DNA of 64,000 nucleotides. It comes from Acidobacteriota bacterium (GTDB lineage Bacteria > Acidobacteriota > CAIWXX01). Position 1 is the stretch's first letter, and the number at the start of each line of letters is the position of its first letter. Location of the stretch: NCBI GenBank assembly GCA_040755995.1, contig JBFMAF010000027.1, forward strand, positions 17,392-81,391. The letters run 5' to 3'. Below the pieces are notes generated by a model, which saw only the letters and a list, made by a program, of their open reading frames with translations, had not been told where the DNA came from and ran no database searches. Below, piece after piece: positions 1 through 64,000 of the stretch. A program made the translations under genes and the position numbers.

Positions 1-8
1 TCCTGGGG

Positions 9-413
9 GTGATGCAGGTCGTCTGGGGCTTCCAGAGCATGCTCAGGTACAGGCGCTATGCGCACCTGGGCGGCCAGAGACTCTCGGCCGAGGATCTGGC
101 GCAGGGGCAGACGCAGATCGAGGCCATCTGGCGGGCAGACCTCAGCGGGACGCCCGACATCATCGAGTTCAAGACACGCGGATTTCTCAGTCAGCTGGTC
201 TGGCGCGGGAAGTTGCTGACGGGATCGCTGGCTACGCTGCGCAGTGGTAAGCCGTTCATGGTTGTGCCAAAGGGAGAAGCGGAATTGACGATTCCGGAGG
301 CCCAACTCCATCAAGACCCGATGAAGGGCAAGCTGCGTCTGGAGAAGTTGACGCTGGGCGTCGCGCTCTCCCGCGATGCATACGCGCGTTTCCAACAGTG
401 GAAGACGACATGA
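9..413 (+). CDS. hypothetical protein, probably 5'-truncated by the window edge
   Basis: 134-aa ORF whose stop overlaps an ATG of the next gene (ATGA at 410-413); no family recognised. Confidence 0.5.
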   Translation: MMQVVWGFQSMLRYRRYAHLGGQRLSAEDLAQGQTQIEAIWRADLSGTPDIIEFKTRGFLSQLVWRGKLLTGSLATLRSGKPFMVVPKGEAELTIPEAQLHQDPMKGKLRLEKLTLGVALSRDAYARFQQWKTT

Positions 414-1645
414 GAACGCCGAGCGAAGCGCCGGATAGCCGGATAGTGTGGGATCATGGCCCGTCGACGGCAGGCCGATGCCGCACGCCAGTGCTCTGCC
501 TGATGGCACTGCTGCTGCCCTGCGGGGCGTTCGGCGCGGAAGCCACATCGACAACTATCAAACCGCCGCCCGCCGGCAAGCTGTATCACGGCGTCTATCC
601 GGGCGGTCAGACCGGCGAGGAAGACGACCTCACACCGGCCGACCTGGCCTCCTACGAACAGACCGTCCAGAAGACGGCGGCGTGGGTCTACTTCTCCAAC
701 AACTGGTACGCCGATCGACGCTTCCCGCTGGCGACAGCGAGATGGATTCGCGACGCCGGCAGCGTCCCTTTCATTCGTCTCATGCTGCGCGACAGCCCGG
801 AGCAGAATCGGCCGAATCGCATCTTCACGCTGGAACGGATCCTCCAGGGCAAGTTCGACAAGAACCTTCGGGCGTGGGGCAGGGCCGCCCGCGATTTCGG
901 CACGCCGCTTCTTGTGGAGTACGGCACCGAGGTCAACGGCGAATGGTTCCCGTGGAACGGCAAGTGGAACGGCGGCGGCAAGACCGGAGCGTACGGAGAT
1001 CCGAAGTACCCGGACGGGCCCGAGCGCTTCCGCGACGCTTACCGCCACATCATCGATGTCGTGCGGCGCCAGGGCGCTACGAACATCACGTGGGTGTTTC
1101 ACGTGAACGGCGACGACTGGCCGCAGACGCGGTGGAACCGCTTCGAGAACTACTACCCGGGCGACAGCTATGTCGACTGGCTCGGTGTCAGCGCCTATGG
1201 CGCGCAGACTCCGACGGACGACTGGTGCGACGCCTTTGCCGCAATGCTGGATGCCGCCTACCCGCGCCTCGCCGCTTTGTCAGCCACAAAGCCGATCGCG
1301 GTCCTCGAGTTCGGTGTGACGGCGCGCAACCCGATCTGCGGCCAGGCCGCCTGGGCCGAGGCCGCGCTGACCAACCTCGTCGGCCTCCGCTGGCCCCGCG
1401 TCATCGCCTTCTCGTGGTGGAACGAGTATTGGCAGAACGACGACAACCCTGCCCACGACACCAACATGCGAGTGCAGGACAATCCAGCCCTCGCCGGCGT
1501 CTTCCAAAGACTGGTCGGCGCGAACGACGACGTACTGGGCAGGTTGATCCTGACCTGCAAGCCCGGTGGGTTGCGGCTCGGCAGGCAGCCATTCTGGACG
1601 GGATGGAGCACCACCATGTGGTCTTCACGGTGCCCCGTGTTCTGA
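398..1645 (+). CDS. secreted glycoside hydrolase, GH26-like (beta-mannanase-like)
   Basis: Signal peptide (LCLMALLLPCGAFGA); motifs EVNGEWFPW, NITWVFH, YYPGDSYVDWLGVSAY, KPIAVLEFG. Start may be 410. The last ~30 codons run into an IS remnant. Confidence 0.8.
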   Translation: MEDDMRTPSEAPDSRIVWDHGPSTAGRCRTPVLCLMALLLPCGAFGAEATSTTIKPPPAGKLYHGVYPGGQTGEEDDLTPADLASYEQTVQKTAAWVYFSNNWYADRRFPLATARWIRDAGSVPFIRLMLRDSPEQNRPNRIFTLERILQGKFDKNLRAWGRAARDFGTPLLVEYGTEVNGEWFPWNGKWNGGGKTGAYGDPKYPDGPERFRDAYRHIIDVVRRQGATNITWVFHVNGDDWPQTRWNRFENYYPGDSYVDWLGVSAYGAQTPTDDWCDAFAAMLDAAYPRLAALSATKPIAVLEFGVTARNPICGQAAWAEAALTNLVGLRWPRVIAFSWWNEYWQNDDNPAHDTNMRVQDNPALAGVFQRLVGANDDVLGRLILTCKPGGLRLGRQPFWTGWSTTMWSSRCPVF

Positions 1646-1770
1646 ACACTGTTTCCCGGAAAATCGGAGGGTCGCCGCCTAAGACCTCCTCTTGTGGCCG
1701 TCTCTGAGACACTTCGCCAGGTGGGTGCGGCCTCTGAGGCACCTCGGAGCCGCCGTTGGTTTCACAGCCG
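1557..1770 (+). mobile_element. degraded IS91-family (Y2/HUH) transposase fragment
   Basis: Across frameshifts reads QARWVAARQAAILDGMEHHHVVFTVPRVL...DLLL...AVSETLRQVGAA...RHLGAAVGFTA, matching the recalled IS91-type pattern ARWLAARQAELL-HVVFTLP...ASAETL...KHLGARIGF. Confidence 0.7.
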
Positions 1771-1858
1771 ACGGGCCATCTGTGTCATATTACGCACCGA
1801 CAGCGTCAGCCGACCTCCCTGACGCTAGGCGCGCGCCTGGCACGGGAGGACTTATGGT

Positions 1859-1874
1859 TGGCACGCAATTTGCA
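1859..1874 (+). promoter_or_regulatory. sigma54 (RpoN) -24/-12 promoter
   Basis: TGGCAC-GCAAT-TTGCA, exact consensus, 50 nt upstream of the cytochrome ATG. Confidence 0.8.
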
Positions 1875-1923
1875 AAACATTGCGGAGTAGCTTATTTCGT
1901 TTCGCTGGACGGAGAAGGGACAA

Positions 1924-3036
1924 ATGGACATGGCAGATTACAGACTAATCACCGGCATCACGATGGCGTCCGTCTCCCTCGCGACCGTGCTCATCGCGGG
2001 CACCACTGAGCGCACCCCGGCAGGCACCACTGAGCGCACCCCGGCATCTAGGCCCGGCTCCGGCAACCTCGGACCGTTGCCCCAAGCAGAGGCGGCTTTC
2101 ACATCGCACGCTCCCTATGAGACCGGCGACTGCGGACTCTGCCACAAGCAATCGGATCCGCGTGCCTCGGGAGCTCTCGCCCGCCCCGTGGCCGAGCTGT
2201 GCCTGGGCTGTCACGAAGACTTCAAACAGGTGTTGAGCAGGAGGTTCGCGCATGCGGCGGCCGAAGACAGCTGCGTGAACTGTCACAACCCGCACAATTC
2301 GAAACAGCCGAAGCTGCTCCTCGCAGACCCGAAGGGCCTCTGCCTAGGCTGCCACGACTCCATCAAAGATCTGGCGTTGCGCTCGAAGGTCGTGCACGGT
2401 GCGCTGTCTACCGGCGGCAAGTGCGCGGGCTGCCACGACCCCCACGGGTCCGAGATTGAGCATCTCTTGCTCCGGCTCCCCTTCGACCTCTGCGTGAAGT
2501 GTCATGCCCAGGACGGTCTTCTCGACACGCAGGGGAAGGCTCTTACGAACATGAGGAAGCTGCTGGACGAGAACTCCGTCTGGCACGGACCGGTGAGCAA
2601 CAAAGATTGTACTTCATGCCATGACCCGCACGCCGGATCGCTGTTCCGGATGCTCGCCGCGGAGTATCCGCCGGAGTTCTACGCGCCGTACGATCCGAAG
2701 CTCTATGCGCTCTGTTTCACCTGTCACAACGAGCAGATGCTGGCGACCCCGGAAACCACCACACTCACCCAGTTTCGCGACGGCGCGCAGAATCTGCACT
2801 ACCTGCACGTGCGCCGATCGGAGCGAGGGAGGACGTGCCGGGCCTGCCATGAGGTGCACGCGTCGAAGCAGCCTCATCAGATTCGCGACGGCGTGCCCTA
2901 CGGATCAGGTGGATGGATTCTGAAGACCAACTACCGAGAGACACCGGAGGGCGGGGTCTGCGAGAAGACGTGTCACGCGACCAAGACCTACGTCAACACG
3001 GCGCCTTCACCTGGGACTCGGCCATCGACGGAGTGA
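1924..3036 (+). CDS. multiheme cytochrome c, ~10 hemes (paired-CXXCH / cytochrome c3-like)
   Basis: 9 CXXCH plus terminal CEKTCH (CX3CH); repeated CxxCHxPH...LL...LCxxCH; hydrophobic N-terminal signal. Confidence 0.9.
   Translation: MDMADYRLITGITMASVSLATVLIAGTTERTPAGTTERTPASRPGSGNLGPLPQAEAAFTSHAPYETGDCGLCHKQSDPRASGALARPVAELCLGCHEDFKQVLSRRFAHAAAEDSCVNCHNPHNSKQPKLLLADPKGLCLGCHDSIKDLALRSKVVHGALSTGGKCAGCHDPHGSEIEHLLLRLPFDLCVKCHAQDGLLDTQGKALTNMRKLLDENSVWHGPVSNKDCTSCHDPHAGSLFRMLAAEYPPEFYAPYDPKLYALCFTCHNEQMLATPETTTLTQFRDGAQNLHYLHVRRSERGRTCRACHEVHASKQPHQIRDGVPYGSGGWILKTNYRETPEGGVCEKTCHATKTYVNTAPSPGTRPSTE
1999..2046 (+). repeat. perfect in-frame 24-bp tandem duplication (GTTERTPA x2)
   Basis: GGCACCACTGAGCGCACCCCGGCA occurs twice in tandem. 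Confidence 0.9.
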
Positions 3037-3038
3037 TC

Positions 3039-3899
3039 ATGGAGCCAAGACTGGCTCGAATCGGCGCCCGGGCTGGGATCCTGCTCTGGTCGTGTTCGAC
3101 TATCCACCCAACGTGTGCTTCCTCGTTTGCGAACATGCCGGTAGGAACGATCATCGAGGATGTGGAGCTTCGCGGCCCGGACGGGGCAGAGCGCCACTTG
3201 CTGGAGGCGGACAGCATCAATGTGTTCATGTTCGTGAACCCGGAGCAAGAGCATTCCCTGTCAGCGGTGCGCGCGATGGCAGAGCTTCGAGAAGAATTCG
3301 CAGGGAAGCCGGTACATTGGGGCGTAATCGTCACTGACAGAGCGCCGCAGGCTGCGGTGGAATCGATGACAGGGCGCGGCAACGCGTCAATACCCGTGCT
3401 CTTGGACAAAGGGGATGTGCTCTACGGACGGTTTGGCGTCGCGCTCTTCCCGGTCGCCGGCATTACCGACCGGTCTTCCAGACTCGCCTTCTACGAGCCT
3501 TTTTCGAAAGTGCACTACCCGACCGTGATCCGGGCAAGGATCAGGTACCTGCTTGGCGAGATCGATCAAGCGGAGATGATGCGGGCTGTTGCGCCTCCAG
3601 CCGAGGCGGAGGTCGCTGATGCTGACGTGGCCCGGCGATTCCTCAAGCTTGCCGAGATGCTGTACCAGTCTGGAAAGTACGAGAAGGCAGCCGAGTCAGT
3701 CCGTCACAGCATCGAGAAAGACGAGACCCTTGTCGCGTCGCATGTGCTACTCGGTAGGGTCCTCGCCGCCCTGGGCAGATGCGAGGAGGCGATCGAGGCA
3801 TTTGAGCGGGCGAAGCAGCTGGACCCGGGGGATCCCGGAGCAACCGGCCCACGCCCGGATTGTACCCAGTCGACGGGCGGCGGTCGTCTCACGCCCTGA
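3039..3899 (+). CDS. redoxin-like (AhpC/TSA fold) plus TPR protein
   Basis: Start reassigned to ATG 3039 just after the cytochrome stop; PVLLDKGDVLYGRFGVALFP resembles the redoxin cis-Pro region; C-terminal TPR pattern (SHVLLGRVLAALGRCEEAIEAFERAKQLDP). Confidence 0.6.
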   Translation: MEPRLARIGARAGILLWSCSTIHPTCASSFANMPVGTIIEDVELRGPDGAERHLLEADSINVFMFVNPEQEHSLSAVRAMAELREEFAGKPVHWGVIVTDRAPQAAVESMTGRGNASIPVLLDKGDVLYGRFGVALFPVAGITDRSSRLAFYEPFSKVHYPTVIRARIRYLLGEIDQAEMMRAVAPPAEAEVADADVARRFLKLAEMLYQSGKYEKAAESVRHSIEKDETLVASHVLLGRVLAALGRCEEAIEAFERAKQLDPGDPGATGPRPDCTQSTGGGRLTP

Positions 3900-4087
3900 C
3901 GCCGAACTGAAGAACGCGCGGCGATATCTGCGCGGCGAGGAGCTGTTCCCGCACCCCGGCGCAGAGTACTATGATTAACGCGGCGCTCAGGCGCTCACGG
4001 GAGCTGGATGGTCACGAGGCCAACTGCGACCTTGCAAGGAGCGTGACAGGGCAGCGGCACAACTGGCCGCAGGTCCGCCCGCGCAAG

Positions 4088-4846
4088 TCACTTGAGGTGA
4101 CAGGTGTTGCACAATGCGCTGTTCTGATTCGGCTTCCTGAGGAAGGGGAAAACGTCGGGATCGTGCACATTGTGACAGGAAGGGCATTCGATCTTCCCTC
4201 CGTACAGCTTCACATCGTATGACGAGCTGCCGCCCCACCCCGTCATGGGGTTATCGGGCGCAGTGAAATCGGGATCCAATGCAGGAGTCGGGTAGATCAT
4301 TCCTATGGGATGGTCATTCCGGAGGTCAGTTCCCAAGTATGACATCAGTGCGTCGTGTCCCCAGGTTCCGTCGTGGCACATACTGCAGGTCGCGCCAGAA
4401 GCGGGATCAGGGTCCATCCTCCAGTGGGCAGGCGCTGCCGGAATGCCGTACCACGGACCACCCAGGTTGGCGCCGCTGCCGGGGGCGTTCAGTACCTCAT
4501 CGACAGCGATCGTTCCATCGTGGCACGACAGGCATGCGAGAGAGTATCCACCGGGCTGACCGGGGGTTGAATCCATAGTCGGGCTCGAATACAAGGTATA
4601 CGACTGGCTGGGCGTCCTATGATTCCACAGCGGCGCATCGATCAGGGTAGTCGCGCCGTGCGGCGTATGGCAGTACACGCAGACCTCCCCGTAGTTGTTC
4701 ATCGTGTTGGGATGGATGAGGTTGGCCGGTATGACATGCGTCAGGTCATGCTTGGTACCGACTACTGTTCCGGAGAAAATCGGCACAGCGGCCACAGCCG
4801 CAACCGCCGAGACCACCAGCCACAGACGCATCCGGTTGGCTCTCAT
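4088..4846 (-). CDS. OmcE-like cytochrome c, pentaheme variant
   Basis: Signal peptide then TKHDL, CVYCHTPH, PLWN, YSSPTM, CLSCHDG, extra CSMCH, LGTDLRNDHP, ECPSCHNVH, PFLR, LCNTCHLK; start 4846 or 4831. Confidence 0.85.
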   Translation of the reverse strand: MRANRMRLWLVVSAVAAVAAVPIFSGTVVGTKHDLTHVIPANLIHPNTMNNYGEVCVYCHTPHGATTLIDAPLWNHRTPSQSYTLYSSPTMDSTPGQPGGYSLACLSCHDGTIAVDEVLNAPGSGANLGGPWYGIPAAPAHWRMDPDPASGATCSMCHDGTWGHDALMSYLGTDLRNDHPIGMIYPTPALDPDFTAPDNPMTGWGGSSSYDVKLYGGKIECPSCHNVHDPDVFPFLRKPNQNSALCNTCHLK

Positions 4847-4889
4847 CGTACACGACGCCCTGTGCATATACCACGCACATCGCGTATCA

Positions 4890-4905
4890 AGCAAATTCTG
4901 TGCCG
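4890..4905 (-). promoter_or_regulatory. sigma54 -24/-12 promoter
   Basis: Minus strand CGGCAC-AGAAT-TTGCT, ~45 nt upstream of the ATG at 4846. Confidence 0.7.
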
Positions 4906-5238
4906 GGAGAATGCATTCCCCGCAGGGGGTGCACACAACTGCGATTTCAACGAGATATCGGCAGTCACTCCGTTCCCAAACCAGCGGTGGCGTGTTCGGA
5001 GTATTTCGGGACTGCGCGAAATCACGCTCAAAGTGGGTGAAAATGCACAGAAGGCACCGGGCAGAGCCGGGGATGCCTGGGTTGCCACCGGTTGACCGCT
5101 CTGCGGGCACCAGGCGCGATTCCGCAGACGTGTTGGAGGATCGGGGATCATGCCGTTTGAATCGCAGTGAATCCAAGCAGTCCGATGAGGACGGCCCATG
5201 ATCAGGGCATCGAGGGCGGAGGGTATGCCGAGATGTTG

Positions 5239-5254
5239 CGGCATCGTGCTTGCA
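5239..5254 (+). promoter_or_regulatory. sigma54 -24/-12 promoter
   Basis: CGGCAT-CGTGC-TTGCA, 90 nt upstream of the ATG at 5344. Confidence 0.6.
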
Positions 5255-5343
5255 TACCTGAAGGTGTATGCTGGTCAGGTGGTCGTCGCCCAACGGGGCA
5301 ATGCATTTGTCAACACGGAGTTGACTACACTGAGCCGACTCGA

Positions 5344-7614
5344 ATGACTTGCGCCGTGAACCGGTCCAGACGCCTCGCCACTGGCGGACTTCCGCTCGTC
5401 GGTCTCACCCTGATGATCGCGTGGCTTTCGTTTCCAAGAAGACCCAGCGTGTTCCCGCTGGACGATGCGTATATCCACCTATCATACGTCAAGAACCTAG
5501 CGGAAACGGGGGCACTGTGTTTCAATCCGGGTGAACCAAGCATCGGCACATCGAGTCCTCTGTGGGTAGCATTCCTGGTCCCATTCTACCTGGCCGGACT
5601 CGACATGTACTGGACCGTGCAGCTCACAAACCTCTTCCTTCTTGGTCTACTGAGCTATCTGGCGATGGACATCACGAGGACCATCGCCGTTTCGTTCTTC
5701 CAGACTGAGGGCGAGGCCATGCCCTGGTCGTTCCTCGGCGGTCTCCTGCTTGTTCTGAACGGGAACGTCCTCTGGTTCGCTCTGAGCGGCATGGAAACGA
5801 TGCTCTACCTCTGCACCTGTCTTCTCGCGATCAAGCTCTACCTCCTGCGAGGATTCGATTACATCACCGGCTTGACATGCGGTCTCGTGTTTCTGGCTCG
5901 TGAGACTGGAGTGGTACTGGGACTGGTCTTCCTAGTGGCCGACTCTTCGAGCAGGCGATTCTTGCGGCTCTTCAGAGGAGCAATGGCAATGCTGCTTGTC
6001 ATATCTCCTTATCTTTGGCTGACGGTGCGGGTTACAGGCGGATGGTTTCCCTCGACGGCGAGAGGCAAGCTGGCCTCCTATGTCGACGGAGGGCTCGATT
6101 GGCAACGGATACCCAGGACCGATCTACATGATGACCTCGCAATCCGAAACCTGATCGAGAAGCGGGTATTCGAGGAAGACCCAACGTCTCGCGATTATGT
6201 GCTCTTTTGCAGAGACGTGAAGACTGAGTCCGACCTGAGCCAGCGTCTGCGGGCCGCGGGTATCTCCGAAAGTGAGGAGTTCCTGGCTGAGTGGCGCCTC
6301 ACGCATCGGAATCACATATACTGGTATTTGAAGACGGTTCTTCTCTACCAGAAGTACCAGCCGCAGAACCTGCTGCTGATGGCAGTTCTGTGTGCCTGGC
6401 TCATTCATCTCATCTACACTTCCTCGCGGCGATGGCGAGAGACAAAGAAGCTCCTCACCGGTCGACTCGTGGGTTGTTCCGTGTTGATTGCATGGGGATT
6501 TCTGCATCTCTCGCTTCACGCGGTCGGCTTTCGCACTCTGCTTCATCACACCCGATACCTTGCTGACGAGTACCTCATCCTCGCCATCGCCGGATCGCTG
6601 GGTTTCATCTGGCTTCACAGACGATACACGCGCTCCGCGGCGCTCCTCGCCGGTGTCGCCCTCTTCACGAGTGCAGGCGGACTCTTCTACTGGCGGGACG
6701 TATATGCTCACGACATCAAGCATATGGATGACGTGTATGTTCGGATGGGAGACTGGATAGAGAGAAATACACCGGACGATGCCAGGATCGCAGCCTTCGA
6801 CATCGGGGTACTCCGCTATGTCGGGAATCGTTATACGATAGATCTGGGCGGACTAGTCGATGCAAACGTCGTTCCGTATCTTGCCAGGAGGGAGTGCGGG
6901 GAATATGTCCGCCAAAGAAGAGCCGACTACATTCTCTATTCTCGTAACCTCGAAGTTGACTACTTCACCGGCCTCTATCTGGCAGAGTACGAGGGAAGGA
7001 GACTGCTCAAGCAAGCACCAGTCGTTCATTTCGATACGTCACAATACAGTGCCCCCACTCTTACTCATTCTTTTCGATTGGATTTGACCCGGATCGCTGG
7101 GTGGCTCGACCCAACGATCGACGGGATTCAGCGGGCTTTTTGCTATGATGGACGTCCATACCAGGTGATCAACGAAACCGTCGATAATAGACTCGAGTTC
7201 GTTGGATACTCCGTGGACCAGCGGGCGATCGAGCTCATTCCTTACTATCCCTACGGAACAAACGTGGTCTTCTTCTTCAGAGCTCGCCAGCGCCTGAGCC
7301 ACCTCTACTGGGTGCACCTGGCCCTGTTTGATTCCGAAGGCCGCGTCTTCTATCTGTTCAGTCACATACCCACCCACAACTTGCTCCCCTATGACCAGTG
7401 GCCGGTAGGTCAGCTAGTTCAGGAGCACCACATACTGTTCGCTCCGACCCCAATGCCGAGAGCGAGGTTCCACATCAGGGTGACTGTCAACAGGACCCCT
7501 TTCCTCGATAGATCTCGCCTCGGTGAGCTTGCCTGGTACGAACTCGGAACTTACGAGAATCTCGGGAACGCACTTCATCCAATGGACCATCAAGAACTGA
7601 TGTGCTTTCCCTGA
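5344..7614 (+). CDS. multi-pass membrane glycosyltransferase-like protein (GT-C type)
   Basis: DDAYI after TM1, FNPGEP..GTSSPLW, SGMET, many TM helices, IDLGGLVD and a soluble C-terminal domain ending W.VGQLVQE. Confidence 0.75.
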   Translation: MTCAVNRSRRLATGGLPLVGLTLMIAWLSFPRRPSVFPLDDAYIHLSYVKNLAETGALCFNPGEPSIGTSSPLWVAFLVPFYLAGLDMYWTVQLTNLFLLGLLSYLAMDITRTIAVSFFQTEGEAMPWSFLGGLLLVLNGNVLWFALSGMETMLYLCTCLLAIKLYLLRGFDYITGLTCGLVFLARETGVVLGLVFLVADSSSRRFLRLFRGAMAMLLVISPYLWLTVRVTGGWFPSTARGKLASYVDGGLDWQRIPRTDLHDDLAIRNLIEKRVFEEDPTSRDYVLFCRDVKTESDLSQRLRAAGISESEEFLAEWRLTHRNHIYWYLKTVLLYQKYQPQNLLLMAVLCAWLIHLIYTSSRRWRETKKLLTGRLVGCSVLIAWGFLHLSLHAVGFRTLLHHTRYLADEYLILAIAGSLGFIWLHRRYTRSAALLAGVALFTSAGGLFYWRDVYAHDIKHMDDVYVRMGDWIERNTPDDARIAAFDIGVLRYVGNRYTIDLGGLVDANVVPYLARRECGEYVRQRRADYILYSRNLEVDYFTGLYLAEYEGRRLLKQAPVVHFDTSQYSAPTLTHSFRLDLTRIAGWLDPTIDGIQRAFCYDGRPYQVINETVDNRLEFVGYSVDQRAIELIPYYPYGTNVVFFFRARQRLSHLYWVHLALFDSEGRVFYLFSHIPTHNLLPYDQWPVGQLVQEHHILFAPTPMPRARFHIRVTVNRTPFLDRSRLGELAWYELGTYENLGNALHPMDHQELMCFP

Positions 7615-7624
7615 AGCGACCCCA

Positions 7625-8974
7625 ATGAAGAAACTCAGGATCGTCGCTGCCGCGCTTTGTTGGCTTGGCTCCACCGGTTCGGCTCCGTTGCACTGTGCCG
7701 CACACCCCAATGTCGTGCTGATAATCATCGATACCTTACGCGCGGATAAGCTCGGGTGCTACGGGTCCAGGGAAGACACTTCTCCGGAACTGGACGGATT
7801 GGCAGAAATGGGAATTCAGTTCACCAAGATCTATGCTCAGTGCAGCTGGACCCGTCCTTCAGTGGGTTCCCTGCTCACATCGCTCTACCCTCGGTCAATC
7901 GGCCTGTATGGTGGTCATCCTGGGGAGAAGCTGCATGACTGCTACTCGACTCTACCCGAGATCCTCAAGGCCCGTGGGTACTACACCCTCGGCATTACTG
8001 CGAACCCGACCATCAACACCATCTTCAATCTTGATCAGGGGTTCGATGAGTACATCGACAGCGATGTGGTCTGGGATTGCATGCTGGGGCTGGAAAAGGG
8101 CAAGAAGGAGTACAAACCGGATGTTGTCCCGCTCCCGAATTCAGAGCGTATCTTCAGGACAGTCCTGGATAGGGCCAGGGCCATCTCGAAGAGGCCCGTT
8201 TACCTACAGATCAACGTCATGGAGGTTCACGAAGGTTGGCGCTTGATCAGGCCGGAGTTCAAGAACATCTTTGCGAACCGCCCATTCCACTGGTACCTTG
8301 AGGCCGTCAGACAGACATCGCTTGACGTGCACCGCTTCGTCACGGAATGGCTGTCCATCCCCGGGTTTCAGGACACCTTGTTTGTGATCACGAGCGATCA
8401 TGGGCAGGGACTGGATGACCACCCACATGTTGCGAACTCACAGGATCACGGGTATCTCTTGTATGAATCCCAGCTTTCGGTGCCCCTCATTCTCTACCAT
8501 CCCTCCGGTGCGTGGGAGCGGGGGAAGAAGATTGACCGACCTGCGAGGTTGATGGATCTCATGCCCACGATCCTGGACTACCTTGATATCCCCTGCCCTG
8601 ATAATATCCAGGGGATTTCCTTGCTGGAGTTGATATCGCATGGGAGCTCGTCTGTGAGCTTGCCGGAGTACTTCGTGTCTGAGACGTATTTTGACGGGAG
8701 TGAGAAGCTCGCTGTCTACTCCGGACGATGGAAGTATATTGAGAATCGAGATTCTCAAGAAGGCGTGAACAAGGTTGAATTGCAGCCGATCGGAGTCAAA
8801 GAGGACGGTGCACTGACCGACCAGATTCGCGAGAACGACGGAATCCGCCGGGCGATGCGGGCATTTCTTGAATCATGGGAGTTGTCTTTCCCCAGGGCGG
8901 AGGGTACTCCCGCCGATGGGAAGTTCAGGGAGGAGGAGATTCAACAGCTGAAGTCTTTGGGCTACCTGGACTAG
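7625..8974 (+). CDS. sulfatase / alkaline-phosphatase superfamily protein
   Basis: PNVVLIIIDTLRADKL, CSWTRPSVGSLLT, ITSDHG, HGYLLYE, DLMPTILD and C-terminal LKSLGYL; signal peptide. Confidence 0.85.
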   Translation: MKKLRIVAAALCWLGSTGSAPLHCAAHPNVVLIIIDTLRADKLGCYGSREDTSPELDGLAEMGIQFTKIYAQCSWTRPSVGSLLTSLYPRSIGLYGGHPGEKLHDCYSTLPEILKARGYYTLGITANPTINTIFNLDQGFDEYIDSDVVWDCMLGLEKGKKEYKPDVVPLPNSERIFRTVLDRARAISKRPVYLQINVMEVHEGWRLIRPEFKNIFANRPFHWYLEAVRQTSLDVHRFVTEWLSIPGFQDTLFVITSDHGQGLDDHPHVANSQDHGYLLYESQLSVPLILYHPSGAWERGKKIDRPARLMDLMPTILDYLDIPCPDNIQGISLLELISHGSSSVSLPEYFVSETYFDGSEKLAVYSGRWKYIENRDSQEGVNKVELQPIGVKEDGALTDQIRENDGIRRAMRAFLESWELSFPRAEGTPADGKFREEEIQQLKSLGYLD

Positions 8975-9067
8975 GAACTCCCAGATGGCTGAATCCTGAG
9001 AAGGCGTGGTGAGCATGATCGTGCGGCTCTTGCAGAGGGGGCGACGCGATCCCGTCGAGCCGCCTGG

Positions 9068-10828
9068 GTGGCGCACCAGCCGAGTCGCGACTGTAGGTGG
9101 GGAGTCGTCAGTCCCGTGGTGAATCGCAAACCCGTTGCCGGGAGCACGAATCGCATAACCCACGTCCAGCGCAACGTTTCCATATTGTGGGTTGTCATGC
9201 TGTCAATTGGAGCGTACTACCCTGGTCTCCGCGGTGGGTTTGTCTGGGATGATTGGACTCTGATTGTCGAAAACGATTCTGTCAGATCGTGGAGCACGCT
9301 GAGAGAGAACCTCACCTCAGACTTCTTCTACTTCGGCCAGTCGCCTTTGCTGAGCCAGAAGCGGGGTTACTATCGCCCCCTGATAACGCTTTCCTACATG
9401 GCGGACTACGCTCTGTGGAAGCTCGACCCACGCGGCTTTCATTTCACGAACATGGTGCTACACGCCGCGGCCTCGGCCTCGCTCCTCCTGGTGCTGATCC
9501 GACTGCTTTCTGGACAACCGTGGATCGCGGTTCTGGCTGCTGCGCTCTTCAGCGTACATCCGATCCACACCGAATCGGTCAGCTGGATCTCCGGGCGAAC
9601 CGACGTCATGGCGGGCCTGTTCTTCTTCGCTGCGCTCTACTCCTACCTCCGCGCGCACCCACCGGACCGATGCGGCGCTCAGAAAGCGCCCGGATTATGG
9701 ACCGGCTGCGCCGTGCTCTCTTTCGTAATGGCAGTCCTTAGCAAGGAGACCGCGATCGTGCTGCCCGCCGTCCTCGCGACATACGAGTACTGTCTGGGCC
9801 CATTCGATCTTGAGAGGGGATGGCGAGCCTCATTGAGAAGGCTGAGCCCGTACGCTATTGTGGGCATCGCCTATCTGATCGTGCGCTTCATCGTGCTCGG
9901 TGTGAGGGCGCCAACTAACGAGTGGGTGGCGGCCCAAGGCACATGGGCGATCTCCGTGACTTCGCTCAAAGCCATCGGAATCTACGCATCAAAGCTGGCT
10001 GTTCCGTGGCCGCTGTGCGCCTACTATCAGGCGCCGATAACGCGTGACCTGCTTCAAGTCGGTGTCTTGATCCCCTTGGTCGTCCTTGTGGGCCTGGGTA
10101 TCTTCTTCTGGCAGCGCGGAAGAGGGCGCGGATTGCTTCCCCTTTCGTTCCTATACTTTCTCCTGACGCTGCTTCCAGTCTCGAACATTGTTCCGATTGG
10201 CGCCCCCAAGGACATGGGCTTCCTGATCGCAGAGCGGTTTCTGTACGTTCCCTCGGCAGCGTTCTGCGTTCTCGCTGCATGGGCGCTGAGCCGGGCGGCC
10301 GGCGTTCTGCCACGAGGGCCCTGGGCGCCGCATCTGGCGGGCGCTGCTTTTGCAGTCCCTGTGCTGGCCGCCTATCTCGTGCTCACGATTGCTAGAAGTT
10401 CGGTGTGGCACGATGAGATTACATTCTACACGGAGACGTTGCGGCACGCCCCCGATGCCGGTCTGCTCCACTATGTCCTCGGAATTGCCTACTGGGAGGC
10501 CGGCGAAAAGGTGCGTGGCAAGGCCGAGATGGAGGAGGCATTGCGGTGCAATCCGGCGGCATCGTGGGCTCACAACAACTTGGGAAACATGTTGTTCGAA
10601 GATGGGAACGTTGCCGGGGCGGTTCAGCAATGGGGGGCCGCAGTGCGAACCGATCCGTCGAACTGCCAGGCGTGGTTCAACCTGGCCAGAGCGCTGGACC
10701 GGTGGGGACTATCTTCACAGGCCGCCGTTGCATACCGATCTTTTCTCAAGAGCGCCCCGACCTCGCTGGGCGTCTACATCGCGATGGCAAAGTCCCGCCT
10801 GAGAGCGCTCGGCCAGGACACTCGCTGA
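9068..10828 (+). CDS. TMTC-like membrane glycosyltransferase with C-terminal TPRs
   Basis: GFVWDD, YYRPL, HPIHTESVSWISGRTD, LSKE, AERFLY, then TPRs (AHNNLGN, AWFNLA); exact start uncertain. Confidence 0.8.
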   Translation: MAHQPSRDCRWGVVSPVVNRKPVAGSTNRITHVQRNVSILWVVMLSIGAYYPGLRGGFVWDDWTLIVENDSVRSWSTLRENLTSDFFYFGQSPLLSQKRGYYRPLITLSYMADYALWKLDPRGFHFTNMVLHAAASASLLLVLIRLLSGQPWIAVLAAALFSVHPIHTESVSWISGRTDVMAGLFFFAALYSYLRAHPPDRCGAQKAPGLWTGCAVLSFVMAVLSKETAIVLPAVLATYEYCLGPFDLERGWRASLRRLSPYAIVGIAYLIVRFIVLGVRAPTNEWVAAQGTWAISVTSLKAIGIYASKLAVPWPLCAYYQAPITRDLLQVGVLIPLVVLVGLGIFFWQRGRGRGLLPLSFLYFLLTLLPVSNIVPIGAPKDMGFLIAERFLYVPSAAFCVLAAWALSRAAGVLPRGPWAPHLAGAAFAVPVLAAYLVLTIARSSVWHDEITFYTETLRHAPDAGLLHYVLGIAYWEAGEKVRGKAEMEEALRCNPAASWAHNNLGNMLFEDGNVAGAVQQWGAAVRTDPSNCQAWFNLARALDRWGLSSQAAVAYRSFLKSAPTSLGVYIAMAKSRLRALGQDTR

Positions 10829-10987
10829 TGGCAACGCCAACATACTGGCCCCGGCTGCGCGCCGATGGTGCGTGAAAAGACCCACGTCTGGGACCAGGCG
10901 ACGCTCGCTGCATTCCCATGGAGTGCGGCTGCGGGCATTATCAACTAGATACGGCTGCGAAGTCGACGCGAATCGGTGACTGGACCG

Positions 10988-11003
10988 TGGCATCCGATTT
11001 GCA
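10988..11003 (+). promoter_or_regulatory. sigma54 -24/-12 promoter
   Basis: TGGCAT-CCGAT-TTGCA directly upstream of RBS GGGGAGGT. Confidence 0.8.
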
Positions 11004-11029
11004 TAGATGAGGGTGTAGGGGAGGTATAG

Positions 11030-11704
11030 CTGGTCCGTCGAATCGCCTTCTTTCTCGCGGCTCTCTTGGTCGCCGTCGCGCAAGGCCCGTCCACCAGGGC
11101 GGACAGCGTCGTGGGATCCAAGCATGATCTGAGCACCGCCTGGACACCCGAGCCCTGTGCATTCTGCCATACTCCGCACTTCGCCAATACGAGCATCGAC
11201 GCCCCGCTGTGGAACCGGACCATCGGGAGCGTCACGTTCACGCCGTACCAGAGCCCCACGATGGACACGGTGTGCCCGAGCGTGCCCAATGGGCGGTCGC
11301 TCGCATGTCTAGGTTGCCACGACGGAGTCCTTGCCAATAACGACAAGCATGATCTGGTGAATGCCCCCGGGCCCGGCGGCATGCCCGACACGTCATCGTG
11401 GCCCAATTGTTACAGCTGCCACCCGGACATCTACGGCGATCCGGCGATCACCTGGATCGGCACCGATCTACGAGATGATCATCCCATCTCGATGACATAT
11501 CCGACCCCCGCTCAGGATCCGTTCTTCAATACTCCGCCTGATCCGATCATGGGATGGGGAGGCGCCGGCGCAGGGGACGTAAAGCTGTACGATGGCAAGA
11601 TCGAGTGCGCATCGTGCCACAATGTGCACGATCCCGCCTATGTGCCATTTCTGCGCAAGCCCAATAGCAACAGCGCGCTCTGCCTGACCTGCCACATCAA
11701 GTAG
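11030..11704 (+). CDS. OmcE-like cytochrome c, pentaheme variant (probable CTG start)
   Basis: SKHDLS, CAFCHTPH, PLWN, CLGCHDG, extra CYSCH, IGTDLRDDHP, ECASCHNVH, PFLR, LCLTCHIK. The ORF track starts at 11066; an in-frame CTG at 11030 follows GGAGG and restores a full signal peptide. Confidence 0.85.
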   Translation: MVRRIAFFLAALLVAVAQGPSTRADSVVGSKHDLSTAWTPEPCAFCHTPHFANTSIDAPLWNRTIGSVTFTPYQSPTMDTVCPSVPNGRSLACLGCHDGVLANNDKHDLVNAPGPGGMPDTSSWPNCYSCHPDIYGDPAITWIGTDLRDDHPISMTYPTPAQDPFFNTPPDPIMGWGGAGAGDVKLYDGKIECASCHNVHDPAYVPFLRKPNSNSALCLTCHIK

Positions 11705-11759
11705 CTACCTCGGCACGCTCGGGTGAAGGCCCCACAGTCTCGAATCGAGTGCCGAGGCA

Positions 11760-13583
11760 TCAGCGCTCGGCAGTGGTGCGGATGCCGCCTCGGGCTGCTC
11801 CGTAGCTCTTGGGGTCGTGGTCCTGGTCGTGGCAGGTCAGGTAGCACCTCCCCGTCCTGTCGCCAATGTCTTCGAACCGCAAGATGCCAGTCCGGCTGGG
11901 AGTCACGAATCGGAGGTCGAAGTTGATGAGGTTGCTGTTGTTGGTCGGATTGCCCTGTGCCGAACTGATGCCGTGCGGATCGTGGCAGATCGAACACGGA
12001 GTGCGCTCATCCACGATGTGCATCCGATGTTCGGCGAAGGACGTATCGGCAAGTACGCTTGTCCGGCTGTGGCAGCGGTAGCACAGGGCGTACACTGTGC
12101 TTGATTCCACCTGGTACTCGCCGTCCATCTCGTATCGGCTCTGGAGCAGGTGCTTGTAGATGGACCCGTGAGGGCCGCGAGGTCCCGTGCCCCCCGCGCC
12201 ACGGCTGTTGTCGTTGTCGTGACAGTCGCTACAGTACATGATGCTGTCGGTAGTCCAGGGAGGCACGAGACTCGGGACTGTCCTGTTCGCGCCGCGAGCT
12301 TCGACCGGATGGTACGCAGGGTTGGAGGGATCGAACAAGAGCCGCATGTTGAACTGCGGCTGCTGCCGCGCAGGATACGGGGGCCATGGAGACCCCCCCG
12401 GTTGAGGCTTGTTGGCCGAGTCCCCGTGGCACTTGAAGCAGATCTCGTACTCATTGACAGAGGGTGGCAGGCCGGCCGGCGGCACCAGAGTGCCGCTGTG
12501 ATTGATGCCCCAGACGCCCGCGAGAGCGCCTGAGCCCTTCGGAGCCGATGACGAGTAGTCGTAGGCGGCGTGTGGATTGTGACAGTCTGGGCACTCCGCA
12601 TGCCTTGGCGCCGTTGCGGAGAGCTCGGGCATTCGGTAAATGGGATTCATGGGCGACTCGGATTCGTCATGAGACGAAGGGGTCAGCCGGTAGGTCGGGT
12701 GAGTGTACGCCTTGTTGAACTCCGTCGCGATATCATAGTCGGCCACGTTGCTGCCGCCGTGGCACTGCAGCCCTGCGCTCGTTCCGCACGTCGCCTCCTC
12801 CTGCCCCTTCAGCACCCGTTGACCCGTGGTGGCCGAGTGCGGCTTGTGGCAACTCTCGCATCCGTTCGTATCGACCGCTGTGTAGCCGGTATGAGCCCCC
12901 TGCAGAGCCGAGTAGAGTTTGGGACTGTTCTGATGACTGCTCGGATTCTGAGCCCAATACTCCTTCTGATGACAGGTCACGCAGAGCGCAGAAAACCGGT
13001 TCTCCTTGACGAGGAATTTCTTCATCGTCGTGTCGTTGTCCTGCTCATGCGGATCGTGGCAGCTCCGGCACTGGAGGTTTCCGTTCGCATCCAATTTCAC
13101 CTTGTCGCCCGCGGGTGGATCGACAGTCTCTCCACCCGTCACCGGGATGAAGGAAAACGGATGATCGTTGCTGACGTCCGTGCCAAGAACCGACGCACCA
13201 GTGAGGCGTCCCTGTGGATCGGTGCCGCTGAGAGTGATGCTGCCGTTGTTGACGGTGCTCCCCAGCGCCACCGTGCCGTCGTGACAGCTCAGGCAGAGCT
13301 TCGAGGACCCATTCGGCTGCCCGACCACGGCCTTCATCGTCGTACTCCCGTAAGCGCTGTACGTCACACCTGATGACATCGCGTGGTTCCAGAGAGGAAC
13401 AACGGGGTTGGCCGTATGTGGCGTGTGGCAGAAGATGCAGATCTCATCTTCGGCGATCGCACGCACCGGTCCGGGGCCGGCGATTGAGAGGTTATGCTTG
13501 TTGGCAGGATCCGAGACCCCTACGCCCCAGAGAACCAGGCTTCCTGGCAGGAGGAGGAGTGGCACGAGGAGCATCCGCCTCAT
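11760..13583 (-). CDS. large multiheme cytochrome c with N-terminal OmcE-like domain (10 CXXCH + CX3CH + possible CX7CH)
   Basis: NKHNLS, CIFCHTPH, PLWN, CLSCHDG, LGTDVSNDHP, CRSCHDPH, FL, LCVTCH, followed by ~390 aa with further heme motifs; signal peptide. Confidence 0.85.
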   Translation of the reverse strand: MRRMLLVPLLLLPGSLVLWGVGVSDPANKHNLSIAGPGPVRAIAEDEICIFCHTPHTANPVVPLWNHAMSSGVTYSAYGSTTMKAVVGQPNGSSKLCLSCHDGTVALGSTVNNGSITLSGTDPQGRLTGASVLGTDVSNDHPFSFIPVTGGETVDPPAGDKVKLDANGNLQCRSCHDPHEQDNDTTMKKFLVKENRFSALCVTCHQKEYWAQNPSSHQNSPKLYSALQGAHTGYTAVDTNGCESCHKPHSATTGQRVLKGQEEATCGTSAGLQCHGGSNVADYDIATEFNKAYTHPTYRLTPSSHDESESPMNPIYRMPELSATAPRHAECPDCHNPHAAYDYSSSAPKGSGALAGVWGINHSGTLVPPAGLPPSVNEYEICFKCHGDSANKPQPGGSPWPPYPARQQPQFNMRLLFDPSNPAYHPVEARGANRTVPSLVPPWTTDSIMYCSDCHDNDNSRGAGGTGPRGPHGSIYKHLLQSRYEMDGEYQVESSTVYALCYRCHSRTSVLADTSFAEHRMHIVDERTPCSICHDPHGISSAQGNPTNNSNLINFDLRFVTPSRTGILRFEDIGDRTGRCYLTCHDQDHDPKSYGAARGGIRTTAER

Positions 13584-14578
13584 CGGCTCTCCTTCAGGTA
13601 CTCATATACCTGAATCCTTCTGTTGGCCGAGTCGGCGACGCAGATCCGGTCGTCTTGAATCGCGATTCCGGTTGGCAGCCAGAGATCCCCCTCTCCTGAA
13701 CCAGAACCGCCGAAGAAGAGCAGGAGCCTCCCCGATTCATCGAAAATCTGTACGACGTCGTGCAGCCCCTCGACAACGTAGATGTTCCCGTCGCTATCGA
13801 CGGCGATTCCCTTGGGGCGGTTGAAGTCGCCTGAACTGTCGCCCAGCTTTCCGAACGACGATATGTACCGGTTCTGCGCGTCGAAGATCTGCACGCGGAA
13901 ATTCATGCTGTCGCAAACGTAGAGCCGCCCGCCCGGTCCCGTCGCGATATTGGTCGGGAAGTTGAATTCGCCCGGCCCTTTGCCGTGGGCACCGAACTGC
14001 CCTACTATCTTCCCGTCCCTGGTGACCGACACGATCTTGTTGGCCAATGTGTCTACCACGCGAAGCTGATCTCCCACCACGGCGAGACCCGTGGGTCGCC
14101 GGAAGCCGGCCTCGGCCCCTATTGTCCACAGTTCCCGGCCTTTGGGGTTGAGACATACGAGCCGCCTCCGGGCCGAATCGGTGACGTACAACCGGTCGCT
14201 TCCAGCTGCCACACCGATGAGCGAATCACCATCGATGCGCATGTTGGAGTAAGCGTTCTTCGGGAGGTCGTAGACGTGCAGGCATCGTCCGAACGTGTCG
14301 GCGACAAAGAGCCGGCCGCCCGGTCCCAGACAGACGCCGTAAGGCTGAGTCATCACGTACTGCTTCTTTTCACCTGATATCAGTCCCCACAGCTTGCTCA
14401 GAAAGGAAGGCTTGCCTCCCGCTTCGGCCGGTGTGATAGAGCGGACGAACCGAATGCGCGGGTGTTCGGGTGGTTCGGGCCAGACCGTCTCCGCGGCGAC
14501 GCTTCGTGCGAGGATGAGCGCCATTAGTACGGGCAGCCGGCGGCAGCCGGCCATCCTCTTGCGGCTCATGGCGCTCAT
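13580..14578 (-). CDS. NHL-repeat (6-bladed beta-propeller) protein
   Basis: VWPEPPEHPRI leader; repeats FNFPTNIA, FNRPKGIAVD, LWLPTGIA; 4-bp overlaps with both neighbours. Confidence 0.9.
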   Translation of the reverse strand: MSAMSRKRMAGCRRLPVLMALILARSVAAETVWPEPPEHPRIRFVRSITPAEAGGKPSFLSKLWGLISGEKKQYVMTQPYGVCLGPGGRLFVADTFGRCLHVYDLPKNAYSNMRIDGDSLIGVAAGSDRLYVTDSARRRLVCLNPKGRELWTIGAEAGFRRPTGLAVVGDQLRVVDTLANKIVSVTRDGKIVGQFGAHGKGPGEFNFPTNIATGPGGRLYVCDSMNFRVQIFDAQNRYISSFGKLGDSSGDFNRPKGIAVDSDGNIYVVEGLHDVVQIFDESGRLLLFFGGSGSGEGDLWLPTGIAIQDDRICVADSANRRIQVYEYLKESR

Positions 14579-16626
14579 ATGAGGAATCCGAACCTGCGAG
14601 TAACCCGAAAGAGTATCTGATTGCCGACGAAGCCTGTGCTGGTCTGTTTCTCTGTGACGATCTGGTCCAGAGTCGAGTAGCGATGTTCGACGCCGAATGT
14701 GAAGAGTCGCAACTGGTAGTCCAGCTTGGTGTAGATCCGGAACCCCTGCTGGTCCAGATACCCTGGCAGTGCGATCGCTTCGCGCCGCGCGGAAACCGAC
14801 GTCCGAAGACCGCCGAAGAAGATCCCCGCGAATTCGAGGCCGAGGTACCGGTTGCGATCGATCCCCGCGTCCGTCCGGTTTCGGAAGGCGCCGGCGGAGA
14901 CGGCCAGCGTGCAGAGCCGGCCAACGTTGACCTGAACGTCGGCGTTCAAAGCACGGGCCTCGTAGTCAGTCAGAGTGTCGCCCTGGCCGCGCGTCGTCTC
15001 CGACCGCTCCCAGCTCACCTGAAGGGTCGTCTTCCAGAACGTCTGGCTTCGCGCCGAAGCTCTGACTCGCTCGAGATCGTAGTTGCCTAGACTGAGCAGC
15101 TCATCGGTCGCTTTGCCGCGTTCGTAGCTCGCGTTCACATTCATGATCTTGAGCGCGCCTGTGGACATGTTGGCTCTTCCGTTCCACGATGTGCTCACCC
15201 CATCCCTGCCGCTGACGTCGCGGTTCCAACCTCTTCCTACATCATACCCCACAACCGCCTGGATAGAACGGAGTGGCAGGTTGTAGGTAACACCGGCTCC
15301 AACGGTGCGCATGTCCACGCTGGAGTCCCCCGTGTCGGTCTTCTGGTTGCGGCGGCCATACCCGGCGCGGGCATTGAGACCCAAACCACGGACCGGGAAG
15401 TAGGTGTTCGTTGTCGACACGAACACCGCCCCAGTATCAGCCGTTGCCGACCTTCCCAGTTCCAGGCTCGTCGCGACACTCGTCTGCAACTTCTCGGCCG
15501 TCTGATAGGACAGGTTGGCTGTCGCGTAGTAGAGCCTGTACCCGCCTGGAGTTTCTGGCTGGAGCCCCCCGTCACCGGTCTCAGTCATATGCGGCGGGAT
15601 GTCAAAGAGCGAGTAGGTATCGAGGTATCCGGCCTTGACCTGGCCCCTCGTTCTCGGATTGAGCGTTGCGAGCAGCTCATAGCTGAGGTCATTGTACCTC
15701 GTCCTGAACGCAGTGCTGAGCTCATTGTCATAGGCCTGCCTGTGGAATCTGAATGTGCTCCGCGTCCGCTTCGTCTCTTGTGTGGCTGTAAGATCGAGAT
15801 TTGTACCCCGTTGAAGGACCTTGTCGGAACCAGCTTCCTCCGTATCCGAGTCCCTGCGATAGGCCAGGTGTATCATGGGCAACTTCTCCTCGTCCAAGTG
15901 CCAGTTGACGCCGTAGGATGACAGCCGGATCTTCACGTCGGGGTACGTGGCCCCGGGCGGGAGCGGGATTCCGCCTCGAATGGGGCTGGACGTTGGGTAG
16001 TTGCCCGTCTCGGTCCCGAACGTGCGCCGCGCGAAAATCGAAAGGGGAAAAGGCCGAGAAGGGAAGAAGTTACCGTTGAGTTTGAATCCAACATCGGATG
16101 CGCCGCTGTCATCGCCGGCAAGCGACAGGCCTGTCTTCCTGAAAATAACGCCCGCGGTGTACTGGAGGAAGCGGGGATCCCAGGCGACCGATCCGTAGTT
16201 CAAGTCGTAGCTCTGGACGAAGGATCGATTCACAGATCGGGTCCCATCAGTGTCGAAGACCGAGTGCCCGAAGCTCCAATCGGCACTGCCATTCAGGTAC
16301 TGAGCATCGAGCCGGCGGGGCCAGCCCACGAGAGCGATGACGACGGCAACCAAGAGCCAGGCGTGCAACCACTCAAGAGCACGGCACAGTCGCGTGACCG
16401 CGGCCGGAGGAGGAGCGCAGACGCGAGCTACAGTCAGCCCACCGCCCGGCACACGTGAGGCATCCTCCGGCAACGAATCCGAGCGAGAACGCTTGAGGCT
16501 GAGAAGAGGTTGCCATCGGGAGCGGTGCGTCATTGGCCCCGAATTCCCACGGTTTTCACTCCCGACCTTCGACCGTGGACTCTCGACGCGAGGCTGCGCC
16601 GCGCCCGCACCAACCGCGGCCTGCAT
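14575..16626 (-). CDS. probable outer-membrane beta-barrel protein
   Basis: Signal-like segment WLLVAVVIALVGWPRRLDA followed by ~575 aa of alternating aromatic/hydrophobic beta-strands rich in G/S/T/Y, ending ILFRVTRRF; true start is likely downstream of 16626. Confidence 0.7.
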   Translation of the reverse strand: MQAAVGAGAAQPRVESPRSKVGSENRGNSGPMTHRSRWQPLLSLKRSRSDSLPEDASRVPGGGLTVARVCAPPPAAVTRLCRALEWLHAWLLVAVVIALVGWPRRLDAQYLNGSADWSFGHSVFDTDGTRSVNRSFVQSYDLNYGSVAWDPRFLQYTAGVIFRKTGLSLAGDDSGASDVGFKLNGNFFPSRPFPLSIFARRTFGTETGNYPTSSPIRGGIPLPPGATYPDVKIRLSSYGVNWHLDEEKLPMIHLAYRRDSDTEEAGSDKVLQRGTNLDLTATQETKRTRSTFRFHRQAYDNELSTAFRTRYNDLSYELLATLNPRTRGQVKAGYLDTYSLFDIPPHMTETGDGGLQPETPGGYRLYYATANLSYQTAEKLQTSVATSLELGRSATADTGAVFVSTTNTYFPVRGLGLNARAGYGRRNQKTDTGDSSVDMRTVGAGVTYNLPLRSIQAVVGYDVGRGWNRDVSGRDGVSTSWNGRANMSTGALKIMNVNASYERGKATDELLSLGNYDLERVRASARSQTFWKTTLQVSWERSETTRGQGDTLTDYEARALNADVQVNVGRLCTLAVSAGAFRNRTDAGIDRNRYLGLEFAGIFFGGLRTSVSARREAIALPGYLDQQGFRIYTKLDYQLRLFTFGVEHRYSTLDQIVTEKQTSTGFVGNQILFRVTRRFGFLI

Positions 16627-16649
16627 CGAGGGACTGAGGTGCAGCCTCG

Positions 16650-17633
16650 CTAGTGACTCTTCGCGAGGGCCGGGACAGCGGGGCTCTCCTTGACATCATA
16701 GACTTCGATGCGCGCGGCGGAGCGCAGTCGCCGAGTCCACGCGTCGTTCATCTCCGAGCAGCGCTTCGACGTGAGATCGGTCTTGAGCTTCTCCTTGACT
16801 TCGTCGAAGGTCTTCTGCTGGGCCGGGCGGATCTCGGCCAGCCGGAACAAGTGGAAGCCATAGATGCTCTCGACTACATCGCTCAGGTCCCCGGGCCTCA
16901 TTTGGGCAAACACCTTTTCGAACTCCTCCGCCATGCTCCCGCGATGAATGAACCCCATATCACCGCCCTTGTCCTTGCTGGGATCGGTCGAGTACTTCCG
17001 CGCGAGATCCTCGAAGGAGACCCCGGAACGGATCTGCTTCAGCAGATCCGCTGCTTTCGTGCGAGCCTTCTCCCAGTCAGCCCTCGGCGCTGCAGGAGCT
17101 ACTGAGATCGTGATGGCGAAGAGATGCAGCTGCTCTGGGGTGACAAATCGTTGAGGATTCGACTTGTAGAACTGGGCCGTCTCTTCATCGGTCACAGCGC
17201 ACTTGAGACCCACCGCAATGTCGTAGGCCCTCTTCACCAAGAGGACCCGCTCGATGTTACGCCGGAGATCATCAAGCTTCGCCCCGGATTCCTTCATGGC
17301 TTTTTCGAATGCCTGCTTGCTGCCGTAGTGGGCAACGAGCCGGTCGATCCCGCGACTGACCTCCTCTTTCGGCACCTTCAGGCGCTGCCTTACCGCATCC
17401 TGATACTGCAGCTCCTCGTCGATCACGTTCTGGAGCGCCTTGCTCCGGATCTCAGCGAGCTTCTCCACACTCACGTTGCGGTGAAAAGAGGCGATCGGCA
17501 TCAACGCGTTCATGGCCGAAGTAAGCCTGTCCAGGGCGATGGGCGCACCGTTCACACGTGCGACCACGACGGGAGGTGTCGCCTCTCCCGAGGACGGCAG
17601 CGCCGTCAACAACAAGAGAGCAATGAAACGCAC
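16650..17633 (-). CDS. SurA/PrsA-like parvulin peptidyl-prolyl isomerase
   Basis: VVARVNGAPI, FEDLARKYSTDPSKDKGGDMGF, VVESIYGFHL; start reassigned to GTG 17633 (signal peptide VRFIALLLLTALPSSGEA). Confidence 0.9.
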   Translation of the reverse strand: MRFIALLLLTALPSSGEATPPVVVARVNGAPIALDRLTSAMNALMPIASFHRNVSVEKLAEIRSKALQNVIDEELQYQDAVRQRLKVPKEEVSRGIDRLVAHYGSKQAFEKAMKESGAKLDDLRRNIERVLLVKRAYDIAVGLKCAVTDEETAQFYKSNPQRFVTPEQLHLFAITISVAPAAPRADWEKARTKAADLLKQIRSGVSFEDLARKYSTDPSKDKGGDMGFIHRGSMAEEFEKVFAQMRPGDLSDVVESIYGFHLFRLAEIRPAQQKTFDEVKEKLKTDLTSKRCSEMNDAWTRRLRSAARIEVYDVKESPAVPALAKSH

Positions 17634-17659
17634 AGCACTAATATGCCACAAAACAGACA

Positions 17660-17684
17660 GGGAGTGAACTGTCAGTTCACTCCC
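17660..17684 (-). terminator. strong hairpin after the omcE-like gene (terminator/attenuator or mRNA stabiliser)
   Basis: 12-bp perfect inverted repeat GGGAGTGAACTG-N-CAGTTCACTCCC followed on the minus strand by TGTCTGTTTT. Confidence 0.65.
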
Positions 17685-17704
17685 CTCCTGGACCCCGATC
17701 AGAA

Positions 17705-18448
17705 CTACTTGATGTGGCAGGTAGTGCAGATCGCACTTGTGGCGTTGGATTTGCGAAGGAACGACCCCTGCGTGTTGTTGTGAGGATTGTGGCAGCTTCC
17801 GCACTCGACCGTTGCCGATGCCGCCGCCGCCCCGTAGAGGGGCAGATCGCCGGTGCCGGACGCCACGTAAATCTTGGACCCGACCTGAGTCTCGGTGACG
17901 AACTCAGTCGGCGTGGCGAGTCGCGCCGTCTGGTAGATGATCGTTATAGGGTGGTCGTTGCGAAGATCGGTCCCCATCGCGGGGATGCCACCGGTCATCA
18001 GGTTGTTGGACCCTGGAGCGACGTTCCCATAGGTGGCCTTCGCCGCCCCCTGTACCGTGAATGCAACGGCCGGGCCGAAGGCGGCGCCGTTGAGGTTGAC
18101 AAGAACGTCAACCGCGATGCTCCCGTCGTGGCAACTCATACAGGCTCCCGAAACACTGCCGGCGATCTGCGCGGAACTCGGCGCGGCAGCGTCCATGGTC
18201 GAGCTGCTGTAGACCTGATAAGTCGATGTCACGTTGTTCCGGTTCCAGAGTGGAGCCGTCGAGTTCAGGTTGGCACCGTGCGGCGTGTGACAGAAGACGC
18301 ACGTCTGCCCGTTGATGGATGCGTTGCCGTTTCTGAGTGCCGAACCGGCGCTGAGATCATGAGGCCCCGTGGCGATCGTTGCCTGTGCGAACCCCGTCGC
18401 GGCCGCCAACAGCAGTGCAGCGGCAACCGTTAGAATCTGTCTCCTCAT
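17705..18448 (-). CDS. omcE: OmcE-like tetraheme cytochrome c (candidate nanowire subunit)
   Basis: Signal peptide, PHDLS, CVFCHTPH, PLWNRN, YSSSTM, CMSCHDG, MGTDLRNDHP, LPLY, ECGSCHNPH, FLR, ICTTCHIK: same motif order as I recall for Geobacter OmcE; strong RBS GAGGAGG. Confidence 0.8.
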   Translation of the reverse strand: MRRQILTVAAALLLAAATGFAQATIATGPHDLSAGSALRNGNASINGQTCVFCHTPHGANLNSTAPLWNRNNVTSTYQVYSSSTMDAAAPSSAQIAGSVSGACMSCHDGSIAVDVLVNLNGAAFGPAVAFTVQGAAKATYGNVAPGSNNLMTGGIPAMGTDLRNDHPITIIYQTARLATPTEFVTETQVGSKIYVASGTGDLPLYGAAAASATVECGSCHNPHNNTQGSFLRKSNATSAICTTCHIK

Positions 18449-18525
18449 TATTAGTCCTCCTCTCATGGCGGGCTTACAGCACCACGAGCCACACGTGCCT
18501 GGAAGCCGCCTTCGCCCAGTATCCA

Positions 18526-18541
18526 TGCATTTTCAATGCCA
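18526..18541 (-). promoter_or_regulatory. sigma54 -24/-12 promoter
   Basis: Minus strand TGGCAT-TGAAA-ATGCA, GG/GC correctly spaced, ~78 nt upstream of the omcE-like ATG. Confidence 0.6.
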
Positions 18542-18696
18542 CGATTGGAGGCAGATCATCCTGGCGTAACAGCAATCACCTCAAGCACTTACGTATGAGT
18601 CGGACAGGGAGGAAGGGTTGGCACCGAGGATCTGCGTGATTTTGCGCAGCTTTCTGCGCGAATTTCCGCAGGGCTCGCCTGAGCCGCTATCCGAGC

Positions 18697-19779
18697 TCAG
18701 TGGCCCAAGGACTCAGCCGCCGATTCCCGAATGTACTGAAAAACCTGCACCCGGGAATTGCCCTGGTCCGCGACATAGATGCGGTCCTGATCGTCCACGA
18801 AGAGCCCGGCCGGCAGGATGAACTGTCCGGGTCCGCGCCCTGGCAAGCCTACAAAGAGGAGAATCGCCCCCTGGGAGTCGAATATCTGGAAGTTGTTGAA
18901 GGATGCGTCCGCGACGTAAATGTGGCCTTCGCTGTCCACGCCTACTCCCTTCGGCCGGTTCAGACATCCGGGAGTATCGCCCTGCTTGCCGACCTCACGG
19001 ATGAAATCGCCCTCGGGACCAAACACCTGTATTCTGAAGTTGAGCGTGTCGGCAACGTAGAGCTGGCTGTGACGGTCGACGAAGATGTTGGTAGGGAAGT
19101 TGAACTTGCCTGGGTCGACACCGCGCTCACCGATGGTCCTGATGAAGCTCCCGTCAGCGCTCGAGTAGCACAGCACGATGTGCTTCTTCGAGTCGGCAAC
19201 GTAGAGCCGCTTGAGCTGCCTGTCGATGGCCATTCCAGACGGGTTTTCGAGCTCGCCTTCACGCCCGATAGCGATGGCGAGACCCCCATCGGGTCCATAG
19301 CCGAACACCCGGTTTAGAGTCGCATCAGCCACGAAGACCATGCCTTCATCATCCACCGCCACTCCGATCGGCTTGGCAAGCCTCCCTTGCCCTTCCTCGC
19401 CCACGAAGTCCACGTCTCGTGCGACAGGATCGAATCGAAAGACCCGGCGCGCCGCCGTGTCCGTCACGTACACGCGTCCAGTGACGTCGGCTGCCACGCC
19501 ATACGGCTTCACGAGCACTTCGATCGCGCGTGGCTGCTCAGGGCCAAGCAGCATGGACTTCCACCTGGACTGTTTCTGGCCGAAATCGCCCACGCCGCGA
19601 TACGTTGTGAGGTACTTGATACGCGGGCGTTCGGGGGGCAGCGGCCATACCAGGTCTGTGGGTTTGGCCGAGGGCTGCTTGGGCTTCGCGGGACCGCAGA
19701 CATCCAGCAGGCACAACCACGCAGTCACCACAACCAGAAGCCCGACAGCACGCCCAGCTCGGTCACTCATGGTGCCCAT
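18697..19779 (-). CDS. NHL-repeat (6-bladed beta-propeller) protein
   Basis: VWPLPPERPRI leader; repeats KPYGVA, KPIGVAVD, FNFPTNIFVD, LNRPKGVGVD; paralogue of 13580-14578. Confidence 0.9.
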   Translation of the reverse strand: MGTMSDRAGRAVGLLVVVTAWLCLLDVCGPAKPKQPSAKPTDLVWPLPPERPRIKYLTTYRGVGDFGQKQSRWKSMLLGPEQPRAIEVLVKPYGVAADVTGRVYVTDTAARRVFRFDPVARDVDFVGEEGQGRLAKPIGVAVDDEGMVFVADATLNRVFGYGPDGGLAIAIGREGELENPSGMAIDRQLKRLYVADSKKHIVLCYSSADGSFIRTIGERGVDPGKFNFPTNIFVDRHSQLYVADTLNFRIQVFGPEGDFIREVGKQGDTPGCLNRPKGVGVDSEGHIYVADASFNNFQIFDSQGAILLFVGLPGRGPGQFILPAGLFVDDQDRIYVADQGNSRVQVFQYIRESAAESLGH

Positions 19780-19791
19780 CGGACATCACCC

Positions 19792-20862
19792 CTACATCTT
19801 GTGGCACTTCTGGCAAACGCCCTCCCCCGGCGCGATTGGGAACGCCAGCAGTTTGGGCGAGGCAGTTCCATGGGGCACATGGCAGCTCAGGCAGTCCAGC
19901 GCCTTTCCGTTTTCGGATGGATGGATCGGGCCCGAGACCGGATGGCCGAAAATCGGGTGCCCTGTGCCGTTCTTGTCAAGGTTGATCTGATGAACCTTCC
20001 GCAAGTAAGACCCCGGCACAGAGACGCCGGGCATGATCTCGATCGAGACTGCGGGCAGCGACCCCGCCGCCGCCGGCGACTGGTGACAAGCAAGGCACAC
20101 GGCGTTCACATCGCCGCGCAGGCGCGCGGCGGAGTTGGACGCATGCGGATCATGACAGGCCTGGCACCCCGGGTCTCGTGCCGCTGCATGACTGGACGCC
20201 ATTTTCAGTTCCGCTGCAACATCCTCGTGGCAATTCAGGCAGAGTGCGGTCTCAGGCTCAAGCAGGTGCGCTGGGTATCGAGATGCGTGTGGGCTGTGGC
20301 AGGACACACAGCCTTCCGACTCTATCACCGGGTGGACGACCTTCGCGCCGGCGAAACGCTTCAGCAGATCCTCGTGGCATGCAGCACAGATGTCCTGAAC
20401 ATTCTCCGCCACGAGCTTGACCTTCCCGTTCTCGGGGGGCGCGTGACAGGAATCGCATTGACCTCCCGCCATCGGCGCGTGCGTGTATTCGAGCAACAGC
20501 GCATCGTTTTTCGATCCGTGTGGCGCGTGACACGTTGTGCAGGAAGCCGCTGCGATCGGTTGCGAACCATGTTTCGTCGCCAACTCCTTGTCGTTGAGGT
20601 CGTGGCAGGCTCCGCACAGCTCGACGAAGGTGCCGGCAAGGTACGGTGGATTCCTTCCTTTCGTCAGATCATGGCAGACCGTACAGCCCTCTTCGGTGGC
20701 CGCATGCGGACCGGCGGCGATCTCGGCCGCGACGGTGTCATGACAGCTCAGGCAGAGTTCCTTGGTCAGTTTTTCCCCCTCAAGGTCAGGGTGCTCCGCA
20801 GTCAGACCCCGCACTGGCATCGAACAGAGGGCGGTTGTGGCAATCAGGACAGCGAGCCGCAT
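19792..20862 (-). CDS. dodecaheme cytochrome c (paired-CXXCH type)
   Basis: 12 CXXCH motifs counted; start reassigned to ATG 20862 (signal peptide MRLAVLIATTALCSMPVRGLTA); the ORF track start is 20961. Confidence 0.9.
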   Translation of the reverse strand: MRLAVLIATTALCSMPVRGLTAEHPDLEGEKLTKELCLSCHDTVAAEIAAGPHAATEEGCTVCHDLTKGRNPPYLAGTFVELCGACHDLNDKELATKHGSQPIAAASCTTCHAPHGSKNDALLLEYTHAPMAGGQCDSCHAPPENGKVKLVAENVQDICAACHEDLLKRFAGAKVVHPVIESEGCVSCHSPHASRYPAHLLEPETALCLNCHEDVAAELKMASSHAAARDPGCQACHDPHASNSAARLRGDVNAVCLACHQSPAAAGSLPAVSIEIMPGVSVPGSYLRKVHQINLDKNGTGHPIFGHPVSGPIHPSENGKALDCLSCHVPHGTASPKLLAFPIAPGEGVCQKCHKM

Positions 20863-20988
20863 CCGGTTCCAGCTATCCGGCCCGGCCCCCGGTAGGCCGC
20901 GCGGCCCCATCCTCCGCGAGCCAGTCGATGGGCACGTCATCTCAGCCACCACCGGGTCCATCCTGAGTGCGCCATCGACCCATTATAC

Positions 20989-21004
20989 TGCAAGAAGGCT
21001 GCCA
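20989..21004 (-). promoter_or_regulatory. sigma54 -24/-12 promoter
   Basis: Minus strand TGGCAG-CCTTC-TTGCA upstream of the dodecaheme gene. Confidence 0.7.
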
Positions 21005-21682
21005 GAGAGAGTCGGCGCAGACCAGAACCAGAAGGTGCTCGGCCGATTGGCGGCACCTTCGGGGCATACGATGTCGCGTCGGATCCAGCGCGGCCTCTAT
21101 GTGCCACTGCCAAAGATCCGATCGCCATTCGCTTACTCCGCTGGCTCTGTCCACGACACCCGAGTCTTCCACCTGGATCACCCTCAATTCTCGTTCGCAC
21201 CACCTGTGCCCGGCATCGGTTGCACGACTACCTACGCGCCTCCCTATCAGGCTGTCGTGGGCGACGTGGCAATGCCTCCGGACATCGTGAGAGTGTCGGC
21301 CGGCGGGCGCGAGGAGTACTACTCGATGGCGCGCAACTGAGAGGTCCCGGCCCCAAGGACGGGGGCGGGAACGGCCCTTCGGCTCCGGGAGGGAATGGCA
21401 ATCGGGGCCGACATGAAGCTCAGGTACTCAGATTTCTTTGTCGGTACGGAACCCCCAGGCTATCAAGTGGATCAATTCGTGGGGCGCGGCAGGGACGACG
21501 TCCTCTATCAGGCCGACCACACTGTGCACTTGCAGCCCAAGCTCGTAGCCCGGCCGAACGATACGACCACGTGGATCACGGTCACCGTGAACTGGCTTTC
21601 CATCACCTACGAGATAGTCAGGAGCGATCAGATGGGCACGGGCATTCGTTGATCATGAGGAACCTGCACACAGGTGACCCGG

Positions 21683-24088
21683 TCATTCAGCAGGATGCGT
21701 GGCCCCGCAAGCGAGCAGGTCCAGGATCTCGCCTGAGAGGTACGAATCGTAATTGAAAACTGTGAAACCGCCTGTCCCCTGCTGCCGCGTCTCCAGGATC
21801 TGCACTATTACCTGGTCGGCGGTGAGGTGTGGCGCGCACGCGCCAATCCCGGGGTAGACCGGAATCGCCCCGTTCACGAACCGCATCTGCTTCGACAGCA
21901 GCTCGGAGAACTCATCCGCCTCCGGCGTGTAGTCCATCGGGTGAACCGTGTCGAGATATCCCTTGCGGATCCAGTCGAGCCAATCCTGGCCGACCGTCTT
22001 GCGACATGACGGGTAGTCGCTGAAAACCGCTGCGGAGATCCTGATCTGAGGCTTGAGGGCCTTCGCCCTGTCGTGCACTTCGCGGACAAGTGCAGTGATC
22101 TGCTTCGCACGCCAGTCGCGATACTCCTTCCGCAGCGAGCCGCTGTAGCTGTCCTGCGGCCAGTGCGCCACTGGAGATCCCCGCTCCGTCTCGAATCGCG
22201 ACCGGCAGCCGTCGCAATAGCACGTGGTCTCATCGGGGTATCGGATGTAGTCGAAATGAATGCCGTCCACGCCATAGCGCGATGCCACCTCGAGCATCGA
22301 GTCCGCCTCGAGCTTCCGGTTCAGCGGGTGCGACGGGCACAGCCATCTGACCTCCTCGCCCCACACGTCGACCTGCGTCCTATTCTCGGACTTCATCTTC
22401 TCGTAGAACCATTCCGGAGCGGAGTAGAGATTCCAGTTCACCTTCCAGACGTGGACCTCGATCCCGAGCGGCTTGCAAGCGGCGAGGCACTGTGCGATCT
22501 GGTCGCCGTATTCGCGGAACGTAGCTGAGCGTGGCAGGAGCGCCGACGGATAGTGAGCTGAGCCTGCATCCAGCATGTTGGGGATGACTGCATTGAACCC
22601 AGAATCGGCCAGCTGGCGCGCCGACCGCGCCCAGTCTCCGGGCCAGACGCCCGTGCCCGTGTGGTTCCAGACGGCGCGGAGCTCGGAAGAGGCGGGGCGC
22701 TGGCAGAGCGCGTACGCGCTGATCAGGGCGCGGCGCGCGTTGAACGCCGGGGCGATCACTTGCGGGTACGCGGATTTCTGATAGGCGCTCCACGCGGCGG
22801 CGTGCCGCGCCTTCGCCGCAGCAAGCTCCGCCAAGACTGCCTCGGGGTCGAGACTTGACGGCGCCTTCGCCTCGATGTCTCGACACGCCTCATCGAATCC
22901 GGCGTACCTGCCGACCTCGCCGTCGTGAGCAATGGCGTCGCCGGCGATCGTCTTCCTGAGAGCCGGCACGTGGTGGGCGATGAGAGCCAGGAGCATCTGC
23001 GACTTCCCGAGCGGGTCATCTCCGAGCAGCACATGCGAGAAGTACACGCCGGCGGGGCCATCGAAGAGAGCTGGGTCGGAAGCGGCAGCCCCCTCGCACG
23101 CTTCCCATCGAGCGATGATTCGAGTGGCGGCGGAGGCACTGGAGGCGACCATGTGTCCCCAGGATTCCTGGAGCACCTGCTCGGGAAGGCCCGTCATTCG
23201 CGGATTTGAGAATCGAATCGAACAGGCCTCGCGGTCGCTCCATGATGTCTCCCTGATCCCCAGCAGCTTCTCCAGCCGATCGTCCACATCGCAGCAGGCG
23301 AAGAGCTTTCCCCCTCGACCGACGTACTCCTCGATCCGATCGAGCTCTGAGTCCGACATCACGGGGTTGTACGGAAAGATGGCAATCCTAGAGCCATCGA
23401 GCATGCCGGACTCCACATCCTCGTCGGTGAGCAGGGTTGGGCGCAGATCATACTCCCGCAGTCGGTCCAGGAATGGCGCGCAGTACTCATCGACGTCCTC
23501 TCCCCACTCAGCGGACGTCTTCGTTCCCTTGACCACCATGACATCGGCCGTGTAGGCCCAGAGACGATCGGCATAGAGGCTGGTGTCGCGGGACTTCCCG
23601 CGCCAGGGCGAGAGCCGGATGCCGTCGACGCGATCCCAGCCTGCCGGCGACCCCTCGATGCTGAAGTCCGGCTTGTCGAACACCAGCGTGTTCCATCCGG
23701 GCTCATCCAGCGAAGCGCCCCCGGCATACCATCCGTCGCCGCTTCGGAAATAGAGAGTGAACCAGCCGGCGGCCTGGGGGTCGGCGCAGTAGACGAGGAG
23801 CGCGAATGAATGGAAGCGCGAAAGATTCAGGGAGACGTCCCGGTCCCAGTAGCACCGCTCGCGCCCGGGCTGCGTGAAATCGCACGGAAAGACCGCGAAG
23901 GGCCCGGCCGAGTCGAGCTTGTCCATGCGCGCGAGCGGCGATTGAGCCTGGGCGACCCATGCAGCTCTGACGGCCGCGTTGTCACTGTAGGAGAAGGTGT
24001 CGATGTCGAGTTGTGTGGCGGCCTGCGCCCGTGACGCGAGGACGACGAGCACCAGCACAAGCAATCTGCACGGACGGTTCGCATTCAT
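21683..24088 (-). CDS. secreted glycosyl hydrolase-like 10 (YddW/GHL10) family protein with N-terminal accessory domains
   Basis: ELRAVW, GIEVHVW, WLCPSHP, YGVDGIHFDYIRYP, ISAAVF, GQDWLDW, PMDY; signal peptide. Confidence 0.85.
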   Translation of the reverse strand: MNANRPCRLLVLVLVVLASRAQAATQLDIDTFSYSDNAAVRAAWVAQAQSPLARMDKLDSAGPFAVFPCDFTQPGRERCYWDRDVSLNLSRFHSFALLVYCADPQAAGWFTLYFRSGDGWYAGGASLDEPGWNTLVFDKPDFSIEGSPAGWDRVDGIRLSPWRGKSRDTSLYADRLWAYTADVMVVKGTKTSAEWGEDVDEYCAPFLDRLREYDLRPTLLTDEDVESGMLDGSRIAIFPYNPVMSDSELDRIEEYVGRGGKLFACCDVDDRLEKLLGIRETSWSDREACSIRFSNPRMTGLPEQVLQESWGHMVASSASAATRIIARWEACEGAAASDPALFDGPAGVYFSHVLLGDDPLGKSQMLLALIAHHVPALRKTIAGDAIAHDGEVGRYAGFDEACRDIEAKAPSSLDPEAVLAELAAAKARHAAAWSAYQKSAYPQVIAPAFNARRALISAYALCQRPASSELRAVWNHTGTGVWPGDWARSARQLADSGFNAVIPNMLDAGSAHYPSALLPRSATFREYGDQIAQCLAACKPLGIEVHVWKVNWNLYSAPEWFYEKMKSENRTQVDVWGEEVRWLCPSHPLNRKLEADSMLEVASRYGVDGIHFDYIRYPDETTCYCDGCRSRFETERGSPVAHWPQDSYSGSLRKEYRDWRAKQITALVREVHDRAKALKPQIRISAAVFSDYPSCRKTVGQDWLDWIRKGYLDTVHPMDYTPEADEFSELLSKQMRFVNGAIPVYPGIGACAPHLTADQVIVQILETRQQGTGGFTVFNYDSYLSGEILDLLACGATHPAE

Positions 24089-24100
24089 GATGGCCTCCGG

Positions 24101-24768
24101 CTATCGTTTTCTCCGCTTCTCCAGCATTTCCCGCATCATCCGCTCGGCTTCTTCGTCTCCGTACTGCCGCCGCAGGTCGGTCTGGATCGAATAGGGCGGG
24201 AGCGAGTCGGCGACGGCATCTGCCTCCTTGGTGCGGCCCATCGCGCGCAGCAGGTTCTCGTAGGCCCACACAGCATCATAGAGATCCGGATGCCTGTCAT
24301 CCAGATACCTGCGGCGGATGGCGATGGCACGTTGATAATAGGGCTCGGCCTCCGCGTATTGCTTCAGTTCGTGGTACACGCTCGCCAGCCCAAGCGCTGT
24401 CTGCGACAGCTGCAGCGTCTCCTCTTTCGATGTCTTCTCTTCGATCATGAGCGCTCTCAGCAGACACGCTTCAGCGTCCGCGTAGCGTTTCTGGTTGCAC
24501 ATCACGGCTGCTGGCGAGTTGAGCGCGTCGGCGATCCTCGGATCTTCGTTGCCCTGCTTTGTCTCGATAAGCTGGATGATGCGCCGGTACTTCTCCTCGA
24601 TGATTCGGTCCCTCGCCTGCCCATGTTGCAGTGGATGGAAGCTGTGTTCTGAACGGAGCAACCTTCTGATCTCATCTCGCGCGAATCCTCCGGTCGCAGC
24701 CTCGTCCCGCAAGCCAGGCAGTACGAGTACTTGCCGTCAATCTCGACCCCGCACGTCGGACAGCTCAC
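24101..24768 (-). pseudogene. zinc-ribbon plus TPR protein, frameshifted
   Basis: RBS AGGAG and GTG 24768 begin CPTCG...YCLACG in one frame; kinesin-light-chain-type TPRs (LASVYHELKQYAEAEPYYQRAIAIR) lie in another frame. Confidence 0.55.
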
Positions 24769-24930
24769 GGCAGCTCCTGCCTTATCCGCGATACTACCAT
24801 CAGCAGCTGCGATGGTACATGGGGGAGCCTGATCCCGCCACACGGTCCTTGCAGTCGTGGACTGGCCAATCTGCCCCCCGTTGTCACAATAACTCGATCG
24901 TCCAGACGTTAGTCAGGGTAGCTGATCAGG

Positions 24931-25524
24931 GTGATAGGATTGAGCCAGGTGGCGCTCTTGGAGATGGATGCCGATCTTGTGGCGGCGTATCGGCAGGGAG
25001 ACGCGCGGGCGTTCGAGCAGCTGGTGCAGCGGTACGAGCGGCCGTTGTTCACATACATATTGCGGATGCTCGGCAACCGGGAGGACGCTGAGGATGTTTT
25101 CCAGGATACGGTGCGGCGAATTCTGGAACACATGGAATCGTATGAAGAACGAGGCAAGTTTGGATCCTGGCTGTTCCGGATCGCGCATCGTCTCTGCGCC
25201 GACAGGGCTCGAAGAAGCGCACGATGGCGGCCCCTGTTGTCGAGGAAGATCCGCGCGGAGGACTCTGATCGGGCTCGTGAGTGGGCCGATCCGTCACCCG
25301 GACCAGACGAAGTCCTGGAGGAGAAAGAGCTGATGGACCTGATCGCTTGCGCCTTGCGACGGCTTCCGCCGCGACAGCGGGAGGTGTTCCTGCTGCGCGA
25401 ACATTCCGGGCTGAGGTTTCGCGAAATATCCGAGATCGTTGGGAGGCCGTTGAATACAGTCCTGGGCCAGATGCGGCTGGCCACGCTCGCCGTCCGCGCG
25501 GCGCTGGGGGAGAGAACGCGATGA
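24931..25524 (+). CDS. ECF RNA polymerase sigma factor
   Basis: AFEQLVQRY, DAEDVFQD, FGSWLFRIA, LPPRQREVFLLR, EISEIVG; start may be 24964. Confidence 0.92.
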   Translation: MIGLSQVALLEMDADLVAAYRQGDARAFEQLVQRYERPLFTYILRMLGNREDAEDVFQDTVRRILEHMESYEERGKFGSWLFRIAHRLCADRARRSARWRPLLSRKIRAEDSDRAREWADPSPGPDEVLEEKELMDLIACALRRLPPRQREVFLLREHSGLRFREISEIVGRPLNTVLGQMRLATLAVRAALGERTR

Positions 25525-26078
25525 AGAGCGCTTGCGACCGGAACATGCTGGCTCTGTTTCTGTATGAGGAGCTGGGCCGGGAGGAGCGGCGCGCGTTGCA
25601 AGGACATCTGGATGAGTGCGGGGACTGCACGCAGGAGCTGGCGCGCCTCGACGAGGCGTTGCATGTCTACAGACAGCTGCCCGACGAGATCCCGCCGCGA
25701 CGAGCGGTACTGTCGAGCGTGACTGCGGGCGGTGCTCCCGTGCGAGCCGGCCTTGCTCTGTGGCTGCGGAGGTGGACCGTGGCACTGGCGGCGGTCTGCG
25801 GAATTCTGCTGGTGGCGGGGCTGTCGATCCTGTCAATGCGGCTCTCCCTGCCGAGTACCACTCCGGGCGGCGGGATATCGGCCTGGACGACCGCTGAGAG
25901 CGAATCGCTGGACTCGCTCTCACGGCAACTCGCGTCCTATCGCAAGACTCAGGTTCCCGTTCGCAACCCGTCCGATGCTCTGAGCCGCGTTTCGATGCCG
26001 ACGCTGGATGAACAGATCTCCAGCTTGCGGCAGCAGATAGACACCCTTTCGAAATCAGTCTCGACGGAGACATTCTAG
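25521..26078 (+). CDS. zinc-binding anti-sigma factor (ZAS) with one TM helix
   Basis: HLDECGDC (HX3CX2C) motif, TM segment, ATGA overlap with the sigma gene. Confidence 0.85.
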   Translation: MKSACDRNMLALFLYEELGREERRALQGHLDECGDCTQELARLDEALHVYRQLPDEIPPRRAVLSSVTAGGAPVRAGLALWLRRWTVALAAVCGILLVAGLSILSMRLSLPSTTPGGGISAWTTAESESLDSLSRQLASYRKTQVPVRNPSDALSRVSMPTLDEQISSLRQQIDTLSKSVSTETF

Positions 26079-26090
26079 TAGGAGGAGACC

Positions 26091-26666
26091 ATGCTACGCA
26101 TTCTGCTCAGTGCACTGGCATCGTTGTCGATGCTGCTTGTATCGGCCTCGTGGATTGTCGCTCAACCGCAGCCGCCCGGCCCGCCTGCTCCTCCTGAGCC
26201 GAGGATGGAAGAGGCGGCGCTCAAATTCGTTCAGACCTACCACCCCAGCCGAGCGGAAGATCTCAAGCGCATGAGGGCGCAGCGCCCGGAAGAGTACAAC
26301 AGAGTCATCACGGACATCTGGCACAGGACGCAGGGACTGGCCGCCCTGCAGAGAGATGATCCCGCACGCTACGACCTCGAGATCCGGCAAGAGACCCTTG
26401 AGGAGAAATCGTTCGTCCTCGCTCAGAAGTACCGGGCCGCGAAGGATGAAAGGGAGAAACAGGACATCAGGAAGCAGGTCGAGGCCGCGGTGAACGAACA
26501 GTTCGAAGTTCGGGAGCAGATGAAGGAGGCGGATGTCAAGCGAATGGAGGCGGAGCTCCAGCAGGTGAAGGAGAAGCTGAAGCAGCGGCGCGCCAACCAG
26601 AGCGAGATAGTGAAACGGCGCGTGGACCAACTGCTCAGCATGGGCGAAGGCCTCGAATGGGATTGA
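26091..26666 (+). CDS. exported coiled-coil protein (third gene of the ECF triad)
   Basis: RBS AGGAGG, signal peptide, Pro-rich linker, E/K/R/Q-rich helices. Confidence 0.75.
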   Translation: MLRILLSALASLSMLLVSASWIVAQPQPPGPPAPPEPRMEEAALKFVQTYHPSRAEDLKRMRAQRPEEYNRVITDIWHRTQGLAALQRDDPARYDLEIRQETLEEKSFVLAQKYRAAKDEREKQDIRKQVEAAVNEQFEVREQMKEADVKRMEAELQQVKEKLKQRRANQSEIVKRRVDQLLSMGEGLEWD

Positions 26667-26680
26667 CCCAGACGCCGCGC

Positions 26681-29600
26681 CTAGTCCACGCGTTCGAGCG
26701 TGATCCGGAAGCCCTGTCCCGGGAACTCGCACGTCCCCGACAGGCTGCGCGCGCCGGGGTCAGGCATCGGTACGCGACAAGTGGTGCTGTCGGAGGGACG
26801 GCCGTCCTGGATGAACTCGAGAATGAGCACCCCGCCTGAGTAACGCCATCGGGTAGTCTCGCCCGGGTTCTTCTGCCACGGTCCCTGGGCGGAGCTCCAG
26901 TTCCTCCCGACCTCCCCCGTGGACTGCAGGCACATGTAGGTTGTGGTCTTGGGGCTCTGGAAGCGCCAGACTGAGCCGTCGAGCGACGCGGTGGGAGTCG
27001 CAGGTCTTTCGCCGGCAGGAGGAGCGACGCTTGTAGGCGGCTGTGCCGGCGTCGCGCGCGCCTCCATGCGAGAGCGCAGCAGGTCGGCTATTGCGAGCTT
27101 CTGCGCACGCACGTCCTCGGACTCGTTCGCATCATGGATCTGCGTCTGTTCGAGCGCAGTGAGCTCGTAGCGGCCGCGGAGCGCGGGATCTGCGCCGCTT
27201 TCGAGGAGCAGATCCGCCATCGCACGCATGCCGTACCTGGAGGCCCAGGTGAGAGGCGTATCGCCGACGACGTTGCGCTGGTTGGGATCTGCGCCGTTTT
27301 CGAGCAGCAGGCGCGCCAGGTCAACGTTGCCGTCGAATACGGCACAAAACAGCGGTTCGCCAAGGTGGGGAGAGACGCGAGCATTGGCGCCGAGAGCGAT
27401 GAGCCGGCGTGCCATGGCCAACTGGTCCGAGCGCGACCATCGGGCGACAGTCGCGGTGTTCGCACACACGACCTCCCAGAGCGGTGTCCTGCGGCTGCTC
27501 GATACGTATCCGGCATTGGCCCCGTGCTGCAGGAGGAGCTCGGCGATGGCAGACTGTCCCTGGCCGAGCGCCCACATGAGCATAGTGTCATCACCCTGGA
27601 AGATCTGCTCGGCGCGAGCGCCACGGGACAGCGCAACGCGGGCCACATCCGCATCGCCGGCGTACCCGTTTGCTCCCAAGTTCGCTTCGAGGGCACGCTT
27701 CAGCACCTCGTCAGGCGGCAGAGTGTATTCCTCTCGGAAGCCCAGATCATCGAACGGCAGGCCATGGGATTGTGCAATGGCAAGTGCCTCTGGACAGATC
27801 GAATCCCAACTCTCGAAGCGGAAAGGCTCAACCACGGCCCCACGATCGAGGAAGAGCGACACGAGCTGTGGCCGGCAGTTGCGCAAGGCGCAGCGGATCG
27901 TCGATTGTGTGATCCGTGCGCCGCGGTCGAGGAGAAGTGCAGCGACTTGCAGGTTGCCTGCCCTGCATGCCGCTTCCAGCGGCGAAAGGCACTCGGCCCC
28001 GTCCGCGCGAGCGTTGGGGTTGGCACCGTGGTCCAAGAGCGCGGGCACGAGGTCCGGGTTCTCGGGGATGGCCTCGGAAAGCACCGCACACCTGCCCTCG
28101 GCCGGCAAGTTCGGATCGGCGCCATGATCGAGGAGCAGCCTCACCATCTCGGGGTGATGATAGCGCAACGCCGCGTGAAGCAGTGTGTGGCCGTATTCGT
28201 CGCGGCCCGCGAGGTCAGCCCCGGCCTCGATGAGAGCCGTCGCTCGGACGGCCTGGTTCGCCTCGACCGCGACGAACAACCGCTCGGTGTAATACGCTCG
28301 TCGGCGCTCCTGCGTGTCCACGCGCCGGAGGACCTCGGCGGTCTCCTGACAAGCCTCCCGCCGCTCCCGTGCGGTGCTGCGCAACGTCGGGTCGAGCGCG
28401 CTCCTCCCGCTCGGATCGGCCAGGTCCGGCCGAGCGCCCCAGTCAAGCAGCATCCTAGCCAGGTCCGCTTTGCACCCACCCACGGCGTACATCAGCGGCG
28501 TCCAACCGAGCACGTCGCGCGCGTTGACCTGCGCCCCGGCCTTGAGCAGGGGTTCAACGATCATGGCTGCCATGCCTTCGTCCCATCCGCCGGCGCCGGC
28601 CGCGTGATGCACGGCCGTCCGGCCTTTGAGGTCCTGCGCGTGAGGATCGGCTCCCAGTTCCAGGAGCACCGCAAGGACCTCGCCATAGTATGATGGGGCG
28701 CCCATGAGCGGCGTACGACCCGCCTGGTCGCGGGCGTTCACGTTTGCTCCACGGGTCACGAGAACCCGCGCAAGCTCCTTGTTGACGTCGTAGACGAAGA
28801 ACAGCGGAGTGCGTCCTTCACGATCCGTTGCCGCGGCATTCGCGCCGCGATCGAGCATGAGCGTGGCGAGCTCTACCGGCGCCCCGCTCCTCGCCGCGAC
28901 AAGCAGCGCCGTGCCGCCGTCCGGCGTGCGGGCGTCGAGCTTTGCGCCTTTGTCGACCAGGGCTCTTGCTGCGTCCCACTGCTCATTCTTCAGCGCGTCC
29001 CACAGCCGGCGGGTTGTCTCATCAGCCGGCGGCTCCACCGGTCTCGCACAGGCGGCTCGGGTTTCCACCTCGATCGCGAGCAGGGCTCGCCGGATGAAGG
29101 CCTGCTGCATCGCGAGCAAGTCGCGATTGGTGACAATGGCCCTAGCGCACGCTTCCTCCACGTCGGGGCCGCCGAGCAGCGCCTGCGCCCCCTGCCAGAG
29201 CACGCCGGAGATCGTCACCTTGCGGTTGCGATACTCGTCGAGGTAGCGATCGAGGAGCTCCTCCCGCATCCGGATCGATGAAGGCACGAGCAGTGTGAGT
29301 GCGAGTACATCGTCCGCCGTGGCTGTGCCGGCGGAGGCCCGCCTATAGATCCCTGCGATCATCGAAGCATAGACAAAGGCGGCGCGGTTCAGGAGCGCGA
29401 ACTCGGCGGAGTTGGCTGCCACTTCGCCCGTATTCTCCAGGCGCGAAAATAGCGACCAGCCAAGCGCGCCGGCCTGGGCCTTGATGTTCTTGTTGACGCC
29501 TGCCAGAGCGCCTTTGATCTGTGTGCGGCGCGCGAAGTTGGTCTCGGCGGCCAGGGCCTTTGTGAGGTCGGAGCGCTGCGCCAGAAGTGAGGACATAGCC

Positions 29601-30457
29601 GCGGCCGACTGCTCCGCCTCGCTGAGCGACTTGACGTCTCCCAGTGTCTCGCGAACCAGGCCCCGGCGGTACTGGTGAAGCTCGTTGCGAAGCGACTCGG
29701 GGTCGGTGAGCGGAGCCTCCCCGGAGTAGAGAGAGAAGATCCGCGCCGTGCTCTCATAGAGCGTGGCCGCGAAGTCCAGGTCGAAGAAGGAGGCCGGCGT
29801 GGCACCGGGGGCGATAGTTCGGCTGAAGACCTCGTCTGCCACGTCGAGGATTGTTGCATCGCGGCTGATCGCCCGGAAGCTCTCGCCATCGGCGCGGTAG
29901 CGCTGTGCCCGCTCCTGGTACTCTCGCGCTTGCGCGAGCAAGGCGTCGGGCGCAAGGCCGTCGAGGAGCAGAAAGGCTGTGAACAACTCCTCCGTGAGCG
30001 CCGGGTCGGCAACCGGTTGGCCGTCGGCGCGGCGCAGCCACACATGGCGCACCGTGGTCCCGCCGGCCTCGCATCGTACAGGCACGTAGCTCTCTCCCCT
30101 CCATGCGAGCTCGACCCCTGTGCGCTCCCACCCAACGATCGTGTTCCTGAATTCCCCTCTGCGTTCGCTCTCACCCTGTCCGCACGCCGCAGCAAGTGCT
30201 CCCGAGCAGAGCAACGTGACGACGGGGAGGGCAAGCCAGGATGCCCGGCTGCGGCTGTCAGGTAGACGGCACGCCTGGCCTGCGGACGCCGAAACAGCCA
30301 TCCCGGCCTGCCTGTGCGCGAGCGATGGCAGCCCACGCGTGTGAGATCTGGAACAAGTGATGCTCGGCATGTTCATGCTCAAGCTTCCGACAGGATAATC
30401 CCAGACCCATAGCGGAAGCAAGTCGTCACTCGATGGATGAGTCCTCAAGCCTGGCAT
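26681..30457 (-). CDS. large ankyrin-repeat protein, probable lipoprotein
   Basis: Many G.TPL..A...G...LL..GA..N repeats; lipobox-like LAAAC near residue 90, so the true start is probably downstream of 30457. Confidence 0.85.
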   Translation of the reverse strand: MPGLRTHPSSDDLLPLWVWDYPVGSLSMNMPSITCSRSHTRGLPSLAHRQAGMAVSASAGQACRLPDSRSRASWLALPVVTLLCSGALAAACGQGESERRGEFRNTIVGWERTGVELAWRGESYVPVRCEAGGTTVRHVWLRRADGQPVADPALTEELFTAFLLLDGLAPDALLAQAREYQERAQRYRADGESFRAISRDATILDVADEVFSRTIAPGATPASFFDLDFAATLYESTARIFSLYSGEAPLTDPESLRNELHQYRRGLVRETLGDVKSLSEAEQSAAAMSSLLAQRSDLTKALAAETNFARRTQIKGALAGVNKNIKAQAGALGWSLFSRLENTGEVAANSAEFALLNRAAFVYASMIAGIYRRASAGTATADDVLALTLLVPSSIRMREELLDRYLDEYRNRKVTISGVLWQGAQALLGGPDVEEACARAIVTNRDLLAMQQAFIRRALLAIEVETRAACARPVEPPADETTRRLWDALKNEQWDAARALVDKGAKLDARTPDGGTALLVAARSGAPVELATLMLDRGANAAATDREGRTPLFFVYDVNKELARVLVTRGANVNARDQAGRTPLMGAPSYYGEVLAVLLELGADPHAQDLKGRTAVHHAAGAGGWDEGMAAMIVEPLLKAGAQVNARDVLGWTPLMYAVGGCKADLARMLLDWGARPDLADPSGRSALDPTLRSTARERREACQETAEVLRRVDTQERRRAYYTERLFVAVEANQAVRATALIEAGADLAGRDEYGHTLLHAALRYHHPEMVRLLLDHGADPNLPAEGRCAVLSEAIPENPDLVPALLDHGANPNARADGAECLSPLEAACRAGNLQVAALLLDRGARITQSTIRCALRNCRPQLVSLFLDRGAVVEPFRFESWDSICPEALAIAQSHGLPFDDLGFREEYTLPPDEVLKRALEANLGANGYAGDADVARVALSRGARAEQIFQGDDTMLMWALGQGQSAIAELLLQHGANAGYVSSSRRTPLWEVVCANTATVARWSRSDQLAMARRLIALGANARVSPHLGEPLFCAVFDGNVDLARLLLENGADPNQRNVVGDTPLTWASRYGMRAMADLLLESGADPALRGRYELTALEQTQIHDANESEDVRAQKLAIADLLRSRMEARATPAQPPTSVAPPAGERPATPTASLDGSVWRFQSPKTTTYMCLQSTGEVGRNWSSAQGPWQKNPGETTRWRYSGGVLILEFIQDGRPSDSTTCRVPMPDPGARSLSGTCEFPGQGFRITLERVD

Positions 30458-30579
30458 CGGGTCCCGTGGCCCTGACGCCCATCAGTGATCGAGAGAATCA
30501 CCACCGAAGCCCGACAATCCAGATGAGATCGGCACAGGTCGTCGCAGTGCGCGTGCAACTGCCATAGACAGGCTATGAT

Positions 30580-33198
30580 ATGCTCCCGCTGAGTGCGAAT
30601 GGACAAAGGGCACTGATGGGTCTCCAGCGACGGGCTCGGCGAGCGGCTCTGACTGTCGCGGCAGTCGTCTTCGCGGCGGCGGCGATTCTCTACGGCCTTC
30701 TCTGGATGGTCGATGCCCACCGCGTGCCCGCGGTGGAGCTCGGGTTCGAAGACACCTACGCGGACGCCGAACGTGTAGTTGTCGTGACGCTTGTCCACGA
30801 GGGCAGCCCTGCGGAGGCGTCCGGAATGCTGCCCGGCGATCGTATCTTCGCAATCAACGGCCGGCGAATCGAAGATGAGAGCTCGCTGAGGAAAGTGTGG
30901 ATGCGGCACGAGCCCGGCGACACGGTCGAGCTCACGGTGGAGCGAAAGGGGCAATCATCGCCGGTGCTCCTGACCGCGGTGTTCCGCGCGCGCCTCGCCG
31001 GCCGGCTGGCCGAGCATTTCGCCGAGGAGGTGCGCGACATGTATCCCGTGCCGTTCCTCATCGTGGGCCTGACCGTGCTCTTCCTTCGTCTCGAAGACCG
31101 GAACGCGTGGCTCCTGGCGCTCCTCTTCGCGAGCTTCACGGCGGCTCCCGACTATTCAAACGAGTGGGAGGCCCTGGTTCCGGCCCTGCGCCCATTCACC
31201 ATGGCATATCGTGCGCTTTTTCTGAGCGTGCTGGGCGCGTTGTTCTATAACTTCTTCGCCGTCTTTCCGGCTCGGTCGCCTATCGACCGTCGGCTCCCGT
31301 GGTTGAGGTGGGCGGCCGTCGTCATCGGACTGTCCCTGGGGCTCCCCGGGCTCCGCTCCGGGCAGATGCAACTGCCACCTCCACTGCCCGCGTTGCTGGG
31401 AGAGAATGCGCGAGAGAGGGTCGCGCTGTGCTACACGATCGGCTTCGCCATTCTGGGGCTGGCCTCGATCGCTGTGAACTACCTCCGAACGCAGGAACCC
31501 GAAGCACTCCGGAAGATCCGAGTGATCTTCTGGGGGACAGCGGCCGGCGTCACACCGGCCCTGGCTCAGGCGGCCGCCGAGACCTTGTTCCGCGTTGAAG
31601 TCCCCAATTGGCTGCGAACGGTGGTCGTCGCGCTTCTATTCCTCCTGCCGGTGTCCTTCGCCTACGCCGTCGTGAAACACCGCGTGCTCGAGATCCCCGT
31701 GCTGCTCAAGCGCAGCGCCCGGTACTTGCTAGTACAGCGGGGGTTCACCATTCTCCTGTCGCTCCTCAGCATCGGCTTCACGCTCCTTTTCGCATTCTCG
31801 TACGCCCACTACCTGCGCCCCATCATCGAATTCGCCCAACCATCGGGGATCGCGATCGGTGCGGCCTTTGGGACAGTGCTGTTCTGGGGTGGGTCGCATA
31901 TCCACAGGCGGGTGAGCGGCGAGATCGACCGCGCCTTCTTCCGCGGCGCCTATGACGCGCGGATGATTCTTGAAGATCTGGCGGAGAGAACTCCCACGGC
32001 CAAGGACATCGGAGCGCTTGCAGATATGCTCGACCGGCATCTCCGAGAGGCGCTGCACCCGAGCTCGCTTGCGATCTATTTCCGGAGCAGCCCTGATCTC
32101 CTGCGAGGGGTATCCGGAGGTGTCCCGCCTGATCTCTCCGCAATCTCCACGAATCTGCCTGCGCTTGCCGAGATGGCGAAGCGCGGGCAACCGCTGGAGC
32201 TCACGCCGTCTGCCTACGATGCATCGGATGGAACATCTGCGTTGGCGCAGCTCAAGCCGGACTGTCTCGTCCCGATCATGGGGCGCAATCGACAGCTTGC
32301 CGGTCTGATCGTTCTTGGCCAGCGGCTTTCCGAGGAGCCGTACTCGGGCGAGGACAGGCGCCTTCTGGCAAGCGTCGCCAGCCAGGCCGGTAGCGCTCTC
32401 GACAACATCCGCCTCGCCGAAGAGATCGCCGAGCGAATGGAGAACGAGCGCCGTGCAGCGCGCGAGATGGAAATCGCCAGGCAGGTGCAGACCAGGCTTC
32501 TCCCGCAGGCGCCGCCGCCCTTGAAGACGCTCGAATGCGCCGCTCAGTGTATCCAGGCGCGTTCGGTCGGAGGCGACTACTATGACTTCCTGGATCTCGG
32601 CCCGGGCCACGCCGGATTTGTGCTTGCCGACGTCTCGGGAAAGGGGGTCCATGCTGCGCTGCTGATGGCGAATCTGCAGGCGCATCTGCGGAGCCAGAGC
32701 GCCATTGCGCCGCTCGATCCGGTGAGCGTTCTGACGAAGGTCAATCGCATGCTCTACGGATCCACTGCCGGCCAACACTTCGCCACGCTGTTCTACGGAG
32801 TCTATGACGACGCCACCTGCACGCTGCTCTATGCCAACTGCGGCCACAATCCGCCGGTATTGTTGCGATCCGATGGAACCGTCGCAAGGCTGGCGGGAAC
32901 CGCGACAATCGTAGGGATTTTCGATGAATGGGAGTGCGCTGTCGAGAGCATCCAGCTCGCCTCCGGCGATCTCCTGGCGGTTTACAGCGACGGTGTCACG
33001 GAAGCCACGCGCGACGAGGAGGAGTTTGGCGAGGAGCGACTGATCGATGCGCTGCTGGCACACCGGGATCGCCCGGTGAGTGACATCACGACTGCCGTGC
33101 TGGCCGGCGTGCAACAGTTCAGCGCCGGAACTCAGTCCGACGACCTGACCCTGCTGGTCGCGCGTGTGACCAGGCCGGCCGGTGGAACGGATGCCTGA
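30580..33198 (+). CDS. membrane PDZ-GAF-PP2C (SpoIIE/RsbU-type) serine phosphatase
   Basis: PDZ (GSPAEASGMLPGDRIFAING), multiple TMs, GAF-like segment, VGGDYYD, ADVSGKG, YSDGVTEA, DDLT. Confidence 0.9.
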   Translation: MLPLSANGQRALMGLQRRARRAALTVAAVVFAAAAILYGLLWMVDAHRVPAVELGFEDTYADAERVVVVTLVHEGSPAEASGMLPGDRIFAINGRRIEDESSLRKVWMRHEPGDTVELTVERKGQSSPVLLTAVFRARLAGRLAEHFAEEVRDMYPVPFLIVGLTVLFLRLEDRNAWLLALLFASFTAAPDYSNEWEALVPALRPFTMAYRALFLSVLGALFYNFFAVFPARSPIDRRLPWLRWAAVVIGLSLGLPGLRSGQMQLPPPLPALLGENARERVALCYTIGFAILGLASIAVNYLRTQEPEALRKIRVIFWGTAAGVTPALAQAAAETLFRVEVPNWLRTVVVALLFLLPVSFAYAVVKHRVLEIPVLLKRSARYLLVQRGFTILLSLLSIGFTLLFAFSYAHYLRPIIEFAQPSGIAIGAAFGTVLFWGGSHIHRRVSGEIDRAFFRGAYDARMILEDLAERTPTAKDIGALADMLDRHLREALHPSSLAIYFRSSPDLLRGVSGGVPPDLSAISTNLPALAEMAKRGQPLELTPSAYDASDGTSALAQLKPDCLVPIMGRNRQLAGLIVLGQRLSEEPYSGEDRRLLASVASQAGSALDNIRLAEEIAERMENERRAAREMEIARQVQTRLLPQAPPPLKTLECAAQCIQARSVGGDYYDFLDLGPGHAGFVLADVSGKGVHAALLMANLQAHLRSQSAIAPLDPVSVLTKVNRMLYGSTAGQHFATLFYGVYDDATCTLLYANCGHNPPVLLRSDGTVARLAGTATIVGIFDEWECAVESIQLASGDLLAVYSDGVTEATRDEEEFGEERLIDALLAHRDRPVSDITTAVLAGVQQFSAGTQSDDLTLLVARVTRPAGGTDA

Positions 33199-33400
33199 GC
33201 GCCAGGTCGATGGCGGCGCTCCTCCGCCGTCTTGAGTATCCCTGTCAGCGCCGTGTGGCAATACCAGGGAATCTGTGCAAGAGTCTCACGACGCGCTATC
33301 CAGGTCGGTGCTCGCGGTCTTGACGGGGTCATGGAAACCGACTCGGAGCGACGTTTGGATCGCTGAAGATGGCATTGACGACCGACCATTTTCGTAGATA

Positions 33401-34618
33401 ATGGTCATCATGATTGAAAGAAATCTGGGGCCAGAACTCCTGAGCTCGATCGGTCGAAAGCAGTCTCTCTTCCTCTTTGGGCCGAGGCAGACAGGGAAGT
33501 CCACTCTGCTGGGTGAAGTCAGCAGCCAGTATCGGAACACCATCGAGTACTCGATGCTCAAGGTGTCATTGCGGCAGCGGCTGGAGCGGACGCCGGAGAT
33601 CCTCAGGCAAGAAGTGGCCTCGGCCCGGCCTGACCTTGTGATACTCGACGAGGTGCAGAGGGTGCCGGAGCTGCTGGACGAAGTGCAGTGGATCATCGAC
33701 AATGAAGAGACGACGTTCGCGATCACGGGGTCGTCTGCCCGGAAGCTGCGCAGGCGCGGGGTGAATATGTTGGCGGGCCGGGCTCTGACGTTCCGTCTGG
33801 ATCCATTCGATTTGAGGGAGCGGCGCAGAATCCCCGGGACGTCTCCCTTGGACGGCGCCCTCCAGACCATACTCACGTACGGTGACTTGCCGAGAATTGG
33901 CTTGATGGTTGGACGCAACGAGTTGCGAGGAGCGAGAGGCCTGCTGCGATCTTACGCGGAAACGTTCATCGAAGAAGAGATAAGGATGGAAAGCCAGGTG
34001 CGCAAGATCGGCGTCTTCGGATCATTCCTCAAGATGGCGGCGGAGGACTCGGGGAAGATCGTAAACCTGCGAGAACTGGCCCAGGATGTCGGTGCATCAC
34101 ACCAGACGATCTCATCATTCTACCAAGTGCTTCAGGACTGCCTGATCGTCGAGGAGTTCCCGTCGCTCGTGCCCGCGTCCACGCGCAGGCGTCTTTCCAG
34201 AGCCTCCAAGTACGTCTTCTTCGACCTCGGGGTTCGCAACGCCTGTGCCGGCGCGCTCAGGTCCGAAGGAGTCCAGTCCGAGGAATGGGGAAGCCGGTTC
34301 GAGCAGTGGGTGGGCCTGTCGATTCTCCGGCACTACAGGAGTATCGACGAGGACGCACGGATCTACTACTGGCGGGATCACAGCGGACCTGAGGTTGATT
34401 GGGTGATCGAGCGAAGTGGCCGTTGGACGCCTGTAGAGGCGAAGCTGACCGACAATCCCCAGGCACGTCACATTCGCCACCTCGCGGTGTTCCTCGATGA
34501 GTACCCCGACAGGACAGACCAGGCGATCCTGGTATACGCGGGCGAAAGGGAACGGAAGTTGGCCGACCGCGTCACCGCAGTGCCGTGGCATCAGCTGGAC
34601 GAGATTTTGCCAGCATAG
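33401..34618 (+). CDS. AAA+ ATPase with C-terminal DUF4143
   Basis: GPRQTGKST, ILDEVQ, TGSS, LAGR, FFDLG, YWRD...EVDWVI...EAK. Confidence 0.9.
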   Translation: MVIMIERNLGPELLSSIGRKQSLFLFGPRQTGKSTLLGEVSSQYRNTIEYSMLKVSLRQRLERTPEILRQEVASARPDLVILDEVQRVPELLDEVQWIIDNEETTFAITGSSARKLRRRGVNMLAGRALTFRLDPFDLRERRRIPGTSPLDGALQTILTYGDLPRIGLMVGRNELRGARGLLRSYAETFIEEEIRMESQVRKIGVFGSFLKMAAEDSGKIVNLRELAQDVGASHQTISSFYQVLQDCLIVEEFPSLVPASTRRRLSRASKYVFFDLGVRNACAGALRSEGVQSEEWGSRFEQWVGLSILRHYRSIDEDARIYYWRDHSGPEVDWVIERSGRWTPVEAKLTDNPQARHIRHLAVFLDEYPDRTDQAILVYAGERERKLADRVTAVPWHQLDEILPA

Positions 34619-34813
34619 CCCCGTGATCTGCAAGGGACTTCTGCGAGCGTTCGACCTTGCCCGTCCATAGCTGGAGCATCGCCTTCTTCTTGCTGGCCGG
34701 CATCAATCAGCGAAGCGACTCGCAGTCGGGGGCATCATCCCTCACGAAGCAGATGGCCCGCCAGTCAGGAGGCAGAGGTCGGGCGGGAAGCCACGTATCA
34801 GCGAGACAAGGCG

Positions 34814-37579
34814 CTACGTCGAACACGCGGGCTGAGGTGATCCACCAGGCGGGGCATCGCGCGTGTCGCGGTGCGTCATTGCACGGAGGACCTTCTCGGC
34901 GGTGATCGGGAGGCTCTTGATTCGCACGCCTACGGCGTCGTCAATGGCGTTTGCGATTGCGCCCATCACCGGCAGAATCGTCCCCTCGCCCACCTCCTTC
35001 GCTCCAAACGGGCCGTTCGGATCGCGGATCGGAACCGATGCCGAGACGATCGGGAACGAATCCGCGATCGTCGGGATCAGGTAGTCGTGGAACGTCGGGT
35101 TCACCAGACGGCCTTCCGAGTGCAGGACCTCTTCCATCAGGGCCTCGCCCATCCCCATCACGAGCGACCCTTCGACCTGGCCTCTGAACGTGAGCGGGTT
35201 GATCACTGTGCCTGAGTCGTGCACGGCGCACATGCGATCTACGGTGACCCTCCCGGTGCCGGTGTCGACGCGCACCTCGGCCACTACCGCACAGAAGCTG
35301 TAGGCCGGTGACGTGCCCACCGCAGCGCCCTTGAACGAGCCTCCGAGCTTCGGCGGCGAATAGCAGCCGGTTGCCACTATCCCGCCCTTCTTCGCGAATC
35401 GCCTGGCAGCGATCTCTGCAAAGGGCATCGCCGTCTGACCGTCCGAGACGTTTCCACGCCTGAAGACGAGCGGCCCAGCGGGCTTGCCCACCGACTCAGC
35501 CCAGAACTCCTCGATCGTCGCCTTCACCTTCCTGGCCGCATCGACCGTGGCGTTGCCTGCCATGAACGTGATCCGCGATGCATAGGCGCCCAGGTCCTTC
35601 GGCGTCACGGCCGAGTCGGACGAGATAATGGAGACGCGTTCGTACTCGATTCCGAGCTCCTCCGCCGCGATCTGGCACAGCACCGTGTCCGAGCCCTGGC
35701 CGATTTCCGGCGCTCCCGTGTACAGAAACACCCGCTCGCCGTCGTCGGCGACTCGAATCGTGCAGGCCGAATGCGGCAGGTCGCCGCGGATGATCGGATA
35801 TCCCGCGCCGGAAATGAAGCAGCCCAGCCCGATGCCGATGCCGCGCCCGTACGGCAGTTTGCCGTACTTGTCGTCGAACGCCGAGAGCTTGACGGCTTCA
35901 TCGAGGCACTCCTTGATGCCGCAGCTCGTGATCTGCAGGTCGTTGACGGTCTTGTAGCCGGCAGGCATCAGGTTTTTCATTCTGACGGCGATCGGGTCGA
36001 GCCCGAGATCGCGCGCAGCGAGATCGAGCTGCGACTCGAAGGCGAACCGTGGCTGAGGCGTTCCGTTGCCCCGCTGCGCTCCGCACGTCGGCAGATTCGT
36101 GCAGATGCGATCGGCTTCGAAGTGGAAATGCGGCAGCTTGTACGGTGTGGTCAGGAGGCACCCGGAGTAGTACGACGTGATGATGCCGTACCCGGTGTAG
36201 GCGCCTCCGTCGAGTTTCACTTCGATGCTGCTGCCGAGCAGCGTGCCGTCCTTGTCGAAAGCCGTCTTCAAAGTGATCGTCTGCGCGTGGCGGCCTCGCC
36301 CGTGCTGGAACACCTGGCGCCGGTCCATCGTCATCAGAACTGGTCGCTGGAGCCGCTGCGCGGCGATGACCGACAGGAAATCCAGCTTCGTCACCTCGGC
36401 TTTGCCGCCGAACCCGCCGCCCATCGCCGGCCTGATGACGCGAAGCTTGCTCATCGGAATCCCGAGGACCCTCGACAGGTGGTACTGCGTGTAGTGCGGG
36501 GCCTGGCTGGCCGTCCAGACATTGATGAGGTCGCCTTCGAGCATCGCCAGCGATGCCTGCGGCTCCAGGAACGCCTGGTGCGTGCGCTGCCCCTGGAAGA
36601 CGTCTTCGCGTACATGGGCAGCATCGACGGCGCTCTGCTCGAAGTTGCCGAAATCCTGCAGGATGTGCGTGTTGATATTGCGTGGATACGCCTCATGCAG
36701 CGCAGGCGCCGCCGCCTCCGTCGCCTTCCCAACGTTGAACACGGGCTCCAGCGGTTTGTACTCGACGCGCACCAGGCTCGCGGCGTGCTCCGCCTTTCTG
36801 CGATCTACAGCGAACACCGCCGCCACAGGCTCGCCCACGTGACGCACCACGCCGAGAGGCAGGATGGTCTCGTCATAGCGTGCAGGCGACACGCCGTAGG
36901 TCGTGGACGGCACCTCGGCCGCCGTCAACACCAGCACGACGCCGTCCGCCGCCTGTGCCTGGGACGCGTCGATCCCGAGCACGCGAGCGTGCGGATGCGG
37001 GCTTGTGACCAGCGCTCCGTAGACCATGCCCGGGAAGTAGTGATCAGCGGTGAACATGGCGCGGCCTGTCACCTTGTCCCACGTGTCTTTGCGTGGAACA
37101 GGCTTCCCGACGACGTCGAATTCCGATTTCTCACCGGTGTCCGGGCTCTCGCCCTTGAGTGCACGGAGGATGCCGAGGTATCCGGTGCAGCGGCACAGGT
37201 GCCCGGAGAGCGCCGTCTTGATTTCGCCCTCACCGGGACGCGCGTTGCGATCGAGGAGCGCCGAGGAGCTGACGACGACTCCCGGAGCGCAGTAGCCGCA
37301 CTGGAAGGCCGAGTGCTTCACGAACTCTTCCTGCACGGGATGGCGGACCCCTTCGATGGTCGTGATCGAAGACCCGTCAGCCTCGGCCGTGAGCATGAGG
37401 CAGGCGTTGATGGGCGCGCCGTCCAGCAGCACGGTGCACGCGCCGCAGTCTCCGGTGTCGCAGCCCCGCTTGCTCCCCGTGAGATGCAGGCGATCCCGCA
37501 GCGTGTCGAGTAGGGTCTCGTTGGAATCGACGATCAGACGATGGGTGGAACCGTTGATGAGGAGGCTTACATCAGGCAT
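34814..37579 (-). CDS. xanthine-oxidase-family molybdoenzyme, fused 2x[2Fe-2S] and Mo subunit; 4-hydroxybenzoyl-CoA reductase (HcrC-HcrA)-like
   Basis: GCDTGDCGAC, QCGYC, CRCTGY, then the Mo domain with GGAYTGYGIIT, GKLPYGRGIG, DSAVTPKDLGAYASR, DPNGPFGAKE, resembling recalled HcrA motifs; benzoyl-CoA pathway context. Confidence 0.75.
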   Translation of the reverse strand: MPDVSLLINGSTHRLIVDSNETLLDTLRDRLHLTGSKRGCDTGDCGACTVLLDGAPINACLMLTAEADGSSITTIEGVRHPVQEEFVKHSAFQCGYCAPGVVVSSSALLDRNARPGEGEIKTALSGHLCRCTGYLGILRALKGESPDTGEKSEFDVVGKPVPRKDTWDKVTGRAMFTADHYFPGMVYGALVTSPHPHARVLGIDASQAQAADGVVLVLTAAEVPSTTYGVSPARYDETILPLGVVRHVGEPVAAVFAVDRRKAEHAASLVRVEYKPLEPVFNVGKATEAAAPALHEAYPRNINTHILQDFGNFEQSAVDAAHVREDVFQGQRTHQAFLEPQASLAMLEGDLINVWTASQAPHYTQYHLSRVLGIPMSKLRVIRPAMGGGFGGKAEVTKLDFLSVIAAQRLQRPVLMTMDRRQVFQHGRGRHAQTITLKTAFDKDGTLLGSSIEVKLDGGAYTGYGIITSYYSGCLLTTPYKLPHFHFEADRICTNLPTCGAQRGNGTPQPRFAFESQLDLAARDLGLDPIAVRMKNLMPAGYKTVNDLQITSCGIKECLDEAVKLSAFDDKYGKLPYGRGIGIGLGCFISGAGYPIIRGDLPHSACTIRVADDGERVFLYTGAPEIGQGSDTVLCQIAAEELGIEYERVSIISSDSAVTPKDLGAYASRITFMAGNATVDAARKVKATIEEFWAESVGKPAGPLVFRRGNVSDGQTAMPFAEIAARRFAKKGGIVATGCYSPPKLGGSFKGAAVGTSPAYSFCAVVAEVRVDTGTGRVTVDRMCAVHDSGTVINPLTFRGQVEGSLVMGMGEALMEEVLHSEGRLVNPTFHDYLIPTIADSFPIVSASVPIRDPNGPFGAKEVGEGTILPVMGAIANAIDDAVGVRIKSLPITAEKVLRAMTHRDTRDAPPGGSPQPACST

Positions 37580-38444
37580 GCGCGGCCTCCTCCCATCGTT
37601 CGTAGGCCTTCTGAAGCACGCGAATCGTGGCTACCTTAGCGAGATGCAGCCGGTACTCGGCGCTTCCTCGAAGATCCGAGATCGGCGTGAGCGAGCTGGA
37701 GACGACGTCGGCGACCCGTTCCCACGTGGCCTTCTCCGGCCTCTGGCCCGCCGACACATCGCGGACGCCGGGCACCAGCAGCGGTACCGGGTGCGCGGCA
37801 GTCACAGCCACGCGAAGGTCCGTGATGAGCCCGCCGCTGACCTGGACTGCCCCTGCCACTCCGACGATCGCGATATTGACGGCCTCTCGCACGCCGAATT
37901 TCACGTAAGCCGAGCCCGGGTTGTGCTTCTTGAACGTGATCGACATGAGCAGCTCGTCCGGCCGCCTGGCGGTCTTTCGAGGCCCTTCGAAGAAGCTGTT
38001 CAACGGCACATCGCGCGCGCCTCCGGCGCTCTGAAGCCTCACCGCCGCGTCGTTGACGAGCAGCACCGGCGGGAAGTCAGCGCAGGCAGCCGCCGTGCAG
38101 AGGTTCCCGCCGATTGTCGCGCGGTTCCTGATCGGCGGAGTAGCCATCTGTGGAATGATGTCGCCGAATGCGGGGTTCGAGGCCGGCACGGCCGAATTGG
38201 AGACGGCCGTGACGGTGTTGCCTGCCCCGACCGTGCAACGGTCGCCGCCGGTCTCCATCACCCTGAGCTCCGCAAGATCGCGCAACGAGAGCAGCGCCGG
38301 CGGCAGAAGCCTGCCTTCCTTCATCAGCACGATCAGATCGGTGCCCCCGGCGAGCGGCCGCACGGCCTCCCGCTTCTCCGCGAGCAGCTCCAGGGCCTCT
38401 TTGGTCGTGCCGGGGCGGAAGTACTCGAACGGAGGCAGAATCAT
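37572..38444 (-). CDS. FAD-binding subunit of the molybdoenzyme (HcrB/CoxM-like)
   Basis: MILPPFEYFRP, AGGTDL, IRNRATIGGNL, ISDLRGSAEYR; start reassigned to 38444 (4-bp overlap with the had stop). Confidence 0.88.
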   Translation of the reverse strand: MILPPFEYFRPGTTKEALELLAEKREAVRPLAGGTDLIVLMKEGRLLPPALLSLRDLAELRVMETGGDRCTVGAGNTVTAVSNSAVPASNPAFGDIIPQMATPPIRNRATIGGNLCTAAACADFPPVLLVNDAAVRLQSAGGARDVPLNSFFEGPRKTARRPDELLMSITFKKHNPGSAYVKFGVREAVNIAIVGVAGAVQVSGGLITDLRVAVTAAHPVPLLVPGVRDVSAGQRPEKATWERVADVVSSSLTPISDLRGSAEYRLHLAKVATIRVLQKAYERWEEAAHA

Positions 38445-39463
38445 GGCATCACGATCAGGTTGCGGATGACAGGCTTTCCCTCTCGCAGATCGTTCATGGC
38501 GGTGTTGATGTCTTCGATCTTGTAGCGATTGGTCACCAGCGGCTCCAGCGCCACTTTCCCGCGCGCCACCAGATTCACGATTCGATGATAGTCCAGCGGC
38601 CTGCAGCCCAGCGAGCCGCGGATCTCCATCTCCCTGAACATGATCCTGGACGCCGGAAGCGGCAGGTCCTCGGCGCTGTAACCCACCATCACGAACCGGC
38701 CGCCGGTCTTGAGGACCGACATCGCCTGCAGCATGACGGCCGGCTTTCCGATTGCTTCGAACGCAACGTCGCAGGCACCCGCCCTCTTGCGGATCGTCTT
38801 GACCAGGTTCTGGTCCTTCGCGTCGAAGACGTCGTGGGCGCCGAGCTTCTTCGCGAGCGCCAGCTTTTCCTCGCTGATGTCCACGGCCAGGACCTGCGCG
38901 CCGGCGAGCACCGCGAACTGCACGACGTTGATCCCGACGCCTCCGCATCCGAAGACGATCGCGACCTGCCCCGGCCGGACCTCGCCTCTGTTCACCACGG
39001 CATGGAACGGAGTCGAGAGCGCATCGGCGATGATCGCCGAGCTGTCGAGCGGCAGCTGTGCCGGCAGCGGGATCAGGTCCTTCGGCGGCACCGCCACGTA
39101 CTCCGCGTACCCGCCGTGGACATGGTTGCCGAGCATCACCATTTTTTCACAGATGTTCTCTCTGCCCTGTCGGCACGCCTCGCACTTGCCGCAGGTCAGC
39201 ACGGCGGGGATGATCACGCGATCGCCCTCTTTCCAGCCGGTGACGTTGGGTCCCAGCTTGCTGATCGTCCCGCTGATTTCGTGACCGAGAATCACGGGCG
39301 GCTCCTTGAAGGTCGGAGTGCCGTGATCCAGGTAGTGCAGATCGGTGTGGCACACGCCGCACGCCGCGACCTTCACCAGCACCTCGCCCTCGCGCGGCTC
39401 CGGCGCCGCCACGTCCTCCACGCGCATGTTCTTCTCGCCCTTGTAGTAAAAAGCCGCTTTCAT
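38441..39463 (-). CDS. had: Zn-dependent dehydrogenase, probable 6-hydroxycyclohex-1-ene-1-carbonyl-CoA dehydrogenase
   Basis: CGVCHTDL, LGHEISG, CGKCEAC...C, ADALSTPF, GCGGVG; co-operonic with dch and oah. Confidence 0.7.
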   Translation of the reverse strand: MKAAFYYKGEKNMRVEDVAAPEPREGEVLVKVAACGVCHTDLHYLDHGTPTFKEPPVILGHEISGTISKLGPNVTGWKEGDRVIIPAVLTCGKCEACRQGRENICEKMVMLGNHVHGGYAEYVAVPPKDLIPLPAQLPLDSSAIIADALSTPFHAVVNRGEVRPGQVAIVFGCGGVGINVVQFAVLAGAQVLAVDISEEKLALAKKLGAHDVFDAKDQNLVKTIRKRAGACDVAFEAIGKPAVMLQAMSVLKTGGRFVMVGYSAEDLPLPASRIMFREMEIRGSLGCRPLDYHRIVNLVARGKVALEPLVTNRYKIEDINTAMNDLREGKPVIRNLIVMP

Positions 39464-40257
39464 GAATTCCTCCCTTTGAGATGTCTGAAGATGGCTTCCA
39501 TGACGCCACCAGCCACTGCATTCGCCTTGTCCGAAACAGTGAAGCAGTATTCTCTCCTGTCTCGGGGGTCGATGTCACCGACTTTCCGGCCGGCGTCCAC
39601 TACTGTTCCCGGATGGAGCATCCCGCGGACGACTCCCGATATCGATGCACAGATCTTCGATCCGCTCACTTCGGCGACGAGCGCTCCATACTCCACGTGT
39701 TCGCCGATCGTGACCAGCGGCACGAACGTGCCCGAAGCCGGTGCGCGCAGAACCCGCTCGGCGCCGTACCCGCAGACCTGCTCTGGGATGCTGGTGTCTT
39801 CCTGTGCGGAGCCCTTCCAGATTACCCTGCCGAGATCGTGCCCGCGTTGCGTCTCGATTACTGCGTGGCAGTCCGCACCCGCCTGGAAGCCTGGGCCGAC
39901 GCCGATGACAAGCCGGGCCAGGCTGATGTTGCTCTCACCTGCCGGCCGCTTGAGCATCCGAGCGTCCACGAGCACGTCCGGATGCCAGCTTCGGACGGTA
40001 GCTCCCGTCTCGTCGACGATGACCGGTATGAAGGCCTGTGGGCACTCGGGGCACGCGTCGCACCGCCTCCCCATCACTCCCTCCACCTCCACCTCGCCCT
40101 CATGAACCGCCGTCGCGAACGACACCGTCCTGCGAATGGCCGTGGGATACGGACTCTCCAGTATCGCGACGAACATGCCTGAGAGATGCAGCCGGCGGGC
40201 AATCCCAGACGCGAGATCTCCACCGCCTCGCACCAGCACCTTTGTCGGCGTACTCAC
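39460..40257 (-). CDS. yqeB: YqeB family selenium-dependent molybdenum hydroxylase system protein
   Basis: VLVRGGGDLASG, AIRRTVSF, VIETQRGHDLGR, ERVLRAP, KVGDIDPR, SDKANAVAGGV. Confidence 0.85.
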   Translation of the reverse strand: MSTPTKVLVRGGGDLASGIARRLHLSGMFVAILESPYPTAIRRTVSFATAVHEGEVEVEGVMGRRCDACPECPQAFIPVIVDETGATVRSWHPDVLVDARMLKRPAGESNISLARLVIGVGPGFQAGADCHAVIETQRGHDLGRVIWKGSAQEDTSIPEQVCGYGAERVLRAPASGTFVPLVTIGEHVEYGALVAEVSGSKICASISGVVRGMLHPGTVVDAGRKVGDIDPRDRREYCFTVSDKANAVAGGVMEAIFRHLKGRNS

Positions 40258-40295
40258 GGCTTTTCAGGACTCGCCGCGCCATTGCATCCGCGTAC

Positions 40296-40325
40296 GAAAC
40301 GGCGAATCGGAGAAACGGCGAAACG
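40296..40325. repeat. short degenerate octamer tandem repeat
   Basis: GAAACGGC-GAATCGGA-GAAACGGC-GAAACG, reverse complement of the unit at 51093-51180. Confidence 0.6.
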
Positions 40326-40357
40326 AAGATCGCCACCGCACCACGCCACCCACGAGC

Positions 40358-41092
40358 CTATCCATTCTTCTCCCGGATCAGCTCGGCTGCGATGCTGATC
40401 GCGATCTCCCTGGGCGTGACGGCGTGAATCGGGAGACCCACCGGGACGTGGAGGTTCAGCCCCGCGGCATCGATGCCGCGTTTCGCCAGTTCCTCGACGA
40501 GCTTCTCGCCCTTCCGTTTCGACCCGATGACCCCCACGTAGCGCGGCCGGGTCTCCGCGAGCCGCACCAGGATCTTCATGTCGGTCTCGTGGTTCATGGT
40601 GAGCACGAGAACGAAGTCCGAGCGGCCGATTTCTGGGAACGGGCTCAGCGTGTCCCACGAGATCTTCTGCACGTCGAGCCCGGCGATGTCCTGGTCATGG
40701 GCGATCACGCATCGGAAGCCCGCGCTCGCAACGAGCTGCGACACTTCGCGACCGACGTGCCCGTAGCCGAAGATCCACACGGTCGCGGGTGGAAGGTACG
40801 GCTCGAAGAACACGGTGACCTCTCCGCCACACCACATCCCTGTTCCGCTCTCGGTGAGCTTGTACGAACGTAGAGCAGGCTTCCCCGAGGCGAGGCACTC
40901 GCGCGCGTCCGCCACCACATTCTGCTCCAGTCCGCCGCCACCAGCCGAGCCGACTGTGGCGCCGCCGGCCGGCACCAGGATCTTGAAGCCGGGCTTCGCC
41001 GGTGAGGAGCCGCGCACGTCGACCACCGTGGCCAAGACCATCGGCTCGGCGGGTTTCAGCAGACTCTGGAGGATCTCTACCTGTGCTTCCAT
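40358..41092 (-). CDS. xdhC: XdhC/CoxI family molybdenum cofactor chaperone
   Basis: LATVVDVRGSSP, GSAGGG, GMWCGG, IFGYGHVG, YVGVIGSKRK, PVGLPI, TPREIAISIAAE; start reassigned to 41092. Confidence 0.88.
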   Translation of the reverse strand: MEAQVEILQSLLKPAEPMVLATVVDVRGSSPAKPGFKILVPAGGATVGSAGGGGLEQNVVADARECLASGKPALRSYKLTESGTGMWCGGEVTVFFEPYLPPATVWIFGYGHVGREVSQLVASAGFRCVIAHDQDIAGLDVQKISWDTLSPFPEIGRSDFVLVLTMNHETDMKILVRLAETRPRYVGVIGSKRKGEKLVEELAKRGIDAAGLNLHVPVGLPIHAVTPREIAISIAAELIREKNG

Positions 41093-41820
41093 TCGGGCTT
41101 TCTCTTCTCCTTGAAGCTCGCCATCCCCTCCTTCACGTCCTCGATCTGGTAGAGCTCCTGAAGGAACATGCGGCGAAGGGTTTCGGTCGTACCTGCGCTC
41201 GGAGGTTCGACTGCACCTCTGAATGCCCGCTTCGCCAGCCTCAGGACCGGAATGCTCAGCCCGTTCATCCGTTCTTCGACACTCTTCCATTCGTCCCTGG
41301 TCGCAAGCTTCTGGACCAGGCCCATCGCATGGGCTCTGTCGGCCGTGATGGTCTCGCCAGTCAGGATCAAGTGCGCAGCGTTCTGTCGCGAGGTGAGCCG
41401 CGGAAGGTGGGCACAGGCCAGGGGCGGGAAGAAGGCAAGAGAGATCTCCGGGACGCCGAGGGTGGCTCCCGGGTCGGCGACGACGAAATCGCAGAAGTGG
41501 ACCAGCTCGAGGGCCCCTCCGAGGCATGCCCCGTGGATCATTGCAACGGACACCGCGGGCAGCCGGTCGAGCGCGTCGCAGGCATCCAGAAGCGCCCCGA
41601 TCATGTCTCCGGCCATCTCCTGCCGGTGCTCCTCCACCGAGGCGCCGGCCGAGAAGCACTTCCCGTTCCCAGAGAGCAGCACCGCCGCGAGGCTCTCGTC
41701 AATGGCGGCGCTCCTGAGCTGCTGAGCCAGCTCCTTCAGCAGCGCCGCCGTCAGGATGTTGACTGGCGGGTTGCTCAGCGCCAGGTGAAGTACTCGATCT
41801 TTCTTCTCTACGACGATCAT
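41077..41820 (-). CDS. dch: crotonase, probable cyclohexa-1,5-dienecarbonyl-CoA hydratase
   Basis: NPPVNIL, FSAGASVEEH, CLGGALEL, PEISLAFFPP, FLQELY...EG...F.EKRKP; start reassigned to 41820. Confidence 0.75.
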   Translation of the reverse strand: MIVVEKKDRVLHLALSNPPVNILTAALLKELAQQLRSAAIDESLAAVLLSGNGKCFSAGASVEEHRQEMAGDMIGALLDACDALDRLPAVSVAMIHGACLGGALELVHFCDFVVADPGATLGVPEISLAFFPPLACAHLPRLTSRQNAAHLILTGETITADRAHAMGLVQKLATRDEWKSVEERMNGLSIPVLRLAKRAFRGAVEPPSAGTTETLRRMFLQELYQIEDVKEGMASFKEKRKPEWKHR

Positions 41821-41902
41821 TGAAACCTCCGGTTGCAGGACGCGCCAGGCCGACTGGCTGCCACCGGCCTGCGCACCCGGACGGGCCCGCAGGCCGGGCG
41901 CG

Positions 41903-42946
41903 CTAGCCGATTCTCGCTCCGCACATGCCACAGAACCCGAAATGCTCGGGGATGCCCTTGGCGCCGCAGGCCGTGCAGTTCTTCGTGTAGGCACCGAACA
42001 GGAACTCGCTGCTCTTGTCGTCGCGAGCCCTCTCTCTCAGGCCGACATAGCGCGCCTTCCGCTTTTCGACGAAAGCGCTCATGCCTTCCCACGGCTCCAG
42101 TGCGCAGTAGTGGATGGACAGCCAATCCCGCGCATGACCCACGGTCTGGTACCAGGAAAGGTTCTTCCAGAAATTCGCCTGCTCCTTCGTGTACCTCGTG
42201 CACTCCGCGAACTTTTCCACGATCTGCTGGGCCATCTTGTTGACCTCTTCGTCCAGCGCGGAGAGATCGATAGTGTAGCCGTCCTGATCCTTCTGAGCCT
42301 TGTCGATCTGCTCCTTGCTCGCGCGCTGTACAAAGGCACCGTCCTTCTTCACCGACGGCACGACGCGGTTGACCAGCCCCCAGTCGAGCGCCTGGTAGGC
42401 GTTGATCCGCGGATTCAGATAGAGCATCTCCCTGGCCCGCTTGTCGCCGACGACCATCGGGAGCCACTGCGTGGCGCCTCCGCAGGCCACCGATCCGACG
42501 CTGGTCCCGACCTGCCCCACGTAAGCGTGCTCGGCCATCACCGTGAGGTCGCAGGCGAGCTGGCTCTCGTTGCCGCCGCCCACGGCCATGCCGTTGAGCC
42601 GCGCGATCGTGGGCTTGCCGCAGTTCAGGATGCTTTCGATGTACTCCTTGAAGAGACCCATGTACTTCCAGTAGTCCCTGGGTCGCGACGTGTACTCGGC
42701 CTGGTATTCTTTCACGTCCCCGCCGGTGCAGAACGCGCTCTTGCCCGCGCCCGTGTAGACGACCACGGCCACCGAATCGTCGAATGCCGCGTCGCGGAAT
42801 GCCGTCGCCAGCTCGATCAGCGCCGGAGTCGAGTAAGCGTTATAACGCTCCGGCCGATTGATCGTGATCCTGGCGATCCAGTCCTTCTTCTCGTACAGCA
42901 CCTCTTTGAATGCCAACGCTTCTGGCGATTTCCCTGTCAAAGGCAT
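41903..42946 (-). CDS. oah: ring-opening crotonase, 6-oxocyclohex-1-ene-1-carbonyl-CoA hydrolase (Oah/BamA)-like, with C-terminal zinc ribbon
   Basis: NAYST, FCTGGDVKEY..EY, KYMGLF, GSVACGGAT.WLP, VVPSVKKDG, IDLSALD; ends CTACG...FCGMCG. Confidence 0.65.
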   Translation of the reverse strand: MPLTGKSPEALAFKEVLYEKKDWIARITINRPERYNAYSTPALIELATAFRDAAFDDSVAVVVYTGAGKSAFCTGGDVKEYQAEYTSRPRDYWKYMGLFKEYIESILNCGKPTIARLNGMAVGGGNESQLACDLTVMAEHAYVGQVGTSVGSVACGGATQWLPMVVGDKRAREMLYLNPRINAYQALDWGLVNRVVPSVKKDGAFVQRASKEQIDKAQKDQDGYTIDLSALDEEVNKMAQQIVEKFAECTRYTKEQANFWKNLSWYQTVGHARDWLSIHYCALEPWEGMSAFVEKRKARYVGLRERARDDKSSEFLFGAYTKNCTACGAKGIPEHFGFCGMCGARIG

Positions 42947-42977
42947 GCTCGTGGCCTCCTGGTTGAATATGATTGAG

Positions 42978-44276
42978 TTATCTGTCCGCCCGGCCGGACG
43001 CGGAGCACCCAGCCGGTGTTGAAAAAACTCCGTTCGATTGCGGGGCGTCGTCCACTCGCCGCGCCTGGGGCGTGCCCGTTGTGCGCGCGTCGAGCTGCTC
43101 CTTGATCACCTGCGCCAGCCGCCCCACTCCTTCGCTGATGCGCTCCGGCGAGCAGTTCGAGAAGTTCAGCCGCATGGTGTTGTGCTGGCCACCAACCAGG
43201 GCAAAAGCCGACCCGGGGATGTAGGCCGTCTGCCGTGCCAACGCGGCCTCGAACATCTTCATGGTGTCGATCGACTCGGGGAGCCTGAGCCATAGGAACA
43301 GGCCGCCCTGAGGCACAGTCCACGTGGCCATGCCGCGGAGGTGGCGATCGAGCGCAGCCAACATCGTGTTCCGTCTCTCCCGGTTCGCCTCCCTGAGCTG
43401 CGCCAGGTAAGGCTCCAGGTGGCCCCGCGACATGAATTCGGCCACAACGCGCTGAATGAGCTGCGACGACTCCAGGTCGATCGCCTCGCGCAACGGGATG
43501 AATCGCTTGAGGATCTCCGGCGATGCGACGATCCAGCCGAGCCGCATCGCGGGTGCCATGATCTTGGAGAAAGACCCGACGTAGACGACCGCCCCCACCG
43601 CATCGTACGCCTTGATCGGTGCGGCCGCCGGGCCCTCGAAGCGCGACATCGAGTACGGATCATCCTCCACTATCGGCACTCCGTGGGTCGCCGCCATTTC
43701 AGCAATCCGCATCCGCTTCGCCACGGGCAGGCTCGCACCGAGCGGATTGTGAAAGTCGGGGACCACGATTCCGAAGCGCGGTCGAGGCTCACGCGCGAGC
43801 GCCTCCTCCAACGCGTCGACATCCACTCCTGTTTCTTCGTCCACCGGCACGGCACGTGCGGATGCCTCGTGCACCTGAGCGAGCTGTATGATTCCGGTGA
43901 AAGTGATCGATTCCAGCGCGATGACGTCGTTTGGATCCAGCAGCAACCGGGCGAGGATCTCCATGGCCTGCTGGGCGCCGCTCGTGATGAAGACGTTCTC
44001 GGCGCTGCAGGCAACCCCGCGGCTTCTCATATGGGCTGCGATGAGATCCAGCAGCGGCGTGTATGGCGGCCCGTACTGCAACGCACGCGCCCCGTCGCGC
44101 GTCAAGACGGCGTCGAAGCAGCTGTGGAGCTCCGCGACCGGCAGCCGATCGGTTGCCGGCAGCCCGCCGGCGAACGAGATGATGTCAGGGCGCACAGTCA
44201 GCGCGATCAGGTCGCGCATCACGCTTCGCCTCAGCGCGGTGGAGGCACGGGAGAACGAATAGGGAACGACATCCAT
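42978..44276 (-). CDS. PLP-dependent aminotransferase class I/II (LysN/MocR-type)
   Basis: ISFAGGLP, ITSGAQQA, PDFHNP, EDDPY, GSFSKIMAPAMRLGW, GGLFLW, RLNFS. Confidence 0.9.
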   Translation of the reverse strand: MDVVPYSFSRASTALRRSVMRDLIALTVRPDIISFAGGLPATDRLPVAELHSCFDAVLTRDGARALQYGPPYTPLLDLIAAHMRSRGVACSAENVFITSGAQQAMEILARLLLDPNDVIALESITFTGIIQLAQVHEASARAVPVDEETGVDVDALEEALAREPRPRFGIVVPDFHNPLGASLPVAKRMRIAEMAATHGVPIVEDDPYSMSRFEGPAAAPIKAYDAVGAVVYVGSFSKIMAPAMRLGWIVASPEILKRFIPLREAIDLESSQLIQRVVAEFMSRGHLEPYLAQLREANRERRNTMLAALDRHLRGMATWTVPQGGLFLWLRLPESIDTMKMFEAALARQTAYIPGSAFALVGGQHNTMRLNFSNCSPERISEGVGRLAQVIKEQLDARTTGTPQARRVDDAPQSNGVFSTPAGCSASGRADR

Positions 44277-44287
44277 GGCCGGGCGCA

Positions 44288-44316
44288 ATTATAGATGCAG
44301 CTGTGATCGCAGGCAA
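44288..44316 (-). promoter_or_regulatory. sigma70 promoter, near-leaderless, for the aminotransferase
   Basis: Minus strand TTGCCT-N17-TATAAT ending 11 nt before the ATG at 44276. Confidence 0.7.
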
Positions 44317-44464
44317 GGATAAGTTGGGACGACGGGTCGAGCCCGACGGAATCGCCGCGGAGCATCGAGGCCGCGATCGATGCCCTGTTGGTTGCCCGTC
44401 ACGATGCCGCGGCTCGGGCACCCCGCCGGTCCCAATCCGGCGCTAACGGCGCAAACCGCTGAGG

Positions 44465-44593
44465 GCCCTGGCCCGCGATAAGGCCGCAGGTGCAAGGCGC
44501 CGAGGAGCGAGGAGCGCAGCGTCCACCCTGGTACGTGAGCACCGCAGCGACGAAGGCAACGCAGCAGATGCGGCCTTAGCGCGGGATCAGGGC
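44465..44593. repeat. ~130-bp intergenic element with terminal inverted repeats (MITE/REP-like)
   Basis: Left arm GCCCTGGCCCGCGATAAGGCCGCA pairs with right arm TGCGGCCTTAGCGCGGGATCAGGGC; core TGCAAGGCG...GTACG...CAACGCAGCAGATG. Confidence 0.6.
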
Positions 44594-44661
44594 GGTCGCC
44601 CCTACTTGATCAGCGGCCTCAAAGCTGCTAGAAACACACGGCGGTAGAGGGAAGGAGAGCG

Positions 44662-46347
44662 ATGAAGAGCAGCGATCAGCGGCAGGCGAGCCTGGATTTC
44701 GGCGAGCCGGAGCCGCAGGCCCCATCAGCGGCCTCGAAGCCGGCGCCGCCGGCACCGGGATCCACGCGTCTGCCGCCGGCGCCCGTACGCGGGCATGCCC
44801 GTCGCGCTACGGCCGAGTCGATGGCCGAGCGCCAGCGGGACATCTCGGTCTCGGAGTTCTTCAGCAAGAACCGTCACCTGCTCGGGTTCGACAATCCTCA
44901 GAAGGCCCTCCTGACGGCAGTCAAGGAGGCGGTCGACAACTCTCTGGATGCCTGCGAGGAAGCCGGAATCCTTCCGGATCTGCTGATCGAGATCAGGCAG
45001 CTCTCCGAGACCCGCTTCGTGATGGGCGTCGAAGACAACGGGCCTGGGATCGTGAAGGCGCAGATCCCGAAGATCTTTGGAAAGCTGCTCTACGGTTCCA
45101 AGTTCCATACGCTCAAGCAGTCTCGCGGCCAGCAGGGGATCGGGATATCTGCGGCAGGCATGTACGGGCAGTTGACATCCGGCAAGCCCACGCGCATCTG
45201 GTCTCGGACGGGGCCTGACAAGCCGGCCCACCACTACGAGATCCGCATCGACACCCGGAAGAACGCTCCTGCCGTGGTGAGGGACGAGAAGGTGGACTGG
45301 GCCAGGCCTCATGGGACTCGAGTGGAGATCGAGATGGAGGGGACGTTCAAGAAGGGCCGCCGGTCAGTGGATGACTACGTGCAGCAGACGGCGCTCGCCA
45401 ACCCGCACGCCTCGATCCGTTACACCAACCCGGCGGGCGAGGAGGTCGTGTACGAGCGCGCGGCGTTGGAGCTTCCGGTCGAGCCCAGGGAGATCCGGCC
45501 GCATCCGTACGGTGTGGAGCTCGGCATGCTGCACCGCATCATCCACGAGAGCAGCGCCGGCAGCCTTCGGTCTGCGCTGCAGCGCGAGTTCTCACGGGTC
45601 TCCGAGAAAGTTTCGACCGAGATCCTCGGCAAGGCCGGCCTCTCGGGCGAGCTGCGCCCGCGCAATGTGTCGATGGTGGATGCCGAGGGGCTGATGCGCG
45701 CCGTTCAGCAGGTCAAGATCATGGCGCCGCCGACCACCTGCCTCTCGCCGATCGGCGAGGAGCTGATTCTCAGCGGCATGCGGGCGCGTCTCAAGGCGGA
45801 CTTCTACACATCCACGTCGCGGCCGCCGGCGGTCTACCGCGGGAATCCGTTCCAGATCGAGGTCGGGCTTGCGTACGGTGGGGAGCTGCCGGCGGAGGAG
45901 CCGATGGAGCTGTTCCGGGTGGCCAACCGGGCGCCGCTGCAGTACCAGCAGTCGGCGTGTGCAATCTTCCGGGCGGCCCTGACCACCGACTGGCGCAACT
46001 ACGGGCTCCAGCAGCCCAAAGGATCGCTGCCCGTCGGCCCCGTCGCGCTCTTCGTTCACATGGCGTCGGTGTGGGTGCCGTTTACATCCGAGAGCAAGGA
46101 GGCCATTGCGCACTATCCCGAGATCATCCGGGAGATGCGGCTGGGCATCCAGGAATGTGCGCGGCGCCTGGCCTCGCACGTGAGGCATCGGAGGCGGCAG
46201 GTGGAGGAGTCCAAGAAGCGGTCCTACATCGAGAAGTTCATCCCGCACATCGGGGTCGCCCTGCAGGAGATACTCGCGCTCACCGATCGGCAGCAGCGGG
46301 AGGTCGTCGTGGTGCTGACCGACACGCTCCAGCGGTCACGAGGCTAG
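44662..46347 (+). CDS. top6B: DNA topoisomerase VI subunit B
   Basis: [71 protein letters not shown]. Confidence 0.95.
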
Positions 46348-47334
46348 GCCGGAGAGCCGGAGCAGCGCGTAGGCCGCGGCCGCGATGGCGGCGGATCCCG
46401 GGATCGTGAGGACCCACGCCCAGACGATCCGTCCCGCTACCCCCCACCGCACCGCCGAGAGCCGGTGAGTCGCGCCGACGCCGACGATGGAGCCGGTGAT
46501 GGTGTGCGTTGTAGATACGGGGATGCCGAGGCCCGTGGCGAGGAAGAGTGTCGCGGCGCCGGAGGTTTCTGCGCAGAAGCCGCCGATCGGCTTGAGGCGG
46601 GTCATGCGCATGCCCATCGTCTTGACGATTCGCCAGCCGCCGAAGAGCGTCCCCAGGGCGATGGCAGCATGGCAGCTCAGGACGACCCACAGGGGCACGT
46701 GGAAGACCCCACCGAGGTAGCCCGCCTTGTACAGGAGAATGGCGATGACTCCCATCGTCTTCTGCGCGTCGTTGCCGCCGTGCCCGAGGCTGTAGAGCCC
46801 TGCTGATACGAGTTGCAGGCGGCGAAACCACTTGTCCACCTTCCACGGGCTCTGCGCCCGCACGATCCAGTGGACGGCGATGGAGAAGATCATCGCCAGG
46901 ATCATGCCCAGGAGCGGCGAGACGACGATGAAGATGATCACCTTTCGAAGGCCGCTCCAGATCAGCGACTGCAGGCCGAAGTGAATCGCCGCCGCTCCGG
47001 CTAGGCCGCCTATGAGCGCGTGCGAGCTGCTGGTCGGCAGCCCCAGCCACCAGGTGATGAGATCCCAGGCGACTGCTCCGATCAGCGCGGCGAGGATGAC
47101 CATCATGTCGACCGCGTCCTCGCGCACGATCCCCTTCCCTATTGTCGTCGCCACATGCAGGCCGAAAACCATGAACGCTACGAAGTTGAAGAAGGCGGCC
47201 CAGACGACCGCATACCTCGGCGACAGCACGCGGGTGCTGACGATCGTGGCGATGCTGTTGGCGGCGTCATGAAACCCATTCAGGAAGTCGAACACGAGCG
47301 CAACGACGATGATCCCTGCGACGAGCGAAAACAT
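46336..47334 (-). CDS. pit: inorganic phosphate transporter, PiT family
   Basis: [36 protein letters not shown]. Confidence 0.95.
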
Positions 47335-47352
47335 CCGGATGCTCCTCTGTTG

Positions 47353-47982
47353 CTACGTGTGCTTGATCACGATCGCTTCGATCACGTTCGCGATGTCTTC
47401 GCAGCAGTCCACAGCCGCCTCGACCGTCTCGTAGATCTCCCTGTACTTGATCACGAGCAACGGGTCATCCTTGTGCTCGCGGAACAGCCGGCCGACGTAT
47501 TCGCGCACCAGACGGTCGGATTCGTTCTCTAGACGATTGAGCTCGATGCAGTGCTGGAGAGCTTCCTTGGGACGGGCCAGGTTGTCCAGGTCGTTGAGCG
47601 CATGCCTCACTTCCTTCATCGCTTGCGTCAAGACGCGCGCCATGCTGGGAATTCCGGGCGGCACTTCCGTGATCTCGTAGATGCCCAGGCACTGGGTGGC
47701 GGCGTTCACCAGGTCGATTACGTCGTCCATCGTCTTGACCAGGAGCTGGATGTCCTCACGATCCACCGGCGTGATGAACACCTTGTTCACGAGGTCGATG
47801 ACCTGATGAGTGAGGTCATCGCACTCGTGCTCGATCTTGCGAATGTCCACCCGGCTGGTCTCCAGCCGCGACAGGTCCTCCAACAGCTTCTCGAAGAGCT
47901 CGCAGCTATCGAGGATCTTGTCGGCCATGGTCTTGAAACAGTCGAAGAATCGCCCTTCCTTCGGCATCAACTTTGAGAGCAT
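47353..47982 (-). CDS. DUF47 / Pit accessory (PhoU-like) protein
   Basis: EHECD, FITPVDREDI, DDVID, ENESD, EAAVDCCED; directly upstream of pit. Confidence 0.92.
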   Translation of the reverse strand: MLSKLMPKEGRFFDCFKTMADKILDSCELFEKLLEDLSRLETSRVDIRKIEHECDDLTHQVIDLVNKVFITPVDREDIQLLVKTMDDVIDLVNAATQCLGIYEITEVPPGIPSMARVLTQAMKEVRHALNDLDNLARPKEALQHCIELNRLENESDRLVREYVGRLFREHKDDPLLVIKYREIYETVEAAVDCCEDIANVIEAIVIKHT

Positions 47983-48306
47983 ACGTATTCCTTCCTGTGA
48001 TCGCGCCGCGGCGCCACCGCAACCGGCTCGAACCCCACGTGTCCGGCAGCCTGATCATGCTATCACAGGTCCACCGGCGAAGTGACTCCCTCGATTTTCA
48101 TCTGCGCTGCCTGTTCAATCTGCGTGATCCGCGGATGTCTTCCCGCCGGTGGCAACGCGGGGCCCAAGACGGATGAAGCATGACCCGCTCGACCGCGCCC
48201 AGGCCGAACGCCGGTACCCGTACACGTACCCGATCCGGATCGGGTACGGATACGGACTCAGGCCGATGACGCACACGTCCGCCCGTGCGCCAACGCCAGC
48301 GCCAGC

Positions 48307-48335
48307 TTGACTCACCCACATGCGTGTGTTATTTT
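48307..48335 (+). promoter_or_regulatory. sigma70 promoter for the mglA-like gene
   Basis: TTGACT-N17-TATTTT with TG extension, followed by RBS GAGGAG. Confidence 0.55.
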
Positions 48336-48356
48336 TGTAAAACCAGAGGAGTAAAG

Positions 48357-49556
48357 TTGGTCTTCTTCAATTATTCCACCATGCAGATGGCTGCCAAGAT
48401 CGTGTATTACGGTCCCGGCCTGTGCGGGAAGACGACAAACCTCCAGTTCGTTTACAAGAAGACCGATCCGAAGTCCAGAGGTGAGATGGTCTGTCTGGAA
48501 ACCGAAACGGACCGGACGCTGTTCTTCGATCTTCTCCCGATCGATGTCGGGGTAATCGGCGGTTTCCGCACCAGATTTCAGCTGTACACGGTGCCGGGAC
48601 AGGTGTTCTACAACTCCACTCGCAAGCTGGTGCTGCGAGGTGTGGACGGAATCGTCTTCGTCGCCGATTCGCAGGTGCCGGCCGAGGAAATGAACATCGA
48701 ATCGCTGCAGAATCTCAAGGAGAATCTCGCCGAGCACAACATCGATTTCGAAGCGATCCCGCTCGTCTATCAGTTCAACAAGCGTGATCTGAGCAACATC
48801 ATGCCCGTCGACAAGATGAACAATCTCCTGAACCCGACCAAACTTCCCTTCTATGAAGCATCTGCTGTTCAGGGGATCGGGGTCTTCGAGACCCTCAAGG
48901 GCATATCGAAGCTGACGCTCTTCTCTCTCCGGAAGAAGGCGCTGGGTGAGGAGAAGCTGGTCAAGCCCGTGGGGCCGGCCATCGCCGTGCCGGCGGCCGT
49001 GGTGGTGGAGGCCAGATCCAGCGAAGAGAAGACACTCGCCGGCACCATCATCGGGCCGAAGTTGCCACCGGCGCCGCCGCCACCCCCCAAGGCCAAGCCC
49101 GAGCGCCCGGTCATCGCGAAGGCGATCGTGGAGGAGAAGGTGGAGTTCGCCGAGCGGCAGGTGCAGGCCGCTTTGCTGAACCGTGAGCAGATTCCGATAA
49201 AGAAGATTCCCGTGAGGTCGACTGTCGACATCGGTCACCAGTTGGACAGCCTGAGGGACATGTACACTCAGACGAAGCCGCAGGCAGAAAAACCTGCTCC
49301 AGCAAAGCCGGCGGTGGACAGGAAGCTGCAGGGCCTGCTCGACAGCGTCAAGCCGGGGCTGACGCTCCAGGAGATCAAACGCAAGACGTCGATCTCAGTG
49401 CCGGCCGCAATGCTGAAGGGCGGCCACACGAGTCTTGTATTGACCATCCGCAACTCATCGAACGAAAAGAGCCAGACCGTGGAGCTGCCGCTCGACCTGG
49501 AACGAGCCGGCACAAAGATCGCGATAAAGCTCGATCTGGACCTCACGATCACTTAG
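48357..49556 (+). CDS. mglA: MglA-family small GTPase with long C-terminal extension
   Basis: KIVYYGPGLCGKTTNL, TETDRTLFFD, LYTVPGQVFY, NKRDL; TTG start after GAGGAG. Confidence 0.85.
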   Translation: MVFFNYSTMQMAAKIVYYGPGLCGKTTNLQFVYKKTDPKSRGEMVCLETETDRTLFFDLLPIDVGVIGGFRTRFQLYTVPGQVFYNSTRKLVLRGVDGIVFVADSQVPAEEMNIESLQNLKENLAEHNIDFEAIPLVYQFNKRDLSNIMPVDKMNNLLNPTKLPFYEASAVQGIGVFETLKGISKLTLFSLRKKALGEEKLVKPVGPAIAVPAAVVVEARSSEEKTLAGTIIGPKLPPAPPPPPKAKPERPVIAKAIVEEKVEFAERQVQAALLNREQIPIKKIPVRSTVDIGHQLDSLRDMYTQTKPQAEKPAPAKPAVDRKLQGLLDSVKPGLTLQEIKRKTSISVPAAMLKGGHTSLVLTIRNSSNEKSQTVELPLDLERAGTKIAIKLDLDLTIT

Positions 49557-49676
49557 CGCGGCGCGGCCTCGGACCGAGCCACGAGGCATGTCACCGATAG
49601 CGCGGCGCAACTCGTGTCGAGAGTCGAAGGCCCTGCCGCGTCGTTTCCGCCCATCTGGTATAATCGAGCCACGTCC

Positions 49677-50447
49677 ATGGAGATATCGGAGCGTGTGTCC
49701 CAGGCCCGCGGAGTTGAAGCGGGTGGCAGCCTCTTGCGCCTGGTCCACTCGAGGAGCCCCGATGTGCTGCTGGGGCTGCTCGATCGAGCCGACCTGGACG
49801 AGGGAAGCGTCGTCATTCTGCTTCGCAACCCGGCACTCCCGGCCGAAGCCCTCGACAGGATCTGCGAGGAAGAGATCTTCCTCTCGTCATACCGGGTCAA
49901 GTCGGCGCTGGCGCAGAACCCGAAGACGCCGCAGCACGTCAGCCTTCGCTTCCTGCCCCATCTCTACTGGAGAGACCAGCTTCAGGTGGCCAGGGACTTC
50001 CGGATCAGCATGGTGTTGAGACGCAAAGCCGAGCACGCGATACTGGAGAGGCTTCCGAAGCTGGCTGCCGGCGAGAGGGTCACCCTCGCGAGGCTCGCCA
50101 CCACCGAGATCCTCAAGGTACTCGTCGGCGAGAAAGACCCGCGACTCCTCAAGGCATGCCTGGAGAATCCCCGCGCCACCGAGGAGATCGTCATCCGGCT
50201 GGTGTACTCCGATAAGGTCTCGCCCAGGTTTCTGCTGGAGCTCTCCCAGATGGCACGGTGGTTCACGCGCTACGACATCAAACTTGCCCTGGCGCGCGCG
50301 GCTCAGAGCCCTGTGCCGCTGGTCCTCCGCATCCTGCCGCTGCTCAAGCTGGCCGACCTGAAGAACCTCCTTCTGGAGAAGCATCACCCGAATGTCGTGA
50401 CGGAGCAGGCGAAGCAGATCGTCGCCATCAAGGAGCAGCGGGCGTGA
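49677..50447 (+). CDS. hypothetical helical-repeat protein (LRV-like)
   Basis: Repeated LRNPALP / LAQNPKTP / LENPRAT motifs; TGGTATAAT just upstream. Confidence 0.65.
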   Translation: MEISERVSQARGVEAGGSLLRLVHSRSPDVLLGLLDRADLDEGSVVILLRNPALPAEALDRICEEEIFLSSYRVKSALAQNPKTPQHVSLRFLPHLYWRDQLQVARDFRISMVLRRKAEHAILERLPKLAAGERVTLARLATTEILKVLVGEKDPRLLKACLENPRATEEIVIRLVYSDKVSPRFLLELSQMARWFTRYDIKLALARAAQSPVPLVLRILPLLKLADLKNLLLEKHHPNVVTEQAKQIVAIKEQRA

Positions 50448-50616
50448 AGTCGAGCGGTCGCCCACCGGGTGGTGCGTTTCTGTCATGCGGCGGACGCGGG
50501 GACGCGGGGACGCGGAGACACGGTGAAGTGAACCCGGGCGCCTCCCGGCGTCCCACTTCCTCCTGTGCAGCATTCGCCGCTTGTCGTGCTCGCCTGAACA
50601 AGCCGGGGATTTGCCG

Positions 50617-51075
50617 ATGACGGATGAGCGCGGCGAGCCTGTGCTCAAGCGCGACCCGCGGGCTACGAACATCCTCGCAATGCAGGTCGCCGCCGAGCTC
50701 ATTCTCTTCCTCCTGCCTGTCATCTGCTCCGCTCTCACGCTCTTCTGCCTCAAGCTTTTCCTCCAAGACGCCATTCGTCGAATGGACGGCCTCCCGAGAT
50801 GGCTTCTGCTCATCAGCGTCGTCGCCGCGTCCCTTGCCGTGTCGTCCTATGCCGTGGGAGCGTCCCTGCGGCGATATCTGCCGCCGCTCGAGTACACCCT
50901 CTGGACATCCACCATCTTCGGCCTGTTGGTGTTGCTGACCGTCATGCTCTGGTGTATCGGCGCGGAGATCCTGTTTCTCTATTCGCTGGGGATCAGCCTC
51001 GCGGCAGGCATCCTCATCTTCGTCGCAGTCGGGATCCCGCTCATGGCCGGCAAGGCCCGAGGCCGAAGGAAGTAG
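50617..51075 (+). CDS. hypothetical 4-TM membrane protein
   Basis: Four hydrophobic segments, basic C-terminus. Confidence 0.6.
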   Translation: MTDERGEPVLKRDPRATNILAMQVAAELILFLLPVICSALTLFCLKLFLQDAIRRMDGLPRWLLLISVVAASLAVSSYAVGASLRRYLPPLEYTLWTSTIFGLLVLLTVMLWCIGAEILFLYSLGISLAAGILIFVAVGIPLMAGKARGRRK

Positions 51076-51092
51076 CCAAGGACACACGCCCA

Positions 51093-51180
51093 CTTCTCCC
51101 CTTCTCCGTTTCCCCGATTCTCCGCTTCTCCCTGTCTCCGTTTCACCGATTCCCCGTTTCTCCGATTCTCCGTTTCTCCT
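51093..51180. repeat. degenerate octamer tandem repeat (TTCTCCGN, ~11 units)
   Basis: TTCTCCCC TTCTCCGT TTCCCCGA TTCTCCGC ... TTCTCCGA TTCTCCGT TTCTCC. Confidence 0.8.
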
Positions 51181-51219
51181 GTTGTTCGCTCGGGCGCTCA
51201 TCTGGCATACTATCGCTCT

Positions 51220-52074
51220 ATGAGGTATCGAATACGCGCCCTGAGGACGCTGGCCGAGTTCAAGCGTTGTGAGGAACTGCAGAAGGAGGCATGGGGGTTC
51301 GAGGATCTGGACGTGGTTCCGTTGCCGATGTTCCAGATCGCCGCCAAGTACGACGGCATCGTGCTCGGGTGCATCGAGAGTCCGGGCGGACGCGTCGTCG
51401 GCTTCGTCTACTCGCTGCCCGCGCGCGCCCACGGGCGCTGGGTGCAGTACTCGCACATGCTCGCCGTGTCGCCCGACACGAGGCGCCAGGGCCTCGGCCT
51501 TCGCCTCAAGCTCGCGCAGGCACGTACCTCGCTCGCGCTGGGCTTCCACAGGCTCATCTGGACCTTCGATCCGCTCCAGGCCCGCAACGCCAGTCTGAAT
51601 CTGCGCCGGCTCGGCGCCACCGTCTCGCAGTACTTCGTAGACCTGTACGGTCCAACCAGCTCGCCGCTGCACCGTGGTCTTCCAACCGACCGCCTGTTGG
51701 CCGACTGGGACGTCAGGGGCATGGGGAGGCGGAGCGGTCTTCCCCGTCGCCGCGCGAGGCGGGGCGGCCGGGCGTCGCCGGAATCGCCGATTATCTACGA
51801 TTGTAGTAAGGAGCTGCTCCGGGACCTCCGGTCTCCAAACTTTCGCAGCTTCCGATTCGCTATCCCTGCATCCATCGAAGACCTCAAGGCGTCGGATCCG
51901 GCGGCGGCGGCTAAAGTCCAGATGAGGTTGAGGAGTGTGTTCGTGGCGGCGTTCAGGGCGGGGTTCCGTGCAGTTGACTTCGAGATCGGAGCCGGCGACG
52001 GACCCGGTCACTACCTGCTCGTGCGCGGAGCCGGCGCGGGCCGGGGTCATCGAACAGGGGGAGGGCGCAGATGA
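51220..52074 (+). CDS. GNAT-family N-acyltransferase (type associated with NSAR/OSBS)
   Basis: YSHMLAV, R.QGLG..LK, WTFDPLQARNASLNL, LPTDRL; 4-bp overlap with the next gene. Confidence 0.85.
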   Translation: MRYRIRALRTLAEFKRCEELQKEAWGFEDLDVVPLPMFQIAAKYDGIVLGCIESPGGRVVGFVYSLPARAHGRWVQYSHMLAVSPDTRRQGLGLRLKLAQARTSLALGFHRLIWTFDPLQARNASLNLRRLGATVSQYFVDLYGPTSSPLHRGLPTDRLLADWDVRGMGRRSGLPRRRARRGGRASPESPIIYDCSKELLRDLRSPNFRSFRFAIPASIEDLKASDPAAAAKVQMRLRSVFVAAFRAGFRAVDFEIGAGDGPGHYLLVRGAGAGRGHRTGGGRR

Positions 52075-53177
52075 AGATCCACGGAGCGGAGCTTTTCGAG
52101 ATTCGGCTTCGGTTGAAGGAGCGGTTCGAGACGAGCTTTGGAGCGGTCAGCGAGAGAGAGATCGTGCTGTTGAGGCTGGAGGCCGAGGCGGGTGTGAGCT
52201 GGTCGGAGCTGGTGGCCGAGAACGAGCCCTACTTCAGCGGCGAGACTATCGTCACAGCCAGGCACATTCTCCGTGATTTCATCGCCCCGCTCCTGCGGGC
52301 GCACGAGATCGCCGGGGGCGCGGATGCCGGGAGGCTTCTGGGACGAATCCGCGGCAACCAGATGGCGAAGGCCGCCGTGGAGATGAGTCTTTGGAACCTG
52401 GAGGCCATGGAGACGGGCGTGCCTTTGCAACGCGTGCTGGGGGGCACGCACGACAGAGTGCGATCGGGTGTGTCGGTCGGCATCCAGAGTACTCCTTCGG
52501 CGACACTCGATACGATCGAACGCTACCTGGCTCGCGGCTACCAGCGCATCAAGGTCAAGATCAAGCCGGGGCACGACGTGGAGCTCGTGAGAAGCATCCG
52601 AGATCGGTTCCCGAAGGTGCCCTTGATGGTCGACGCCAACGCCGCCTACTCGCTGGCCGACGAAGCCTGCCTGCAAGCTCTCGACGCTTACGACCTGATG
52701 ATGATCGAGCAGCCTCTTCACTGTGACGATCTGCTCGATCACAGCCGGCTCGCGCGGGCGCTCAAGACGCCCATCTGTCTCGACGAGTCGATCAAAGGAT
52801 CGCGGGACTGCAAGGTAGCGCTGTGCCTCGGCAGCTGCCGGGTCATCAACATCAAGCCGGGCAGGGTCGGCGGCTTCGGCGAGTCGATAGCGATTCACGA
52901 CGCTTGCCGTGCCGCGTCAATTCCGGTCTGGTGCGGGGGAATGCTGGAGAGCGGAGTCGGCCGGGCTTACAACGTGCACCTCGCAACGCTGCCCGGGTTC
53001 ACGCTGCCGGGCGATATCTCCGAGAGCGCTCGATACTGGGACGAAGACATCGTGGAACCGCCGTTCGAGCTGGGGCCGGGCGGATTCATCGGCGTGCCCG
53101 CTGGAGCGGGGCTGGGGATAACGGTGCGGGAAGAGCTGATTCGGAGGCACCTGGTGGCGCAGGAGAGGCTATTCTGA
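52071..53177 (+). CDS. menC: o-succinylbenzoate synthase / N-succinylamino-acid racemase (enolase superfamily)
   Basis: FETSFG, IKVKIKPG, VDAN, IEQP, CLDES, NIKPGRVGG, WCGGMLE, LPGDIS. Confidence 0.85.
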   Translation: MKIHGAELFEIRLRLKERFETSFGAVSEREIVLLRLEAEAGVSWSELVAENEPYFSGETIVTARHILRDFIAPLLRAHEIAGGADAGRLLGRIRGNQMAKAAVEMSLWNLEAMETGVPLQRVLGGTHDRVRSGVSVGIQSTPSATLDTIERYLARGYQRIKVKIKPGHDVELVRSIRDRFPKVPLMVDANAAYSLADEACLQALDAYDLMMIEQPLHCDDLLDHSRLARALKTPICLDESIKGSRDCKVALCLGSCRVINIKPGRVGGFGESIAIHDACRAASIPVWCGGMLESGVGRAYNVHLATLPGFTLPGDISESARYWDEDIVEPPFELGPGGFIGVPAGAGLGITVREELIRRHLVAQERLF

Positions 53178-53881
53178 TGTCTGACGTTGTGGCATTTGGA
53201 GCCCATCCGGATGATTTGGAGTTCGGCATGGGTGGAGCCCTCGTGCGGATGGCGCGCGAGGGTGTTTCGATCACGGAGGTCGTTCTGACGCGCGGCGAGG
53301 GCGGGACATACGGAGACCCGGAGACGCGGGAGAAGGAGCAGCGGAGGGCGGCTGAGATCATCGGCTGCGATGTGAAGTTCCTGGACTTCCGAGACGGAAG
53401 GGTGGAGTTTACCAGGAACGGCGTCATCGAGATCGTGCGCGTGATCCGCGAGCTGCGCCCACGGATCTGCTTCGCTCCATACGACCGGAGCCCCTACACG
53501 CATCGAGACCGAGCGGCGCATCCGGACCACCAGATTACCGGCAAGCTCGTGCGCCACGCGTGCCGCCTGGCCAAGTTCAGCAAGTTCAAGACTGCGGCTC
53601 CGCCGCATCTAGTAGAACATCTCTTCTTCTATATGGTCCCCAAGGGGGTGCTCCCCTCGTTCGTGATGGACTTCTCGGACTACTATGATGACTGGGTCCG
53701 GGCGGTCTCGGCGCACGAGAGCCAGATACAGAACCTCAGAGACGGGCAGTTGCGCGCGTATCTCGAGGCGTACAAGGTCTTGTACGGGAGCTTCATCGAT
53801 CGCAAGTACGCCGAAGGGTTCTACTCGCCGGAGCCGCTGGAGATGTCGCCGGCGGCGATGCTCGCTACTCGCTCCGCCTGA
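53177..53881 (+). CDS. PIG-L family deacetylase (BshB1-like)
   Basis: AHPDDLE, LTRGEGG, HPDH, AHESQ, YAEGF; TGATG coupling to the previous gene. Confidence 0.88.
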   Translation: MSDVVAFGAHPDDLEFGMGGALVRMAREGVSITEVVLTRGEGGTYGDPETREKEQRRAAEIIGCDVKFLDFRDGRVEFTRNGVIEIVRVIRELRPRICFAPYDRSPYTHRDRAAHPDHQITGKLVRHACRLAKFSKFKTAAPPHLVEHLFFYMVPKGVLPSFVMDFSDYYDDWVRAVSAHESQIQNLRDGQLRAYLEAYKVLYGSFIDRKYAEGFYSPEPLEMSPAAMLATRSA

Positions 53882-54164
53882 GGATCGCTCCGCGGATCAT
53901 GCGGTCGGCGACCTCGTCGGGACGGAGGCCGTAGCGATCGGCGTCGAGCGACTTTCGGATGGCACGGACCTTGTCGGATCGGACGTCCGGAATCGCATCC
54001 AACAACTTCCGGATTTCCTCGATCTCGCGGGCGACGGCAGGGACGACTACTCGATAGGGGCCGGAGGTATGCGACGGGCTGGTGGCCGGCTCGCAGGGGG
54101 TCGTGGAGGCATGTTCACGCTGGCGCGTTCCAGAAATGCCTCGGGTCTTTGGATCCGCGCACAT
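53865..54164 (-). CDS. flgM: anti-sigma28 factor FlgM-like
   Basis: PDVRSDKVRAIRKSL...Y....EVADRMI; immediately downstream of fliA with its own sigma28 promoter. Confidence 0.7.
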   Translation of the reverse strand: MCADPKTRGISGTRQREHASTTPCEPATSPSHTSGPYRVVVPAVAREIEEIRKLLDAIPDVRSDKVRAIRKSLDADRYGLRPDEVADRMIRGAILRRSE

Positions 54165-54196
54165 GGTTCTGGCCTTTCGCGAGCTCCCCGTCGATC

Positions 54197-54225
54197 TTAT
54201 CGGCAGAAGCAGGGCGACACCTTAG
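54197..54225 (-). promoter_or_regulatory. sigma28 promoter for flgM
   Basis: Minus strand CTAAG-N16-GCCGATAA with a perfect -10 box. Confidence 0.75.
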
Positions 54226-54240
54226 CCGCCCGGGCCGCAC

Positions 54241-55023
54241 TCAGGTGGCGTCGCGCCGTGCGAGAATGGACTGGAGCTTGCCGCGCAGCCGGAGCATGGC
54301 CTTGGTGTGGAGCTGCGAGATGCGGCTTTCGTTGACGTCGAGCACCATGGCAATCTCCTTCATGGTCAGCTCGTCGGAGTAGTACAACGACACGACGAGT
54401 TTCTCGTTGGGGGGCAGATCATCGATGGCCTCCCCGAGTATCCTGCGGAGCTCGCTGCGTTCGAGGAGCACCCCGGGCGAGCTGTCGTCTCCCGCCTCCG
54501 GCGAGTACCGCACCATCTGTGCGTCCTGCGCCTCTCGGATGGCCGCATGCGCGCCGGGCGTAAGTGTCGCCAGGTCGGTCCCCTTGAGGTGGTCGAGGAG
54601 TTTGTGGAATTCGTCGGTGGTCACGCCCAGTGCCTCGGACATCTCCGAGTCGGTGGCCGGCCGGCCGTGCTGTTGTTCGAGCTCCGCGTAGATGCGCTGG
54701 ATTTCGCGCGCGCGCTTGCGCACGTTACGTGGCACCCAGTCGATCTTTCGGAGATAATCCAGCACGGCGCCCCTGACTCGCTGCTCCGCGTACGTTCCGA
54801 ACTTGATCCCGCGCTCGGGTTCGTATTTCTCCGCCGCATCGAGCAGCCCCAGCAAGCCGGCCTGGATCAGGTCCTCGCGGTCGACATGAGAAGGCAGGTG
54901 CGCTGAGATCCGGTTGACCACGTACTTCATCACGTCGATGTGATCGAGCACCAGGGCGTCCCGGTCTCTGACCTGCATTCTCTTGCCCGCGCGCTCTGGC
55001 GCCGAGGCCGTCTTCCTACCCAT
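54241..55023 (-). CDS. fliA: FliA/WhiG family sigma factor (sigma28)
   Basis: LPSHVDREDL, KFGTYA..RVRGA.LD.LR..DWVPR, LYYSDELTMKEI, ESRISQLH; start uncertain (55023 or 54978). Confidence 0.9.
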   Translation of the reverse strand: MGRKTASAPERAGKRMQVRDRDALVLDHIDVMKYVVNRISAHLPSHVDREDLIQAGLLGLLDAAEKYEPERGIKFGTYAEQRVRGAVLDYLRKIDWVPRNVRKRAREIQRIYAELEQQHGRPATDSEMSEALGVTTDEFHKLLDHLKGTDLATLTPGAHAAIREAQDAQMVRYSPEAGDDSSPGVLLERSELRRILGEAIDDLPPNEKLVVSLYYSDELTMKEIAMVLDVNESRISQLHTKAMLRLRGKLQSILARRDAT

Positions 55024-55114
55024 TGTCGGGGGCGGCGCCGTTTCCGCAGAGACCACATCGCAGCATGAGACCCCCTGGGCGGCCGGCGTCCGTTCGGGAG
55101 CTGGACATCCCTGC

Positions 55115-55360
55115 CTACTGCGGGGCCTTTCGTGGGACGATGATGGCGTGTATCTCGTCGAGCAGCTCACGAGCCTCCATCACGCTCGTCACCACCTTTC
55201 GAGACCGAGCCCTGCCCTTCTCTGAGATATTCTCGAATGCGATCAGCTCGCTGAACGCCGAGACCGTGCCGAGGATATTGCGGAGGCGATGCATGCGCTC
55301 GCGCACCCTCTGCTGGTCCTGCAACGTCAGGGATACGACGATGGGGTTCTCTGTATTCAT
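55115..55360 (-). CDS. small stand-alone HisKA/DHp-like protein
   Basis: 81 aa, H-box-like MHRLRNILGTVSAFSELI then a second helix; no ATPase domain. Confidence 0.5.
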   Translation of the reverse strand: MNTENPIVVSLTLQDQQRVRERMHRLRNILGTVSAFSELIAFENISEKGRARSRKVVTSVMEARELLDEIHAIIVPRKAPQ

Positions 55361-55550
55361 CTTGCGTCATGATACGCCCACCCGCTTTCATAGTAAAGTA
55401 CACAGCGATGGTCATGACCGCGCGACATCGTGCTTGCAGGCGTAGACATCGAGGTCTACGTGAACGGGTCTTCTCGAGCTTTCCCGTTCGGTCGACTCGA
55501 TGGCAACATGTCGTTCGCCTCAGGCCCGCCTGGGTTATCGGACGGGCGGC

Positions 55551-56429
55551 GTGAGAGATCTGCGCGTCCTCGGGGCCTACCTGGGCTGCTGCGTGATGTG
55601 GGCCCTGTCATGGATCTTCATCAAGATCGGAATCAGAGACTTCCCTCCCATGCTCTTCGCCGGCATTCGATGCGTGCTCTCCGCGGGTGTGCTGTTCGTG
55701 TACGCGCGCCTCGCCGGCTCGCCCGTGCGCCTGCGAACAGTGTCGCACTGGTCCAACTTCCTGGTCGGCCTCTTGTTCTTCGGTGTGCCTTTCATCATGA
55801 TCTTCGTCGGCGAGCAGACTGTCGACGCGTCGGTGACGGCCGTCGTCTTCGCATGCTCTCCGACCTTCTCGGTCACGCTGGCGTGGATCTTCCTCAAGGA
55901 GCGTCTCTCGCCGCCGCGGGCCCTCGGGGTGCTCCTCGGTCTCTCCGGCATCCTCTACCTCTATCTGCCGGCTCTCGCCGCAAGCGGCTTCAAGGCCAAT
56001 GAGGGGCTGTTGATGATACTGCTCGGGGCCCTCTCAGGAAGCATTGGGATGATCATGGCCAAGACATACCTGCATCAGGAGAGCCCTGCGACCGCGCTGC
56101 CGATACAGATGATCCTGGTCGCCCCGGTGATTCTGCTCGCGTCTGCTCTCACCGAGTCGATCGACGACGCGAGATGGACGGCTTCGTTCGCGCTCTCGCT
56201 CGCCTACCTGGCCGTCTTCGCGAGCGGCGTTGCCTACGCCCTCTACTTCTGGCTCCTCAAGCGCCTGCCTGTGGCGCAGCTTGTCTACATCGACTTCATC
56301 TACCCCGTGCTGTCGATCTTCTTCGCGCGGATGGTGCTGGGCGAGCCGGTCAGTCCGCGCCTTGCCGCCTCAACCGCGCTCATCATCTTCGGCGGCTGGT
56401 TGACCTCCCGCAGCCGGCCACCGGCCTGA
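55551..56429 (+). CDS. EamA/DMT family transporter
   Basis: WALSWIFIK, PPMLFAGIR, FLKERLS, YLAVFAS, LGEPVS; ~10 TMs. Confidence 0.9.
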   Translation: MRDLRVLGAYLGCCVMWALSWIFIKIGIRDFPPMLFAGIRCVLSAGVLFVYARLAGSPVRLRTVSHWSNFLVGLLFFGVPFIMIFVGEQTVDASVTAVVFACSPTFSVTLAWIFLKERLSPPRALGVLLGLSGILYLYLPALAASGFKANEGLLMILLGALSGSIGMIMAKTYLHQESPATALPIQMILVAPVILLASALTESIDDARWTASFALSLAYLAVFASGVAYALYFWLLKRLPVAQLVYIDFIYPVLSIFFARMVLGEPVSPRLAASTALIIFGGWLTSRSRPPA

Positions 56430-56713
56430 GCCCGGTCGGCTACGTCGCCCCGAGCGAGAGGGTCAGCCCGGTGACCGGTTTTGGTGGATGAGTGCGCCGA
56501 GGACGATGGTGCGCCGATGCCGTCAACCTTGACTCCAGTGAACCCCGTTGATATCGTGCGGCCAGGTGTTCCTGGTAGTGCTGCAGACGATTGTGAAGCA
56601 CGGCCGGGAAGCGACATGGCCCCTGGGGCTGCGCCGAAGAAGAAGAAGGTCCGAATGAGCGAGTGTAACGTTGCGAGCTTCCGGAGGCCCGAGGGGAGGG
56701 GGGAGCGGAAAAG

Positions 56714-58813
56714 ATGATTCTCCTGCGATCAATCAGAAACAGAATTGCGCTGTGGGTTGGATTCTGCGTGATTTTCGCGACAGCCGTGGTGGTCGGATAC
56801 GGGTCCTACACAAGCCGGATTGCGGCTCGTGAGGCCGCGAAGCTGAACCTCCTTGCGGCCGCCAGTGCCGATGCCTATGCCGTGGGAGAGAAGATGGTCG
56901 GCGCCCTTGACGCCGCCCGCACGATTGCCCAGGCGCTCTCGTCGGTGAAGCGATCCAACACCGGCTTGACGCGCGCCCAGGTGGACGCGATGCTGAGGGC
57001 CGTTCTCGAGGGCAATCCGGCCTTCGTGGGAACATACACGGCCTGGGAGCCCGACGCATTCGATGGCAAGGACGGCCTTTTCGTGAACAAGCGCGGCAGC
57101 GACGGGACCGGCCGATTCGTACCCTACTGGAACCGGAACTCTGCCGGCGCCATCGTTGTCGAGCCACTGGTCGGGTACGAAGACACATCTACGGGGTCTT
57201 CCGGGGGACGCGTAGGCGACTACTACCTGTTGCCGCGAGAGCGGAAACGCGAGTGCGTCATCGAGCCCTATGTTTATCCGGTGCAAGGGAAGCCGGTGCT
57301 CATGACGTCGCTCGTGGTGCCGATTGTGGTGGATGGGGTCTTCTGTGGGATTGGAGGATGTGACCTGCCGTTGGAGTTTCTTCAGGCGTTCGCCACTCGA
57401 CGCGAGCACCTCACGCCTGGGGCCGAGCTGTTGATCGTCAGCCACGGTGGGCTGACTTGCGCCGCGAGCGACCGGCCCGAGCTCGCGGGCAAGCACATCA
57501 GGGAGGTGTTCGGGCAGGACTGGCAGCCGCTTCTGGAGGTAGTCCGGGCTGGCAGGGAGCACCTGACGCTGGACGAACGGTTCGTTACGGCCTCCGCGCC
57601 GCTCCGGCTTGGGGACACCGAGACTCCATGGGCGGTCGTCATCCGCGGCCCCGCATCAGAGATCGTGGCCAAGGCCTCGGCGGCCATGTGGAAGCAGATC
57701 GGGCTGGGCCTGGCATGCACGGCGGCCGCCCTCCTGTTGATCGGATTGATTGCGACTGGCATTGCGAGACCGATCAACCAGACCGTGCAGGTGGCTCAGT
57801 TGATCGCACAAGGAGAGATCGCCCGTGCGCGTGACTCCCTAGGTGCTCACGCCGTCGCGGGTGGCCCTGGTGCAACTCCCGGCGTTCAGGTGCTCGCTGA
57901 AATCCGGCGCGAAGACGAGGTCGGCGTGCTGCTGCGAGCCGTCTCGACGATGACGCAAAATCTCTCCTCGCTGACCTTGCAGGTGCAGCGAGCCAGCGTT
58001 CAACTCGTCTCTACCGCAACCGAGATCGCGGCGACTTCACAGCAGCAGGAACAGAGCGTCGCGACACTAGGCGCGTCCATGACTCAGATTGTCGCGGCGG
58101 TCAAAGAGATCTCAGCCACTTCGCAAGAGCTCGCGAAGTCCATGGAAAACGTGCGCGTCGCCGCCTCAATGACCGTCAATCTCGCCGACGCCGGACGCGC
58201 CGGGATTGGAGGAATGGAAGGATCGATGCGGCAGATGGCATCGGCCACCGCGTCGATCTCCAAGAAGCTCGGCGTGATCAACGAAAAGGCCACCAGCATC
58301 AACTCGCTCGTCACCGCCATCACGAAGGTCGCCGATCAGACCAACCTGCTTTCGCTCAATGCGGCGATCGAAGCCGAGAAGGCCGGTGAGCACGGATTGG
58401 GGTTCGCCGTGGTCGCGCGCGAGATCCGCAGATTGGCCGATCAAACGGCCGTCGCGACCCTCGACATCGAACAACGCGTGAAGGAGATGCAGTCGGCCGT
58501 CTCCGCCGGGGTCATGGAAATGGATCGCTTCCAGCAGGAGGTCACGCAGGGATCTACTGCCATAGAAGAGATCGGGCGTCAGCTCGGGCAGATCATCGAA
58601 CAGGTGAAGATCCTGGTACCGCAATTCGAATCCGTCAACGACGGGATGCAGGCGCAAACACAGGGGGCAAAGCAGATCAGCGATGCCATGCTCCAACTGA
58701 GCGAGAGCGTGCGCAGCACGTCTGATTCACTCAAGCAGTTCAATCAGGCCACCGAGCAGCTTCGAGAAGCCGCCGGCGCTCTCCAGGTCGAGATCAGCCG
58801 GTTCAAAGTCTGA
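56714..58813 (+). CDS. methyl-accepting chemotaxis protein with dCache sensor (WspA-like signalling domain)
   Basis: Two TMs, WEPDAFDG...GRFVPYW...EPY sensor, [34 protein letters not shown]. Confidence 0.92.
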
Positions 58814-59280
58814 TGATGTTCCTCATTCTCACGGCGGGAGCCGATTCGTATGCCTTGGCGGCCTCGCAGGTCACCGAGGTGGTGCCGATGGCGCGACTAC
58901 GCTCCTGTCCCGGTGCGCCTGATTACGTGGCAGGGCTGCTCAACTTCCGCGGGCTTGCCGTGCCGGTCATAGATATGTGCCGGCTGGCGGCGGGGAAGGC
59001 GAGCGCCGAGCGATTGAGCACGCGGATCATCCTGACCCCGTACAGGCGCCGCAACGGCCTGCAACGACTCATCGGCATCATGGCCGAAGGCGTGACGGAC
59101 GCGGTTGACATGAAGCCGGAGGAATTCGCATCGTCCGGGGTCCATGCGGATGGATCCGAGTATCTCGGCGAGATCGCGTGCGGCCCGCGAGGGATGGTGC
59201 AGAGGGTGGAGGTGGAACGCCTGCTTCCGGTCGACGTCGATGGGTTATTGTTCGATGAGGGGACCGATGCCGGCTCCTGA
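58813..59280 (+). CDS. wspB: CheW-like protein (WspB)
   Basis: EVVP, APDYVAGLLNFRG..VPVID, RLSTRII, YLGEI. Confidence 0.8.
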   Translation: MMFLILTAGADSYALAASQVTEVVPMARLRSCPGAPDYVAGLLNFRGLAVPVIDMCRLAAGKASAERLSTRIILTPYRRRNGLQRLIGIMAEGVTDAVDMKPEEFASSGVHADGSEYLGEIACGPRGMVQRVEVERLLPVDVDGLLFDEGTDAGS

Positions 59281-60532
59281 CGTCTTCCGCGACGTGCAGG
59301 AGCTGCTCTCGCGCGAGATCGGCCTCGACTCGGGATCGATCGGCGCCGGTGCTATCGCAAGAGTCGTGGGACGAAGGATGAGTGCCACAAGCTGCACGAC
59401 GCCGGAGGAGTATACGCGAGTGCTCCGGAGGGAGCCGGCCGAGGGCCAGATGCTGATCAACGCGATGGTGGTTCCCGAGACATGGTTTTTCCGCGATGGT
59501 GAGCCGTTCAGATTCCTGGAGAATCTCGTTCGAGACGAGTGGGCGCCGGGCCGGCAGGATCGGGTCCTGCGCATCCTGAGCATCCCCTGCGCGAGCGGCG
59601 AGGAGCCCTACTCGATTGCGATGAGTCTCCTGGCAGCCGGCCTTCCCCAGGACCGCTACCGCATCGATGCCGTAGACGTGAGCACGGAGCTGCTGGCACT
59701 GGCGAAGGAGGGCGCCTATGGACTTCATTCGTTCCGCGGCGTGGACCCGGTGGTTCGCGATCGGTTCTTTTACGCTCGCGGTCGCCGGTTCGTCCTGCGC
59801 GAAGAGGTTCGCGTTGGGATCGCCTTCCACCACGGCAACGTGCTCGACCCGAGATCTCTCGATCTGAGCGTCCCCTATCACATCGTCTTCTGCCGGAACT
59901 TGATGATCTATCTGCACGCGGAGGCACGCCTGCGCGTCGTCGAAACTCTCGACAGCCTCATGAGCGAGGACGGCCTGCTGTTCGTCGGGCACTCAGAGTT
60001 GTTCCCGATGCTCATGGCGCGGTTTCCGATCGACCCGCATCGTGGCTCCTTCGCCCGTCGCAAGGGATCATTGTTCGGCACAGCTCAGCGGGAGCCGCCG
60101 GACCCGAAGCCTGAACCGCCGCGGGTAGCACCTATCCCGAGACCGGGTCCCGTGCCCGAGATCGCCGTGGACTCCCCCTCGCTCGCCAAGGCGAAACAGG
60201 TGACAGATGCCGGCAGGCTCGCCGAGGCGAAACGGCTGGCAGATGCCGGCAGGCTCGCCGAGGCGGAGGCTGTCTGCAGGGAAGTCCTCGATCGATCGCG
60301 GGGTCGAGACGCCCAGGCCCATTTCCTCCTGGGGGTCATTCTCGGAGCGGCCCGCCTTGGAGAGAAAGCCGAAGAGTGTTTCGCCCGCGCTTTGTATCTT
60401 GACAGCGAACACTACGATGCGATGATGCACCTGTCGGTGCTGAAAGCCCGGAAAGGGGATGCCGAGGGTGCGGAGCTGCTTCGAAAGCGAGCCGAGAGGG
60501 CAGCGCGGACAAACGAGGAAGAAGTTCGATGA
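59267..60532 (+). CDS. wspC: CheR methyltransferase with C-terminal TPR (WspC)
   Basis: IGLD..SIG, VVPETWFFR, LSIPCASGEEPYSI, FCRNLMIY, ALYLD..H; start reassigned to 59267. Confidence 0.85.
   Translation: MPAPDVFRDVQELLSREIGLDSGSIGAGAIARVVGRRMSATSCTTPEEYTRVLRREPAEGQMLINAMVVPETWFFRDGEPFRFLENLVRDEWAPGRQDRVLRILSIPCASGEEPYSIAMSLLAAGLPQDRYRIDAVDVSTELLALAKEGAYGLHSFRGVDPVVRDRFFYARGRRFVLREEVRVGIAFHHGNVLDPRSLDLSVPYHIVFCRNLMIYLHAEARLRVVETLDSLMSEDGLLFVGHSELFPMLMARFPIDPHRGSFARRKGSLFGTAQREPPDPKPEPPRVAPIPRPGPVPEIAVDSPSLAKAKQVTDAGRLAEAKRLADAGRLAEAEAVCREVLDRSRGRDAQAHFLLGVILGAARLGEKAEECFARALYLDSEHYDAMMHLSVLKARKGDAEGAELLRKRAERAARTNEEEVR
60181..60267 (+). repeat. in-frame 36-bp tandem duplication (~2.4 copies) in wspC
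   Basis: LAKAKQVTDAGR-LAEAKRLADAGR-LAEA with near-identical DNA. Confidence 0.8.
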
Positions 60533-61185
60533 GCCTCGATCGCTCGATGGATTGCTGGAACGCAATCGGGGTCCTCGGAGATCGGTCATGCCCGGCCCTC
60601 TCGACCTACGTCCATTGTCGCAACTGCCCCGAGATGATGTCGACCGGCAGGAGGCTCCTCGACCGAGCCCTCCCGGATGAGTATCGCAGCTCGTGGGCCG
60701 ATCTGCTTTCGAAGGAGATACCCCGAGACGCTCCGTTCGACAGCTCGGTGACTGTCTTCCGGTTGCGATCGGAGTGGCTCGCGATCTCGACGAAGGCTTT
60801 CGTCGAAGTCCTGGACGTCCGCCCCTTGCGCAAGATCCCGCACAGGACCAACGACGTTTTCCGGGGCCTTGTCAGCGCCCGTGGAGAAATCCATCTATGC
60901 GTTTCCCTGTCTGCGCTGCTGGGACTCGACGCAGAGAGCCCGGTTGCGAACACAATGGCCGAACGAATGTGCGTCGTGCGCCTCGGCAAGTGGAGTTGGG
61001 TCTTTGCAGCCGACGAGGTGGCGGGGGTGGTTCGTTACCGTGCCGCCGAGCTCATGCCGCCTCCAGTCACAGTGCAACGGGCGCTCCCGCGTTTCACCGC
61101 AGGCCTGCTCGAAAGCGGCGGCCGGAAGATCGGGGTGCTCGATGAAGAGACGGTCATGCAGGCCCTGCACCGGAGCCTTGGCTGA
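60529..61185 (+). CDS. wspD: CheW-like protein with N-terminal Cys motif (WspD)
   Basis: DCWNAIGVLGDRSCP.L..YVHCRNC, FRLRSEWLA, IPHR. Confidence 0.88.
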   Translation: MSLDRSMDCWNAIGVLGDRSCPALSTYVHCRNCPEMMSTGRRLLDRALPDEYRSSWADLLSKEIPRDAPFDSSVTVFRLRSEWLAISTKAFVEVLDVRPLRKIPHRTNDVFRGLVSARGEIHLCVSLSALLGLDAESPVANTMAERMCVVRLGKWSWVFAADEVAGVVRYRAAELMPPPVTVQRALPRFTAGLLESGGRKIGVLDEETVMQALHRSLG

Positions 61186-61357
61186 GGCGCCTCTGCGAGA
61201 TCTATGAGACCAGGACGATGAGGCTCCAGATAGGCTCGACCATATCTCGATCCCGTGGCAGCAGGCATCTGCCTGGGCTTGCTGCTGAACGATTGGGATC
61301 GAGCTCGAGGTGTTTGAACGGTAGGACCACGTCATGTCTGTGCCGATGGGGGTTTTG

Positions 61358-63616
61358 GTGAGTGGCCAGGACCTGAGCGGCTTCTCGATGATGGACCTCT
61401 TCCGCACGGAGGCGGAGGCGCAGACGGCCATCCTGACCGAGGGGCTGTTGGCGCTCGAGCGCGAGCCCTCGGCCACGGAACGGCTCGAGCCGCTCATGCG
61501 CGCCGCGCACTCGCTGAAGGGTGCTGCGCGCATCGTCGGGCTGGACCAGGTGGTGGTTCTGGCGCACGCGTTGGAGGACTGCTTCGTCGCCGCCCAGCAC
61601 GGAGCGCTCACGATCGGTTCCGAGCAGGCCGATCTCCTCCTCAAGGCCGTTGATCTGCTCGCCCGACTGGCGAACATCCCCGAAGCGGATGCGCCGTCGA
61701 GGCTCATGGCGCTGCAGGGCCAGATCGACGAGACGGTCCGGAGGCTGGGCGAGGTCAAGAGCGGCTCGCCGCCTCCGCCGGCTACCGAGCCGAAGGCAAT
61801 GGAGCCGCCGCCAGCCGTCAAGCCTCCTGAGCCGGCGGCAGCTGTGAAGCCTGCGGCCTCTCCCAGGGACATCTCCGATGCCGACCGCGCGGTCAGAGTA
61901 ACAGCAGAGAACCTGACGCGCATGATGGGGCTCGCAGGAGAGACACTCGTTCAGTCGCGTCGCATGGAGTCTGTCGCGCAGCGGGTGGGGCAGCTGGCGA
62001 GGCATCATGCGGAGCTTTCGCGATTGATCGAGAGGGCGGGTTCGGTCGAGGAGCTGCCGTCGCTTTCCGATGTGCTCTCCGATCTGCAGCAGCGCGTGAC
62101 GCAGGCCGAAGGCCTCGTCACCGTATCCGCCACAGAATTGGATGAACAGGCGCGGCAGTCGCTCGACGCCTCCGAGAGGCTCTACCGGTCGGTCATAGGG
62201 AGTCGCATGCGTCCGTTTGCGGATGGAACGCAGGGTTTTGCACGAATGGTCCGCGATCTCGCGCGTGAGCTCGGCAAGAAGGTCCGGTTCGAGATCCTGG
62301 GGAAGTCGACCGAGGTCGATCGGGACGTGCTCGAGAAGCTCGAGGCACCGCTCACGCACCTTCTGCGCAACTCGCTCGATCACGGGCTGGAGCTGCCGGA
62401 GGAGCGCGTTGCATGCGGGAAGAACCCGGAAGGGGCGCTTCGTTTGGAGGCGACGCATCGAGCCGGCCAGCTCTACCTGACGGTGTCGGACGATGGTCGC
62501 GGGATTGACGTCGAGAGGCTGCGGCAGAAGGTCGTCTCACAGGGACTCGAAGTGGAGGACGTGGCGAAGAGGCTCACCGAGACCGAGCTTCTCGAATTCA
62601 TCTTCCTCCCGGGGTTTTCCACCGCAGAGCGTCTCTCCGAGATCTCGGGTCGCGGGGTTGGACTGGACGTGGTGCGCGCGTTGACGCGTGAGCTCGGAGG
62701 CGGCGTCCAGGTGGAAAACCACGCGGGGCGCGGCCTGACCTTTCACCTGCGTTTGCCGGTGACGCACTCCGTGCTGCGAACGCTCCTGTTCGAGGTCGCC
62801 AACGAGCCTTTCGCCCTGCCGCTCAACCGCATTCGCCGCCTGGCCATGGTTGATCCGCACGGCTGCCAGACGCTCGAAGGGCGGCCCTACGTCGTTCTCG
62901 ATGAGGGCAACGTCGGGCTCGTCGATGCACGCGAGGTGTTGGAGCTCACCGCGGGCGCAAGAGCCGCTGCCGAATGGGCCGCGGTAATTCTGGAAGACCG
63001 CGATGGTTGCTATGGGCTCGTAGTCGACCGGTTTCTGGGCGAAAGCGAGCTCGTTGTCAGGCCAATGGACCCACGGCTCGGCAAGGTCGCCGACGTCAGC
63101 GCTGTTTCGACGTTGGGCGACGGGTCCCCGGTGCTGATCCTGGATGCCGAAGACCTGTCGCGATCCATTTCGAAACTGCTTTCCGGCGGGGCTCTCAGGA
63201 AGGTCGGCCGGGCAGGCGCCGAATCCGCGAAGTCCCGTCGCAAGCGGATCCTGGTTGTGGACGACTCGATCACGGTGCGTGAGCTCGAGCGCAAGCTGCT
63301 TCGGAACAGCGGCTATGAGGTCGAGACGTGCGTGGATGGGACTGAGGCCTGGAATGCGGTGCGCGTGGCTCCATTCGATCTGATCGTCAGCGACGTGGAC
63401 ATGCCGCGTATGGACGGGATAGAGCTCGTGCGCCGTATCAAGCAGGACGCGCGCCTGAGTGCGACGCCCGTCATCATCGTCTCTTACAAGGATCGGGACG
63501 AAGACCGCATGCGCGGGCTCGAAGCCGGAGCCACACACTACCTGACCAAGAGCAGCTTTCACGACGAAAGCTTCGTCCGCGCGGTGAAGGATCTCATTGG
63601 GGAGGCGGAGTCGTGA
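61358..63616 (+). CDS. wspE: CheA-like hybrid histidine kinase (WspE)
   Basis: HPt LMRAAHSLKGAAR, HLLRNSLDHG, GFSTA, SGRGVGLD, CheW domain, receiver VVDDSITVRE...DVDMP; start 61358 or 61334. Confidence 0.9.
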   Translation: MSGQDLSGFSMMDLFRTEAEAQTAILTEGLLALEREPSATERLEPLMRAAHSLKGAARIVGLDQVVVLAHALEDCFVAAQHGALTIGSEQADLLLKAVDLLARLANIPEADAPSRLMALQGQIDETVRRLGEVKSGSPPPPATEPKAMEPPPAVKPPEPAAAVKPAASPRDISDADRAVRVTAENLTRMMGLAGETLVQSRRMESVAQRVGQLARHHAELSRLIERAGSVEELPSLSDVLSDLQQRVTQAEGLVTVSATELDEQARQSLDASERLYRSVIGSRMRPFADGTQGFARMVRDLARELGKKVRFEILGKSTEVDRDVLEKLEAPLTHLLRNSLDHGLELPEERVACGKNPEGALRLEATHRAGQLYLTVSDDGRGIDVERLRQKVVSQGLEVEDVAKRLTETELLEFIFLPGFSTAERLSEISGRGVGLDVVRALTRELGGGVQVENHAGRGLTFHLRLPVTHSVLRTLLFEVANEPFALPLNRIRRLAMVDPHGCQTLEGRPYVVLDEGNVGLVDAREVLELTAGARAAAEWAAVILEDRDGCYGLVVDRFLGESELVVRPMDPRLGKVADVSAVSTLGDGSPVLILDAEDLSRSISKLLSGGALRKVGRAGAESAKSRRKRILVVDDSITVRELERKLLRNSGYEVETCVDGTEAWNAVRVAPFDLIVSDVDMPRMDGIELVRRIKQDARLSATPVIIVSYKDRDEDRMRGLEAGATHYLTKSSFHDESFVRAVKDLIGEAES

Positions 63617-64000
63617 GAATCGCAATCGTCAACGACATGATCCTCGCCGTGGAGGCCCTGCGGCGCGTTGTAACTAGCCGCCCCGATCTTTCGATAGCCT
63701 GGGTGGCTTTGGACGGCCAGGAGGCTGTTGACAAGTGCGCCGCAGACCGCCCCGATATCATCCTCATGGACCTCATCATGCCGGTGATGAACGGTGTAGA
63801 GGCGACGCGGCGCATCATGCGCGATTCTCCGTGCGCGATCCTCGTCGTTACGGCTACGGTTCAGGGGAACATTTCACTCGTGTTCGAGGCCATGGGGTGT
63901 GGTGCGCTGGACGCCGTGCAGACCCCGGTGCTCGGGCCGGGCGGCCACATCAGCGGAGGTGCCGATCTGCTGGCGCGCATCGGTATCGTCGGCCAGCTCC
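63613..64000 (+). CDS. wspF: CheB-type methylesterase response regulator (WspF), truncated by the window end
   Basis: GTGA overlap with the wspE stop; translates MRIAIVNDMILAVEALRRVV...PDIILMDLIMPVMNGVEATRRIM...PCAILVVT; absent from the ORF track because there is no stop. Confidence 0.85.
   Translation, partial: MRIAIVNDMILAVEALRRVVTSRPDLSIAWVALDGQEAVDKCAADRPDIILMDLIMPVMNGVEATRRIMRDSPCAILVVTATVQGNISLVFEAMGCGALDAVQTPVLGPGGHISGGADLLARIGIVGQL

Follow-up and report, generated by a model that had tools for sequence, protein, structure and literature searches.

The window analyzed here, a stretch of 64,000 nt from an Acidobacteriota contig, carries six multihaem cytochrome genes, and four of them encode paralogues of the filament-forming cytochrome OmcE, called E1 to E4 in the following. 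This raises the question of what a bacterium would build with four kinds of OmcE-type subunits. The answer preferred here, which we hold at about an even chance, is that the locus is a member of the omcE cluster family whose likely product is a haem filament outside the cell, composed of more than one kind of OmcE subunit: E4 would be its shaft, E1 and E2 would serve as minor or alternative components, and E3 would be a single end piece, most probably at the base. The suspected non-Geobacter lineage turned out to be acidobacterial, as seen from 12 copies of TIGR03436 above cutoff and an orthologue, in a genome of the same family, that is named Acidobacteria. The features of the locus, in window positions, are:

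1924..3036, plus strand: decahaem cytochrome (nine CxxCH and one CX3CH), likely located in the periplasm and homologous to the cytochrome that comes first in the omcE cluster
3039..3899, plus strand: protein with C-terminal TPR repeats and a signal-peptide-like N-terminus, traveling with the decahaem gene
4088..4831, minus strand: E1, five-haem OmcE-domain protein with His flanking the inserted CxxCH on both sides
5344..7614, plus strand: polytopic membrane protein, probable GT-C glycosyltransferase (a lead), with PMT_2/DUF2079 neighbors in the Atlas
7625..8974, plus strand: sulfatase-family protein (PF00884, E 4e-35), position conserved in the comparison genome
9068..10828, plus strand: membrane protein with a TPR tail, probable GT-C, with a homologue in the omcE glycosylation cluster
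11030..11704, plus strand: E2, five-haem OmcE-domain protein of the KHDL-insert subtype, probable CTG start
11760..13583, minus strand: E3, OmcE domain (residues about 25-207) with an 8-haem extension, candidate terminal subunit
13580..14578, minus strand: NHL β-propeller (PF01436), directly upstream of E3
14575..16302, minus strand: outer-membrane β-barrel, mature part, 28 predicted strands and no plug; signal peptide upstream
16650..17650, minus strand: SurA/PrsA-like parvulin peptidyl-prolyl isomerase (PPIase); start approximate, the ORF extending to 17804
17659..17685, minus strand: 12-bp hairpin with a T-rich tail just 3′ of E4, likely an attenuator or mRNA stabilizer
17705..18448, minus strand: E4, tetrahaem OmcE homologue with exactly eight His, likely the major filament subunit
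18697..19779, minus strand: NHL β-propeller (PF01436), directly upstream of E4
19792..20862, minus strand: dodecahaem cytochrome, likely located in the periplasm; the final two of its haem units can be aligned to the product of the 8-haem gene upstream of NHL-omcE

Recounting confirmed the 45 CxxCH and three atypical motifs that had been claimed for the six cytochromes. The decahaem protein has 9 CxxCH, E1 and E2 have 5 each, E3 has 10, E4 has 4 and the dodecahaem protein has 12; the atypical motifs are a CX3CH in the decahaem protein, and a CX7CH and a CX3CH in E3. The 7.7-Mb host genome contains 25 ORFs with at least three CxxCH. Searching it with an OmcE-domain HMM yielded four ORFs above 160 bits, the next best scoring 58, and all four lie at the locus, as do the only barrel of its family and the two best NHL matches of the genome. 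Genes for cytochrome c maturation are present on another contig, and a separate MtrAB-like pair is encoded elsewhere. The PPIase, the two propellers and the sulfatase, assigned in the original prediction, all pass Pfam (PF00639 and SurA_N; PF01436; PF00884).

The six core genes are all on the minus strand; E2 is convergent to E3, E1 and the GT-C block are divergent, and E1 faces the convergent decahaem and TPR genes. The gene block is not a single operon. A promoter scan of the locus gave 3 sites versus 5.0 expected, nothing above chance, and a search for expression listed no sequencing run for positions 11010–21000. The locus is flanked, according to Pfam, by a GH26 gene and by GHL10/TPR genes. 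The genome that encodes the OmcE of structure 7TFS harbors both the canonical omcE locus (L120) and a second OmcE-like operon (L122). The decahaem protein is 35% identical over 358 aa to L120:6513 and 40% identical to L122:3. Its orthologue in the comparison genome (G001) sits on the contig with the core genes, and a TPR gene 3′ of the decahaem orthologue also occurs in loci L237 and L141.

The identity of the four paralogues was analyzed next to the OmcE structures. E1 to E4 are each 38–42% identical to OmcE (7TFS), E4 being 42% identical, and the four CxxCH and all four distal His are invariant in the alignment of the paralogues. The ordered OmcE signature is present in all four, as had been noticed, with small departures in E3 (HNL and DVSNDHP) and E2 (CLGCHDG). 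In the PDB, all four domains matched only the two OmcE filament structures, 7TFS and 9YUQ, with E values of 1e-36 to 1e-19 for E4, E1 and E3 (E4: 2.3e-36 and 2.4e-33, respectively; E1 with 7TFS: 9.7e-25). These hits and the match of the E3 model to 7TFS uphold the OmcE assignment, and two trees separate the paralogues, in agreement with the proposed division into subunit classes.

E4 has exactly four non-motif His, the same number as OmcE, and it scores higher with canonical OmcE (137 bits) than with the tetrahaem protein of L122 (78 bits). E4, E1 and E2 end two residues past the last haem, E4 and E2 without a spare His, and this open C-terminal end is common to 99 of 110 stand-alone homologues. 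Which His would cross the OmcE interface was extrapolated from the OmcS ligation pattern. One ligand is reported to be provided by the neighboring subunit (PMC6584659, PMC9473688). Hairpins with z ≤ −2 were found directly 3′ of 23 of 32 stand-alone tetrahaem genes versus 7 of 64 NHL genes, a control that is biased because the DNA 3′ of NHL genes is often coding. The hairpin 3′ of E4 suggests a high stoichiometry, and, judged from the OmcE-like His count and this hairpin, E4 is likely the major filament subunit.

The protein at 14.6–16.3 kb, proposed to be an outer-membrane barrel, was indeed modeled as such: the AlphaFold2 model (pLDDT 89.7) has 28 strands and no plug, and its best structural match is MtrB (TM 0.55). 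The MtrB barrel has 26 strands, and the two barrels are 8% identical. Comparison with hhalign gave 99.3% with the L122 barrel and 11% with the canonical omcE barrel (L120:11517), the latter for a single sequence and the N-terminal 77 columns only. Searches of Pfam and NCBIfam revealed no family for the barrel or for the first GT-C protein.

The MtrB-like fold and the dodecahaem protein, whose best PDB match is chain A of the Mtr complex 6R2Q, would suit an unlikely alternative, namely that no long filament is made and that the locus encodes an Mtr/Pcc-like conduit, with E3 or the dodecahaem protein crossing the barrel and with E4, E1 and E2 as monomeric or short-oligomer terminals at the surface. 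Whether cytochrome filaments have a role in long-range transfer is disputed (PMC13194489), a literature search found no acidobacterial filament, and the main text of a peat preprint models acidobacterial clusters as Mtr-like conduits. However, the bare C-termini of E4, E1 and E2, lacking a spare His in E4 and E2, represent the open architecture that the two solved OmcE filaments display, the stand-alone homologues share this end, and the hairpin points to an abundant subunit. The dodecahaem protein was also considered as an open acceptor for filament docking. An OmcE-like bare C-terminus is present in 16 of 35 cytochromes upstream of NHL-OmcE versus 6 of 128 others. This candidate was rejected, as the protein has a second conserved His in its last unit and 15 non-motif His for 12 haems; it can therefore close itself, and the polarity of a filament cannot be set in this way.

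In E1 and E2, a fifth CxxCH occurs at OmcE length with the four-haem core intact, and the insert with the extra haem is located in the variable loop that connects haem 2 to the DHP motif. E2 has exactly five non-motif His. Five CxxCH are found in 109 of 119 E1 matches, and all 98 parsable inserts (98/98) contain a His. Judged from these sequences, E1 and E2 are two five-haem subtypes in which the extra haem has its own His. The E1 orthologue in the comparison genome is 82% identical and adjoins the same GT-C block. In that genome, E1 with the GT-C block, E2, and the core orthologues are on three different contigs, so that the term "self-contained" in the original prediction was an overstatement. 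Nor is a set of four paralogues a unique layout: 64 of 101 Desulfuromonadia genomes have OmcE matches, mostly 2–6 each, and the comparison genome has 10.

The assignment of two GT-C-type transferases is weaker. Neither protein has a GT-C match in Pfam, but Atlas neighbors of the first carry PMT_2/DUF2079 with scores of 0.95–0.97, and the protein with the TPR tail, probably a TMTC-like one, is 23% identical over 504 aa to the product of a membrane gene with TPR repeats that lies behind omcE. GT2 and GT4 genes are absent from the locus.

The arrangement of these genes bears on a further reading, which appears quite improbable: that only the core operon is functional in the proposed sense, and that the genes next to it, namely E1, E2, the decahaem pair and the GT-C/sulfatase block, lie there by coincidence as independent modules, making alternative homopolymeric wires or serving unrelated surface glycosylation. 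The genes are divergent or convergent and not co-transcribed, the five-haem paralogues of the comparison genome are on five contigs in varied contexts, and outside this locus the E1–GT-C–sulfatase–GT-C block was seen in that genome only. On the other hand, a five-haem gene heads the core operon in L149 and L160, with a similar recurrence in L030 and L094, all on unrelated contigs, and a homologue of the second GT-C gene lies behind omcE itself. Furthermore, with a single barrel of the family and two matching NHL genes in the genome, E1 and E2 have no other dedicated route. Ten of 35 five-haem metagenome loci also contain a four-haem or fused OmcE gene, a hand count from contigs many of which are short. 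Independence of these genes would be compatible with filaments and differs from the preferred reading on co-assembly only.

E3 contains 12 haems and 16 non-motif His that are conserved at ≥90% in both 119 close and 59 diverse homologues. A filament end that acts as donor only needs 13 His; three more are conserved in E3 and are not explained by the model. The His number agrees, as a count only, the E3 model being haem-free, with the definition of an anchor/terminator in the main text of PMC13712944, an OmcE-like structure having one His beyond the requirement and hence no open haem. That model has the OmcE fold and matches 7TFS (E 5.8e-8, TM 0.61 on target), but it is weak, with a pLDDT of 63.8 and values below 50 for model residues 185–318. 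All of the fused domains, together with six split forms, constitute one clade (67 of 146 rows, SH-aLRT 98), and the same fusion clade was recovered in a second tree (33 of 102 rows, SH-aLRT 96); both trees are quick searches without bootstrap, with sampling biased by the E3 query, and the second was thinned to 102 rows that include three 23-haem non-OmcE rows. ORFs with 42 haems that were flagged as OmcE are repeat-motif matches and were left out of the OmcE counts. The fusion family spans Acidobacteriota, Nitrospirota, Bacteroidota and Geobacter and includes cultured Flavobacteriaceae. The His after the last haem of E3 is absent in the five listed Geobacter-type fusions, and two Desulfuromonadales genomes have a split OmcE and 8-haem module away from a barrel and outside the fusion clade. 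E3 is a fusion protein with 12 haems whose clade is old and separate; its conserved His would suffice for closing a filament at one end, and it is a candidate for the missing filament anchor or tip.

A prediction of the complex of E4 and E3(25-289) scored 0.56, compared to 0.00 for the best control, with at least 86% of the contacts agreeing between runs and partner pLDDT values of at least 78. Of 157 solved complexes, 116 came up to the mark, and so did 2 of 215 mismatches; at 0.60 or less, these were 18 of the 157 and both mismatches. The support is weak. The pass may be attributable to the likeness to the solved OmcE filaments.

Anchor and tip make different use of the same protein. As an outer tip, which we regard as possible but clearly less probable than the base, E3 would be exported first and cap the distal open haem, its 8-haem extension would contact a mineral, humic or partner-cell acceptor, and the dodecahaem protein would be in the barrel. 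The cleavable-looking signal of E3 and the lack of a lipid or membrane anchor in its sequence are in agreement with a tip, and so are the three surplus His and the NHL gene directly upstream in 65 of 66 fusions, as for the major subunit. In addition, other OmcE paralogues directly precede very large, variable cytochromes with 17–61 haems. However, these large-payload paralogues are in a different clade, and the last module of E3 resembles the end module of a likely periplasmic decahaem family. By analogy to MtrAB, an unplugged 28-strand barrel would need a resident cytochrome.

With E3 at the base, as preferred here, assembly could proceed as follows. The subunits would be exported by Sec, with haem attached by the maturation system of the genome, and their folding and escort would be the task of the PPIase and of NHL propellers, one for each class of exported subunit. 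E4 would polymerize head to tail, each subunit lending one His to the open haem of its neighbor, as in OmcE. E1 and E2 would add a solvent-side haem; they keep both joining faces and could therefore be built into the E4 filament or make filaments of their own. The donor His is retained in E3, but the extension of E3 would fill the binding site of the next subunit, so that E3 would fit at one end only. The eight additional haems of E3 would cross the outer membrane within the MtrB-like barrel and receive electrons from the dodecahaem and decahaem proteins, and the GT-C and sulfatase products would decorate the filament surface, probably E1. A more specific version is possible but less probable: the locus would hold the complete set of parts for a composite cytochrome pilus with a four-haem shaft, two five-haem branch subunits at which the otherwise insulated wire would leak locally, and, as end piece, the 12-haem fusion protein, anchoring the filament and connecting it electrically through a barrel of its own, assembled in a chaperone-usher-like manner with one NHL escort per class.

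Several known systems resemble the locus. MtrAB (6R2Q) shares the large plugless barrel and haem chains with doubled CXXCH, whereas OmcE-type subunits and NHL genes occur at the locus and do not belong to Mtr. In peat Terriglobales, the EET1 porin-scaffold-cytochrome cluster, with OmcE-like ones among the models presented (8–13 haems) and transcription in situ (Fiorito et al., bioRxiv 10.64898/2026.05.27.727921), is likewise acidobacterial with syntenic porin and multihaem genes. Its main text reads it as an Mtr-like conduit, without a filament, five-haem or terminal-subunit reading. Terriglobales loci carry the core gene order of the locus, and EET1 would belong to this operon family. A search of 301 Acidobacteriota genomes revealed OmcE-type genes in 39 of them, which is relevant to anaerobic respiration in abundant bacteria of soils and sediments.

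The closest published relative is the omcE cluster of Geobacter sulfurreducens and Desulfuromonas soudanensis (7TFS, 9YUQ), which, as far as described in the main text of Petersen et al. (2026, PMC13712944), has the OmcE tetrahaem protein, two multihaem cytochromes, two propellers, a large barrel and neighboring TPR and probable GT genes in common with the locus, and for which glycosylation genes are reported and five-haem OmcE-like proteins predicted. The novelty that the original prediction had seen in the cluster is reduced to that extent. Only the locus has the PPIase, the OmcE/8-haem fusion and two five-haem paralogues, and the barrels are at most distantly related. Acidobacteriota are not among the five phyla named in that text, and the class-specific location between purHDE-resB-ccsB and ffh in Desulfuromonadia applies to L120 and not to the locus. 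The same text names no tip candidate in OmcE operons and an anchor candidate only outside the cluster, and treats secretion, termination and connection to the periplasm of nanowires as an open question. A widely conserved end piece, if true, would answer how OmcE-type nanowires terminate and connect to the cell; the fusion is a concrete candidate for one end.

The locus is only partly an orthologue of the canonical omcE operon, as the barrel, the first NHL protein and the fusion follow L122, for which a literature search found no published description. L122 shares the order tetrahaem, NHL, barrel, NHL, fusion; its fusion, a member of the E3 clade, is 38% identical over 615 aa and its first NHL protein 41%. 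It differs in having a pentahaem gene in place of the PPIase gene and in lacking a five-haem variant of OmcE. A fusion operon is thus also present in the genome encoding the 7TFS OmcE, and the fusion is therefore testable in a model organism. The five-haem "leaky" nanowire family (PMC13712944, text to Fig. 5) has OmcE length, a fifth CxxCH and an intact four-haem core, as have E1 and E2, and E1/E2-like sequences may be among the published set. The main text gives neither genomic context nor subtypes for this family, previously prediction only, whereas the locus has two subtypes beside the standard four-haem gene and a single export barrel. Taken together, published work already covers this type of cluster, the class with five haems and porin-cytochrome clusters of acidobacteria; new here is the set of OmcE subunit types, a tetrahaem, two five-haem and a 12-haem fusion protein, that is served by one barrel.

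The predicted set of six multihaem cytochromes was confirmed by counting motifs in the open reading frames. They contain 9, 5, 5, 10, 4 and 12 CxxCH motifs, i.e., 45 in total, and three atypical motifs, a CX3CH in the decahaem cytochrome and a CX7CH as well as a CX3CH in the 607-aa protein E3. Four of the six are OmcE paralogues:

4088–4831, minus strand: E1, OmcE paralogue
11030–11704, plus strand: E2, OmcE paralogue
11760–13583, minus strand: E3, OmcE paralogue of 607 aa
17705–18448, minus strand: E4, OmcE paralogue

Every haem motif and four further histidines are invariant in the alignment of E1–E4. The whole genome encodes 25 ORFs with at least three CxxCH motifs, but only E1–E4 scored for the OmcE domain, and a genome census located the sole barrel of its family within the window. 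The expected PPIase (a parvulin with a SurA N-domain), two NHL propellers and sulfatase were recovered with Pfam, together with TPR tails; no Pfam family was obtained for the barrel or for the first membrane gene, a glycosyltransferase (GT-C) lead. In E2, an in-frame stop codon immediately precedes a CTG at 11030–11032, with a GGAGG five bases 5′. From the sequence, the CTG is probably the start codon; the first standard start would remove most of the signal peptide. An inverted repeat between the convergent E2 and E3 genes (11705–11759) is a probable bidirectional terminator. Two cytochrome c assembly genes reside on another contig of the genome.

The only PDB matches of E4, E1 and E3 were 7TFS, the Geobacter sulfurreducens OmcE filament, and 9YUQ, which is assumed to be the D. 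soudanensis bundle in view of its name and number of chains. All four domains are 38–42% identical to a protein identical to 7TFS. The AlphaFold2 model of E3 (pLDDT 63.8) had 7TFS as its sole significant Foldseek match, in agreement with the proposed OmcE fold. The barrel model (pLDDT 89.7) has 28 strands and no plug, and its top structural match was MtrB (TM 0.55, 8% identity); this confident model supports the original prediction of a membrane barrel at 14.6–16.6 kb.

E4 contains exactly eight histidines and ends two residues past haem 4, as does OmcE. A 12-bp hairpin lies 3′ of its gene, and such hairpins followed 23 of 32 stand-alone tetrahaem genes versus 7 of 64 NHL genes, an imperfect control. 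E4 is read as the putative high-copy subunit. In E1 and E2, a fifth CxxCH is located between haem 2 and the DHP motif. Five motifs occur in 109 of 119 E1 relatives, and the insert histidine in all 98 that could be parsed, N-terminal of the motif in 97. Two subtypes appear, E1-like and E2-like, and the window carries one of each. Both retain the four core histidines and a bare C-terminus, and therefore polymerisation is not barred by sequence. By hand count, a four-haem or fused gene is present alongside the five-haem gene in 10 of the 35 metagenome loci with five-haem genes, and the five-haem gene heads the core operon at two loci (L149, L160). In G001, a genome of the same family, five-haem genes are spread over five contigs; one adjoins the same GT-C–sulfatase–GT-C block and another precedes a GT4/methyltransferase cluster. 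Glycosylation of filament subunits is plausible, because G. sulfurreducens OmcE carries likely glycan densities and a gene homologous to the second GT-C is part of its cluster.

In trees, the OmcE domain of E3 falls into a clade with all fusions of this domain to an eight-haem extension and six split forms, and an NHL gene lies directly 5′ of 65 of 66 fusions. E3 has 16 conserved non-motif histidines for its 12 haems; three are surplus, and the last conserved histidine, after the final haem, is absent from Geobacter-type fusions. OmcE consists of two doubled-CXXCH units. We take it to follow the OmcS-type pattern, in which each unit offers the histidine behind its own first haem as a ligand to the first haem of the preceding unit; in the filament, this link runs from one subunit to the next. 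The covalently attached third unit of E3 would fill this link internally and leave His56 free for a neighbouring subunit, so that E3 would join one filament end only. A base position is somewhat favoured over the tip, because eight extra haems would suffice to bridge the outer membrane, a barrel that resembles MtrB and lacks a plug requires a resident cytochrome, and the last module of E3 resembles that of a likely periplasmic decahaem family. The predicted E4–E3 complex scored 0.56 versus 0.00 for the best control; this is weak support and possibly stems from similarity to the OmcE filaments already solved. An attempt to derive filament polarity from the dodecahaem failed. In the accessible parts of PMC13712944, an ideal filament anchor has nine histidines and four haems, and OmcE operons are stated to contain no tip candidate.

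At least 119 full-length E3 relatives (57–70% identity) were found, with 74 genome loci in Acidobacteriota, Nitrospirota, Bacteroidota, Planctomycetota, Calditrichota and others. The recurrent order is NHL, tetrahaem, (PPIase or pentahaem), barrel, NHL, fusion, and L021 and L038–L043 match the window gene for gene. The L038 contig is labelled Bifidobacterium breve, probably a binning error; its operon is of the Vicinamibacterales type and clusters with that type in the tree. Cultured Flavobacteriaceae (Gaetbulibacter aquiaggeris, Aestuariivivens spp.; L072, L073, L077) have the order NHL, fusion, tetrahaem, NHL, 9-haem, barrel, 9/10-haem. Of the genomes searched, 39 of 301 from Acidobacteriota and 64 of 101 from Desulfuromonadia contained OmcE-type genes. 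In Desulfuromonadia (L124, L126, L130, L135, L103, L104, L108), a long NHL protein and an OmcE-like tetrahaem accompany a 17- to 61-haem cytochrome; these modules form a separate clade and are possibly adaptor plus payload. One acidobacterial family (L218–L227) has 42–43-haem ORFs interspersed among genes for OmcE-like proteins, PPIases and NHL proteins, and the barrel HMM had no match in these loci. Genes for NrfD, iron-sulfur proteins and cytochromes flank the G001 operon (L021:13524-20000, L237); they are missing from the window and represent a possible quinol-oxidising input. The suspected non-Geobacter lineage is Acidobacteriota, as seen from twelve over-cutoff copies of an acidobacterial VWFA family, an 82% identical E1 orthologue in G001 (named Acidobacteria), and Vicinamibacterales as closest named E3 relatives.

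Elsewhere in the genome, a lone 1550-aa ORF (C32:52143-56795, plus strand) has 60 CxxCH motifs and a signal-peptide-like N-terminus; no adjoining barrel or cytochrome gene was seen. By ORF reading, the genome has an MtrAB-like pair apart from the window; at C43:139799-147553, an MtrA-like decahaem is followed by a probable barrel of 758 aa and a cytochrome with 19 haems, apparently a second, Mtr-type conduit. An Hmc-like block, likewise from ORF reading, combines a 16-haem cytochrome with membrane subunits at C10:396176-403193. Within the window, the best NCBIfam matches at 34814–42946 (minus strand), all below cut-off, were 4-hydroxybenzoyl-CoA reductase and dch/had/oah ring-cleavage enzymes, alongside the selenium/molybdenum gene yqeB. 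This region likely encodes a pathway for the anaerobic breakdown of aromatic compounds, which could serve as a source of electrons. DNA topoisomerase VI subunit B is encoded at 44662–46347 (plus strand).

The layout had been thought undescribed, and this holds in part. The cluster type is published: the sections available of Petersen et al. 2026 (PMC13712944) give a minimal omcE cluster of two multihaem cytochromes, two beta-propeller lipoproteins, OmcE and a large barrel, often trailed by glycosyltransferase and TPR genes, list five phyla, among which Acidobacteriota is not named (0 mentions), and predict a family of five-haem OmcE-like proteins whose additional haem is exposed. Excerpts of PMC11492766 describe OmcE/P as a common group that has pentahaem homologues, and those of PMC9473688, PMC12954529 and PMC6584659 describe one haem ligand supplied by the neighbouring subunit; the role of cytochrome filaments is disputed in PMC13194489. 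A transcribed porin-scaffold-cytochrome cluster with OmcE-like models from peat Terriglobales (Fiorito et al., bioRxiv 10.64898/2026.05.27.727921) probably belongs to the same operon family as the window locus. Excerpts of PMC12977616, PMC13591261 and PMC12133095 contained nothing further on paralogues. An OmcE-domain fusion or an operon with several subunit classes was not found in the literature searched, which was largely that outside subscription journals.

Genome G100 holds the canonical cluster (L120, its protein identical to 7TFS), a second operon (L122) with the core order of the window and, as a third module, a set of NHL, tetrahaem and 23-haem genes. E4 and the second GT-C gene of the window resemble the canonical cluster, and its barrel, NHL1 and E3 resemble L122, so that the window is a mosaic of both. 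Taken together, the feature is real, the OmcE-type assignment is correct, and the locus is a previously undescribed version of a system already in print, to which it adds a set of subunit types around a single barrel and a testable candidate for a filament end piece.
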